64,000 nucleotides of DNA from NCBI RefSeq assembly GCF_030265065.1, contig NC_080406.1, positions 15,849,094-15,913,093 of the forward strand, given 5' to 3'. Under the pieces are notes generated by a model that searched no databases, was not told the DNA's origin, and saw only the letters and a program-made list of their open reading frames with translations. The DNA comes from Corythoichthys intestinalis. Lineage: Eukaryota. The position numbers were made by a program, and so were the translations under genes. Positions 1 through 64,000 of the stretch are shown here, one piece after another (position 1 is the stretch's first letter; every line of letters begins with the position of its first letter).

Positions 1-226
1 GGTAACGAGTGGAGCCTCGTTAGACCTCATCAGACCTCATTAGAAGAAGTTAGACCTCTTTGACAGCCAGAAATCTTGCTTGTTAGTAGGTGACCAAATA
101 CTTATTTTCCACTCTAATTTGGAAATAAATTATTTAAAAATCAAACAATGTGATTTTCAAGTAGGAGAACTTGCACAATTGTTGGGTGACTAAATACTTA
201 TTTGCCCCACTGTGTTAGGCATAAGG
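1..226. mobile_element. Terminal ~225 bp (ITR) of a Tc1-like DNA transposon whose body lies left of the window; same family as 35782..36823
   Basis: 1-226 is near-identical to 36600-36823 (...caaatacttattttccac...gggagaacttgcacaatt.gtggKtgactaaatacttaWttgccccactgt). It ends with the Tc1-type CAGTG/ACTGTA terminus. Confidence 0.7.
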
Positions 227-339
227 TGTACATTTAACAAAACAAAATAATTACTAGGGAAAAGCAGGTGCTGGCAGTTACAAATAAAAGCAAGTACAGA
301 GGCAATAATATCTTAACTGGATATTTCCCAACACCATGT

Positions 340-640
340 TAATGTGACACAAAAATAGTTATTCATGAATGAACAAAACATAAATCCAACAGGGATCAAC
401 AGATTACCAGGCTATACAATATGTGCAACATACACTCATATCGTCACTTAATATAACACAAAAATAATTATTACTGAATGAACAAAACATAAAAGTATTT
501 CCCAACAGGGATCAACAGATTACCAGGCTATACTGTATGTGCAACATACACTCATATCGTTGTTTAATGTAACGCAAAAATAATTACTGAATTGTCTGAA
601 CAAATATACTGAACAAAAAATAACAAGCCCCCCGTGAGTC
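340..640 (+). repeat. Tandem array, about 2.5 copies of a ~120-bp unit, immediately upstream of the LINE ORF (probable LINE 5'UTR repeats)
   Basis: Units (aacaC.aaaaatMRttattMMtgaatgaacaaaacataaa...cccaacagggatcaacagattaccaggctataC.gtatgtgcaacatacactcatatcgt...) repeat at ~340, ~460 and ~576. Confidence 0.75.
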
Positions 641-747
641 ATCACATTATCGTGGTGGAGGGGTTTGCGTGTCTCAATGATCCTAGGAGCTATGTTGTCT
701 GGGGCTTTAAGCCCCTGGTAGGGCCACCCATGGCAAACAGGTCCTAG

Positions 748-3700
748 GTGAGAGGCCAGACAAAGTATGGCTCAAAAAGACCCCATATGATGAGCAACAT
801 TAATGAACCCCAGTTTCCCTTGCCCGGACGCGGGTTACCGGGGCCCCCCTCTGGAGCCAGGCCTGGAGGTGGGGCTCGAAGGCAAGCGTCTGGTGGCCGG
901 GCCTGTCCCCATGGGGCCCGGCCGGGCTCAGCCCGAAAAGGCAACGTGGGTTCCCCTTCCCATGGGCTCACCACCTGTGGGAGGGGCCAAAGGGGTCGGG
1001 TGCGTAGGGAGTTGGGTGGCAGCCAAAGGCGGGGGCCTTGGCGGTCCGACCCCCAGCTGCTGAAGCTAACTCTTGGGACATGGAATGTCACCTCTCTGGC
1101 AGGGAAGGAGCCTGAGCTGGTGTGTGAGGCAGAGAAGTTCCGACAAGATATAGTCGGACTCTCCTCCACACACAGCTTGGGTTCTGGTACCAATCCTCTC
1201 GAGAGAGGTTGGACTCTCTTCCACTCTGGAGTTGCCCATGGTGAGAGGCGCCGGGCAGGTGTGGGCATACTTATTGCCCCCCGGCTTGGCGCCTGTACAT
1301 TGGGGTTTACCCCGGTGGACGAGAGGGTAGCCTACCTCCGCCTTCGGGTGGGGGGACGGGTTCTAACTGTTGTTTGCGCTTATGCACCGAACAGCAGTTC
1401 AGAATACCCACCCTTTTTGGAGTCCTTGGAGGGTGTGCTAGAGAGCGCCCCCTCTGGGGACTCCCTCGTTCTACTGGGGGACTTCAACGCTCACGTGGGC
1501 AATGACAGTGAGACCTGGAGGGGCGTGATTGGGAGGAACGGCCCCCCCGATCAGAACCCGAGTGGTGTTCTGTTATTGGACTTCTGTGCTTGTCACGGTT
1601 TGTCTATAACGAACACCATGTTCAAACATAGGGGTGTCCATATGTGCACTTGGCACCAGGACACCCAAGGCCGCAGTTCGATGATCGACTTCGTAATCGT
1701 GTCATCGGACTTGCGGCCGCATGTTTTGGACACTCGGGTGAAGAGAGGGGCGGAGCTGTCAACTGATCACCACCTGGTGGTGTGTTGGCTCCTATGGCGG
1801 GGGAAGATGCTGGCCAGACCTGGCAGGCCCAAACGTATTGTGAGGGTCTGCTGGGAACGTCTGGCAGAATCCCCTGTCAGAAAGAGTTTCAACATCCACC
1901 TCCGGCAGAACTTCTCCCTTGTCCCGGGGGAGGTGGGGGACATTGAGTCCGAGTGGGCCATGTTCCGCACCTCCATTGTTGAGGCGGCCGATCAGAGCTG
2001 TGGCCGTAAGGTGGTTGGTGCCTGTCGTGGCGGCAATCCCCGAACCCGCTAGTGGACACCAGCGGTAAGGGATGCCGTCAAGCTGAAGAAGGAGGCCTAT
2101 CAGGCCTTTTTGGTCTGTGGGACTCCGGAGGCAGCTGACAGGTACCGGCTGGCCAAGCGGACTGCGGCTTCGGTGGTCGCCGAGGCAAAAACCCGGACAT
2201 GGGAGGAGTTCCGCGAGGCCATGGAAAATGACTTCCGGACGGCTTCGAGGAAATTCTGGTCCACCATCCGGCGCCTGAGGAGGGGAAAGCAGTGCACCAT
2301 TAACACTGTGTATAGTGAAGATGGTGTACTGCTGACCTCGACTCGGGACGTCGTGAGCCGGTGGGGAGAATACTTCGAGGCCCTCCTCAATTCCACCGAC
2401 ACGCCTTCCTTTGAGGAAGCAGAGTCTGGGGACTCCGTGGTGGGCTCTTCGATCTCTGGGGTTGAAGTCACTGAGGCAGTTGGAAAGCTCCTCGGTGGCA
2501 AGGCCCCGGGGGTAGATGAGATCCGCCCGGAGTTCCTGAAGGCTCTGGATGTTGTAGGGGTGTCGTGGCTGACACGTCTCTACAACATCGCGTGGACATC
2601 GGGGACAGTGCCTCTGGATTGGCAGACCGGGGTGGTGGTTCCCCTTTTTAAGAAGGGGGACCAGAGGGTGTGTTCCAATTATAAAGGGATCACACTTCTC
2701 AGCCTCCCTGGTAAAGTCTATTCAGGGGTGCTGGAGAGGAGAGTCCGCTGAGAAGTCGAATCTCTGATTCAGGAGGAGCAGTGTGGTTTTCGTCCCGGCC
2801 GTGGAACAGTGGACCAGCGCTACACCCTCGGCAGGGTCCCCGAGGGTGCATGGGAGTTCGCCCGGTCAGTCTACATGTGTTTTGTCGATCTGGAGAAGGC
2901 GTTCGACCGTGTGCCTCGGGGAGTCCTGTGGGGGGTGCTCCGGGAGTACGGGGTACCGAGCCCCTTGGTAAGGGCTGTTCGGTCCCTGTACGACCGGTGT
3001 CAGAGTTTGGTCCGCATTGCCGGCAGTAAGTCGAATTCGTTCCCAGTGAGGGTTGGACTCCGCCAAGGCTGCCCTTTGTCACCGATTTTGTTCATAATTT
3101 TTATGGACAGAATTTCTAGGCGCAGCCGAAGAGTTGAGGTTGAATCTCTGCTTTTTGCAGATGATTTAGTGCTGTTGGCTTCATCAAGCCGTGACCTCCA
3201 ACTCTCACTGGAGCGGTTCGCAGCTGAGTGTGAAGCGGTTGGGATGAAGATCAGCACCTCCAAATCCGAGACCATGGTACTCAGTCGGAAAAGGGTGGAG
3301 TGCCCTCTCCGGGTCGGGGATGAGATCCTGCCCCAAGTGGAGGAGTTCAAGTATCTTGGGGTCTTGTTCACGAGTGACGGTAGGAGGGAGCGGGAGATCG
3401 ACAGGCGAATCGGTGCGGCGTCTGCAGTAATGCGGACTCTGCACCGGTCCGTAGTGGTGAAGAAGGAGCTGAGCCAAAAGGCAAAGCTCTCGATTTACCA
3501 GTCGATCTACGTTCCTACCCTCACCTATGGTCACGAGCTTTGGGTCGTGACCGAAAGAACAAGATCCCGGATACAAGCGGCTGAAATGAGTTTCCTCCGC
3601 AGGGTGTCCGGGCTCTCCCTTAGAGATAGGGTGAGAAGCTCGGTTATCCGGGAGGGACTCGGCGTCGAGCCGCTACTCCTCCGCGTAGAGAGGAGCCAGC

Positions 3701-3882
3701 TGAGGTGGCTCGGGCATCTGGTTCGGATGCCTCCCGGACGCCTCCCGGACGCCTCCCTGGAGAGGTGTTCCGGGCATGTCCCACCGGCGGGAGGCCCCGG
3801 GGACGACCCAGGACACGCTGGAGAGACTATGTCTCTCGGCTGGCGGGGAACGCCTTGGGATCCCGCCGGAGGAGCTGGTTGA
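748..3882 (+). pseudogene. LINE ORF2 (APE-RT) disrupted by at least two frameshifts or stops
   Basis: Three consecutive ORF segments in different frames (748-2052, 2110-2751, 2809-3882) together cover one APE+RT polyprotein. Confidence 0.8.
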
Positions 3883-4244
3883 AGTGGCTGGGGAGAGGGA
3901 AGTCTGGGCTTCCCTGTTAAAGCTGCTGCCCCTGTGACCCGACCCCGGAACAAGCGGAAGATAATGGATGGATGGATGGAAAAAATAACAAAAAGAGCTT
4001 GCCTAAAGGATCAATATTCTCTGATTTTGATCGCCAGGCTATTAGTATGCTTCAGAACAGTTTTATTTGCCTGTTGCTATGTTTTTTGGCAATTGCATCC
4101 ACAAAGTCATCAAGATTTATGGCCCTAGCCCTTAGTGATTCAACACTTAGCACCCCCAAATTGCTTAAACGCTCATCAGTCTGCTGTCTGATCTTCTTCC
4201 TCACCACTGTGCTCTATCACTGATGCTGGCTGTGCACCATCGTC

Positions 4245-4330
4245 ATGCTGGTACTGCTCTGTCTGTTCCTCTCCTCCATCCTCCTCCTTCTTCTCCTCCT
4301 CCTCACTAAGCCTCTGTTGCTCCCCTGTCA
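4245..4330. repeat. CT-rich low-complexity tract (tcctcc/ctcctc)
   Basis: Direct reading: tcctctcctccatcctcctccttcttctcctcctcctcac. Confidence 0.8.
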
Positions 4331-4556
4331 TTTCTTTCTCTCCTCCTGTGCTAATTTTCTTCTTAAAACAAGAAGCAAAGTCTTTCGACTTTCTCTTCAT
4401 CGTCTGAAAATTGACCAGCAGCAGCTAGCAGCCAGTTACACAAGTCGAAACCATGTCAAAAAGCTGCTCTAACAGGTGTAACAGCACAATTTAGCTCTTA
4501 AAAAGCACATTTTACGGAGGCGCATACTTCCCCTTCTTCTTTTACAAAGGTATTCT

Positions 4557-5465
4557 GTAGAGATGTGATGCCGATCAATCGGGTCCGATCACGTCATTTT
4601 CAAAGTATCGGAATCGGCAAAAAAATATCGGCCATGCCTTTTTTTAATATATATACAGTATATATTTTAATTAAATCGCTTTCTAATTGTATTTAACGTT
4701 ACAGACATAATATTTTACACTCATCCAGAGTCTTTAGTTTAGGCTTAAGATAGGGTTATCAAATTTATCCCGATAACGGCGGTAATTAATTTTTTTAAAA
4801 ATGTATCACGTTAAAATATTTAACGCAATTAATGCATGCGCTGCACGACCCACTCACACAATGTTGCCCTCAATCTGTAATGGCGCTGTTTTACCTGTAT
4901 AGAGAGATAAAAGGCAGTGTAAAATGGGTAGAGTGAATTTTGGCAGCCTTTGGAGCCTTTTTTAATTGGCTAAAGCCTTACAATCCCTCACCCTACGATT
5001 AGAAATATCATGGGAAGCAATGTGGGGAAGCAAGGTAGCAATTGATCTTTTTCTTAACACCTCATGTTATTTCCCAACGCAGAGAAGATATATCAATTAG
5101 TAGCACTACGCACAGTCATGGTTCCACTTCCCATCATGCATTTGGGCATGGCTACAGTATCATTTACTGAAAGCTCAACAAATACACTAGATGGCAATAT
5201 TTAGTCACAATATACAAAGTCACAAGTCTTTCTATCCGTGGATCCCTCTCACAGAAGAATGTTAATAATGTAAATGCCATCTTGAGGATTTATTGTCATA
5301 ATAAACAAATACAGTACTTATGTACTGTATGTTGAATGTATATATTTGTCCGAGTTTTATTCATTTTTTTCTTAATGCATTGCCAAAATGTATATGATCG
5401 GGAAAAATTATCGGGAATGATTGGAATTGAATCGGGAGCAAAAAAAAGCAATCGGAACAACCCTA
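4557..5465 (+). mobile_element. Non-autonomous hAT element (MITE-like, ~0.9-1.0 kb), copy 1, 5' subterminal region partly deleted, with a perfect 8-bp TSD
   Basis: Termini are TAGAGATG...CCCTA. The flanking GTATTCTG at 4549-4556 is repeated at 5466-5473. Subterminal CGGGAT/GATCGG repeats are present. Homologous to 6895-7910 and to 11257-12282 (reverse orientation). Confidence 0.8.
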
Positions 5466-6894
5466 GTATTCTGACCCTATATACTTACTGGGGGTGTAAC
5501 GGTACACAAAAATCTCGGTTCGGTACGTACCTCGGTTTTGAGGTCACGGTTCGGTTCATTTTCGGTACAATAAGAAAACAAAATGCAAAATATAAATGTG
5601 CTAGTTGTTTATTACACACTTTTGTGCTTTCAACAATAGGAACATTAGCCCATACAAAGCTAGAATTCTGCTCAAAAATAGACAATACAATATTCTGAAA
5701 TGTAGATATTTTGGAAAAACAAAATAAAAATAACATTGGCTCACACTTTTTCTTTAAACAAATATTTGATGTGCAAAATTGAACAGTTGCAACACTGAAC
5801 AGTTTCAAGTTTCTCATATTAAATTTATGACCACAGCCTCGAAAAGTAAGGGTTACATTTAGGGCTGTCAAACGATTAAAATTTTTAATTGAGTTAATCA
5901 CAGCTTAAAAATGTATTAATCGCAATTCAAACCATCTCTAAAATATGCCATATTTTTCCATAAATTATTTTTGGAATGGAAAGATAAAACAAGACGGATA
6001 TATCCATTCAACATACTGTACATAGGTGCTGTATTTGTTGATTATAACAATAAATCCACAAGATGGCATTAACATTAACATTCTTTCTGTTGAAGACATT
6101 TTCTTTTTCTCTGCAAAAACAAACACACAACAGAGCCTTAGAACAGTAACAAAAACACTATTATTTATCATGTGTGCAAAGTGTGTGTAGTGTACACATA
6201 AACGTGGCCCTCTTCTCTACTCATCCTCTAGCCAGTCGCTGAGGCAAACCAACTTATTTACATTTTCTGAGAGTTGTTCCATCTATATTCTTTTTTAATC
6301 TGAATTCCCCACCCAGAGGGCCAACATGCTTTTCTTCCATGTTTACATTAAACCGTTACCCAGGCTGCTCACTGCACTTTTGAGTGGTGCGACGGCCCTG
6401 GCCGTTTAATTGTTATCTTTTTTGAGACTGTCAGTCAGCTGATCGTCGCGTCCGCCAGCTGGCTGCCTCCCCTACCAACGTGGCGTACTCTGATTGACGC
6501 CGGATAGGAAGACGACGTAGCCGCCGCTGATAGGCCACCCGAGGAAGGGTGCCAACTTCCTAGCCGCTGTCAACACTCTGAGAGTTCGCATTTGACAGCA
6601 TACAGAGGGGAGAACAAGTATTTGATACACTGCCAATGGGAAAACTCATTGGCAGTGTATCAAATACTTGTTCTCCCCACTGTACGTGCCGTGTACCTCC
6701 TCTCCTCGCCAGCTGTTTGCTCGCCATTCATTCACCCGTGCATTTGATCGCTACTTTGTTACACTTCCGCTTTTTCGGTGAGGTCTTTTGTGTTCATTCC
6801 TTATTGGACCGTTTTTGTTCACCACTGTAAAAAAGAGCACTGCAGCAGTAGGCGTAAACTGCCGTTTTCGTTGGCTGTCTTTATGTTATTTGAC

Positions 6895-7910
6895 TAGAGA
6901 TGTTCCGATCGATCGGCATTCCAATCGATCGGAACATCTCTGGTCAAATAACCCGATTGGGTCCGACACGTCATTTTCAAAGTATCGGAATCGGCAAAAA
7001 AATATCGGCCATGCCTTTTTTAATTTTTTTTTTTTTTTTTTAATTAAATCGTTTTCTAATTGTATTTAACGTTACAGACATAATATGTTAGACTCATCCA
7101 GAGTCTTTAGTTTAGGCTTAAGGTAGGGTTATCATATTTATCCCGATAACGCCGGTAATTAATTTTTTAAAAAATGTATCACGTTAAAATATTTAACGCA
7201 ATTAATGCATGCGTTGCACGGCCAACTCACGCATTTTCGCGCTCAATCTGTAATGGCGCCGGTTTACCTATATAGAGAGATAAAAGGCAACGAAAATGAG
7301 CAGAGTAAATTATGGCAGCCTTTGGAGCCTTTTTTTAATTGGCTAAAGCCTTAAAATCCCTCTCCCTACGATTAGAAATATCATGGGAAGCAATGTGGGG
7401 AAGCAAAGTAGCAATTGATCTTTTTCTTAACACCTTATGTTATTTCCCAACGCAGAGAAGATATATCAATTGGTAGCACTACGCACAGTCATGGTTCCAC
7501 TTCCCATCCTGCATTTGGGCATGGCTACAGTATCATTTACTGAAAGCTCAACAAAAACACTAGATGGCAATATTTAGTCACAATATACAAAATCACAAGT
7601 TTTTCTATCCGTGGATCCCTCTCACAGAAAGAATGTTAATAATGTAAATGCCATCTTGAGGATTTATTGTCGTAATAAACAAATACAGTATTTATGTACT
7701 GTATGTTGAATGTATATATTCGTCCGAGTTTTATTCATTTTTTTCTTAGTGCAGTGCCAAAATGTATATGATCGGGAAAAATTATCGGGAATGATTGGAA
7801 TTGAATCGGGAGCAAAAAAAAGCAATCGGATCGGGAAATATCGGGATCGGCAGATACTCAAACGATCGGGATCGGATCGGGAGCAAAAAAACATGATCGG
7901 AACAACCCTA
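6895..7910 (+). mobile_element. Non-autonomous hAT element, copy 2 (full length ~1.02 kb)
   Basis: Starts CTAGAGATGTTCCGATCGATCGG and ends GATCGGAACAACCCTA. Alignable along its whole length with copies 1 and 3. Contains a poly-T at 7021-7042 and a (CGGGAT)n-like subterminal array at 7800-7880. I could not confirm its TSD. Confidence 0.75.
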
Positions 7911-8149
7911 GCTTATTTCCTTTTTACAATCAGGGTCTACTTAGCGGGTGGGGTTTAAGTGTAGTTTCATTTTGTTTGTTGTTTTGGCCTGGGCTTACGC
8001 TGAAGCCAGCTTCTTCCGCATTTTGTGTATTTTGTTAATTTGCGAGTTCGGCTTGTGTGAATAAATTTGTGTCCACTTGCAATTTGTGTGTGCGGCTCGT
8101 TTTATGTTACGCCCTTAGCGAGCCATCCGTGGGATGTAACGGGGATTAT

Positions 8150-8262
8150 GGGATGCATAAGCCGGTCATTCCGCGCTTGCATTAAATGCCTCAAATATTT
8201 TAACGTGATTAATTCAAAAAATTAATTATCGCACGTTAACGCGCTAAATTTGACAGCACTAG
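8150..8262 (-). repeat. Fragment related to the internal part of the hAT MITE (ttaattaatt...cacgttaaaatattt...aatgcaagcg)
   Basis: The reverse complement resembles the segment cccgataacggcggtaattaattttt...cacgttaaaatatttaacgcaattaatgcatgcg of copies 1-3. Confidence 0.4.
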
Positions 8263-8688
8263 ATTATGTCAGAAACTTGTTCGGTACGCCTCCGTTCCGA
8301 ACCGAGCACCCCGTATCGAAACGGTTCAATACAAATACATGTACAGTTACACCCCTAATACTTACTTGTAGTCTTCGTTGTCTTTCTTTACTTTTGTGGC
8401 GTTCACCGAAATAAGCTGCCCATCGAATTGTGCTACTCTGTCGCGCGCACTAAACCGATGCTGTTGGAGGCGGAGTGCACAGCGGGGGCGGGGCAGGGGC
8501 ACTACTGTGAAGGTGAGGAGCAGCGGCTTGCCTGCCTGTGCATTTGGGACGAAATGCATAACTGATGCTACAAAAATCTAACGATATACTGGCAAGTGGT
8601 GTGGCCAGTGGGGTGGCCAACAAATTTATAGGGGGGGCTTGGCCACCCCCTGGTGGCGCCACTGGTTTCGGCGACTACTTCCGCCTTC

Positions 8689-9322
8689 ATCAGAGTGTCA
8701 CTGATGTTGGTGTGACGTGTCTTTATCAGTTGATGGATGAAGACGTGACTCACCTGTCAGATTTGACAAGTGAGTCACGCCCTCTGCTGACCATTCAGTC
8801 TTCCAGGATGCTGGTCCAGGCAGTAGAGAGCATGTAAGCCCCCTCGTCCCTGTTGATGGTCCGCGGGCCCCGCTTGTTTATTTCATTGGCCTCCCTGATC
8901 CAGCGCTGATGTTTTTTTTCTTCGGTACAGATGACTCTGGCCTTTTCCCAGTCCATAATTTGATTTTCCCTTTCGCACTGGTCGGTGATGACTGACTTGT
9001 GGTGTTCCTGTTGCGCTTGTTTTATTGCCCTTGTTTGTCTTATTGCTGTCTCCTTCTCACACACGTTCTTGTGTTCTGTTTTTCTTGTAATAAAGCTCCT
9101 CCCTGTCTCCCCGGTGTATGATTTATTGCATGATGTGCATGGAATTTCATATAAGGAGTTGCGCAAGCGGGCCCGAGGACCATCAACAGGGACGAGGGGG
9201 CATACAGGCTCTCTACTACCTTGACCAGCACCCTGAAAGAGTGAATGGTAACCAGTGGACTTGCCAAAACTGCATCAGCTGATAAAGACACGTCTCACCA
9301 ACATCAGTGACACTCTAATGAA
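8689..9322 (-). mobile_element. Penelope-like element (PLE) 3' fragment: GIY-YIG endonuclease ORF flanked by ~190-bp inverted repeats
   Basis: 8689-8875 is the reverse complement of 9160-9322. The minus-strand ORF 8795-9166 encodes LYEIPCTSCNKSYTGETGRSFITRKTEHK...AIKQAQQEHH...ENQIMDWEKARVI...KHQRWIREANEI, the GIY-YIG/zinc-finger-like EN domain typical of Penelope retroelements. No RT portion is present. Confidence 0.7.
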
Positions 9323-11043
9323 GATGGAAGTAGTCACCGAAACATGTCAGGTAAATAACACAACCTAGAAAATTGTCTGGGATTAAAAAAATAATAATAA
9401 TTCAACTAAGTTTAAAAAGCCTCGGACAAAAAGTCCACAGAGCCCTCTATTGGCGAATTCCTCATTTACAGTAGGCTGCCTATGTATGGAGGTCGATTTG
9501 TGGTCAAATGTGAAAGTAAGAATCCAACAAAATTAACCACATTGAAGCATTAAGGGAATTGCATTGGGATAATTGGGATAGCAATGATAAAAGAGACAGG
9601 AAAGGGAAGGCTAAAAGAAAAGTTCAGCGCATAAGTTAACAAAATCTAAAGGGTGGTAAAATTAGAATGAAAGTTAAGCATAAAGTGAGGGTAAAAGTAA
9701 AAAATGAATCTAAAGGCAAGGGCAAAAGAAAGGGACAAATGGGCATATTATGTACAATTTATGTGGGAACTGCAGTTTGTATTTTTTTTTCCATCCAAAC
9801 ACAAAACAATCACAGATCAATGCATCCCGAGTTGAAAGGCCTTATATTGCAGCCCCAGCATTTTCTACCATTGACTACCATTCTTATGCCAGTAGTGCTG
9901 AGTCCTGTATGTGTGCCTATGTGTGTGTGTTGGGGAGGGCGATTTCATGGGGGGATGCGGTGATAAGGATGTTGAGATCCCCGAGGAGAGGATGGTCCCT
10001 GAAAAGAGATGGGAAGCATGTTAAAGGACTAGGCAGGGAGGAAAAACAGAGTTCCATCCTTGAGTTTTTTTTCTTAGGTGAGTTTGACCTACAACATCTG
10101 AAGAGTTTGGACAAAGACAAAGAAATCCTGGTGGTTGACTACTTGGCCTGAAAAGTTGGATAGAAGAGGAAGATCCTTTGAAGTCATGTAGCTCCCACTT
10201 CAGCTTCTGTTGATCAAGGTTTCATGAGCAACAACTCTCTTTGGCAGGTACGGCCGGCAATGTCAGAGGTCATTCCAGCCTCTGCAGTAGCCCCTTGCAG
10301 TAATTGTCTCTCACCGCCTGTTCGTCGTCCATGTACATGTTGTGATTTAAACATACTACCTTCTAAATTTTATCTACTAACATACATCAAATCGTTCTTG
10401 TAACATTTGCCTTCTTCAATTTCAATGTGACTTTAAAGCATCGACAATATCGTCAGGTCAATGGAAATGTAATGGCCTGTGAGGTGAAGTGCATGCACCC
10501 TAAAAAAAGAGGGAAAAGCCAAAATAAAACCCGTATATTAATGTAAACGATGCACAATAGCCACTTTCTTTTTACTTTGCACTTCACGGAACTGATATTG
10601 ATATCAAATTTTTTTAAAATAATAAAATAAATATTAAGTGTAGAAAAGTTCACAAGTCTATATCGATATTTTTTTTTTCCTGAAAACAAATATTAATGAC
10701 ACAGAACTGGTGATGTTCACCCATTTCTCCCTGGAAAAAAATACACACTTCTCCTGTTCTAACAGACTTGTCGGGTTGTAAATCTTTAACTGCGTCACAC
10801 AGCCCATTCAGCTCAACAACCTGCTCGTAACGGAGTCTCTTTCTTATGGCTCGCTCGATTACAACGCCAAGAGCCACGAAGGACTCAAAATTAACTGCCT
10901 GAACATTACTTGTTTGAAAAATACAAAGCATTTAGCACTCATTTATTCTCCACTACACATGTAACCCGATTTGTGACAGTCCTTATCATTCCATTTTATA
11001 TATTGTATATATACGGTATACTGGATATAATATACTCAATATA

Positions 11044-12530
11044 TACAGTGCTGGCCAAAAGTATTGGCACCCCTGCAATTCTTTCAGATAATGTTCAATG
11101 TCTCCCAGAAAATGATTGCAATTAAAAATGCTTTTGTAGTAATACCTTCATTTATTTTGCTTGCAATGAAGAAACACAAAAGAAAATTAAAAAAAAAAAA
11201 AAATCATTACCATTTTACACAAAACTCCAAAAATGGGCCGGACAAAAGTATTCGCACTAGGGTTGTTCCAATCATGTTTTTTTTCTCCCGATCCGATCCC
11301 GATCATTTTAGTTTGAGTATCTGCCGATCCCGATATTTCCCGATCCGATTGCTTTTTTGCTCCCGATTCAATTCCAGTCATTCCCGATCATTTTTCCCGA
11401 TCATATACATTTTGGCAATGCATTAAGAAAAAAGTGAATAAAACTCGGACGAATATATACATTCAACATACAGTACATAAGTACTGTATTTGTTTATTAT
11501 GACAATAAATCCTCAAGATGGCATTTACATTATTAACATTCTTTCTGTGAGAGGGATCCACGGATAGAAAGACTTGTAATTCTTAAAGGATAAATGTGAC
11601 TTTGTATATTGAGACTAAATATTGCCATCTAGTGTATTTGTGTATCTGTCAGTAAATGATACTGTAGCAATTTAACTGTTCTGGCCAAATGCATGATGGG
11701 AACCATGACTGCGCGTACTGGTACCAACTGATATACCTTCTCTGCGTTGGGAAGTTAAGAAAAAGATCAATTACTACCTTTCTTCCCCACATTGCGTCCC
11801 ACGATATTTCTAATCATAGGGAGAGAGATTGTAAGGCTTTAGCCAATTAAAAAAGGCTCCAAAGGCTGCCAAAATTCACTCTACTCATTTTACGCTGCCT
11901 TTAAGCTCTATACATAGGTAAAACGGCGCCATTACAGATTGAACAGGACAATGCGTGAGTGGGTCGTGCAGCGCATGCGTTAATTGCGTTAAACATTTTA
12001 ATGTGATAAATTTTTTTTTTAAATTAATTACCGCCGTTAACGGGATAAATTTGATAACCCTACCTTAAGCCTAAACTAAAGACTCTGGATGAGTTTAACA
12101 TATTATGTCTGTAACGTTAAATACAATTAGAAAACAATTTAATCAAAAAAATATATATGCATATATGTATATATATATTTAAAAAATGGCATGTCCGTTA
12201 TTTTTTTTGCCAATTCCGATACTTTGAAAATGACGTGATTGGACCCGATCGATCGGCATCCTGATCGATTGGGACATCTCTAATTGGCACCCTTTGAAAA
12301 ATCATGTGAATCTTCTCTAATTTGTGGAATTAACAGTACCTGTTACTTACTAGGTGGTGGCAAAAACTAAATTACACTAGCAGCCAGTTTAAATGGATTA
12401 AAGTTGACTCAACCTCTGTCCTGTGTCCTTGTGTGTACAACATTGAGCATGGAAAAAAGAAAGAAGAACCAAAGAACTGTCTGAGGACTTGAGAAGCAAA
12501 ATTGTGAGGAAGCATGGGCAATCTCTTGGC
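11044..12530 (+). mobile_element. Tc1/mariner element, family A: left ITR plus the start of the transposase, interrupted by a nested hAT MITE and truncated by a hAT 5' end
   Basis: Left ITR tacagtgctggccaaaagtattggcacccctgcaattc... runs 11044-11256. After the MITE, the sequence resumes at 12283 with the ITR remainder and transposase N-terminus MEKRKK(N)QRTV*GLEKQNCEEAWAIS, related to MEKRKKTKELSEDLRSK..., until ~12530. Confidence 0.75.
11257..12282 (-). mobile_element. hAT MITE copy 3, nested inside the Tc1 ITR, with a near-perfect 8-bp TSD
   Basis: Termini are TAGGGTTGTTCC...GGACATCTCTA. The 5' flank ATTCGCAC (11249-11256) and 3' flank ATTGGCAC (12283-12290) match at 7 of 8 positions. The Tc1 sequence is contiguous across the insertion. 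Confidence 0.8.
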
Positions 12531-13140
12531 CAGTGTTTTTCAACCGGTTTGCTGCGGCACACTAGTGTGCTGTGAGAGATCGTCAGGTGTTCCGCGAGAA
12601 ATTATCTAATGTCGCATATGTATATTTAAATATTGGAATGTCCGTAATTGTGCTGGCCCTTGAAGGGGCCATCAGACTGCAGAGTGGTGACGTAGCGGGA
12701 AGCAAGCAAGGAGGGAGGAAGAACGGCGTGCCGCTGTTACTTTAATTTTTTCCATTGTTGCTACAATAAAGTGGGAAAGTTATCACTGACTACTCTCCTC
12801 TCTATTTCCCCATTCAGGGCTATTACAATATTTTTTAATGTCGTCGGGCGGAGTTGCTGTAGGAAGGAGTAGGTAGAAACTTCTCGGTCGTGTGCAGATG
12901 AGCGCAGTTATGCTCGTGTCGCGTTCAAAAACTGCTCGGATTTCTAGCCATCGACGAACTTGTTGTCCGCGACAATGTGGACCCCAGCACGTCTATTGCA
13001 CATTATTTGGTTAGACTCGTCATGTGTTGATATACTCGGAAGTGTCCTTTCTATTATATCCATAAGTGACGACCGTCAATCCTCCCCCTGTGTTTTATTC
13101 CAACACATTGTCAAGGACAGCAAAATTCATTATGTTTCCA
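12531..13140 (+). mobile_element. 5' terminal fragment of a hAT (Charlie-like) element beginning CAGTGTTTTTCA; homologous to 43866-44230
   Basis: Aligns block by block with 43866-44230 (cagtgtttttca...gtgtgccgcgagaaatta...gtgtgcagatgagcg...gtcgcgttcaaaaactgctcggattt...caatgtggaccccagcacgtcta...ttccaacacattgtc.aggacagcaa). It replaces the remainder of the Tc1. Confidence 0.6.
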
Positions 13141-14574
13141 CTCTGCAGAAATGCCCGCCCTTAAACTTAAGCGTATGACCAGACTGAATTGTCATGTCTC
13201 TTCTACATGGCAAATGTCAGACTCGCTTTTTTCACCCGATTCCAATCTTCTGAAAAATGGCACGATCAGCATGATTTGCGATCACGTGATCGGATCGCGG
13301 ACATTCTTAAATGAGAGCCTTTCAAAAATGTTATCAAAAGCAAAGTGCCCAGTACATCAATTTCGAAAAATGTATTGTTAAAATGTGAAATGCCTGCAAC
13401 ACATGTCAGTTCTTTCAACTAAAATAGATTTAAATGGAGCAGAATTCTGAAAAATGACATCAGCGTTTAATGGTTCTCAGCAAGTGTTATTTTACAGCTG
13501 TAAAGATGATTGATGGATATTCTTGGAGGTTGTTAGTTTGACAATCAAATCTGACATCTTGACATTCAATGGCAGCAAAATAACATTTATATGTTTTGCA
13601 TTTTCACCTAATGTGAACATCAAGGCAAGGGAAAAAAATAAACTCATAGAATCAATTCATTTCTCACCACCTATTCTGTTCAGGGTCATAGGTGGGATGG
13701 ATTCTATTCCAATTGACATGGCGGATTTGCTAGTTTATCCGCGGACTTGGTCACTGGTCCATCACAGACAGTGTAGGGAAGCTACCTGAAAAATGTAGCA
13801 AGATAAATTGCTGGACAACATTAGAGCTATGCACAAGAGAAGAGTTTCTACTTAACATACAATGAACTTCCACTTAGATTTTGGTTAATTCTCAATTAAT
13901 AAACTCTGCTTAGTTAATTCTTTATTTTTTTGAGTAATTTTGAAACGTGATTGGAATGAACATGCATGAACAATAAAAGCTCAATTCCTGGATTGGGTGT
14001 GCTCTGCTCTGGCACGGTAGCCGAATCAAGGATGCATTCATTATTATGTGCGTCTTTCCACACAATGAATCCGCTGCGGAGCCGCTCCGGCGGTCGAATC
14101 CGAAGATATGCAAGCACTACTTTAGACAGACATCCCAGAAAAAACGCAATTCAGTGCAGCACGAGCAGCAACAGAAGTTGTATTTGGCTATAGAGTGAAA
14201 TGCCTTCTTAATTTTAAAATGAAGTAAATAAGTTAGAGGAACGGAGTGAATAAGTGCAGTATTTTCTGTCTTGCCATTACATGTGGAATATTTACAAATT
14301 ATATGAAAAAAAATCATGTCTTATTTAATGTACGGTAATAACTCATTCATTACGTTAGGTTGGTTCCAACACCAGCTGCGACGGGGATATCTGTGAAGTA
14401 GGGACACTGTTTCTGCGGGATCAATTTACGTATTTTTAGCACAATAAAGCGCACCTATTTGTTTGTTAAAAATCAAAACGTGGACACTCCGATGAAAACG
14501 GAAGTAGGTGCCGAAACGTCAGGTAATTGTAGACAAAATGAACTCAATACAATTGCTTTTAACATTTGAACACG

Positions 14575-16138
14575 GCAAGGCAAGGCAAGGCAAATTTATT
14601 TATATAGCACAATTCAACACAAGGCAATTCAAAGTGCTTTACATCACATGACGATCATAAAAATTACATTTAAATCAATGCAACGTAAAAACCAAGACAA
14701 TCAAAATCGGAAATAAAATTATACATAAAGATCGCATTTAATCACAAATAGAATAAAAATAAATAAATAAAAATAAAACAAAAACTACTACTCCTAATAA
14801 TAATTGAAATCAGCAAAGGAGATAAGCACAAGAGGAATAGAAAGCAAGTAGATTGACATATATAGACAGTTATGGATATGCAGTGCTAAACAAAAGCGTT
14901 TTTAGCCCTGATTTAAAAGAGCTAACAGTTTGAGCATACTTCAGACGTTCAGGTAACTTGTTCCAGAGGTGAGGAGCATAATAACTAAATGCTGCCTCAC
15001 CCTGCTTGGTTCTTGTTCTTGGAACATGCAGAAGACCGGTTCCAGACGACCTTAGGGGTCTAGATGTCTCATAGGAATCTAACAAGTCAAGCATGTATTT
15101 TGGTCCAAGACCATTAAGTGTTTTGTAGATGAGCAGTAGTATTTTATAGTCTATCCTTTGACTCACTGGAAGCCAGTGTAGCGATTTCAAAACCGATGTA
15201 ATGTGGTCCAGTTTCCTTGTATTTGTGAGGACTCTGGCTGCAGCATTCTGTACTAGCTGCAGCTTCCTGACTGATTTTTTTTTTATCAAGACCTGTAAAT
15301 ATACCGTTGCAATAGTCCAATCTGCTGAAAATGAATGCATGCATAAGTTTTTCCATGTCTTGTCGAGTCAGAAGCCCCTTAATTCTGGTTATATTTTTTA
15401 GGTGGTAATAAGCGGATTTAGTGACGGACTTAAGATGGCTATCAAATTTTAGGTCTGACTCTGAGTCAATAATTACGCCAATGTTTCTGACTTGATTTGT
15501 AGCTGTAAGTGACATTGTGCTAAGTTGCCTGCTTATCTTTGACCTTTCCTTTTTTGGCCCAAAAATGATCACCTCTGTGTTCTCCACATTTAACTGGAGA
15601 AAATTCTGACACATCCATTCATTGATTTGATGAATGCATTTACTCAGGGAGACTAAGGGACTATAATCATGTGGGGACACAGAAATGTACAGTTGTGTGT
15701 CATCTGCATAGGCGTGATAGGAGATGTCATACTGTTCCATTATCTGAGCTAACGGAAGCATATAGATGTTAAATAAGAGTGGTCCAAGAATTGACCCTTG
15801 AGGGACTCCACACGTGAATAAGGTTCGTTCTGACTGATGGTTTCTGATTGACACAAAGAAATCTCTATCATGTAGATAGGATGTGAACCACTGAAGAATA
15901 GTGTCAGTAAGCCCTACCCACTGTTCCAATCTGCTGAGTAGTATGTTGTGATCAACCGCGTCAAATGCGGCGCTGAGATCCAATAGTAACAGAACAGATA
16001 ATTTGTCTGCATCGGTATTCCAACAAATATCATTTAGGACTTTGATAAGCACGGTCTCGGTACTGTGTTGTGGCCGAAATCCAGACTGAAATGAGTTAAA
16101 AAGATTGTTTTGCATCATAAATCAATCAATCAATCAAA
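14575..16138 (-). mobile_element. L2/CR1-clade LINE, 5'-truncated copy A (RT C-terminal half plus 3' UTR)
   Basis: Minus-strand ORFs 15144-16118 (RT motifs LLLLDLSAAFDAVDH, GVPQGSILGPLLF, YADDTQLY) and 14870-15340 (C-terminal LQLVQNAAARVLT...HITSVLKSLHWLPV). The 3' end sits at ~14575, with a (GGCAA)n tail and the shared 3' motif aaatttatttatatag...caaagtgctttaca. Confidence 0.8.
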
Positions 16139-18330
16139 TTTATTTATATAGCCCTTTACAAAAACCCGAAAGGCCCTCAAAGTGCTTTACAACAAAACAT
16201 GGCTCAAGATAAATAAAAGGCAGGAAAATATTATACAATGACATTTAAAAAATAAAGTAAAACAAAGAGCGCATCACAATAAAAGTCCAGCAAGTAAAAC
16301 AATAAAACCGATAAAATCGAAAAACATTTAAAAAAAAGTCCTTAAGCTAATAAAACCAGGCTATCCTAATCTTTGTAAAAGGCGAGTCTAAAAAGGTGCG
16401 TTTTTAGCCGAGACTTAAAAAGACCTACATCCGTGGTGGTGCGGATTTTGGAGGGAAGGCTGTTCCACAGCCTGGGGGCAGCAACCGCAAAGGATCGGTC
16501 TCCCCACTGTTTAAGTTTTGACCTCTGAACATCTAAAAAAAGCTGGCCGGTCGAGCGAAGAGTTCTGCCAGAGTTACGAAAAGTTAAAATTTCCGATAGA
16601 TATGATGGAGCCTGGCCATAAATAGAATTAAAAACAAACAGTAAAAGTTTGAAATCAATTCTAAAATGGACTGGAAGCCAGTGGAGTGATGATAGCACGG
16701 GGGTAATATGCTCACGTCTAGGTGTACCTGTTAAAAATCGAGCAGCAGCATTTTGAACAAGTTGCAGCCGAGAAATCGAGGACTTGGGTAGGCCAACATA
16801 AAGTGCATTGCAGTAGTCCAGCCTTGAACTTATAAAAGCGTGAATTGCTTTTTCAAGGTCGTGGCGACTAAGAAAAGGCTTTACTTTGGCTAAGAGACGG
16901 AGCTGGAAAAAACTTGCTCTTACAACAGAACTAATCTGCTTTTCAAAGTTAAGCCTGCTATCGAATATCACTCCGAGATTTTTAACGTGCGTCTTAAAAA
17001 TGTCAGCCGGAGCACCAGAGTTGGGCTCAAGGGCTTTCATCATGGAAGGTGTGCCAAAAGTAATAAATTCAGTTTTGCTCTCGTTAAGGTGTAAAAAGTT
17101 TTGTGCAAGCCACTGCTTCACATCAGATATGCACTCCATCAATTTAGCAAGAGCAGTTTTTTTGTTAGGTCTCAGGGGCAGATAAAGCTGCAGGTCATCA
17201 GCATAAAAATGAAAAGTGATATTATGTTTTTTTATAATTGATCCTAAAGGTAGGAGATAAAGCGCAAAAAGAACAGGCCCTAAAATAGAGCCTTGCGGTA
17301 CCCCGCAAGACAGAGAAGATTGTGAGGAGGAAAATTCCCCAATCATTACCGAGAATGTTCTATGTTGTAAATACGATTTAAACCATTTTAAAGCGTTACC
17401 ACGGATACCTATGAAATGTTCTAAACGAGATACAAGGACTGAATGGTCAACTGTATCGAATGCTGCTAAAAGTCTGGATCTGTTCGAACACAACCCTTTC
17501 GATAATTTTCCACAGGAATGTCAGATTTGATATTGGCCTGTAATTGCTAATGGTTGAGGCATCCAGATTAGGTTTTTTTAGGAGAGGTTTTATTACTGCA
17601 GTTTTTAAAGTCTGTGGAAACTCTCCTGTTTGGAGAGAAGTATTTATTATGTCATGTCTGAAGTATGTCTGGGGCTATGCAATGAAAAACAGTTTTGAAA
17701 AAGTTTGAAGGAAGGATGTCAAGGCAGCATGTTGTGGGCTTTAATTTTGACACAATTTCTGTTAAAGTGGCATAGTCCAAGAGATTAAACTGTCTAAGAT
17801 TGACGTGGGGGACATTTTGGGAGGCGTTTAGTTTAACAATTGTTAATCTGGAGTTGCACACAGTCTGTCTAATCTTTAGTACTTTGTGTGTAAAGAATGC
17901 TGCGAAATCATTACAGGACACCTCAGATGCCAATTCCTGAGGTGCTGATGCTTGTGGGTTTGTCAGTTTGTCAACAACAGAAAATAGTGTGCGAGTATTG
18001 TTGGTGTTTCTACTAATGATCTCTGAAAAATATGACTGTCTAGCATTTTTCAGTTCCTGGTTGTATTTGCGAAGAATTTCTTTGTAGATATCATAAAAAA
18101 CTAGGAGTTTGTTTTTTCGCCATCTGCGTTCTGCTCGTCTACAATCTTGCTTTTGTTTTAAAGCTAGTATGGCCTTTCTCCAGGGTGACCTCTTCTTTCT
18201 TGACAAATTTTTTGTCTTAATCGGGGCAATAGTGTCAATTACAGTCATCACACTGGAACTGAAACTATTTACAAGTTCTTCCACTGGAGCTGTTGTAGGG
18301 GTTAATAGTGAGGCATAAGCCTGTGTGAAT
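16120..18330 (-). mobile_element. L2/CR1-clade LINE, copy B, in tandem with copy A (pre-RT region and RT)
   Basis: Minus-strand ORFs 16366-17493 (AAFDTVDH, GVPQGSILGPVLF, YADDLQLY, LQLVQNAAARFLT) and 17652-18284. The 3' end is at ~16120 with (TTGA)n/caatcaatcaa and the same 3' motif as copy A. Confidence 0.8.
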
Positions 18331-18779
18331 GACGCACAAGTGTTGAACAGATAAAATAATGTTTGTTTTCAGATTTGTCATATATATACAGTGCATTTTT
18401 ATAAATCCGACGAAGTCGTGAATCCGCCATTGTCAAACCTCAAAGTAAGCAGGAATTACTGAAATTGATGAAATATGTATTATGCATGTACTGTAATACT
18501 TTTAAGAAATTCTGTTGAGAGAGAATGAACTATCTGGCTTTGAGAAGAAGCAAACTTTTAACATTTGTGTTACCACGTGTTAAAACAACAAAGTAATCTG
18601 TGCATTCAGTGATTTTAAGGACTATGTTTGTTTTATTTTAATGTATCATGTATGTGCCACTGCACCTATTTTCTATAATACTTGCAAAATTTTAGTTTTA
18701 CTGATTATTCAACTAAAGTTACTCAAGTTAAAGTTTGATTTTACACATCTACCAAGGATGTTGTATGTGCAGTTCCTGT

Positions 18780-19085
18780 CATATATTCTTTTGAATTCCC
18801 AAAATATCCAAGTTTCATATTATACAAATTTACTAAGGATCGCATATGTGGTCTGTGTGTCACATGCTTTACATACAAGTTCCAGATGAAACATACAGTA
18901 TAACAAATTTATAAATTTTATATATTTTTTTTCCATATGGGGTGTGTTCCCAAATTATACAGGTTTCATATCGTACAAATTTACTAAGAATCATATATGT
19001 GGTTTGATAGTCATATACTTTACACACAAGTTCCATATAAAACATTTATGAAATTTATAAATTTGATATATCTTTTCCATTTCCT
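18780..19085. repeat. Tandem duplication, 2 x ~150 bp
   Basis: ...ccaaaat(a)tMcaRgtttcatatYRtacaaatttactaagRatcRYatatgtggtYtg...ctttacaYacaagttccaRatRaaacat... occurs twice in succession. Confidence 0.7.
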
Positions 19086-19402
19086 TTTCTTTTAGCACCT
19101 TTCCACCTTCTTAAGGTATTCAAAGCGCTTCACATTATATCTTCATCAACCTACTGGGGACGCAGCACCAGGAGCAACGTGCGGTTCAGTATCTTGCTCA
19201 AGGAAACTTAGACAAGTTCATCAAGGCGGAAAATCGAGCCTACAACCTCCGGGTGGGGCAGCGACTACTCTACCACAGATAGTTGAAGTGTTCTTCATTC
19301 CAGTTCAGCATTCCAATTTAGAGCCTTAGCTGTATGGAACAGATGATTGAAATGTTGTACTATATTTACCCTCAATCTTTGAAATGCACTGATTCTCTAG
19401 AT

Positions 19403-21683
19403 CAGGGGTGGGCAAACAAGTCCTCAGGGGCCGTAGTGGCTTCTGGTCTCTGCTCCAACTGATCCAGCACAAACAGTTTAACCCGGAGGTCAGCAATCAG
19501 TGTTGTGAAAGCCGCATGCGGCTCTTTAGCGCTGCCCTAGTGGCTCCCTGGAGCCTTTTCAAAAACGTTTGAAAATTGAAAAAGATAAGGGAGGGAAATA
19601 TACTAGTATTTTTTGTTTTGATATGGTTTCTGTAGGAGGACAAAGATGACACAAACATTTTTAATGTTTTCCAATGCCGTAAAAATGTGTAGAAAAAATA
19701 TTAAATTTCAATATTTCTGTCATTGAAGATTTGCGCCATAGCCTGCGACACACGTTTCTATCAGCAGGGCGAGATGCCAGGCAGGTGGGTATTGTAAACA
19801 AACCGGCGGCTGTGTGATGGTCCATGGATCCGAAAGGGAAAAGAGAAAAATAACTGAGGAGAACAGAGGATTCTGCGTTTCTTGGACTGAATCATTTGCA
19901 TTCACTGCCAATGCGGAGGGATTGCCTGAATGTTTACTTTGTGGAGAGAAGTTGTCAAAAAACAAAAAGAGCAAGGGGAAGGCATGCTACATTTGAAGCC
20001 GAGTTCCCAGTCGGGAGTGAGAGAAAAAGTGGGATTACATTACTACTGAAGAACTTAGAGGAGCACAAAAATAGATTTAAGAAGTAGTTTGCACTGCCAA
20101 ACTCCACTACTGCTGCAAGTTTTGTTGCAACCCGGGAGATAATAAAGCACGGGAAACGGTTCACAAATGGTGGGTACATGAAGGAGACATTCATCAACAT
20201 ATCAGAACACCTATTTGCAGACTTCAAAAACAAAACCGAGATAATAAAGAATATCAAAGACATGCCCAGATAAGGGGCCTGTTATGCATGTTCCATTTTG
20301 TTGATTTTAAAAACCTCAAAATAAAAATGACATCAAAAATAGGATTTCTTTATTGCACTTCTTTAATTTCATATGAACAATGAAACAACTCAATAATATA
20401 GTAATGAAGTTAAACATGGTGGCATCATACATCAGTCACGTGGTGCGTCGGATGCTCTGCAGGGAAAACAAAAATTATGAAGGCTTATTATGTACCGTAA
20501 TTTTCGGACTATAAGCCGCTACTTTTTTCCTTCATTTTAAATCATGCGGCTTATAGTCCAGTGCGGCTTATCTGTTGATTTATTTGGGTTAATAGGTGAC
20601 ACTTCATTTGACAGCAGCGTCATAAGACTGTCATAATTATGATATGACACTATCATGGGCATTACTGAATGCCTGTGTCATTAAGTGTCATCCAGCAAAT
20701 TATGTCACTAACCCCATATATGTCCAGCATGGATCTTTTACATCCATTCAAAAGTGAAATAATTTGCCGGATAACACTAAATAACGTCTGTTATAAGCAT
20801 TCATTAATGCTTATAACAGTTTCATGTCATAATTATGATTGTCTAATGACAGTCTTATGGCACCACTGTCAAATAAAGTGTTACCAAATACTATAACTAG
20901 CAGTTAATGAAACAAGCGAAACAGTCACTGAAAAAATAATTACCACAGAACATGAATTTTGATTTGTTATTTACATCTATAGCGCTGCAATGCATGTTAG
21001 GAGGCATGTTGGACAACAACAGCGTTGACAGCAGATGGCAGCAGAGGTTGACTGTCTACCCCAAGGGAGCAGTGATGGCCATATGAAGCGTCTTGAAGCA
21101 ATAAATTATTGCAGCCAATTGGTTCAAAGCTTCATGGTGGTTCATTTGGTCTTACGACAGTCATATGATGCCACTGTTAAATAGTGTTACCGGTTAATAT
21201 CTTTTGGTGTAAATATCCCATAATACACTGAGGACAGTTGCGGCTTATAGTCCAGTGCGGCTTATCTCTGAAAAAATGCAGTTTTCGTGCCAAATTCGGT
21301 GGGTGGCGGCTTATAGTTAGGTGCGCCTTATAGTGCGAAAATTATGGTATTTTTAGCCAAGTTAGTCATTTTGATAGTACGCTAATAAAGCTAATAAAGA
21401 TACATGTGTTGCCTTCATTATTAGGCTTATTTAAGGCTTTTATTTTTTGCAGCTCCAGACATATTTGTTTTTGTGTTTTTGGTCCAATATGGCTCTTTCA
21501 ACATTTTGGGTTGCCGACCCCTGGTTTAACCAATGACGGTTCTGCTGAAACAAGAAGATCCTGACTGCGATCAAGTGATTACACTTGCAAGACACTAGAT
21601 TGGTTAAAAGGTTTCCTCCTGATGGGTTGGAAAAGAAATCCGCACCCACTGCAGACCTTAGTGGAATAATTTGCCCACCCCTG
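19403..21683 (+). mobile_element. hAT-superfamily element, internally deleted Charlie-like, with a perfect 8-bp TSD (CTCTAGAT)
   Basis: Termini CAGGGGTGGGCAAAC (19403) and GTTTGCCCACCCCTG (21669-21683). CTCTAGAT occurs at 19395-19402 and at 21684-21691. An internal ORF fragment (19814-19996) carries a BED-like motif FCVSWTESFAFT...PECLLCGEKLSKNKK, as found at hAT transposase N-termini. Confidence 0.8.
20494..21351. mobile_element. TIR element nested inside the hAT: ends taccgtaattttcggactataagccgc / gcggcttatagt...cgaaaattatggta; a ~300-bp internal palindrome at 20590-20890
   Basis: Inverted termini at 20494-20522 and 21310-21351, plus direct repeats ggcttatagtccagtgcggcttatc at 20536 and 21238. 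20590-20640 is the reverse complement of 20830-20890. No ORF. Confidence 0.55.
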
Positions 21684-22248
21684 CTCTAGATGTTGTACAA
21701 CTGTAAAGCATGTCAGCAAAACAAAAGTTTTCAGAATGGTTGTCTTTTTATCAGGCAAATATGTAGCTTCAGGCTTTGTTCCCAAAAACAGTTTTAAAAA
21801 ATTTTAGGGATTCTGATAATCTGTAGCAATGGAATAATAAACAGAATCAGATCAGCAAGCAAGTTTGCACGGTATGCCGACAAAATGAATTTCATTGTCG
21901 ATTTGGATCCCTACAAACTTCAACAAACTGGACTGATGATCAGATGGTACTTCCGAGCATGACTTTCTGTAAATCGATCTTTTCAATTATCTGATTATCC
22001 ACACATGCCCATTATGTTAACTAAAGGACATTCCAATTTACAAGGGGATGGAAGGATGCGACAGGCTTGTGTCAGGCTGGATTTGTGATGTGTGTTTATC
22101 TTTATCAATTGCGACCGGGAGGTCATGAGAAGAAAGGATCTTCACTCACAGACTCTTAAAGCCTAAATTACACCCTTGGATCAAAATATAATGTGCACAC
22201 TGTTCGTGCATTGCAGGTCTGGAGAGTGTTGTTTTCATGTGGCTTCAC

Positions 22249-22490
22249 TGTTGTTATGTGTCGTGGCTGCCACTAAACTAAGGAAAGTACCACTGTGACC
22301 CAGCAACGAGCCCACTGGATGCTTTCGACAGCCAAAACATCTGTGCTTTACTTCATCTAGTACATTAAATATGGTGTTGCTGCCACTAGACTAAAAGAAA
22401 GTGCCACTGTGACCCAGCAAGCAGTCCACTGAATGCTTCTGACACACAAAGCATCTGTGTTTTACTTTATCTTGTACATTAAAGAAGCAA
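22249..22490. repeat. Tandem duplication, 2 x ~125 bp
   Basis: gctgccactaRactaaRgaaagtRccactgtgacccagcaa...ccactgRatgcttYYgaca.ccaaaRcatctgtgYtttactt.atctWgtacattaaa occurs twice. Confidence 0.7.
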
Positions 22491-24360
22491 GTAGACGAAA
22501 AGATAGAGGCTGGTGATGAAGCTGCCATTTGACAGGAGTGTAAGAAATCACAAAGGGAAGTAACAGCCATTCCCACGCATATACTGTAGATATGCTTCAT
22601 TCTAAAAGGCAAGAAGCTTTTTTATAAAAGTCATAAGGAGAAAAAGTTTTATGGTTCATTTGAGTAGGTTTAGTCTGAAGTAGTGCTGCAATGACTCATA
22701 GATTAACTCGAGTAATTCGATTCGAAAAAAGCTTTGAATTAAATTGGGCTGCTTCAAGTATTCGTTTGATTTGAGTCGCGTTGTAATAGTTTGTTTTGAA
22801 AGTGTTTGCATTTAGTTATATTAATTTGGTTGGATACACTGCCTTCTGGTGGCACAGTGAATATGACACAACTCGTTTATCTCTTAAGACCAACATACGG
22901 TAAATGTTTGTTTAAGCTAATGTTTTTTTATGTATTCGTAATTTAGTTCATAGGTATATTTAGCCGTTTTAGGTGTTTGAACGATTTAAGAGCATTGTAA
23001 AAAAGGTTGGCACTTTATAGGGTTTAAGCTAGCGGACTTTTGCTATGCAAGTTAGCCAATTGGTCTCTTGTACACCTCAAATTCTCATTTATTTATTTTT
23101 ATTATACTGTTTGAGGCTAAGTTCAGGCATCTTAATTTATTTTTAAATGAAAGTAAATTCCTGCATAGTTTAAAGGAACACTCGGGAATTTTATTTTGTA
23201 TTCACATTTAATGTTCTTTTGAAAGTGCAATCTTAGCAAGTCTTTGTTTTACATCTCCTAAAATTTATTGTGCAACGCATTAAATGTTCCTCATCTGATT
23301 ACTCAATTATTCAAACTGAATGGGTGATAGATTATTCGACTACTAAAATAATCGATAGCTGCAGCCCTAGTCTGAAAACTTTGGTATTCAATTATGTTTC
23401 TTTTTGTGCTCTGCGTGTCAAACCAGCTGAACAGGACAGATTTCTAAATGAAGAAAAAGTTGCTTGCCATGCCACCCAAAAAAACTAACAATATAAACAT
23501 AATGTATACAAAACTTACAGTAATATTTATGTGAAGAGTAAAAAAACACAGAAAAAACAGACTTCCCTGCAATCAAAATACATTTTATGAAGAAAAAAAA
23601 ATACATTTGTTTACTTTGAATCACTTGTACTTAAATACACAGGGAATAATTAAGTTTTCTTATGGCTAAGGGAATAAGTGATGTGGTAAGGATTTGTTTT
23701 TTAATTTGAAACCTGGGCTTTTATTTTGAAACTACGCCGGAAGCTGAATAGCCGGAAGCATTGGCTAGATTTTAGTTTCGGTTCATACATACCTGACAAA
23801 AAGAGACATGACAGGTCTGTATAATTTTCTAAAGTTACTTTAATGAACTTTGTTAAATTGCTGTGTTCGAAAACCATGAACATTTTGTATATTTGCACTA
23901 AAATCAGCGTCACTTTCGTATATGCAATTGTCCGACATGTTTACTTCCTTACTTTTGGTGTCGGCCAGGATATACCTGTACTTGTTACGGGAGATAGCTT
24001 CTCTTTTTTTGGGCACATAAGAATGGATGACTATTAAGTTTCAGAGTAACCTTGCTATTTTACATTTTTGACATCTGTAATTCTCACTGTATTGCTATAC
24101 GTTGCTGACGAAACGCAACATTTTATTTTCATACTTCTGTGCGGAATTGTCTGGTAACCTTTTGAAAATGTTATTAGTTTAGGTTTTTTGTTTTGTTTGT
24201 TTGTTCCATGTGTTGATATTATTAACAATTTATCACCATAGGAGAAATAATCTTTATTTGAGGTAGGTATTCTAGGAAAAAATGTGTACAAACGAACTAC
24301 AGTACTAGGTGGTTAGAAATAAGGTAATGAATCCAACCACCGGCTCACCCCTTTAAAGCA

Positions 24361-24590
24361 GGGGTCTCCAAACCGGTCCTCAAGGGCCGCTGTGCGTCCT
24401 GGTTTTTGTTCCAACCGATCGAGCACCAACAGTTTAACCAGTTAAGTTTCTACTAAAACAAGCAGCACCTGACTGCAATCAACTGATTACACTTTTAAGA
24501 CACCAGATTGGTGCAAAAGTGTTGTCTTGTTTTGTTGGAATGAAATCCTGCGCCCACTACGGCCCTATGTGGAATAGTTTGGAGACCACT
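24361..24590. mobile_element. 230-bp MITE with TIRs GGGGTCTCCAAAC / GTTTGGAGACCAC, related to the hAT at 19403
   Basis: The termini are inverted repeats. The internal sequence (gtcctcaagggccgc...ccaaccgatcgagcaccaacagtttaacc) parallels 19418-19480 of the larger hAT. Flanks ttaaagca / taaaagct suggest a degraded 8-bp TSD. Confidence 0.6.
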
Positions 24591-24617
24591 AAAAGCTTAA
24601 ATGCTATAAAACTCTAC

Positions 24618-24625
<8 letters not shown>

Positions 24626-24645
<20 letters not shown>
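24626..24645 (+). repeat. Poly-G homopolymer (20 G) following poly-T
   Basis: Direct reading. Confidence 0.9.
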
Positions 24646-24648
<3 letters not shown>

Positions 24649-24764
24649 CAATGCTCTTAACAAATGGTGCAGACACATATTCCTACAAAAAACGGCAAAA
24701 AATACCTATAAACTAAATAACGAATGCATTAAAAAACCATAGTTTGGTGTAAAAGCAACACAGC

Positions 24765-25483
24765 TCATCACCCTGAACACACCATCCCCACTGTCAAACA
24801 TGGTGGTGGCAGCATCATGGTTTGGGCCTGCTTTTCTTCAGCAGGGACAGGGAAGATGGTTAAAATTGACGGGAAGATGGATGCAGCCAAATACAGGAAC
24901 ATTCTGGAAGAAAACCTGTTGGTATCTGCACAAGACCTGAGACTGGGACGGAGATTTATCTTCCAACAGGACAATGATCCAAAACATAAAGCCAAATCTA
25001 CAATGGAATGGTTCAAAAATAAACATATCCAGGTGTTAGAATGGCCAAGTCAAAGTCCAGACCTGAATCCAATCGAGAATCTGTGGAAAGAGCTGAAGAC
25101 TACTGTTCACAAACACTCTCCATCCAACCTCACTGAGCTCGAGCTGTTTTGCAAGGAAGAATGGGCAAGAATGTCAGTCTCTTGATGTGCAAAACTGATA
25201 GAAACATACCCCAAGCGACTTGCAGCTGTAATTGGAGCAAAAGGTGGTGCTACAAAGTATTAACGCAAGGGGGCCGAATAATATTGCACGCCCCACTTTT
25301 CAGTTTTTTATTTGTTAAAAAAGTTTAAATTATCCAATAAATGTTGTTCCACTTCACGATTGTGTCCCTCTTGTTGTTGATTCTTGACAAAAAAATAAAT
25401 TTCATATCTTTATGTTTGAAGCCTGAAATGTGGCGAAAGGTTGCAAGATTCAAGGGGGCCGAATACTTTTGCAAGGCACTGTA
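24765..25483 (+). mobile_element. Tc1/mariner family B, 3' fragment: transposase C-terminus (DDE region) plus right ITR
   Basis: ORF 24817-25185 encodes FQQDNDPKHKAKSTMEWFKNKHIQVLEWPSQSPDLNPIENLWKELK. The ITR ends ...caagggggccgaatacttttgcaaggcactgta at 25483. Confidence 0.8.
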
Positions 25484-27665
25484 AGACAGTGTTTTTTTTC
25501 ATTGAAATAACACTGAAAAAGTAGGGGTCGTCTTATATTCGCGGTCTAGACATTATACCCATTCACGACGCTAGATGGCGCCAGATATCATTGAAGCGAT
25601 GTTGTGTCATGACAGATCACAGCTACTCTCAAGTTTAACCAGTTTGCATTATTTTATTGCAATGTTTTTCCTTATTCAGATTTGTTTCAAGACTACAGTT
25701 TGTTAGACCTCACTTTGATGGTTAATGCAGTTATTAGAGCTGGGAATCTTTGGGCACCTAATGATTCGATTACGATTACGATTCAGAGGCTCCGATTCGA
25801 TTATAAAACGATTATTGATGCACCCCCCTCCTTTTTTTTTCTCTCTCTTTTTTTTTTTTTTTTAATGTTTTGTACATTAGTTCCAAAATTGTTCAAAAAT
25901 ACTCTCAGGCTAAACCACACTACTATTTCAGTATCAAGTTAACATATAGCAGTAAACAAATATACAAAAATAACATTAAATAAAAAACTCCAGTCCCCAT
26001 TCTGTATCAGCAGCTTTAAACTACATTCAATTAATTTAATGTTGTGAATCAGCCATTAAATTTGTTAAAATTGCTCCCGTTATTCCATAATTTCCCTTTT
26101 GTCTACTTTCGACATGTGAAAGTTTTAAAACTATTGTAAAGATAGAGTCAATTAAATATTTTACCGATTTAGGAGTATTTTAGATAAAAAGTTAATTAGG
26201 TTTGCTTGGAAGGTTCGCTACAACAGCCTTGCAGGGAAGTGTACTGCTTTAAGATGGCGGCCATTTATAACTCCCGCATCTAGCTTTTTGTCGATGTGCT
26301 GCTAACACTACCAAATCTATAATGCATCTAGTCCTATATAAATGATATCCACCGTGACATTATACGGATGTACTTTTCTAGCAGCTTTTCGGCAGCAGTC
26401 AGGTATGTTGTTGTGTTTTTTTATCTCGTTGCATGAGTTGAGCTAGAGCCGTGAGTTGAGCATTGGCATTACCCGACGGGCCGGGTAATGGGAAGCATGA
26501 TGTTTAGCTACTCTCGCTCCGTTCCGTCCCGAACACCGCGCAGCGCGCTGAGTGTTGTGTACTTCCGCTTTACTTCGCATACTTTAATAATCGGAATTTG
26601 GATGTTTGTGAATCGTTCTCGAATCATCCACGGCCGAATCGCGAATAATCTAAGAATCGGAAATTTTGCACACCTCTAGCAGTTATTGAAATTTTGTTGT
26701 CTTATCACAATAGATTGGTTTATTTACATTTCAAAAACCATAAGCCATTCATTTACGAATGTAATTGCACTTTAGTTTACATATTTAAATGTTCAGATAT
26801 TAAGATTTGAATGAGGCAAAATAACATTCTTTTTCTCTCAAATATATTTTTATAATCATTTGTTTCAGATGTACCGTATTATTTTCTGTATAAAAATTAA
26901 TTTAGTGCTCAAAAGTCTTTTTTCAAACTTGAGTCATGAAAAAGAGGGGGTCGTCTTATAATCAGGGCCGTCTTATATTCGGGCCAATACGGTATCTTCT
27001 TGATACCTGTAGATAAAGAAATGCTAAGGAGAGGGAAAAAAACGTAGTCATTCTAGACATGTTTTTTTCTTGTGGAGCCCTTTTTACAGCTGCTATCATC
27101 TCCCATTCCTCCTTTAAATGAGCAACGTCATGGCTTTCTAGTGCAACAATTAAAACTACATCTCTTTGCAATGCAGACGATTAATTTCTATCTACGAAGA
27201 GCCTCGCTGTTTTCTTCCATAAACAGTGCTACATCAGCACTTCCAAATAATGGTCATGCTGGCAAGTAGTGCGCCACTGCCTTTGCGCTTGTGTGAAAAA
27301 GCTTCGAGTCACCCGACAGATCCAAAGTTTCTGTATTTCCTTATCTTTGGGGAATTTAAGGTATTTAGGCAGATCAATTCTTTCGACATGTTGCTACACT
27401 CAGCCAAAATGCATGTTAGGCAAGTTAGCTGAAATGTTCCAAATTCGATTGAAAAAAATACTTGTCTTGCACAAGAGAAATAAAGAGGAATTAATGACAT
27501 ATTCCATGCAGTAATGTCATATTTGCATGCAGAAGTTCTAAAGTTAAACCCAGTCAATAGTCCTTCAAATATATTCACTCAAAGATTTGCCAAATCAGCT
27601 TATGGTGATAATATATTTAGTGGCTAACATACTCTAACAAACTTTGTTGTGTCACCTTTGTACAG

Positions 27666-27793
27666 GGGTACTTGTGTTTGACAAGTGTTCTGTGCTTTTG
27701 GACCTGAAAAACCTGTCCTTTAAGGAGAGGCGGAAACTGAAGTTGTCTGTGACAAAAAATGGAGGAAGCATTTGTTACGTGGTCACAGAGCAA
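27666..27793 (+). CDS. parp4: parp4 exon, BRCT part 1 (xVLVFDKCSVLLDLKNLSFKERRKLKLSVTKNGGSICYVVTEQ); enters in phase 1 from an unlocated upstream exon
   Basis: Acceptor cctttgtacag|GG and donor CAA|gtaaga. An in-frame stop (taa at 27635) blocks any upstream extension. Parallels the human BRCT region GIFANCIFCLKVKYLP...KENGGKF. Confidence 0.7.
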
Positions 27794-29955
27794 GTAAGAG
27801 AACAAGCACTTGTTTGCATTGGTTTTCTCTTTTGCTTTTCACATGATAACAAAGTACAGTGCTATATTCTCTCTGTGGTTATGTGTGTACATTTTCTCAA
27901 GAATATTGTCGATGACAGAGGCAGCAAATAGGTGTAACACTATAAAACCCCACTAATGAACTGAATAGCAAGAGTTGCAAGATAGTTAAGGCAATTATTT
28001 TCTTCAACATGTTTTGTTCCTGGAAAAAAAATATTGTCGCAAAATGGTTTGTTCTGGGAGACTAATAAGTATTGTTAGATGTACGCAATTGTGCTGTTTC
28101 CTTGGCAACTTGGGTCAGAAGGCGCCAACACTTTGGACCATACAGCGATAAATAAATGAATAAATCAATGATTGAATGAATAAGTGACAGCCTGTCACAG
28201 GAAACATTGAAAATCAGAGACACAACATAAAATTATAAGATGACTTATCCTTAAAAGCAGTAGGATTCTAAAATGAGCTTATTTTCTGTATTTTACACTG
28301 TTTTTTTGTCTGGTTGCTTTGTTCACTTGGGAAAAAAAACATCTCAAAAAGAAACTTCTTTTTCTCCCCTCGTGAAAATAATAAAAGGTAATCTCGGGGT
28401 GGCTATAATTACCTGAATATTACTTCTGAGACTGCCATGCGTTGTCTATCTTTACCGCAACACACACATAGCATTTTAGTAATCTATTTTCTGTACTGCG
28501 AAGTGAAAGTTTAAACGCTTGCATATTCCTAAGTAAAGTCTAATGATGTTTCATTTTAAATAGGGTTTCAACGTTTGCTCATGTTAAGGGCCATACCCAT
28601 GCTGACATTTCCATCTGGGCTTGATGTGGGTTTTAATATGGGCGTATGGGCATCCGTTTTGCTCACCACGGCAAATCATCAGTTTCATCTCATGCATCTT
28701 CCTGTCTAGCACCCATTTGTTCTCATATTTGTTCTCACAACATTCATTAAATGAAATATATATCATATTTAATATAGAAATGCAATGTCCAAAAAAAGGC
28801 TTAAAACCATGCCGTTACGCTAACAGATAACTGATACTTTGATATTACCTGATTTCAATGCAGGTGACGCTCCCAATTCCCACTATTTTTAAAAATTATG
28901 ATTACGCACAGTAATAGCTACGGTAATCCAAAAAACATATTATTTTCAAATTTAGGCATGTGGCCGTATGAGATTCTGAAGGTATGATAACCTTCAGCCA
29001 AAATATCACGATTTCACGGTATGACGGTATTCCAATTACAGCTCTAAAATGTGTTACTTTAAGATATCTGGAAAAAAAACTTTTCCCCCATTTAACAGGA
29101 TTTTTATTTTTCAAAACATATGAGCAAATTGGAACATAAGTATAATTTAAAGTTTAAATAAATAAATATGACAAAAAAATTCATATATTCTAAATAAAAT
29201 TGAAATAAATGCAGTCTTTTAGGTGAGCCTAAACTCAAAGCCACAGCTCAACATTATTACCGTCAGAACAAAAATAATTGCTATATAATTGGGATTATTT
29301 TCCATAAAATGCACGTGCGTATGACTCATATCATATACACACACTCTCCTCAACACATTTGCCAGAGAGACAAAAACACCACATTTTACCACCGCTAGAC
29401 ACACTAAACACGCTAGTTAAGAGTTTACTCTCGTAGCTGGTTGGAAACGTTAATGACAGTGTTAACTAACTTTAAATTTTGTATAAATCTGAAATCATAT
29501 TGGAGCTATTGCCTCCCTGGCAGCCATCCTCCGCAAACATTTTTTACATGTCGGTTGGCCCTCCTCCTCCATGCCGTGGCCGTCTGTAAATTTTCTGTAG
29601 CCAAAGTATTCCCATACCAGCGATGTTGTTTTCTTCGATGGAGGAAAAAGTTCAGAAGTTTCACCTCCTTTACATCGTGTAGCACAGCTGACTCACTGAA
29701 ACTGAGCAACAACCAGTGTGGGGGGTGGGGGGGGGGGGTTGAGGTTTGCAGCTGGAAGCTAGGGATTTCTCCCTGAATTTTGGGGAGATTAAAAAATTGG
29801 TAATACCTTAGGGACGGTATGACGGAAAATTTTAGCAGTTTTGAAACCGTGGCGTTTTCATACCACGGTATACCTTGAAACCGCTAATCGGTACATGTCT
29901 ATTTTCAATATGTAAATCAACATTCCCAGCACTTAATTGTGTATCTCATTTGCAG

Positions 29956-30181
29956 TGCTCCTTTGTCGTGGTCAGCAACGTATCACACCTAAGCACCAAC
30001 AGGCTGCACAGAATCCACAAGTTGCAAACACCAGTGGTGGGGGTGGAATATGTGCATAACTGTCTGGAGAAAGGAATTCTCTTGCCTGTGGAGGACTACA
30101 AGCTTGACCTGTCCACCCTCGATTCACCCTCTTACATGCCTCCTCTCCCCTCAACTCAGCCAAAACCATTCAAAAATGAAG
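29956..30181 (+). CDS. parp4: parp4 exon, BRCT part 2 (CSFVVVSNVSHLSTNRLHRIHKLQTPVVGVEYVHNCLEKGILLPVEDYKLDLSTLDSPSYMPPLPSTQPKPFKNE)
   Basis: Acceptor tcatttgcag|TGC and donor GAAG|gtaata, ending in phase 1. Parallels human CTHIILDN...IANPDFIWKSIREKRLLDVKNYDPYKPLD. Confidence 0.8.
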
Positions 30182-33100
30182 GTAATATTTATTTTGCCGC
30201 AAAACAAAGTGAAAAAAATATTTGCAGAAAACTGAAACAAGCCATCCCTTAAATCAAATGTTTTGTTTTTGTTCCAGTTCGGGAATTCTTATGTCAATAT
30301 TAACTAATATGTTGGTGGCGGTAGCAGTGTGGTGCGTGGGTAGGCGGGTGGTGGTGAGAGTGTGCTGAGGTGGCTGTAGTCTAGTTTCGCCACTTTACTA
30401 TTGGGTAGCACCAAACTTTGGATAGAGTCCTCTTTGTCAATATAATCCCAATAAAATAGAAAATTACATTTTGTTGTAGGCGTACGCTTAAGTTGTGAAC
30501 ATAGCCGCTCTATTAGAAACTGAGAACACAATAGAATATTCGTGCTACAAGTGAGAGATTCTGAACGCAACCGGTGTAGCGATATCACCGTGACGCTGCC
30601 AATGACGCTGCAAAATGAGTGAACCAGACTTAATTGCAACAAGGAAGCATAAGGCTGGTAGGCTGTAAAAATCCATTAAACGTTTTTTTCTTTTTTAGTA
30701 AAGCCACATGGTTCAAAGGAAGAAAAAAAGAGTGGTTTGTAGTCAGAATAATGTGGTATGTTGTTTTTCCATTCTGAGTGTCTTACCAGCTGAACGGGAC
30801 ATATTTCAGGGTTTCTCCTATAAATTGAAAACATTGTGGCGCACCGCCACACCAAAATAAAAGCTGCCACGCCTTGTAAAAGAGATGTTTTTTTTTTTTT
30901 TCCCAAAGTCAGTTTTAAACTAGCAGCAGCCTAGGGTTAATAGTTCAGCGGCAACCTATTCATTGTGTATTGCAATGTCCATAATTAAGGGACGAGCTGT
31001 GACATAGAAGGAAGAACGGGTGAGCTAGTGAGAGATAGCGGTCGCACGTTGCGGCAGCCCGCTGTTATTTCTTTATTATTGTTATTTCATTATTATTATT
31101 AACCTTGATAAATGTGCTTTTTTTCAAGTTTCGAGAACTCTGGGATACTCAAAGTGGTTCTCATGCCTCTCCTTCCTAAGTAAAATGGTACCTCAATATG
31201 CTTTTGTGTGGAAATGTAGTTCACGAACAACAACAACAAAAAAACTATTCACCTTCTCACCGAAACTAGTAAAACTCTTTACACAGCAATTATAATTTCC
31301 TCCTACTCCTTGAAATGGGTCCATTACAAGGGCATAGGTTTGGTCTCAATATTGGGAGGGACGATATAACAGCATAACCTGCATGTACACTTTTTGGTGG
31401 GGACGGGACATTAATATTGCCAAACAGATTGGGTGAATGGGGGTCAGGGCTACATTTCTCACCAATATGAACCTAATTAATTGATAGGCTAAATGATCAA
31501 TGCAAAAATAAATCTGTATTGACTTGTACTAACTTTCACACTTCAAATTTATAACATCTTAATCTGGTAATTAAAAAAAAAAAAAAATGTAGTCGAATAA
31601 TTGTCTCCATCTAGTTTTGAGTGGTAAAGAGTAGTTGGATTAATGGGTCAGATTATTCAATTTACTTTAGCTAAATAATTGTTTTTATTAAGACCGTACG
31701 TTCAAAGGTTGGTCATTTTTCACCAAAATCAAAGAAAAAAATGCTTTCATATAATGTTTTGAACAATATCATTTCTTGAGTTAAAAACATTTCTGAAGAA
31801 AAAAAGATTTTTTTTTAGATTAAATATACTCACTTTTTGCTTAAAATAAGTGTTAAGAAAATAGCTTGTTGAAAATATTCTTATTTCAAGACATCTAAGT
31901 GAGTAAAATGTACTTGAAGCACTGGCAGATAATTTCACTTATTTCTGGTAGATTTACACTGAAAACAAGGGGATTTATCCAGTCATCAGCCAATCAAACA
32001 TGCGTTTGAGGAAAAAAATGGTGTCAGTGTAAGTCTGAACATAATGAAAGTAATTTACTTAATAATGGTAGGGTCACTTCTATCCTTAAAAAATATGTGA
32101 AGGCAATCTGAAAGACCTCTATAAGTAAACTTATTATATAATGCAAATAAGCTTGCTCAAAAGTTGGTGGGGACAATTTGAGCATCCTGGAAAGTTGCTA
32201 GTGTTATGTCTCTAAAGTCCCTACGCAAACGTACACCATTGGTCCATTAACAGAAGGGCTATTATTGTTGTGGTAATGTAGTGCGTATTGGGGCCAAATA
32301 AAAGGAAAAAGAAGGACTACGTGATGTAGATTGCACTATTGCTACGAGAAAAAAAGTCGGATTATTACGTAGGGTAATGTAGCTGTAATCAGCTACGCAT
32401 TTTACGTACATGTAGAGTTTACGACATTAGCCTGGCTCATGAAATATTTCAAATAGGTCTTTGTTATGGTTCTTCTTGGGAAGGAAATGTGAAAAAAAAT
32501 CTCATTTGTCATGCTATGATGCAATTTTGCCATGGCATGACAAGGTGAGGCTCTCCAACTCCGATGCAGCCCACCACCGCAACTACAAAAAAATCCTAGG
32601 GGAAACCCTGTATTTCTAAAAAAAAATGTTTAAACACAAAAGTTATTGATATTCACTACATGGATTTTATTAGACAGCTTTTTTCCTGTGAATTTTTTTA
32701 CCTTATCGTCTCCGAAATTGGTGGGCAACAGGTCAATAGCCGTTTAGCTGATTTGTATTTGGTGTCACTTGACCTTGAGGGCAACCTTGATGTTAAATTC
32801 CACCAGCAGTCATACATACAATTGAAGGGCTCAGTAAAAACTTTCAAAATCTATTTTTGACAATATGACATTCTTTGAAAATGTTTTAAAATATGCTTTT
32901 TTTGAAAAACTCAGTAAGGAAACTATTGATGCAGGATTCACTACAATCTGGTTGCTTTATTTGAGAATCTTTTACTGGTTGATTTCGGTGGTGTATAAAA
33001 GAAAAAATGAAAAAAACTGACACAATCCTGCTACTCTCAGACATACTGGGATTATTTGACAACGCTCCACAAACAATTTAAAACAACAGTTGGCAACTTT

Positions 33101-33218
33101 TCAGTTTTGGTTGATTTTAGCGATGCCGGTGGACAAAAGCGGTAGTGTTTTGCCTTAGGAAAGACTGCATTTCTCATGAATAATGTCCATGTGATGCTTC
33201 TTTAATTTCTATAATTAA

Positions 33219-34605
<1,387 letters not shown>

Positions 34606-35781
34606 TCGCTATCCCTAGTGTCCCACAAGAGAAGGTTTTTATCTAGGTATGACATTTGACTGCTAGTTTTGAATAATGACATTGGTTTTTGAACTTGTTG
34701 TTGATGATAGGATGATATCCATTAAAACTGGAAATCTGATTTTTTGGGGAAGGAAATCTTTTTTTTTTCTTTTTTTTATTTAGGGCCCTATCGTCAGGCC
34801 TTAGTTTGGAGTCAACAAGAGAAAGCCTGCTGTGGGAAATAGAATATATAGTATTTGCGTGTTGGGAAAAAACTGTAAAAGATTTAGGTTTTGCTTGCAC
34901 AAATCCCACCTTGATATATGCCCACGAGCGGTGCAGATAGAGAGTGCCATAAATATGTGGTGCAGACGTGAGGACTAATGGAAAAACAGCCCATGCAGCA
35001 TGTGCACTCTCCTCTGTTTACACAGCGCAGACAGATTGAATCAGATCCAACACCCACCCTGTTCCAGCCAAGCGACTCTTGGCTCTTGTCGATCACGGCC
35101 TTCATTTGCTCATGGCGACGACACGTATTAAAGAGTTGTGCTCTCTCTTGGCTGATGTATGGGCTTGTTGATAAAGCGTCTGCGTCAGGCTCGCTCGACT
35201 CGACACAAACGGCTCGAGGTCATGCAAAGGTTTCTAGCAGCAAACTATGCCAAAAAAAAAACATTCTGAGTTTGCACATTAGGTGTGTGCGTGGGAGATT
35301 TCAGGCACATTTCTCTGGAAGTACAGTGTCAGGGGTGTGGATTCCTTATTCGTCCAGTCTGTCAGAGAGCTGATGACACTGCTGTATCATGTGACAAAAT
35401 GTGTGTATGTGTGACTTTTTTTATGTATTTGCAGTGAGCAGAGACGTCGTGGAGCCTTCCAAGGATGAAGCCTGCCTTCCTGATAAGAGTGAAAGCATAC
35501 CGGACACGTTCAGGTGTGTATAGACGCTGGGCACAGCAAGGTGTTGCATTATGAGAATAGGATTAGGTGTAGAAACCAGTGACGCAGCATGCAACTTGTG
35601 GACCCATAGCGCCGCTCCCTGGTTCTTTCCAGCGTCTTGCCGGTCATCTAAACCAGCTTGTAGGCCACACCCATTTATGTCAAACGTAATTGTGAAAGAG
35701 CCTAATACTATCGTCAATAAACATTCTATAATTATCTGAATGTACGAAGAAACTACAGCTATAGTATATCTATTTCTAATA

Positions 35782-36823
35782 TACAGTTGGGCAAATAAGT
35801 ATTTAGTCCATCACTAATTGTGCAAGTTCTCCCACTTGAAAATATTAGAGAGGCCTGTAATTGTCAACATGGATAAACCTCAACCATGAGAGACAGAATG
35901 TGGAAAAAAAAACACAAAATCACATTGTTTGATTTTTAAAGAATTTATTTGCAAATCATGGTGGAAAATAAGTATTTGCTGAATACTAAAAGTTCATCTC
36001 AATAATTTGTTATGTACCCTTTGTTGGCAATAACACGGCCCCAAAGCATGATGTTTCCACCCCCATTCTTCACAGTGGGTATGGTGTTCTTCGGATGCAA
36101 TTCAGTATTTTTTCTCCTCCAAACACGAGTACCTGTGTTTCTACCAAAAAGTTCTATTTTGGTTTCATCTGACCATAACACATTCTCCCAGTCCTCTTCT
36201 GGATCATCCAAATGCTCTCTAGCGAACCGCAGACGGGCCTGGACGCATGCTCTCTTCAGCACGGGGACACATCTGGCAGTGCAGGATTTGAGTCCCTGGC
36301 GGCGCATTGTGTTACTGATAGTAGCCTTTGTTACTGTGGTCCCAGCTCTCTGTAGGTCATTCACTTGGTCCCCCTGTGTGGTTCTGGGATTTTTGCTCAC
36401 CGTTCTTGTTATCATTTTGACGCCACGGGGTGAGGAGGGAGTTGAAAGTCTGTGTTGCCCAACGACAGCCCCAAAACATCACTGCTCTAGAGGAGATCCG
36501 CATGGAGGAATGGGCCAAAATACCAGCAACAGTGTGTGAAAAGCTTTTGAAGAGTTACAGAAAACGTTTGGCCTCCGTTATTGCCAACAACGGGTACATA
36601 ACAAAGTATTGAGATGAACTTTTGGTATTGACCAAATACTTATTTTCCACCATGATTTGCAAATAAATTCTTTAAAAATCAAACAAAATGATTTTCTGGG
36701 TTTTTTTCCACATTCTGTCTCTGATGGTTTACCCATGTTGACAATTACAGGCCTCTCTAATATTTTCAAATGGGAGAACTTGCACAATTAGTGGTTGACT
36801 AAATACTTAATTGCCCCACTGTA
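35782..36823. mobile_element. Tc1/mariner family D copy, internally deleted (~1.04 kb), with ~220-bp ITRs and a transposase remnant on the minus strand
   Basis: The ITR tacagttgggcaaataagtatttagtc...gggagaacttgcacaatt at 35782-36000 is inverted at 36600-36823. Minus-strand ORF 35999-36415 has the Tc1 motif NVLWSDETKIELFGRNTGTRVWR. Confidence 0.8.
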
Positions 36824-38002
36824 TAGCTCAGCTTCTGGTCCCCATTACCCGCGAAAAACGAGGGATCACTGTAAAACGAATCAATTTGTTTACATAATGT
36901 ACGTAATTTTCTCTACTGTGCCACAACATTTTCGTGCTCCCCTACCTGTCAAATACCACTTAACCACTGAGTACAGTGTATGTAAGAAGGCTTCAATACA
37001 GGGGAAAAATAAGGCTGGCCTGTCAGGCCTTTGAAACTTTTGGCATATCTGCTGACTGCTCAGACAATGCCCCGCTCATGAGTCAAATGTTAAACAGCTA
37101 CCACTACTTGTTACTGTAGAAAATGGATGCTACTTTGTCTAGCTTATTACCGACATGAATTTCGCTGGTTCATGCTGCTTGACTTTTTTAGACACGGGTG
37201 GGGCAAAACTCAGTAGTTTGGATATGTTTTTTTCGCTCATGATTTTCATTCGTGTTTCTGATATTTTGAATACTAACTCTCGCTACATTTCAGCCACCGG
37301 CATAGGTAAGTAATATAATGGGATTGACAGGTTTGTTTTATTTATACTGTAGCCAGGCTTTTGCAATACTGGCCGTGTGTGGAGAATTGTGGGACTGTTC
37401 CATGTTTTTATGCAGACAGTCCTCAAAGTGAGGGCTTTTGACTGATGCTTTTGACACGAGGCGACTTCCATCCGTCAAATGTGTTCTTCGCCAGCGTGAC
37501 AAGAATGGAAAATATTTTCCTCGCCACGTGCCGTTTCAATTCGCCCTTGGTGGTGTGGCGAATGAGTAGCGCGAACCCTGGGTGCCCCAATCTTTGCACC
37601 TATATAAATCTTTTTCGATGCATGTTGCACATCTTCCGTTGGTCCAAAAACCTAGTTTCAATTCGAAATCTTACTTTCACCATCAGTTTTTTTTTTTTTT
37701 TTTGGATACAGTAGATCACAATGAAGTTGCCGATCAAAACATCCAATGATTTATTAATGAAAATAATGAAAACGTCCGGGGTGCCAAAACTTTTTCATAC
37801 CACTGTACATGTCATGGTTGTTTATAAAAGTGATATATAGTGTGTGAGGACTATTACCCTCTTTTGGCTGCACATCAGTGACAACTGTTATAGAGTAGCA
37901 GGCTTATCATGCGAAAGCTCCCTCAGTAGTGACTCCTGAATAACTTCAATGAAAATACTTATCTTGGCACTTCTGCTGTGAATTTTCCCAGGATTCATAC
38001 AG

Positions 38003-38070
38003 TACAGGATGAAGATCTTCCAGCATACCCGGTCGACTTCAATGTGGCCAAGTATTCCATCTTTCATAAG
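38003..38070 (+). CDS. parp4: parp4 exon (V)QDEDLPAYPVDFNVAKYSIFHK
   Basis: Tandem acceptor catacag|tacag. The phase-1-compatible site is at 38003; an alternative at 38008 would need phase 0. Donor AAG|gtgact. Parallels human HLPQDFEVAKYNTLEK. Confidence 0.65.
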
Positions 38071-38146
38071 GTGACTGTGAGGCAACGTTGCTTTGTGCCT
38101 TACTTATCAGAGATAATAATGTGCTACAATATACTTGTCTGTGTAG

Positions 38147-38236
38147 GATGACAGCAGAACTTGGTGTGTGCTGGAGCTGCAGAGCGCCAAGGGATACAAA
38201 GGGCGGCAGTACCGTGTCATTGCCTACTGGAAAGAT
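38147..38236 (+). CDS. parp4: parp4 exon DDSRTWCVLELQSAKGYKGRQYRVIAYWKD
   Basis: Acceptor cttgtctgtgtag|GAT and donor GAT|gtaagt, phase 0 to 0. Confidence 0.75.
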
Positions 38237-38304
38237 GTAAGTCAAATAATTATCTTCAGTTTATTCAAATATTAGTCACACATACTTTGTTTTTGTATTA
38301 ACAG

Positions 38305-38463
38305 CGCACCGAACAACATGACATTGTGACATTCCCCTCAACTTCCGAGCTGGCTGTTGAGGTCTACCAGAATATGATTGACAGCCTGCTTTCTTCGGGT
38401 CAGTGCTTATGGACCGGTAGCCCCCCAAACGACCAGAACCTGGGATCGTACCCGCTGCAGCAG
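38305..38463 (+). CDS. parp4: parp4 exon RTEQHDIVTFPSTSELAVEVYQNMIDSLLSSGQCLWTGSPPNDQNLGSYPLQQ
   Basis: Acceptor ttgtattaacag|CGC and donor CAG|gttatc. The weaker internal GT at 38399 was rejected because it breaks the phase with the next exon. Confidence 0.7.
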
Positions 38464-39588
38464 GTTATCTTACTTTTTAAAACACAAATATCCGAGTAAT
38501 TATGAAAACAGTAGTGGCCAATTAGTCTCTAGAGGGCGTCACTGAGACATAAAAGATTATTATACTATAAAACAGCTCAAGCTTCCTCTGTGGATCAGTG
38601 GTAATACTGGCAACATTATGAGGCAACATAAAATTTATTGTGAGGGGACACAAACACTGCCCCAAACAAAACTGGCTGTGTTACCTAGTTGGCTTCCTAG
38701 TTGTGGTAACAATGCACTTTGTCACTCCTGTTTTGTGAATCCCCATAGCCGCAACCTCCATCAAGTTTTCAATTGTCCAAAATGAACAAAAGACTCAATA
38801 GAAGTCACATAGGAGAAATGTTTTTTTGCTCGAATATTCAATTTTGTTTTAAATTGTGCAGCAACACATCAGCTTTTTATAACTGGTCAATAAAAAATAA
38901 GAAAGTTAATTGTCTAAACAAAATAGAACAGAAGGCAGCACGGATGAAAGTAGCTTGTTTTTCTGTTAATCAGTTTTGTTGAATATCCTAGAATGATTTC
39001 CTGACCAATGTATTGATAATCGTTGTACCGCCATATCGTGCGATCATCGTTATCGTGAGCTTTGTATCTGAAATCGTATTGTATCGTGAGGTACCAAGAT
39101 GTTCCCGCCCCTAATTGAACATCACATTACGGAGATAAGGTAAGATCATTCCAAGTTCACTAATAAAAAGTGCAATTCACTTTTAGTCGCATCTCAATTC
39201 AGTCTTCACATAGGCTTTTCAGATCCTCAATTTGTCAATAAGCCATCAGATGATGATGTATATTCTTGGAAAGCTTCGCTGCTTACCACAAATCAACACA
39301 AAAGCATTGGGTTGAATATAATCAGTAAAGTTGTAATTCATTAAAAAACGTTTATAAGTGACAAGTGCCTTCTGAGAAAGTATTGCTGGGGCCTCAAAGG
39401 AATAAAACGGTTATGGCACACTTGAGTAGCATTCACACATCAATAGTTTGATGGCACGCAAGGTGCTGAGGATGCTCCTACGCTGTCTGAAAGAGTCTTG
39501 CAAATGTCACAGGGTTACTGAAACGTCAGGCACAGCTTCTCTGTGACTATTATGCCGCTGATTGATATGTCGCTTGTTCAACTGGCAG

Positions 39589-39726
39589 CTGCTGCTGGAG
39601 GAAAAGCTTAACACAAGATCCTTGTCACAAGACGTGGCTGTCTTTGTGGAGCTGCTTTGGACTGAGGCCTTGGGTTGCCTTGGTGACGTTCTTCGAGTGC
39701 CTGTTCAGAAGCTGAGCCTCAATGAT
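39589..39726 (+). CDS. parp4: parp4 exon LLLEEKLNTRSLSQDVAVFVELLWTEALGCLGDVLRVPVQKLSLND
   Basis: Acceptor ttcaactggcag|CTG and donor GAT|gtaagg. Parallels human LLLEEVMNSSTLSQEVSDLVEMIWAEALGHLEHMLLKPVNRISLND. Confidence 0.8.
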
Positions 39727-39826
39727 GTAAGGCTGTTTTTACCATATTCAACTGATAGTTGTGGGGCTGGACCAAAAGTCATATTCCAATATACTTAGGC
39801 TGAATATCAATATGTTTATGCAATAT

Positions 39827-42320
39827 ACAGTGGTATGAAAATGTATCTGAACTCTCACATTTCTGCATAAAATCAGCATCAAATATGATCTGATCTTTTT
39901 CAAAATCACACAGATGAAAATACAGTGTCTGCTTTAAAACAACCCAAACATTTATAGGTTTTCATAATTTAATGAGGATTGCATACGAACAATGACAGAA
40001 GGGAGGCGGGGGGAGTAAGTGAAGCCTCTGCCTAAGGAGACTTAAAGAGCATTTGAAACCAATTTTTACCAAAAATTTTAAGTCAGGTGTGTGCCCAATC
40101 ACTGATGAGTGGTTTAAAGCTGTCCTTCCCGCTATAAAACACACACCTGGTAAGAAATGTCTTGATGAGAAGCATTGTCTGATGTGCATCATGGCTCGGT
40201 CAAGAGCTTCTCTGAAGACCTGCAAGCAAGGATTGCTGGTTTTTATAAAGCTGAGAAAGGATGCAAAACCATCTCTAAAAGTCTGGATGTTCATCAGTCG
40301 ACAGTCAGAGAAGTTGTCTACAAATGGAGAGAGTTTGGCACTGTTGCTTCTCTCTCAAGGAGTGGCCATCCACCAAAGATGACGCCAATATTTCAGCGCA
40401 GAATACTCAGAGAACTCAAGAACCCTAGAGTGTGTGCTGAAGACTTACAGAAATCACTGGTACAGTCCAATATTTCTGTGCACACATCAATTATATGTAA
40501 AACTATGGCCAAGAATGGTGTTCATGGGAGGACTCCACGGAGGAAGCCACTGCTGTCTAAGAAAAACATTGTTGCTTGTTTAATGTTCACAAAAAGGCGC
40601 TTGGACACTCCGCAGAAGTTTTGGCAAAATATTTTGTGGACTGATAAAACCAAAGTTAAATATTTTGGGAGTAACACACAACGTCATGTGTGGAGGTAAA
40701 ATGGAACAGCTCACCAGCATCAACACCTCATCCCCACCGTGAAGCATGGTGGACGGACCATCATGATTTAATAATAATAATAATAATAATAATACATTTT
40801 ATTTCTAGAGCGCTTTTCAAACACACAAAGACGCTTCACAAGAGACATGGAATCACAGTACGATAAAATGGTATTAAAAGGATAAAAAATTAAAAGCACA
40901 ATAAAAAGAAGTAAAAATATGACAGCTAGGGGTTATGGTGGGTAAGAAAGAGTGAACAGGTGTGTTTTCAGTCTAGATTTGAAAAGTGGTAGAGTAGATA
41001 TGCTGCGGAGATCAGGAGGTAGGGAGTTCCAGAGCTGGGGGGCGTAATGACTAAAAGCTCTGGAACCAAAGGTGGAGAGGCGGACACGGGGGACGGAGAG
41101 GGGAGGAATAGTGGTAGAGCGAAGTGAACGGGTTGGATTGTTTAGATGGAGAAGATCGCAAAGGTAGGGAGGGGCCAGGCCATGGAGTATTTTGAAGGTG
41201 ATGATGAGGATTTTGTAATTGATTCTTTGTTTGACGGGAAGCCAGTGAAGTTGACGGAGGATTGGGGTAATGTGGTGTGTTGCGGGGGTTCGTGTGATGA
41301 GGCGTGCTGCTGAGTTCTGGAGGAGCTGCAGTTTTTGGAGGGACTTGTTAGGGAGACCGAAGAGCAGTGAGTTGCCATAATCGAGCCGGGAGGTTATTAG
41401 ATTACAGACCAGGGTGGAAGCGGTATGGCGGGTGAGAGAAGGGAGGAGGCGAGAAATGTTGCGAAAGTGGAAATAGGCTGATCTGGTGATGCTGTTGATA
41501 TGTGACCGGAAGGAAAGTGTGCTGTCGAGGATGACACCCAGACTCTTAACCTGAGACAAAGGAGAGATCGGTAAATTGTTGATTGTAATGGAGAACTTAT
41601 GGACATTGGAGAGCGTTGCGGTGGTACCAATTAAGAGGACCTCTGTTTTGGAGCTGTTAAGTAGGAGGAAGTTGGAGGAGAACCGGAGAACAGATTTGGG
41701 GCTGTTTTGCTGCCTCAGGGTCTGGACAACTTGCAATCATTAATGGAAGAATGAATTCAAAAGTTTTATCAGGATGTTTTGCAGGAAAACCTGAGGCCGT
41801 CTGTCAGACAGTTGAAGCTAAAAAGAGGATGGATGCTGCAACTAGACAATGATCCAAAACACAGAAGTAAATCAACTTCAAAATGGTTTAAGAAAAACAA
41901 AATACACATTGTGGAGTGGCCAAGTCAAAGTCCAGCCCATTGAGATGCTATGGCATGACCTAAAGACATCGATTCATGCCAGACATCCCAGGAATCTGAC
42001 TGAACTACAGCAGTTTTGTTGAGACAAATGGGCCAAGATTAGTCCTGATCGATGTGCCAGAATGATCTGCAGCTACAAGAAGTGTCTAGTTGAAGTTATT
42101 GCTGTCAAGGGGGTGGGCACAAAATATTAAATGTGATGGTTCACTTACTCATTTTCCCCCTTCTGTCATTGTTTGCATACTATCCTCATTAAAATATGAA
42201 AACCTATAAATTTTTGTGTGGTTTTAGTTCAAGCAGAGACTTTTATTTCATCTGTGTGATTTTGACAAAGATCAGATCACATTCAATGGTGATTTTCAGA
42301 TACTTGTTCATACCACTGTA
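39827..42320 (+). mobile_element. Tc1/mariner family C element carrying a nested L2 3' fragment
   Basis: Left ITR tacagtggtatgaaaatgtatctgaa..., right ITR ...ttcagatacttgttcataccactgta. Transposase ORF 40175-40699, then a C-terminus after 41737 with frameshifts. Confidence 0.8.
40769..41736 (-). mobile_element. L2/CR1-clade LINE 3' fragment inserted into the Tc1 transposase gene
   Basis: Minus-strand ORF 40933-41736 has the LINE ORF2 C-terminus ([18 protein letters not shown]...[14 protein letters not shown]). The 3' end sits at 40769 with an (AAT)n tail. Confidence 0.75.
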
Positions 42321-42522
42321 TATACTGTATATCCTGATAATTTTCCTGCAAAGCGAGAGCAAATGTTCAGTCCAGCTCAAAGCCAAATATGACAAGTCAT
42401 GAGAGAGGAAATGTGATCACCTGTGACCACTGAATGAGCAGAAAAGCTCAAACCTCAATTGATTTAAACAGAAATAGGACTGCATTCAATGTTCTTGTGC
42501 TCTATTCTGTGTTTGTTGTTAG

Positions 42523-42690
42523 GTGAGCAGAGCAGAGGGCTTGTTGATTCAGGCTCAAGAAAAACTAAATGTGGCACAGCATGTCACAGCTCTCGAGCTT
42601 CTGAATGAAGTTTACACACTGCTGCCACACAGAAAACCTAATACAGCTTGCGATGCAAAGCTTATCTCCCAAAAACTGGACCTCTGTCAG
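42523..42690 (+). CDS. parp4: parp4 exon VSRAEGLLIQAQEKLNVAQHVTALELLNEVYTLLPHRKPNTACDAKLISQKLDLCQ
   Basis: Acceptor tgtttgttgttag|GTG and donor CAG|gtatgt. Parallels human VSKAEGILLL...KADLCQ. Confidence 0.85.
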
Positions 42691-43865
42691 GTATGTTAAA
42701 ACATCCATTGCAGCCATATACACTTTAGGTACACAATGATACTAATATAAAGACTATGAAGGGGAGTTTATACGAGTCTTTTCCAGTCCACAGTTCACAC
42801 TTGTGCTGCAACAGATAACCATCCATTGTAATTAATATTGCCGCCTTGTAACAAACCACAGCCCAAAGCGGGTTTTGTTTTGCCTCCTCAATTTGGTTGT
42901 GCTTTCTTCTGCTTCTGAAGCCTGTCGAAAACACTTTGATGAACTCACAAAAATACCCGCAAGCTTGTTCTTTTTCTGCTTTTGAACATTTGAAACGCTG
43001 ACAGCCTTCAACTGCAAAGAATACACTCATTTATATTTTTTGATTTAGCTGCCTTCATCTTATTTCGTTTATAAAGCTTACATTTTTTGTATTTGTCACA
43101 TATTAGATCTCTATAGGTTAAATTTATAGACTCTGCACAAAAACATGTAAGATCACCTTAGAATAGTTTAAAAATAATCTTTAATATTGTTTCACTTCTT
43201 CCTCACAACTTTTTAGTGTAATCTATTTTAAATTTAGGTCGTAGTAAAAAAAAAAAAAACATTTGTAAAGTGATAGATTAAATTAGTTTCACACCAAGAA
43301 CAACAATCTGCATCTTTTGAAACTTGAAATGAACATCAATTGCATGTGCAGCAAAGCTTGTTAAAGCAATAGATTGATCTGATGATCAGTATTTGTTTGA
43401 GTGCCATATTGGAGGCCAGATGGTGGGTATGCTTTTAACGTCAGGTCAGAAGCTGAAATCATTTAAATCAGCTTGGTAAGATTTTTCAAGCTTGTTATAC
43501 ATATTGAGATGAGTGTTGAGAAATTGAACATAGTACGCAGAGTCTGAGCAGTCAGGTTCCGATGAGGCCGAGCCTTCCTGGCTCAGAACATAACCGTATG
43601 TGAACCTAAATCTTCTCCCGCTATATTAGAACCACCCACGGTCCCCCTCGACCCTGGCTGGTGGTGGTCGAATGTTTCTATTCAAATATTCATTTTGAGG
43701 CGTGTGACGTCACAGGCTGGCTCACCAATTTGACAGACTGTAAAATAAAACACCATATAATCTCACTTTATTTAAATGTTGGACAAGCCTGGGCTTCCTT
43801 TGTTTTATATTTTTTCATTAGGACCTATAAATTGATGACTCACAAAATTGTCTATCATGTACATC

Positions 43866-44700
43866 AGTGTTTTTCATCCTGTGTGCCGTGAGAGATCGTT
43901 AAGTGTGCCGCGAGAAATTACGCAATATCGCATTTATTTTTTTGTTTTTTTCATTTTTACGTCATCAGGCAGAGATGCAGTAGGATGGAAAAAGCAGGTC
44001 GAAGGTTTCGGTTTTGCCCGTGTGCAGATGAGCGGGATATTGCTAGTGTCGCGTTCAAAAACTGCTCGGATTTGTAGTCATCAGCCACCTGACAATGTGG
44101 ACCCCAGCACGTCTACTGTACATAATTTGATTGATTACACATGAAAGTGTCCTTTCCATTTTATCCATATGTGACGGCCTTCAATCCTCCCCGTGTTTTA
44201 TTCCAACACATTGTCGAGGACAGCAAGGTAGCTGATGGCTAGAAATCCGAGCAGTTCTTGAATGCGATATGAGCAGCTATCCAACAGCGACATGGTGGCA
44301 AGCAAGCTAAACTTAATCTCCAAACAAAACAACATCGCTTCAAAACAAGTTGATAGATTATTTTGTTCGCCTTTGTTAAAAACACAGAGAAACTGGCAAC
44401 TGTTTTTGAGAAAAACTACACAGGTAAATGAGAAAGCCCCCAAAGCCAATTACCTTGTTGCTGAACTTGTTGCTAAAACCAAAAAGTCCCACACTCTGGC
44501 AGAGAAATTAATACTACCTGCCTGCAAAGCCATTGTCAATGAGATGCTCGGTCCTGATGTGGTTAGAGACATTGCTAAAGCAAGAGGTGTTGAAGAAGAG
44601 CTTCGTGTGTGTCTTTCTTCAATTCCTGCCAGGATATCGGCTTTGTGTTCATCTAAACAGGCTCAAGTTTCACTCTGAGTAAGTTTAAATATTGAAAAAT
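43866..44700 (+). mobile_element. hAT (Charlie/Buster-like) 5' fragment with a transposase N-terminal ORF
   Basis: Starts CAGTGTTTTTCA as at 12531. ORF 44262-44678 contains ANYLVAELVAKTKKSHTLAEKLILPACKAIVNEMLG, the conserved pre-DDE motif of Charlie-type hAT transposases. There is an internal inverted repeat at 44048-44085 versus 44228-44270. Confidence 0.55.
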
Positions 44701-44925
44701 TATTTTATAATAAAAAATACTGTACAGAAGGTGATTTTGGAACATTTTTGGTTTGTGGTGTGCCGCAAGATTTTTTCCAATGTAAAAACGTGCCATGATT
44801 CAGAAAAGGTTGAAAAACACTGATGGACATTATATCTGCACTTACGGAAAAATAAATCGCACTTCTCACTCTGCCACGAGCACGTTTCTCATTGAGATTT
44901 GTGAGAGAATGTCTGTCATTTCTAG

Positions 44926-45077
44926 TTAATTCGAGACATCCTGAACATGAACGAGATGATGCTTAAAAGCCCCACCCTTTCCAGCTTTGGCAAGTTTCGC
45001 GCCCTGAGGTGCAGTATTGAAGTGGTAGAGCCCGACTGCTCTGAATACACCACTGTGTCGTCTCTGCTCCAAGACAG
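44926..45077 (+). CDS. parp4: parp4 exon LIRDILNMNEMMLKSPTLSSFGKFRALRCSIEVVEPDCSEYTTVSSLLQD(R)
   Basis: Acceptor tgtcatttctag|TTA and donor ACAG|gtgaga, ending in phase 2. Parallels human LIRDMVNVCETNLSKPNPPSLAKYRALRCKIEHVEQ. Confidence 0.85.
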
Positions 45078-46192
45078 GTGAGAAGTTTACATTGACTATA
45101 TCAAAGCATCACAAAGAAATTGTAGGAACCTAAATTATTATCATGATTCTACAGAAATCATGCAGAGCAAATCAACAGAGAAGCTTAAGTAGCATAAAGA
45201 TCGCAGACCTAATGTCATCCACAGCATCAGTTGATATTAAAGACAAAATTACTGTATTTTTAGGTATAGTTTTGTTCTTGATTTGTTCATAGTTATTCAA
45301 AACACAATTGACCAACCCAAATGTTGGAACCGCGAACAGTTTGCTAGTATCACTAATAGTAAGTAGTCATCATGTTACCATTCTAGTCAAAGGGCTTGTC
45401 TGTCATAAACCATGATCAACAATTGTCAAAGAAGACCTTCGATGAAAAACTTCAAAAGACTAACATTTCAACGAGAACCCTGACATTTACTCATATTTTA
45501 CCACAAAAAAACAGCATTGTTATGACATTCTGCATTAAAAACAAATTTAACTTTAAAATTTATTTTAACTTTAAATTCCACAATTCTGTCCGCGATTCAG
45601 CCTTTGTGGAAATGATCGTGCCCTATTTACAGACCAGATAGCAGTGTTGCTGCCATGCCCACTGGAAGCACTTTTGGGTTCAGTGTTTTGTCCAATGACA
45701 GTTCGACAGTGGGCAGTGAAGACATCTGTCAGCTGACCCTTCCGCCACTGAAAAACCTGGTCTACCAACTGAGGCATAGGAGGACTATATTTGAAATTGA
45801 AGAAAAGCTGGTGGATTTATGGCAGAAGCACTTTTGCAAAGGGTTAAAAGAGGAAAAATGCATTTGTAAAAAACTATTAAATTGTTAGCCTAATTGCCTA
45901 AGTCATACTTTTGCCAAATTGAGATTTATGCATAATTTCACTCTTCTACCAAGCTGCATCGTTTTGCATATGACAGCAAAAAGCATGTTTATTTCATATT
46001 TTACACGGTATTTTATGCTTGTGAATGAAATGGACCATTTGGATGTGTGTGGAAGCGATCGTTTTATTTATTCAATTTTTTTAATCCCGCGCTATGAAAA
46101 TGACTGACTTCCAGCTCCAATCTCGGGTTGAGGACGAATTCGAATGTGACGTCACCTGGGTCAGCATCTCACAATACAGCATTGCGTTACAG

Positions 46193-46424
46193 CACAGGTG
46201 TCAAACCGATTCCGGAAAGGGCCAAGTGGGTGCAGGTTTGCTTTCCAACCAATGAAGAGGAAACCTTTTCACCAATTCGATCTTTTACATTTGTAATCAG
46301 TTAAACTTTGTCAGGTGCTGCTTGTTTCAGCAGGAAGTTCATTGGTTAAACTCTCTGCGCGTTATCGGTTGGAACAAAATCCAGCACCCACTTGGCCCTT
46401 TCTGGAATCGGTTTGACACCTGTG
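46193..46424. mobile_element. 232-bp hAT MITE (CACRGGTGTCAAACCGATTCC...GGAATCGGTTTGACACCTGTG) with an 8-bp TSD
   Basis: Near-perfect palindromic termini. Flanks CGTTACAG (46185-46192) and CTTTACAG (46425-46432) match at 7 of 8 positions. Second copy at 63586-63817. Confidence 0.8.
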
Positions 46425-46639
46425 CTTTACAGCATGCAGCTGGACTGCAGATTCAGCTGACTTTGCGGATTATTTCGTTTATTTTTTGCATCATGCCAGC
46501 CAATGTGCTGCAGGGTTTTGTTGCTGCACCAGGGAGAGGCATGTGAGCCTTTTTGGGTTTCAAAAAGTTCCCGTTCACCGCGAGATTGGCCAAAACAAGT
46601 CAGAGAACTGTGAGATCATTGGACTTAAGAGGAAGTAAG

Positions 46640-47730
46640 TAAACATTGTGCTTTGTAATATGTCAAATACTGGGATCATGGCACACGTTGTAATACGAAG
46701 GTGGCTGACATTGCTCCTTGTCCACCGAGAATGCCACTCAGCCGACGACCAGCGGCTTCTCGCATATCCACCTCAGTCCTCTTCGCGTGCCCGCCGGGAG
46801 AGCACTATACTCGGCTTATGCTCGTGCGGTTCTCCATATCGCCCAGATTTCCAGACCCCTCTGCGCTTTTCATGTGCCCAGCAATAGACCACTATCCTTG
46901 GGTTGGGCCTGGGAAGCTACGCACTCCTCCTACGTCGGCCGGTTTGTCCGGCGGCAAACAAGCTCTCCTGCCCGCAGCAGGGGAACGACGAGCTGTAACT
47001 TGCTCGCCGCCGGGGGGGGGGGGGGGGGGGGGGGGCGATCAGTGAAGACATGATCCAGGGAAGTTTTGTGTGATTTTTCGCTTCGAAAGGCGAGCATAAG
47101 ACTTTCAAACGCCGCTTGGGTCGGGTTAGTATGTCGGCTAGCTGTCACGCTTCCTTTTTTGTTTGCGCTCTTCCCTCTGTCTCCGAAGCCGGGGCAGGAA
47201 AATGACAAAAGCCGGACTAACTCCGGTGGCATAAAATATCATCGGGAGGTGCAAGAAGTCGACAGTTTTGACCATTATGCAGTAATTTTGCCATGTCGTA
47301 CTGAATAAATGCATTTTTGATATTTCATATTCCATTTAGTACAAGACTGTTTATTTGTCATTACCATACCATTTATTTAGCAATTGGGGAGAATACTCAG
47401 ATAAAAAGAATATATTGTAAAAATATTGGAGTAGAGCGATTGGAATGATGGCATTTTGTTGCTCTCCTTGTCGCATTTTTCTCGTTCAGAATAATTCCAC
47501 CTCAATGGGCTGAATTCTAAATCAGATGAAATCGTGACCCTGTTGACGTCATCCTCCAGCTGGGGACGCTAGAGCGCGATAATGACAGGCAGGGGCTAAA
47601 CGATAGATTCAAAGATTAATTTCTCGTCATCTGTGCTTTGCCAAATTGTTGTACAGTATATAGTCGAATCCTCTACAAATATGATTCCAATTCACGTAAT
47701 AATGCTATTTAAGATTTTTTTCCTACTGTC
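46640..47730 (-). repeat. Unclassified interspersed repeat family R, copy 2 (reverse orientation), containing a 24-nt poly-G
   Basis: The reverse complement aligns with 58650-59900 and 62985-64000 (e.g. ...aatctgccggttagccacgcttaccattatagg...; ...gcgtgacagctagctgacatgctaacccgaacc...). The poly-G at 47012-47035 replaces the ccggccggtttgccgatcc found in copy 1. Confidence 0.6.
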
Positions 47731-48218
47731 ACAGGCACTTTAAGCCAATCAGAATTGTTCAAAAACACTCTCTGCCTGAGTCATGAAAATATGAATGTTT
47801 CCACATTTTTTTCTCTATTTTTCTGAAAAAGTTCAAATATGAGTTGGCTAATGAACTATATTATCGAATAAATGGAGTGATGCCATGTAAATTTTTTCAT
47901 CTCTGTTCTGTGATTGGCCCGTCCATTTTGTGGTGTGGCTAAGCAAAAGTACTGTATATGCAGTCGTCCATGCTACCATTGAGACTAACCATTTGGTGTA
48001 GTAATGACGATTGAAGCCTTTTTAACAAACTAAGCAGATCATGAACACATGTATTTAGAAACACACTGCAATTTCTTCCCTATAGGGGCGTTTTCAGCCA
48101 CAGCTTCCGTCCTTGTCTGCTTCATGCTGGATTGATTCCCAGTGGGCTTATAAAAGCTTACTTTTCATTCATAAGAGCCACTTATGAATTAAATGTCTGC
48201 CTTAAATGCCTTTTTCAG

Positions 48219-48350
48219 AGCCGTGCATATCCATCAGGTGCTCCGTGTCAGTAGAGCGGTGGAACTTCAGACCTTTAACAGCAAGCTCGGCAACGTCAAG
48301 TCCCTCCTTCACTCCTCCAGTCCCAGCAACTTTGTCGGAATTCTGTCGCG
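48219..48350 (+). CDS. parp4: parp4 exon, start of the PARP catalytic domain: (R)AVHIHQVLRVSRAVELQTFNSKLGNVKSLLHSSSPSNFVGILS(R)
   Basis: Acceptor gcctttttcag|A and donor CG|gtgggt. Contains the catalytic-triad His within the motif LLHSSS (human LLHGSP). Confidence 0.8.
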
Positions 48351-49364
48351 GTGGGTTTAGCCATGAAAAACACATAAGCCCCTTTCAGACATACGATGAA
48401 GTCCGGTACGGTTACGGTATGCTCTATGTGTAAACACAATATGACTGCTGACATGGATTTTAGCTGACCTAATTTTAATGAAATTTATGTAGCCCTCTAT
48501 GAAAGATCAAACACTACTGAAACCAGAATATTTACCGTTTTTTAAAGAAAAATAAAGATTATAGAATTTAAAATAGGAGAATACAATTTTCCTTTATTTT
48601 TAAATTACATTTTAAATTTAAATAAAAGGCTAATGTAAACAAAAAATAGTAAAACTGAATAAGAATAAAATAAAGATTTTTTTGTGTAATATTAATAATA
48701 TAGATACAATAAATAATATGTGATACATTAATATTTCTTCTTTATTTTTAGTTTATTATTTATTAAAAATGTAAATAAGTAAATAAAAATGAAAAACAAG
48801 GAAATATTTGCTGTTAAGGAGCTAAAAAAACAATTTGCACAAGTTTAAGGTCTCTAAACGATTAATACACTGTCAAAATAGTTATTTATGTATTTGATCA
48901 TTTGTCGATTACTCGATTAATTGTGGCAGCCGTACTTAGTAGACATAATGGCCCTCTGAAGGAAAACCGCTACAATTTGGCCTCTGTCAAAGTTGATTTT
49001 GAACATCCTGCTCTACATAACTGAGCTTCTTACATAATGCAGTTATACAATGAATTTTTGAATGCCCAAAAAATGCCACGCTAAAGATCTGCTGTACATA
49101 TGCGATGTAATTTCAGCCCCCCCACCAATAAACATATTAATAATATTTTTTTTTAGGTATGACTTTACTTACAATTACATAGACAACTATTTTATGAATT
49201 ATTCACGTAACGTACAAGCCTACAAAATTTATTTCCTGTAAATGTACAATGTAAACCGCAGGATTGATGTGTTTGTCCAGAATTTGAGGGTAACGTCCAT
49301 TATTTGCCGACTGCAGTTTCTTCAATCTAACGATCGGGATGTTTGACATGCCCTCTCTTCTTAG

Positions 49365-49463
49365 TGGTTTGCTGTTACCTTGTGTTGGAGTGATGAAGCA
49401 TGGGATTGTACGAACAGATGCTGGCCGTCTTGGAAATGGCATATACTTCACCAATAGCATGAG
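49365..49463 (+). CDS. parp4: parp4 exon GLLLPCVGVMKHGIVRTDAGRLGNGIYFTNSM
   Basis: Acceptor ccctctcttcttag|T and donor ATGAG|gtcagg. Contains the GIYF(T/S)xS motif with the catalytic Tyr. Confidence 0.85.
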
Positions 49464-49679
49464 GTCAGGAAGCAATTGTTTTAAAGCAACACTAGGTAAC
49501 CTTTCAACCTTTATAAAATATTTTCATAACATTTGTGTTGATATGTTGACTGACAACTAGTTGAATGACGCCTCTTTTATGTCTTGAGGGGGTATGTATT
49601 GCTTTAATTGGCACTAATTAACATTGGCCCGGCTTTCACTCGCTGGCATGACAGCCCATCCCAACCAAACTTGTCATCG

Positions 49680-50560
49680 CTGACGAGTTTGGGTGGGGTG
49701 GGGAGTTAGCCACACTAAGTGGCCGTTTACATGGTGATTCTCCGAGAATACGAAAAATTTCATGTTTGCATTTATATGGTTCGGTCTCCATTCGGACAAT
49801 GTTGCAATTCCACATGAAAACGATGTAGTATTCATGCCAGGCCCTAGGGGGCAGTGAAGATTTACAAGGCGACAGCGAATGATGCATTTTGACCTCCTTA
49901 GCCCGGAAGACAACATGCCCGCCCACTCCTAGCAATGGCATTTTCTTTTGTTCAAAAAAAGCAAAAAAATGGAAACATTCAACCTATTTAAATTAAAAAT
50001 ATTATAAAAACAGTAAATTTGCCGTTTGCTGTTTTTAATGTTTAGTAGCTCCGCTGCGCACGCCCAATTTGACGTGTACAATTGCTGATGTTATCGGCGT
50101 GGTCTGCGCCGCGGGAGCTTTTGATATGCATGCGGAGCAAGTCCCCCTCAACCCCCCGCAATCGGATTCTTCCACTTTGGAGGCAGGATTCAGAATTTTT
50201 CATCTTCGCCGACACCATAAGAACGTAAGGCCACTCCGCAACACAGTCACTGCGTCTTCGTGTCGCAGAGTCACCATGTAAACTGCCCCAATGCCACACG
50301 GTTGCAAACCGTCATATGCTATTGTTTAGCCACAACTGTATTCATTACCTTGTTTATTTTTCATCCCTTATACAGCCGCTGGAAACAAATACAGTATGTT
50401 GTTAATCCATCTGCAGGCAACCATCATGATTTTACGACACTATGCGGGTGTACGAAGGTCCTCATGGGAAACGCAGTCTACTACCGCTTTTGTCCACTGG
50501 CGTCGCTAAAATTGACCAAAACTGAAAAGTTACCAAGTGTTGCTTTAATGAATTGAATAT
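49680..50560 (-). repeat. Unclassified repeat family S, copy 1 (inverted relative to 59990-60830)
   Basis: The reverse complement of 60480-60545 matches 50320-50395 (...atatgctattgtttagccacaactg.attcattacct...cagccgctgg). ggccacttagtgtggctaac occurs at 49700 and 60590. Confidence 0.5.
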
Positions 50561-50653
50561 ACCCACACTTTTAGTCTCTAGCACCTGACTGCTTTGGATT
50601 GTTTTATCAGTTCACCAATTCATACCATCTTCTTTCCTAAACGATCCATACAG

Positions 50654-50819
50654 CACATGCCTAAAATACTCAAAGCCCAGTGCCACAGACGGCTCTCGGC
50701 TGCTGCTGGTGTGTGACGTAGCCCTGGGGCACAGCCGTCAAATGAGAGACCTCGTAATTGGTGAGGCCCGTAAAATGGACCGCATCCACGACGTGGCCGA
50801 AGTCAACTCTTTGTTTATG
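50654..50819 (+). CDS. parp4: parp4 exon STCLKYSKPSATDGSRLLLVCDVALGHSRQMRDLVIGEARKMDRIHDVAEVNSLFM
   Basis: Acceptor cgatccatacag|C and donor ATG|gtaggg. Parallels human STSIKYSHPGETDGTRLLLICDVALGKCMDL. Confidence 0.8.
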
Positions 50820-51919
50820 GTAGGGCTGATTTCTTCCTCTCGGTTGATAAATAGTGAAGTTGTGTAGTGATAGTGTTAATTAAAACTTCATTGGTCCGAT
50901 AGTAATATTGTACTTTATTGTACAGGCATGTGGCCTGTGGCCATCACAAAACCTTTATTACCAGTACAGGTACCTATTATAAAAGTGTAAAATGAGAGGA
51001 GCACTAAGAGAGTCCAGACCTCCAACTAAGCAGCAAAATTCAATGTGACCTTTAAATCCTATTTCATATTACAAACATATCCTTTCAAGTTTGAGAATAA
51101 TCTAATTCTCCGTTTTTGAGTTATCATGATCACAACACCCAATGGCGTAGGTTTGGTCTCAACATTGGTCGGGACGCCATAACAGCATAACATGCTTTTA
51201 CACTTTTTGCAGGGGACGGGACATTAATAAGACCAAACAGATAGGATAAATTTCTCACAAATAGCTGGTTCCTACGTAAAAATGAAAGAGTTTAAATTGT
51301 TTTCATGGGAGTAAGTCATTTTTCATTTCAAGTCATTTAAATTTACAGTTTGTTGTGTTTTTTTTTGGGGGGGGGGGGTTCAAAATGTGCATAGGTTGCA
51401 GATATATATATATTTTTTAATTATGTAGAAAATAAATACATATTAATTAATGAATAAATGTTCAAAATGCACAGTTGAATTAACGTTAACAGTAGCAGCT
51501 TTCTACTTTTACTTGTTAGCAAGTTCACGCAGTTTATTGTTATATTAATTCTGATGCAGGTCGGACTTTCAGTAGCAAAGTTAGTGGTGTGTTCCCCACC
51601 TACACAACATTAACATCTTTTTACTGTTAAGAGGCCCTAACATTTACATTATGTACAGTGGCTACTGCTGGCCGAAAAAAACTTCTAATATCCCTCATCT
51701 TCTGGCGGGGTTGTTTGAATGTGGCGGTTCTTGTCATCATCCAATCAAACGAGCGTTTTAAGAAAAAAAATTGACCGCCACATTCAGCAAATGAAAAACG
51801 GTAAATGTTAGTCTGCACATAAAGAAAATACAGTAATTCACTTAATAATGGTAGGGTCAATTCTATCATTAGAACATATGGGAAGACAATCTAAATGACC
51901 TATATAACTGAACTCACCA

Positions 51920-53496
51920 TACAGTGCTGGCCAAAAGTATTGGCCCCCCTGCAATTCTGTCAGATAATGCTCGATTTCTCCCACAAAATGATTGCAATTA
52001 CAAATGCTTTGGTAGTAATATCTTCATTTATTTTGCTTGCAATGAAAAAACACAAAAGAGAATGATTTTTTTTTTTTAACCTAACCCTAACCTAACCTTT
52101 TAATTATTATAATTTTGCACTAAACTCCCAAAATGGGCTGGACAAAAGTATTGGCACCTTCAGCCTAATACTTGGTAGCACAACTTTTAGACAAAATAAC
52201 TGTTAACAACCGCGTCTGGTATCCATCAATGACTTTCTTACAATCCTCTGCTGGAATTTTAGACCATTCTTCTTTGGCCAACTTCTCCAGGTCTCTGAGA
52301 TTTGAAGGGTGCCTACTCCAAAATGCCATTCTCAAGGCTCTCCACAGGTGTTCTATGGGATTCGGGTCTGGACTCATTGCTGGCCACTTTAGAAGTCTCC
52401 AATGCTTTCTTTGAAACCATTTTCTAGTGCTTTCTGAAGTGTGTTTTGGGTCATTGTCCTGCTGGAAGACCCATGATCTCTGAGGGAGACCCAGCTTCCT
52501 CACACTGGGCCCTACATTATGCTGTAAAATTTGTTGGTAGTCTTCAGACTTCATAATACCATGCACACCGTCAAGCAGTCCAGTGCCAGAGGTACCAAAG
52601 CAACCCCAAAACATCACGGAACCGCCGCCAATGTTTGACTGTGGGGACCGTGTTCTTTTTTTTTTTTTTTTTTTTGAAGGCCTCCGTTTTTTTTCCCCCT
52701 TGTAAGCTCTATGTTGATGCCTTTTCCCAAAAAGCTCTACTTTTGTCTCATCTGACCAGAGAAAAGTCTTCCAAAACATTTTTGGCTTCCTCAGGTAAGT
52801 TTTGGCAAACTCCAGCCTGGCTTTTTGATATCTTTGGGTCAGAAGTGAGGTCTTCCTGGGTATCCTACCATGAAGTCCCTTTTCATTCAGACACTGACTG
52901 ATATTACGGGTTGACACTGTTGTACCCAATGCAGAACAGCTTGAACTTGTTTGGATGTTAGTCGAGGTTCTGTATCCACCATCCGCACAATATTTCATTG
53001 AAATCTCTCATCAATTCTTCTTTTCCGTCCACATCTAAGGAGGTTAGCCACAGTGCCAATGGCTTTACACTTATTGATGACACAGGGCGCACGATAGACA
53101 CAGGAACATTCAGGTCTTTGGAGATGGACTTGTAGCCTTGAGATTGCCCATGCTTCCTCACAATTTTGCTTCTCAAGTCCTCAGACAGTTCTTTGGTCTT
53201 CTTTCTTTTCTCCATGTTCAATATGGTACACACAAGGACACAGGACAGAGGTTGAGTCAACTTTAATCCATTTTAACTGACTGCACGTGTGATTTAGTTA
53301 TTGCCACCACCTGTTATATGCCATAGGTAAGTAACAGGTGCTGTTTTCCCATTCTCTTATGTGTATTTTCATTGCAAGCACAAGAAATGAAGATATTACT
53401 ACCAAATAATTTGTAATTGCAATCTTTTTCTGGGAGGAATTGAGCATTATCTGACAGAATTGCAGGGGTGCCAATACTTTTGGGCAGCATTGTATA
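51920..53496 (-). mobile_element. Tc1/mariner family A, full-length but frameshifted (transposase on the minus strand)
   Basis: ITRs tacagtgctggccaaaagtattggc (51920) and gccaatacttttgggcagcattgtata (53496). Minus-strand ORFs 52958-53260 (MEKRKKTKELSEDLRSKIVRKHGQSQGYKSISKDLNVPVSIV) and 52165-52998 (...WSDETKVELFGKRHQHRAY...FQQDNDPKHTSESTRKWFQRKHWRLLKWPAMSPDPNPIEHLW). A telomere-like ttaacctaaccctaacctaacc lies at 52079-52100. Confidence 0.85.
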
Positions 53497-54368
53497 ATGC
53501 AAATAAGGTGGCTTAAAAGTTGGTGGGGACAATTTGAGCATCCTGAAAAGTTGGTAGTGTTATGTCCCTACCGTCTATGCAAACCTATGCCCTTGGTTTC
53601 ACCCACTGGCAGAGGTAAAAATTACCACTGTCAAATGAGTAAAATGTACAGTATTATTTGTCTTGCCTGTCATCTAATAGTGTTTACTGGGATTAGCTTT
53701 AAATAGCTTCCTTAGAGTGTTCTTTTTGCATATCTAATTGTATAAACATATACTGTATCTGTTTGTATAAATGCTATATACCATGTACTTTAAATGATTT
53801 TTTAATAAATTGATAAACTGTAGTAGAGTAATATTGTAGTAGTGTGGCATGTAATAAGTGAACTCTATTTACATTAGCATGTCTATTTACAATACTGATC
53901 ATGTTATACTGAGCAGAATTTTTTTTATTTTATTTCATTTTTGACATTCTCGCTTTTTCAATTAATCATTTAGAGGCTTGCTAAATTGAAATCTCACAAG
54001 ATTTGTAAATACGTCAAAAATTATTTTGACTTTTGAAACATGTCTTACATTGATTCCAAATGATCAACTTTGATAGTTGCAGTGTGTATACTGTATTTCA
54101 CTATTATGTTTAAAAAAAAAAAAAAAAGTTTATTAAGCAAAACAATAATATTTTGGCATCTACCTCATAGTTTTGCGGTCGGTGCTTTAAATTCGATCTC
54201 TGGCCTTCATTATGTGGCGTTTGTACGCTGTTTCAGTACTTGCGCAGAAACAACATGTTAATTGAATACTAAACTGTGATCTCACAATGGCATGTCTAAT
54301 TCATCTTTTTAAAAAAGGTTACTGTTCAAATTTAGCTTTAATTAATTTTGTTTTACTACCAACTCCAG

Positions 54369-54510
54369 GGTGATGAGTACATGGTGTACAGTCCCGACCA
54401 GGTCATGCTAAAATATGTCGTCCGGTTCAGCCTTGATGGAGACGAACTGAAGGCATTCAGTCCAGCTGTAGATACCTCGGTTGAGACTACTCCAACCCCT
54501 TCTAGCTCAG
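54369..54510 (+). CDS. parp4: parp4 exon GDEYMVYSPDQVMLKYVVRFSLDGDELKAFSPAVDTSVETTPTPSSS
   Basis: Acceptor ctaccaactccag|GGT and donor CAG|gtgagc, ending in phase 1. The catalytic Glu is in DEYMVY (human DEFVVY). Confidence 0.85.
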
Positions 54511-55114
54511 GTGAGCACTGCACAGCACATGGTTTAGCTTTAGTGTCACGTCAATTTTTTCATTTGTAGAGTCAGTTGTAGGTCACCCTGAAGTGTCGTC
54601 TCTTTAAAAGCGTTATATATTATAAGATCTCATCTCCGCAACATGCCATTCATTGCTGATTGCAGTTAAGCCGACGACTGTAGAAGACATAAATATACAA
54701 AAGTGATTTCAGGTTTTATAACCTCGGGGGCCACATTCACAAAGGTTTCCTATCGTAGCATTGCAGCTAATTGGCACTAAAAGTTCCTTTGCCAAGAGTT
54801 TCCTCTCAGGATCAGTCGGCAAAGTAGCTGAGTACAAGTTTTTAGTACAGTAACAACTCCCAAACTGATACAAGACTTAATGGACCATTCTGCCATCCCC
54901 ACGGGGAGCGCACGTGTCAGCGAGCTGCATGGGAAGTATTTATCATTACAAAGCAGTGCAATGGATAAAAACGACTCTTTTTGTTTGAGCACTAATTTGA
55001 TCTTTTTTTTTTCTTCAGAAAACAGAGGCAATATGTAAATCTACTTGCAGTGCCTATATCATTCAAGAGGAGCGATAATGACATCATTATGGTGTGTGTG
55101 TGTCTTTTTCTAAG

Positions 55115-55263
55115 TGGCCTTTCCTGATGATGATGATGATAGCTTTGGAAGCATAATAACCGGATTGGACGATGTGACTTCAGGACTGTTAGACAGCTCA
55201 GGCCAGCAGCTCCCCCTGCTGGCCGTGCACATTAAGTGCAAGTTGATCGATTTGCTTTCTCAT
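55115..55263 (+). CDS. parp4: parp4 exon (V)AFPDDDDDSFGSIITGLDDVTSGLLDSSGQQLPLLAVHIKCKLIDLLSH
   Basis: Acceptor tgtctttttctaag|TG and donor CAT|gtaaga. Parallels human DASGNLVPLEDVHIKGRIIDTVAQ. Confidence 0.8.
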
Positions 55264-55370
55264 GTAAGAGCAATTATTGTGTGATGTCTTTTCCAGTCAT
55301 TTATCATCAAGTTTCAGACACATTTATATACAGTATAGACATATATTTATTTTATGCCTATTCCTTTTAG

Positions 55371-55502
55371 GTCATCATCTTCCAAAAGTATACCAACCTA
55401 AGCAATGTGCCAATTGAGGCAAAGTATGTCTTCCCTTTGGATGAATATGCAGCCGTGTGTGGCTTTGAAGCCTTCATTAATGGAAAACATGTGGTGGGGC
55501 AG
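55371..55502 (+). CDS. parp4: parp4 exon, VIT domain start: VIIFQKYTNLSNVPIEAKYVFPLDEYAAVCGFEAFINGKHVVGQ
   Basis: Acceptor ttccttttag|GTC and donor CAG|gtacat. Near-identical to human VIVFQTYTNKSHVPIEAKYIFPLDDKAAVCGFEAFINGKHIVGE. Confidence 0.9.
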
Positions 55503-55538
55503 GTACATTATCTTAAAGTATCCTTTCAATGCAAAAAA

Positions 55539-57702
55539 TACAGTGGTATGAAAAAGTATCTGAATCTTTTGGAATTTCTCACGTTTCTGAATAAAATCAT
55601 CAAATGTGATCTGATCTTTGTCAAAATCACACAGATGAAAAAACTGTCTGCTTTAATTAAAACCACCCAAACATTTATAGGTTTTTATATTTTAATGAGG
55701 ATACTGTGCAAACAATGTCAGAAGGGGGGGATAATGAGTAAGTTAACCATCACATTTAATATTTTGTGCCCCCCCCTTTGGCAGCAATAACTTAAGTATC
55801 TGAAAATCACCATTAAATGTGATCTGATCTTTATCAAAATCACACAGATGAAATAAAAGTCTCTACTTGAACTAAAACTACACAAAAATTTACAGGTTTT
55901 TATATTTTAATGAGGATAGTATGCAAACAATGACAGAAGGGGGGAAATGAGTAAGTGAACCATCACATTTAATATTTTGTGCGCCCCCCTTGGCAGCAAT
56001 AACTTCAACCAGACGCTTCCTGTAGCTTCAGATCAGTCTGGCACATCGATCAGGACTAATCTTGGCCCATTCTTCTCCACAAAACTGCTGCAGTTCAGTC
56101 AGATTCCTGGGATGTCTGGAATGAATCGCTGTCTTTAGGACATGCCACAGCATCTCAATGGGGTGTAAGTCTGGACTTTGACTTGGCCACTCCAGAACAT
56201 GTGTATTTTGTTCTTCTGAAACAATTCTGGAGCAATTCTGTGTTTTGGATCATTATCTTGTTGCAGCATCGATCCTCTTTTTAGCTTCAACTGTATGACA
56301 GGCAGCCTCAGGTTTTCCTGAAAAACATACTGATCAATTTTTGAATTTATTCTTCCATTAATGATTGCAAGTTGTCAAGGCCGTGAGGTAGCAAAACAGC
56401 CCCAAATCATGATTCTCCCCGCACCATGCTTCACGGTGGGGATGAGGTGTTGATGTTGGTGAGCTGTTCCATTTTTCCTCCATACATGACGTTGTGTGTT
56501 ACTCCCAAACAATTCAACTTTGGTTTCATCAGTCCACAAAAAATTTTGCCAAAGCTTCTATGGAGTGACCAAGTGCCTTTTTGCGAACATTGAACGAGCA
56601 ACAATGTCTTTTTTAGACAGCAGTGGCTTCCTCTGTGGAGTGCTCCCATGAACACCATTCTTGTCCATAGTTTTACATTTAGTTCATGTGTGCACAAAGA
56701 TGCCAGTGCCAGTGATTTCTGTAAGTCTTTAGCAGACACTCTATGGTTCTTGTTTACCACTCTGCACTTTCTGCGCTGAACTCTTAGCATCCTCTTTGGT
56801 GGACGGCCAATATTTGGGATAGAAGCAACAATACCACTCTCTCTCCATTTGTAGACAACTTTTCTGAACATCCAGAGTTTTACAGATGGTTTCGTATCAT
56901 TATACAAATCAACAATCCTTGATCGCAGGTTTTCAGACTGCTCTTTTGACGGATCCATGATACACATCAGACAATGCTTCTCATCAAGAAAATTCTTACC
57001 AGGTGTGTGTTTTATAGTAGGCTGGGCAGCTTTAAACCACTCATCAGTGATTGAGCACACACCTGACTTAAATTGTTTGGTAAAAATTGGTTTCAATTGA
57101 ACCCTTGATCTCAGAACTGTGAGGCGGATGTGCTAACCACTCAGCCCCCGTGCCGCCCGTCCAATGTTTACATTTGGAGTAAATTAGTCAGGCGCCTTTT
57201 TGCTTCTATTTATTTTACAAACTATTTATTTTACAAACTCTTGCTGTGCCTCTTATTGAAGAATGGTATTATGGATAATTATTTTATTGTTTTAAATCTA
57301 CTTAAAAATGAATCAAAGCGATTGGCTATGTATGTCTTTTTTTTTGTTTGTTTGTTTGTTTAGTTTTTTTGTTTTTTACAAACGTGCAGGTATGGACGCA
57401 ATTATTTTTTCCGAACGTATTAGGGCAGGATCCTAGGTTTTACAAAACCCTGCTTGGTGTGGACATGGCCTATGTCTCCTTAGGCAGAGGGTTCACTTAC
57501 TTATTTTCCCCCTTCTGGCATTGTTTGCATGCTATACTCATTAAAATATGAAAACCTATAAATGTTTGGTTGGTTTTAGTTAAAGTAGACACTATTTTTA
57601 CATCTGTGTGATTTTGACAAAGATCAGATCCCATTTGATGGTGATTTTATGCAGAAATGTTACAAATTCCAAAAGGTTCAGATACTTTTTCATACCACTG
57701 TA
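55539..57702 (-). mobile_element. Tc1/mariner family C copy with a tandemly duplicated terminal ITR and a ~400-bp foreign insertion
   Basis: ITR copies at 55539-55790 and 55800-56000. Transposase on the minus strand (ORF 56431-57096, MKPIFTKQFKSGVCSITDEWFKAAQPTIKHTPGK...). The other ITR ends ccactgta at 57702. The 57103-57510 block interrupts the element. Confidence 0.75.
57103..57165 (-). mobile_element. tRNA-derived SINE head (A and B boxes), truncated, inside the Tc1 insertion block
   Basis: Minus-strand reading GGGGGCTGAGTGGTTAGCACATCCGCCTCACAGTTCTGAGATCAAGGGTTCAATT has an A-box-like GAGTGGTTAGCAC and a B-box-like GGGTTCAATT. It abuts Tc1 sequence directly. Confidence 0.5.
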
Positions 57703-57881
57703 CTTGGCTCGTGGTTGCATAAATGTATGATTTGAATCCACGGTAGAAAGCAAGAATACACATCTGCAAGAATGTGTGAACGGAATACAGAATAAAAACT
57801 AGTCAAAATCAACTAGAACCTGACAAATTCAGCCGTTTGAGGATTTTCAAACCGCTGTACCTGCGTATGCTTGGTTGTCAG

Positions 57882-57968
57882 GTAAAGGAGAAAGAGACGG
57901 CCCGTAAGCAGTACAAGCAGGCTATAGAGAAGGGCCATGGCGCCTACCTCATGGACCAGGACGCCCCT
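57882..57968 (+). CDS. parp4: parp4 exon VKEKETARKQYKQAIEKGHGAYLMDQDAP (VIT)
   Basis: Acceptor ttggttgtcag|GTA and donor CCT|gtacgt. Parallels human IKEKEEAQQEYLEAVTQGHGAYLMSQDAP. Confidence 0.9.
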
Positions 57969-58052
57969 GTACGTACTCACACACAAACATCCACACTCAC
58001 AGTCTATAGAGTTGATGTCAACTGCAAGTGGCCTCTGCACCCTGCTTTGCAG

Positions 58053-58217
58053 GACGTTTTCACCATCAGCGTTGGCAACCTGCCAGCAGGCGCCAGCGTG
58101 CTCATTAAAGTGACCTTTGTGTCCGAGCTCATCATCAAGGACGGGAGCATTTTCTTTTCCCTGCCGGGAAGTGTTGCACCGTGGCAGGAAAGTGCAGCGC
58201 TCAACCAAACAACGCAG
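58053..58217 (+). CDS. parp4: parp4 exon DVFTISVGNLPAGASVLIKVTFVSELIIKDGSIFFSLPGSVAPWQESAALNQTTQ (VIT)
   Basis: Acceptor ccctgctttgcag|GAC and donor CAG|gtaaga. Parallels human DVFTVSVGNLPPKAKVLIKITYITEL...VAPWQQDKALNENLQ. Confidence 0.9.
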
Positions 58218-58336
58218 GTAAGACAGGCTTGGCTCGGATTCAATGAGAAACGATTTGGGTTTTTAAATTATATCTCTAGGGTAAATAAAGCTTTAAAAAA
58301 TCATACAGCCTCATAAGGTTTTTGTGCTCTCAACAG

Positions 58337-58383
58337 GTGACTGTGCAAAAAGTGTGTGTGACGGATGATGCAGCCAGTACAAG
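58337..58383 (+). CDS. parp4: parp4 exon VTVQKVCVTDDAAST(R)
   Basis: Acceptor gctctcaacag|GTG and donor ACAAG|gtttgc, ending in phase 2. Confidence 0.75.
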
Positions 58384-58429
58384 GTTTGCTTGAAAGTAGT
58401 TCTTTGAATATTATATTCCATTATTACAT

Positions 58430-58435
<6 letters not shown>

Positions 58436-58495
<60 letters not shown>

Positions 58496-58505
58496 TTTTT
58501 TTTTT
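58436..58505. repeat. (AT)n microsatellite (~27 units) followed by poly-T
   Basis: Direct reading. Confidence 0.95.
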
Positions 58506-58649
58506 CATTTCGTCCACACTCAAACATTCTAAAAACAACAAAATATTTTTCCATTCAGGAAGAGATGCAACAATTCAGCAATTAATCGACAACTAATCGA
58601 TTAGCAAATTAATCGCCAACTATTTTAATAACCAATTATTGGTTAGAGC

Positions 58650-59900
58650 AACACTTGGTAATTTTTCAGTTTTGGTCGGTTTTAGCGACACCGGTGGATG
58701 AAAGCGGTAGTGTTTTGCCTTAAAGAGCATACGACACGAGAAAAAAAGTCTTAAATGGCATTATTATGTGAATTAGAATCATATTTTGAGACGATTCGAC
58801 TATATACAACAATTTAGCAAAGCGCAGATGACGAGAAATTAGTCTTTTAATCTGCCGGTTAGCCACGCTTACCATTATAGGGCTTTAGCGTCCCCAACAG
58901 GTGGATGACGTCAGCGGTAGACTGGGCTCATCGGTTTTACTATTCAGCCCATTGAGGGGGAATTATTCAGAACAAGGAAAACGCGACGAGGAGAGTCGCA
59001 AAATGTCATTGTTTCAGTCTCTCTACTCCAGTATTTTTACAGGATATTCTTTTTATCCAAGTACTTTTCCCCAATAGCTATATAAATGGCTTGAGAAGGA
59101 CCAGTCAGCCCGTCGAGGGGGAACTATTCACAACAGGAAAGCGCGACGAGGAGAGCGGCAAAATGTCATTGTTTCTGTCTCTTTACATCAATATTTTTAC
59201 AGGATATTCTTTTTATCCAAGTATTTTTCCCCAATAGCTATATAAATGACTTGAGAAGGACCAGTCAGCCCGTCGAGGGGGAACTATTCACAACAGGAAA
59301 ATGCGACAATGCGAGTGGCAAAATGTCATTGTTTCTGTCTCTTTACTTCAATATTTTTACAGGATATTCTTTTTATCCAAGTATTTTCCCCAATTGCTAA
59401 ATAAATGGCATGGTCATGACAAATAACAGTCTTGTGCTGAATGGAATATGAAATAATAAAAATGCATTTATTCAGGACGACATGGCAAAATTACTCCATA
59501 ATGGTCAAAACTGTCGACTTCACCTTTACTGTCGCACCTCCCGAACGATATTTTATGACACCTAAATCAGACATATGTCATTTCCCTTCCCCGGCTTCGG
59601 AGAATGTAAACAAACCAGAAGGCGTGACAGCTAGCTGACATGCTAACCCGAACCGAGTGATGTTTCAAAGTCTTCGAAGCGGAAAATCACACATATCTAG
59701 CCTGGATTATTTGACATGACGACCCGGTTGTCGATTGTCTTCGTGGATCGGCAAACCGGCCGGTGGAGAGCAATTTACATTTCGTTCCCCGGAGGAGGGT
59801 GGCTGGAGTTGTTGTGCAGCTAACGTGCTGCTAATGAGCATGAGGAGAGCTTTTCACATGCCTATCAATGATCAAACGTAAGTAGTCCTTTATTTAAAGG
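58650..59900 (+). repeat. Repeat family R, copy 1, with an internal 3 x ~180-bp tandem array (58930-59400)
   Basis: The tandem unit gagaaggaccagtcagcccgtcgagggggaactattcacaacaggaaa.cgcgac...ggcaaaatgtcattgtttctgtctctttac.tcaatatttttacaggatattctttttatccaagta...aatagctatataaatg occurs three times. Copy 3 has a single unit. Contains tgacgtca. Confidence 0.65.
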
Positions 59901-59989
59901 AAGTTTGTAGTGTTTACTTTGTAATCGCTGCATTCGTATTTGACATAATACAAAACAAGATGTTTACTCACTTCCTCGTAAGTCCAATG

Positions 59990-60830
59990 GTCCCACAGTA
60001 AATATCCACGGTGAATGGGAACCTTTTGAAACTCCAAAAAGGCGCATACACCTCTCCATCATACAGAATGATTTTTCTGCAGCCGTTTGGCTGGCGTGAT
60101 GCGAAAAATAAACGTATTAATCCGCAAAATCAGCTGAATCCTTCGTCCTCATACACAACAGTACACTGTATAGTGAAGAGGACGTCTTCTACCGTACACG
60201 TCACAGCGCCCTCCTCCTCAATGCCAGACCGAAGCCAGAAGTCACTCATTTTCATGGCGCGGGATTCAAAAAACGAAATAAATATAGCGATCGCTTCCAT
60301 ACACATCCAAGCGGTCCATACCATTCAGGGGCATAAAATATCGCGTGTATTATTAAATAAACATGCTTTTTCGTGTCACATGCACTTTAAGGAACACTGC
60401 GTTTCCCATGAGGACCAGCGCACACCTGTACAGTGTCGTAAAATCATCAATCAATTAAAAACCAATCTCCCAGTCGCCTGCAGATGGATTAAACATTTCT
60501 GTTTCCAGCGGCTGTGTGAAGGATGAATAATAATCAGGTAATGAATCCAGTTGTGGCTAAACAATAGCATATAAGACGATTAGTAACAGTGTGGCTTAGT
60601 GTGGCTAACGCCCCCAGAGGAGTTTGGTTGGAGGGGGGTTTTCACACCAGTGATTAAAAAATCGGGCCAATATTTATTCTGTTTATCCTGGTAGCCTGCC
60701 TTTTTTTTCTTCCTCAGACAAAACTTTTTGTCTTTTTATTTACTCTGCCATATTTGCGGAATTCGCGCGAAAGCGTTCGCATCGATTTCCGTCTTTATAA
60801 TGAATGGGCAGTCAGGACATTTTTAGTTTG
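59990..60830 (+). repeat. Repeat family S, copy 2
   Basis: See 49680-50560. ORF 60011-60526 (171 aa) has no recognisable domain. Confidence 0.45.
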
Positions 60831-62054
60831 TTTTTTTTGTGTGTGTGGCAGGGTTCCTGCCAACCTCCTCAATGTTAATTTGTGCCGGTGAAAGCGATAC
60901 AGACCCCCTCAAGATACAGTATAAAAGATGTGTCATTCAACTAGTTGTCAGTTGACATATTATCACAAATGTTATGAAAATATTTGATAGAGGTTGAAAA
61001 GTTACCCAGTGTTGCTTTAAGGACCTTCTTCACCTTAAACTTGTCTAAAATCTTGAAAATATAACATTACATATACATATACAACTACTTTCTTAATTGT
61101 AAATATTATCAGAGTTCTTCATTGTATTTTTGTTAAGTCAAAGTATGGCATGAAAAAAAATCTGCTTTTACTTTGGAAAACAACAATTCACATTTTTGCC
61201 AATTTTCAGATATCTTACTGTCTAAACTGGCTTCTTAATAAGGCTGCAACAACTAATCAATTAAGTAGATGCCAACTAATTTAATAATCAATACAGTTGT
61301 AGAACACAGTTTAGATTTTGAATGAAATAGTCATCTATTTTATCTTCATTTGTACATACAACATGCCTAAAACAACTTCAAGATAAATTGTGATGGTTAT
61401 TGGTACAAAGTGACACTTTAGGGCTGCAGCTATCGATTATTTTAGTAATCGATTAATCGATGAACTAGTTAGTTCGAATAATTGAGTAATCGGGTTGGGA
61501 ATATTAAAAATTAAAATACCTGAGCTGAGCCTCAAACGGTATAAAAAATAAATAAATGAGGATCTAAGTACAACAAAAAAACAATTTGCTTGCTAATTTA
61601 CATAGCAAAAGTCCGCTAGCTTAAATGCAAAAAAATGCTAACGGTGTTTTTTTGTTTTTGTTTTTGTTTTTTCAAACAATGCTCTTAACAAATGGTTCAA
61701 ACACATATTCCCACCAAAAAAAAAAAAAAAACGGCTAAATATACCTGTAAACTAAATTACGAATACGTTAAAACAACATTAGCTCAAACAAAAACTTAGC
61801 TTATGTTGGTCTTAACAGGGAGCAGCTGGATTCAGCCATGTGAAATGACTTACAGTATGTCATATTTACTGTTGCCACTTGAGGGCAGTGTATCCACCCA
61901 AACCAATAAGACTAAATACACTTTTAAAACAGAACATTACAACGACACTTTAATTAAACGAATGCTCGAAGCAGCAAAATTTAATTTGAATCTTTTTTTC
62001 TGATCGAAATACTCGAGTGTGTGCTAATAAAGTCAATTGTCCCTCCCCCCTCAG

Positions 62055-62136
62055 AGAATTTAGCCTGGACATGTCCATTGAGATGCAGAATGAGATCAGC
62101 AGCCTGCAATGTATTACACATGAAGTCAAGATAAAG
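62055..62136 (+). CDS. parp4: parp4 exon (R)EFSLDMSIEMQNEISSLQCITHEVKIK
   Basis: Acceptor tccctcccccctcag|A and donor AAG|gtttgt. Parallels human QSFSLTMSIEMPYVIEFIFSDTHELKQK. Confidence 0.85.
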
Positions 62137-62438
62137 GTTTGTCACATATTTTTAACTTTATTTAATATTATTGGACTGGAATAAACTCCTTTTCGTGTAT
62201 TTTGAAGGTGCATCTTTTTAAAAAATGTACAAGGCTCTTTGTTTTTATGTTGTTGTTTTTACTTTCCAGGACTGTTTTTTTAATGTTTTAATTCACTTGA
62301 AAACAGCTGTGATCTACAGTGCTTCAAGAGCTCACACAGATGCCTTTCAACATCATAATTCGTCACAATACCTTGACAGCACTGATCATTTTTCTCTCTC
62401 TGACTAGGTTATTAAACATACTGAGTCTTATTTCACAG

Positions 62439-62576
62439 AGGACTGACTGCAAGGCTGTGGTGAGGGTGCTGCCGGGGCAAGTTATGTACCCAGAAGGATT
62501 CCAGCTGTCAGTCACTCTGTCGGATGTTCATCTACCCAGGATGTGGGTGGAGGAACACCCTGACAAGGACAGCCAG
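62439..62576 (+). CDS. parp4: parp4 exon RTDCKAVVRVLPGQVMYPEGFQLSVTLSDVHLPRMWVEEHPDKDSQ
   Basis: Acceptor cttatttcacag|AGG and donor CAG|gtctga. Parallels human RTDCKAVISTMEGSSLDSSGFSLHIGLSAAYLPRMWVEKHPEKESE. Confidence 0.9.
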
Positions 62577-62666
62577 GTCTGACAGTTCGGTGTCTGTCTG
62601 TCAGTCTTCATCTTCTATTTCGCTCCTGGAATTCTTTTTTTTCTCACCTCATTGTTTATCCCACAG

Positions 62667-62856
62667 GCCTGCATGTTAGTTTTCTACCCCAAGTTTGACA
62701 TCAAACCCACTTCCGGATCCAATGAAGTTATCATTTTGCTTGACACGTCCAAGTCCATGAATGGAGACCTTCTTTTCCATGCCCAGAAGATTGCACTGCA
62801 TACCATCAAAACCCTCAAGGGCGACTGGAAAATCAACGTCTTCTTGTTTGGCATAG
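62667..62856 (+). CDS. parp4: parp4 exon, vWA domain start with MIDAS motif: ACMLVFYPKFDIKPTSGSNEVIILLDTSKSMNGDLLFHAQKIALHTIKTLKGDWKINVFLFGI(G)
   Basis: Acceptor ttgtttatcccacag|GCC and donor ATAG|gtcagt, ending in phase 1. Parallels human ACMLVFQPDLDV...EVIICLDCSSSMEGVTFLQAKQIALHAL...VNIIQFGTG. Confidence 0.9.
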
Positions 62857-62984
62857 GTCAGTACAATCTTTTTCAGTGTGTCAAGCTTTCATGACTAAAA
62901 TCACTAAGCCGGTATGAAACAGAGTTCATCAATTAGCCTAGTTTGGTGGCTAAGCTTGCAGACCAGTTTGCTGTGTGGTTTCCA

Positions 62985-64000
62985 TGATTACGTTCACATG
63001 GTTCTTTGGCTCACCCCTTAAAGTGCTTACGACAGGAGAAAAAAAGTCTTAGATAGCATTATTATGTGAATTAGAATCATATTTTGAGACAATTCAACTA
63101 TATACAACAATTTAGCATAGCACAGATGACGAGAAATTAGTCTTTTAATCTGCCGGTTAGCCACGCTTACCATTATAGGACTCTAGCGTCCCCAACAGGT
63201 GGATGACGTCAGCGGGAGAATGAGCTCATGGGTTTTACTATTTAGCCCATTGAGGGGGAATTATTCAGAACGAGGAAAACGTGACAAAGAGAGCCGCAAA
63301 ATGTAATTGTTTCAGTCTCTCTAGTCCAATATTTTTACAGGATATTCTTTTTATCTAAATATTTTTCCCCAATAGCTAGATAAATGGGATGGTCATGACA
63401 AATAACAGTCTTGTGCCAAATGGAATAAGAAATAATAAAAATGCATTTATTCAGGACGACATGGCAAAATTACTCCATAATGGTCAAAACTGCCGACCTT
63501 TACTGTCGCACCTCCCGAACGACATTTTATGCCATCTAAGTCGGGCTTATGTCATTTCCCTTCCCCGGCTTCGGAGAATGTAAACCACGGGTGTCAAACC
63601 GATTCCAGAAAGGGCCAAGTGGGTGCAGGTTTGCTTTCCAACCAATGAAGAGGACACCTTTTCACCACTCAGATCTTTTACATGTGTAATCAGTTAAACT
63701 TTGTCAGGTGCTGCTTGTTTCAGTAGGAAGTTCATTGGTTAAACTCTCTGCATGGTATCGGTTGGAACAAAATCCAGCACCCACTTGGCCCTTTCTGGAA
63801 TCGGTTTGACACCTGTGATGTAAACAAACCAAGAGGCGACACAGCTAGCTGACATGCTAACCGAGTGATGTTTCAAAGTCTTTGAAGCGGAAAATCACAC
63901 ATAACAAGCCCGGATCATTTCACATGACGACTGGGTTGTCGATTGTCTTCACCGATTGGCAACCTGCCCGGCGGCGAACAAGTTAGAGCTCATCGTTCCT
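62985..64000 (+). repeat. Repeat family R, copy 3 (runs off the window end), interrupted by a hAT MITE
   Basis: Aligns with 58700-59870 on both sides of the 63586-63817 insertion (...ccggcttcggagaatgtaaac|MITE|atgtaaacaaacca...). Confidence 0.65.
63586..63817. mobile_element. 232-bp hAT MITE, copy 2, with a perfect 8-bp TSD, nested in an R-family repeat
   Basis: Termini CACGGGTGTCAAACC...GGTTTGACACCTGTG. ATGTAAAC occurs at 63578-63585 and at 63818-63825. The corresponding R copy 1 has a single atgtaaac at ~59604 with no insert. Confidence 0.85.

Follow-up and report, generated by a model that had tools for sequence, protein, structure and literature searches.

Positions 27666 to 62856 on the + strand of the window, i.e., the whole stretch of 64,000 nucleotides analysed here, most probably represent the 5' portion of the parp4 (vault PARP) gene of a percomorph teleost, divided among 21 coding exons, and judging from the sequence we put the probability of this reading at about 95%. 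As annotation this is routine, the locus being an ordinary and already known teleost gene that is well described in vertebrates, with solved structures. The practical value lies in a corrected gene model of 21 exons, which also draws attention to the absence of a conserved start codon and to a remodelled catalytic stretch.

Identification of the gene

With nine teleost PARP4 proteins as tblastn queries, the coding pieces formed a collinear chain on the + strand from 27666 to 62856. The spliced window protein was aligned in a single stretch to residues 5-918 of human PARP4 (PDB 11jf/9bw6/9bw7) with about 44% identity overall and an E value of 2e-207, in contrast to 6e-15 for PARP2, about 3e-12 for PARP1 and 1e-5 for ITIH1. 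In a database of 5.8 billion proteins, fish PARP4 matched with E values of 1e-261; all 15 of the best 15 matches were PARP4 or "poly [ADP-ribose] polymerase" with PARP4 domain sets, and the named top matches were nearly all of the PARP4 type, with a few hypothetical or unnamed proteins. The match to PARP4 is far beyond chance, and the best matches are PARP4, which bears out the identification made in the initial annotation. Among the available sequences, the closest are those of syngnathids (seahorse and pipefish).

The ITIH proteins, which have the VIT-vWA module in common with the window protein (E 1e-5 to 7.5e-5), were rejected as an identity since they contain no BRCT or ART domains and the similarity is confined to about 110-140 residues.

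The product encoded in the window, about 915 codons, corresponds approximately to human PARP4 residues 3-918 of 1724. Because the model stops at about residue 918, the greater part of the vWA domain, as well as the major vault protein (MVP)-interaction domain, would lie beyond the window; a search for a further parp4 exon in 62857-64000 returned only noise, and no reference PARP4 segment of at least 6 residues was left without alignment to the window model. By homology, the product would be an ADP-ribosyltransferase carried inside vault particles, which it would presumably enter via the C-terminal MVP-interaction domain encoded downstream of the window.

The window outside parp4 consists of transposon debris, with only transposons in the upstream 27 kb. 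The UPF0220/TMEM50-type neighbour located upstream of killifish parp4 was not found in the window, and an Rfam scan of the whole window gave no matches. The searches run agree with the proposal that the window has no host gene other than parp4, though they leave room for small exons of another gene.

Exon structure

The exons of the corrected model are as follows (a slash marks a splice junction).

27666..27793, + strand: exon 1 in the window, N-terminal half of BRCT; entry phase 1; ttgtacag/G and CAA/gtaaga; 82.5% identity to the seahorse protein
29956..30181, + strand: exon 2, C-terminal half of BRCT and linker; exit phase 1; 69% identity to seahorse
35435..35513, + strand: exon 3, 79 nt, linker; encodes (V)SRDVVEPSKDEACLPDKSESIPDTF(R); tblastn and splice sites
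37992..38070, + strand: exon 4; acceptor gaattttcccag/G; R-IHTVQDEDLP versus R-IYTEQDEDIP in seahorse
38147..38236, + strand: exon 5, putative WGR-like region; tblastn and splice junctions
38305..38463, + strand: exon 6, putative WGR-like region; tblastn and splice junctions
39589..39726, + strand: exon 7, start of the helical domain; weak Pfam PARP_reg match at residues 286-370
42523..42690, + strand: exon 8, helical domain; tblastn and splice junctions
44926..45077, + strand: exon 9, helical domain; tblastn and splice junctions
48219..48350, + strand: exon 10, ART fold; His of the H-Y-E triad in LLHSS
49365..49463, + strand: exon 11, ART fold; D-loop and triad Tyr in GIYF; exit phase 2; donor CATGAG/gtcagg
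50654..50819, + strand: exon 12, ART fold; acceptor ccatacag/C; 3' half (about 50735-50819) altered
54369..54510, + strand: exon 13, ART fold followed by linker; triad Glu in GDEYMVY
55115..55263, + strand: exon 14, linker and start of the VIT region; tblastn and splice junctions
55371..55502, + strand: exon 15, VIT; Pfam VIT at residues 621-730; 79.5% identity to human
57882..57968, + strand: exon 16, VIT; splice junctions and human comparison
58053..58217, + strand: exon 17, VIT; splice junctions and human comparison
58337..58383, + strand: exon 18, 47 nt; tblastn and splice junctions
62055..62136, + strand: exon 19; tblastn and splice junctions
62439..62576, + strand: exon 20; tblastn and splice junctions
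62667..62856, + strand: exon 21, start of vWA with the MIDAS-type motif DTSKS; canonical donor CATAG/gtcagt

In this model the frame runs uninterrupted through 915 codons, all 20 of the 20 introns are GT-AG, and the largest intron measures 5253 bp. The outer coordinates, 27666 and 62856, had been placed exactly in the initial annotation, both being canonical splice sites (the acceptor before 27666 reads ttgtgtcacctttgtacag/G). The gene spans about 35 kb in the window, its introns having been lengthened by insertions of Tc1/mariner and LINE elements.

What had been proposed between these ends was a set of 20 exons separated by 19 GT-AG introns of about 70 bp to 7.8 kb. Such a model does give an open frame (885 codons) with all introns GT-AG and sizes of 68-7821 bp. 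However, its supposed 7.8 kb intron contains the 79-nt exon at 35435-35513, flanked by tttatgtatttgcag/TG and TTCAG/gtgtgt, which in an intron-only tblastn search matched the seahorse PARP4-like protein at 15 of 26 residues (E 1e-6). Entering in phase 1 and leaving in phase 2, this exon fits between exon 2, which ends in phase 1, and the strong phase-2 acceptor at 37991, and exon 4 then starts at 37992, 11 nt upstream of the misplaced start at 38003. The window thus contains 21 parp4 exons, separated by 20 introns. As a separate observation, homology to distant species did not reveal exon 3.

It could also be imagined that the 20-exon structure is a genuine isoform, in which exon 2 is spliced to a cryptic acceptor at 38002 and 35435-35513 is skipped, and the resulting junction 30181/38003 is indeed GT-AG and keeps the frame. 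We consider this very improbable, given that the exon to be skipped is bounded by consensus splice sites and agrees in phase with its neighbours, that it is homologous to the seahorse protein and its flanks give seahorse residues in register, that killifish parp4 has an equivalent small exon, and that the polypyrimidine tract is better at acceptor 37991 than at 38002.

Domains of the predicted protein

The order BRCT, PARP, VIT, vWA put forward in the initial annotation agrees with both the Pfam order and the human alignment. The BRCT domain was recognized by Pfam BRCT_2 at residues 17-91 (38.6 bits, cut-off 27.3), and the region also aligns to the PARP4 BRCT crystal chains 9dfo and 9dev. In the accepted PARP4 architecture (PMC10711553), BRCT is separated from the ART fold by a WGR-like and a helical domain. 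Both probably have counterparts in the window protein. With the Pfam copy used, WGR-like_PARP4 gave no match in the window protein, and the reference proteins carry PF26166; PARP_reg reached 22.8 bits, under its cut-off of 26.8. In the AlphaFold model of the window HD-ART region, the helical domain is predicted with high confidence; the best fold match of the model is the solved PARP4 catalytic domain 8sx1/8sx2 (TM 0.73-0.80). The ART domain scored 78.2 bits with Pfam PARP, and the H-Y-E triad is intact (His 435 in LLHSS, Tyr 477 in GIYF, Glu 541 in GDEYMVY).

VIT was matched with 125.6 bits (residues 621-730) and VIT_2 with 44.8 bits. The description of the VIT exons as nearly identical to human overstated the likeness, the identities being 79.5%, 62% and 54.5% per exon and 65% together. 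About 48 N-terminal residues of the vWA domain fall in the window, with matches to VWA, VWA_2 and VWA_3 under the cut-off and with DTSKS as the DxSxS motif.

The start codon

Exon 1 reads GG GTA CTT GTG TTT where relatives have ATG GCN GTG TTT. The initiator ATG is found within the equivalent first exon in seahorse (protein) and in killifish, cichlid and Labeo (DNA), and the position of the acceptor that precedes this exon is shared by the window and other fish parp4 loci. With GTA in place of the conserved ATG, either an upstream exon supplies the start or it has been lost; translation would accordingly have to begin in such an exon, or may be impaired. On this point the initial annotation, which regarded the gene as partial at both ends, was right as to the truncation, but the start-codon exon that it placed upstream was an inference and no finding, the four other fishes having their ATG inside this first exon. 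Reading through upstream of exon 1 revealed no in-frame ATG before the TAA at 27635-27637. Comparison with the regions upstream in three fish loci, at both the translated and the nucleotide level, in search of an upstream ATG exon, gave transposon matches only, and the 15 phase-compatible ATG...N/GT candidates in the 27.6 kb upstream are about as many as expected by chance. Exons 1 and 2, which encode BRCT ahead of the first internal Met, show 82% and 69% identity to seahorse, a conservation that is sensible only if they are translated.

Remodelling of exon 12

Aligned at the DNA level with pipefish and killifish, exon 12 shows in-frame deletions of 6 and 12 nt, a net loss of 6 codons. The conserved ART stretch L..AP.G..SV.G, which follows the ALG strand and precedes the catalytic Glu, is not kept, and four otherwise invariant vertebrate residues are altered there. 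Private changes at invariant vertebrate positions amount to 7 of 149 in all, which is within the teleost range, and four of these seven cluster in exon 12. Two strands predicted confidently by AlphaFold in the killifish control are lost in this region of the window protein, and Cys occupies the exon 12 position that we take to align with Ser904 of PARP1, a residue in contact with nicotinamide.

Compensating frameshifts were rejected as the source of this divergence in view of the in-frame 6- and 12-nt deletions and of the exon 12 donor, which is conserved and aligned in the window, pipefish and killifish. Likewise, LSTFIKYFH, lying just past the exon 11 donor and resembling the canonical LSTSIKYSH, was considered as a duplicated exon piece, and the clean GT-AG junction to exon 12 was preferred. 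An alternative exon with the canonical APEGHHSVHGV stretch is absent across the whole window. The altered AP.G..SV.G stretch lowers our confidence in a normal catalytic function of the predicted protein, not in its identity as parp4, and the exon 12 deletions, together with GTA for ATG, appear to be lineage-specific peculiarities.

Constraint and possible decay

The dN/dS of the window gene is 0.31 in the comparison with pipefish and 0.17 with either killifish or cichlid. The VIT exons have values of 0.02-0.11, and the ART and vWA-start exons reach about 0.5 in the pipefish comparison. The overall values of 0.17-0.31 and the open frame of 915 codons argue for a maintained gene.

The possibility has to be weighed that we are looking at a decaying or recently inactivated parp4, an incipient pseudogene that has lost its initiator and part of the catalytic fold and has as yet acquired no stops or frameshifts. 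The replacement of an ATG conserved in four other fishes, the removal of AP.G..SV.G by in-frame deletions with the loss of two predicted strands relative to the control, and the dN/dS of about 0.5 in the ART and vWA-start exons would all fit, as would the copy of the pipefish Vanacampus margaritifer, in which a frameshift (4 nt deleted from a VIT exon) and a nonsense codon (GAA>TAA) suggest relaxed parp4 constraint in the group. Against it stand 21 exons without a stop or frameshift, 40 of 40 intact splice dinucleotides, the low dN/dS overall and particularly in VIT, the retained H-Y-E triad, the conservation of the BRCT exons before the first internal Met, and a number of private changes that is normal for teleosts. 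On balance, we regard such decay as unlikely.

It is a doubtful suggestion that parp4 may be losing its function in this lineage, with the start gone and two ART strands deleted or rewritten while VIT is strongly constrained. For syngnathiform fishes it would, if true and taken with the pipefish lesions, point to stepwise loss or non-catalytic repurposing of the vault PARP. Vault components are known to have been lost in particular lineages, and if the peculiarities are real and common to relatives, they would add one more such case, a modest evolutionary note with no new mechanism.

If the locus were a lineage-specific paralogue ("parp4-like") and the genome had a second, intact copy at another place, both the unusual start and the divergence of the catalytic stretch would be accounted for, and the relaxed ART exons are compatible with this. 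NCBI names of the seahorse, pipefish, anchovy and sturgeon proteins do contain "PARP4-like", but this label is an annotation convention and no evidence of duplication. Furthermore, a second copy is not evident in any data reached, and the exon number over the shared protein range equals that of the parp4 locus of the killifish Nematolebias whitei, as counted from tblastn matches, some of which cover two exons. We find a paralogue quite improbable.

Comparison with known PARP4 genes

The closest available sequence for exons 1-7 is the PARP4-like isoform X2 of Hippocampus comes (73.7% over 297 columns, nearly gapless), a protein of 302 residues outside which the catalytic stretch lies. It contains the segment encoded by window exon 3, and starts with MAVFDKCSV where the window reads (?)VLVFDKCSV. 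In Nematolebias whitei the same exons occupy about 15 kb, as compared with 35 kb in the window, and the annotation divides parp4 into two models. For exons 12-21, the identity to Vanacampus margaritifer ranges from 49 to 93% per exon segment, exon 12 being the lowest. Unlike the window, both the killifish and this pipefish keep the canonical APEGH.SVH. stretch. Human PARP4, of which only the first 53% or so is covered by the window, differs in the stretch EAPPGYDSVHGVSQT, whose equivalent in the window is shortened and rewritten, and in its initiator, as the window has no ATG at the homologous place. The human protein (11jf, 9bw6, 9bw7; 8sx1/8sx2) displays the same domain order, and the H-Y-E triad is common to both.

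Identity and domain organization

The gene under study (27666-62856, forward strand) is the 5' part of parp4 (vault PARP), as the initial annotation had proposed, and the window itself has a eukaryotic, fish-like composition (37-45% GC, many Tc1-type transposase fragments). Teleost PARP4 proteins were the top matches to the concatenated exon pieces (E down to 1e-261), and the named matches down the whole list, with some hypothetical or unnamed entries among them, were PARP4 or PARP4-like. Nine teleost PARP4 proteins gave, by tblastn, a single collinear plus-strand chain from 27674 to about 62870. Full-length human PARP4 (PDB) aligned in one stretch with the annotation's 20-exon model (residues 3-884 to human 5-918, E 2e-207), against 6e-15 or worse for PARP2, PARP1 and ITIH proteins.

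On single candidate exon translations, Pfam matches were strong for VIT and weak for PARP, BRCT and vWA. On the 915-residue protein they comprised BRCT_2 (17-91), PARP_reg (286-370, sub-threshold), PARP (407-558, 78 bits) and VIT (621-730, 126 bits), and the vWA domain appears to begin in the last exon, with a DTSKS MIDAS-type motif; the proposed order BRCT, PARP, VIT, vWA agrees with these matches. The H-Y-E catalytic triad is complete, and the best structural match to the HD-ART part, as modelled by AlphaFold (pTM 0.80), was the solved PARP4 catalytic domain (8sx1/8sx2, TM 0.73-0.80). The VIT exons, described earlier as nearly identical to human, are in fact 79.5, 62 and 54.5% identical by exon; they are about 90% identical to other percomorphs and form the most conserved part of the gene.

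A missed exon and the revised gene model

All frame-keeping GT/GC...AG pairs between adjacent blocks were enumerated and the joined peptides scored against references, the three junctions left by enumeration being settled from DNA reading. The earlier structure (20 exons, 19 GT-AG introns of about 70 bp to 7.8 kb) was reproduced as an open 885-codon frame with introns all GT-AG (68 to 7821 bp), and its outer coordinates proved to be exact splice sites, with ttgtgtcacctttgtacag/ immediately 5' of 27666 and the donor /gtcagt directly 3' of 62856 (slashes mark splice boundaries). It had nevertheless missed one exon and shifted one acceptor. The PARP4-like isoform X2 of the seahorse Hippocampus comes (302 residues), the nearest relative available, carries about 30 extra residues at the exon 2/3 junction of that model, and the killifish (Nematolebias whitei) locus has an extra small exon at the equivalent place. 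Searched against the supposed 7.8 kb intron, the seahorse linker matched at 35437-35514 (SRDVVEPSKDEACLPDKSESIPDTFR vs SRAVVKPSKDKTYPPDKSGSVLGKFR, 15/26, E 1e-6):

35435-35513, +, missed exon 3 of the corrected model, 79 nt, tttatgtatttgcag/TG...TTCAG/gtgtgt

This exon is entered with a single G from exon 2 (G+TG = Val) and left with two bases, AG, to a strong acceptor at 37991 (gaattttcccag/G; AG+G = Arg). Once it is included, window ...F-R-IHTVQDEDLP becomes the counterpart of seahorse ...F-R-IYTEQDEDIP, and the first 300 residues align nearly gaplessly with the seahorse protein at 73.7% identity. The junction 30181/38003 is very unlikely, since exon 3 supplies both matching phases and seahorse homology; that junction keeps the frame solely through a cryptic AG located by chance 11 nt inside exon 4. 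With exon 3 placed inside the supposed intron, the window contains 21 exons, separated by 20 introns of 68-5253 bp, every one of them GT-AG. The model leaves no unexplained reference segment of at least 6 residues, and no further exon was found in 62857-64000.

Transposons and repeats around the gene

The window holds the following elements.

748-3882, +, non-LTR retrotransposon (LINE), ORFs with Exo_endo_phos_2 endonuclease and RVT_1 reverse transcriptase
14870-18284, -, second LINE-type element, two RVT_1 ORFs with a further ORF upstream
24817-25185, 33347-34440, 35999-36612, 40175-42022, 52165-53260 and 56375-57096, degraded Tc1/Sleeping-Beauty-type transposases (HTH_Tnp_Tc3_2, HTH_SB, DDE_3 set)
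55598-56005, 213-bp unit, 1.9 copies, intron after exon 15
58433-58490, (TA)29
58944-59409, 160-bp tandem repeat, 2.9 copies, 91% matches, intron after exon 18

The first LINE explains why the window is GC-rich (51-58% GC) at its start; this block is neither a CpG island nor a host gene. The transposase copies, mostly within parp4 introns, account for a large share of the 35 kb over which the gene extends; in killifish the corresponding exons occupy about 15 kb. All upstream ORFs of at least 110 residues with a Pfam match were transposon-derived, as were the large sampled intronic ORFs, two sampled ORFs having no match; since Rfam at gathering thresholds gave no match either, the claim that parp4 is the only host gene in the window holds as far as testable.

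The 3' tail motif of the second LINE (HITPVL.SLHWLPV) is also present at 40933-41736 (-), within one of the parp4 introns, and again in the sequence flanking killifish parp4 (5806-6140 of that locus). ORF translations suggest a candidate related copy of the 160-bp repeat at about 63187-63380.

The initiator codon

The DNA of killifish, Labeo and cichlid has the ATG within the exon that corresponds to window exon 1, immediately 5' of GTG TT[TC]. For killifish and cichlid, this ATG stands one or two bases past an acceptor-like ttccag at the position of the window's acceptor, which is conserved in position. The seahorse protein begins MAVFDKCSV. Window exon 1 begins cag/GG GTA CTT GTG TTT GAC AAG TGT, with Val-Leu where relatives have Met-Ala (27666-27672; GTA CTT vs ATG GCN), and reading through upstream meets no in-frame ATG before the TAA at 27635-27637. 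The start codon, previously placed on a missing upstream exon, is hence missing from the site where relatives carry it, and not simply hidden beyond the annotated exons; the initiator has either moved to a normally non-coding upstream exon, as that proposal would have it, or been lost. Such an exon must end in ATG...N/gt. The upstream 27.6 kb offers 15 phase-compatible candidates, not above chance (e.g., ATG ACA G/gtctgt ending at 23814), and cross-species flank comparison for it returned transposon matches only.

Selective constraint and the exon 12 stretch

Against killifish and cichlid, dN/dS was 0.17, with synonymous sites close to saturation; against the pipefish Vanacampus margaritifer it was 0.31 (dS 0.46), or 0.11 for VIT, 0.50 for ART and 0.56 for the vWA start. 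The 915 codons contain no stop or frameshift, and all splice sites are intact. Our conclusion is that this is a maintained gene whose ART domain is under locally relaxed or altered constraint; an incipient pseudogene is improbable.

In a comparison with 18 vertebrate PARP4 proteins, 7 of 149 otherwise invariant columns carry a change private to the window protein, a number that is high, yet inside the teleost range. Four of the seven, together with small deletions, are confined to one exon 12 stretch, where canonical R-D-L-T-L-T-Q-A-P-E-G-H-H-S-V-H-G-V-R-R-T-P-N-x-x-S-E-F-E has become RDLVIGEARKMDRIHDVAEVNSLFM; no canonical version occurs elsewhere in the window. A mis-chosen splice site or frameshift pair was ruled out by DNA alignment with pipefish and killifish, since the deletions (6 and 12 nt) are in-frame and the donor position is kept. 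For the killifish protein, AlphaFold places two strands in this stretch with confidence (260-263 and 279-282; block means of pLDDT 73-97); with the same alignment it places none in the window protein (pLDDT below 50), D-loop pLDDT being low in both. This predicted strand loss is suggestive only, because pLDDT partly mirrors agreement with the alignment.

Beyond the exon 11 donor, read-through of 49497-49530 gives LSTFIKYFH, like canonical LSTSIKYSH, whose counterpart is truly encoded in exon 12 (STCLKYSK). The likeness probably arose by chance, the sequence being AT-rich, although it might conceivably be left over from an old exon rearrangement.

Comparison with other parp4 loci

The pipefish locus (GCA_051991255.1, CM124222.1) shows a 4-nt deletion in the VIT exon equivalent to exon 15 (locus positions 8190-8345) and a GAA>TAA change that puts a stop codon into its counterpart of exon 19 (12585-12690). 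The NCBI annotation there is limited to a 'PARP4-like' product of 81 residues; a pseudogene, or assembly errors, are possible. In killifish (GCA_014905685.2, locus positions 10001-35781), annotation divides parp4 between two neighbouring gene models, one for the N-terminal 992 residues and one for a part of 715 residues that includes PARP4_MVP-ID. About 6 kb upstream of them, and on their strand, is a UPF0220 (TMEM50-type) gene that has no equivalent in the 27 kb upstream of parp4 in the window.

An earlier study found most of PARP4 to be under purifying selection, with rapid evolution only in one large exon further downstream, and pointed out that several lineages have lost vaults (PMC4038475). 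The window gene is a known and ordinary one, correctly identified at the outset and almost correct in structure, and its domain layout, as far as the window covers it, is consistent with the published PARP4 architecture, BRCT-WGR-HD-ART-VIT-vWA-MVP-ID (PMC10711553).
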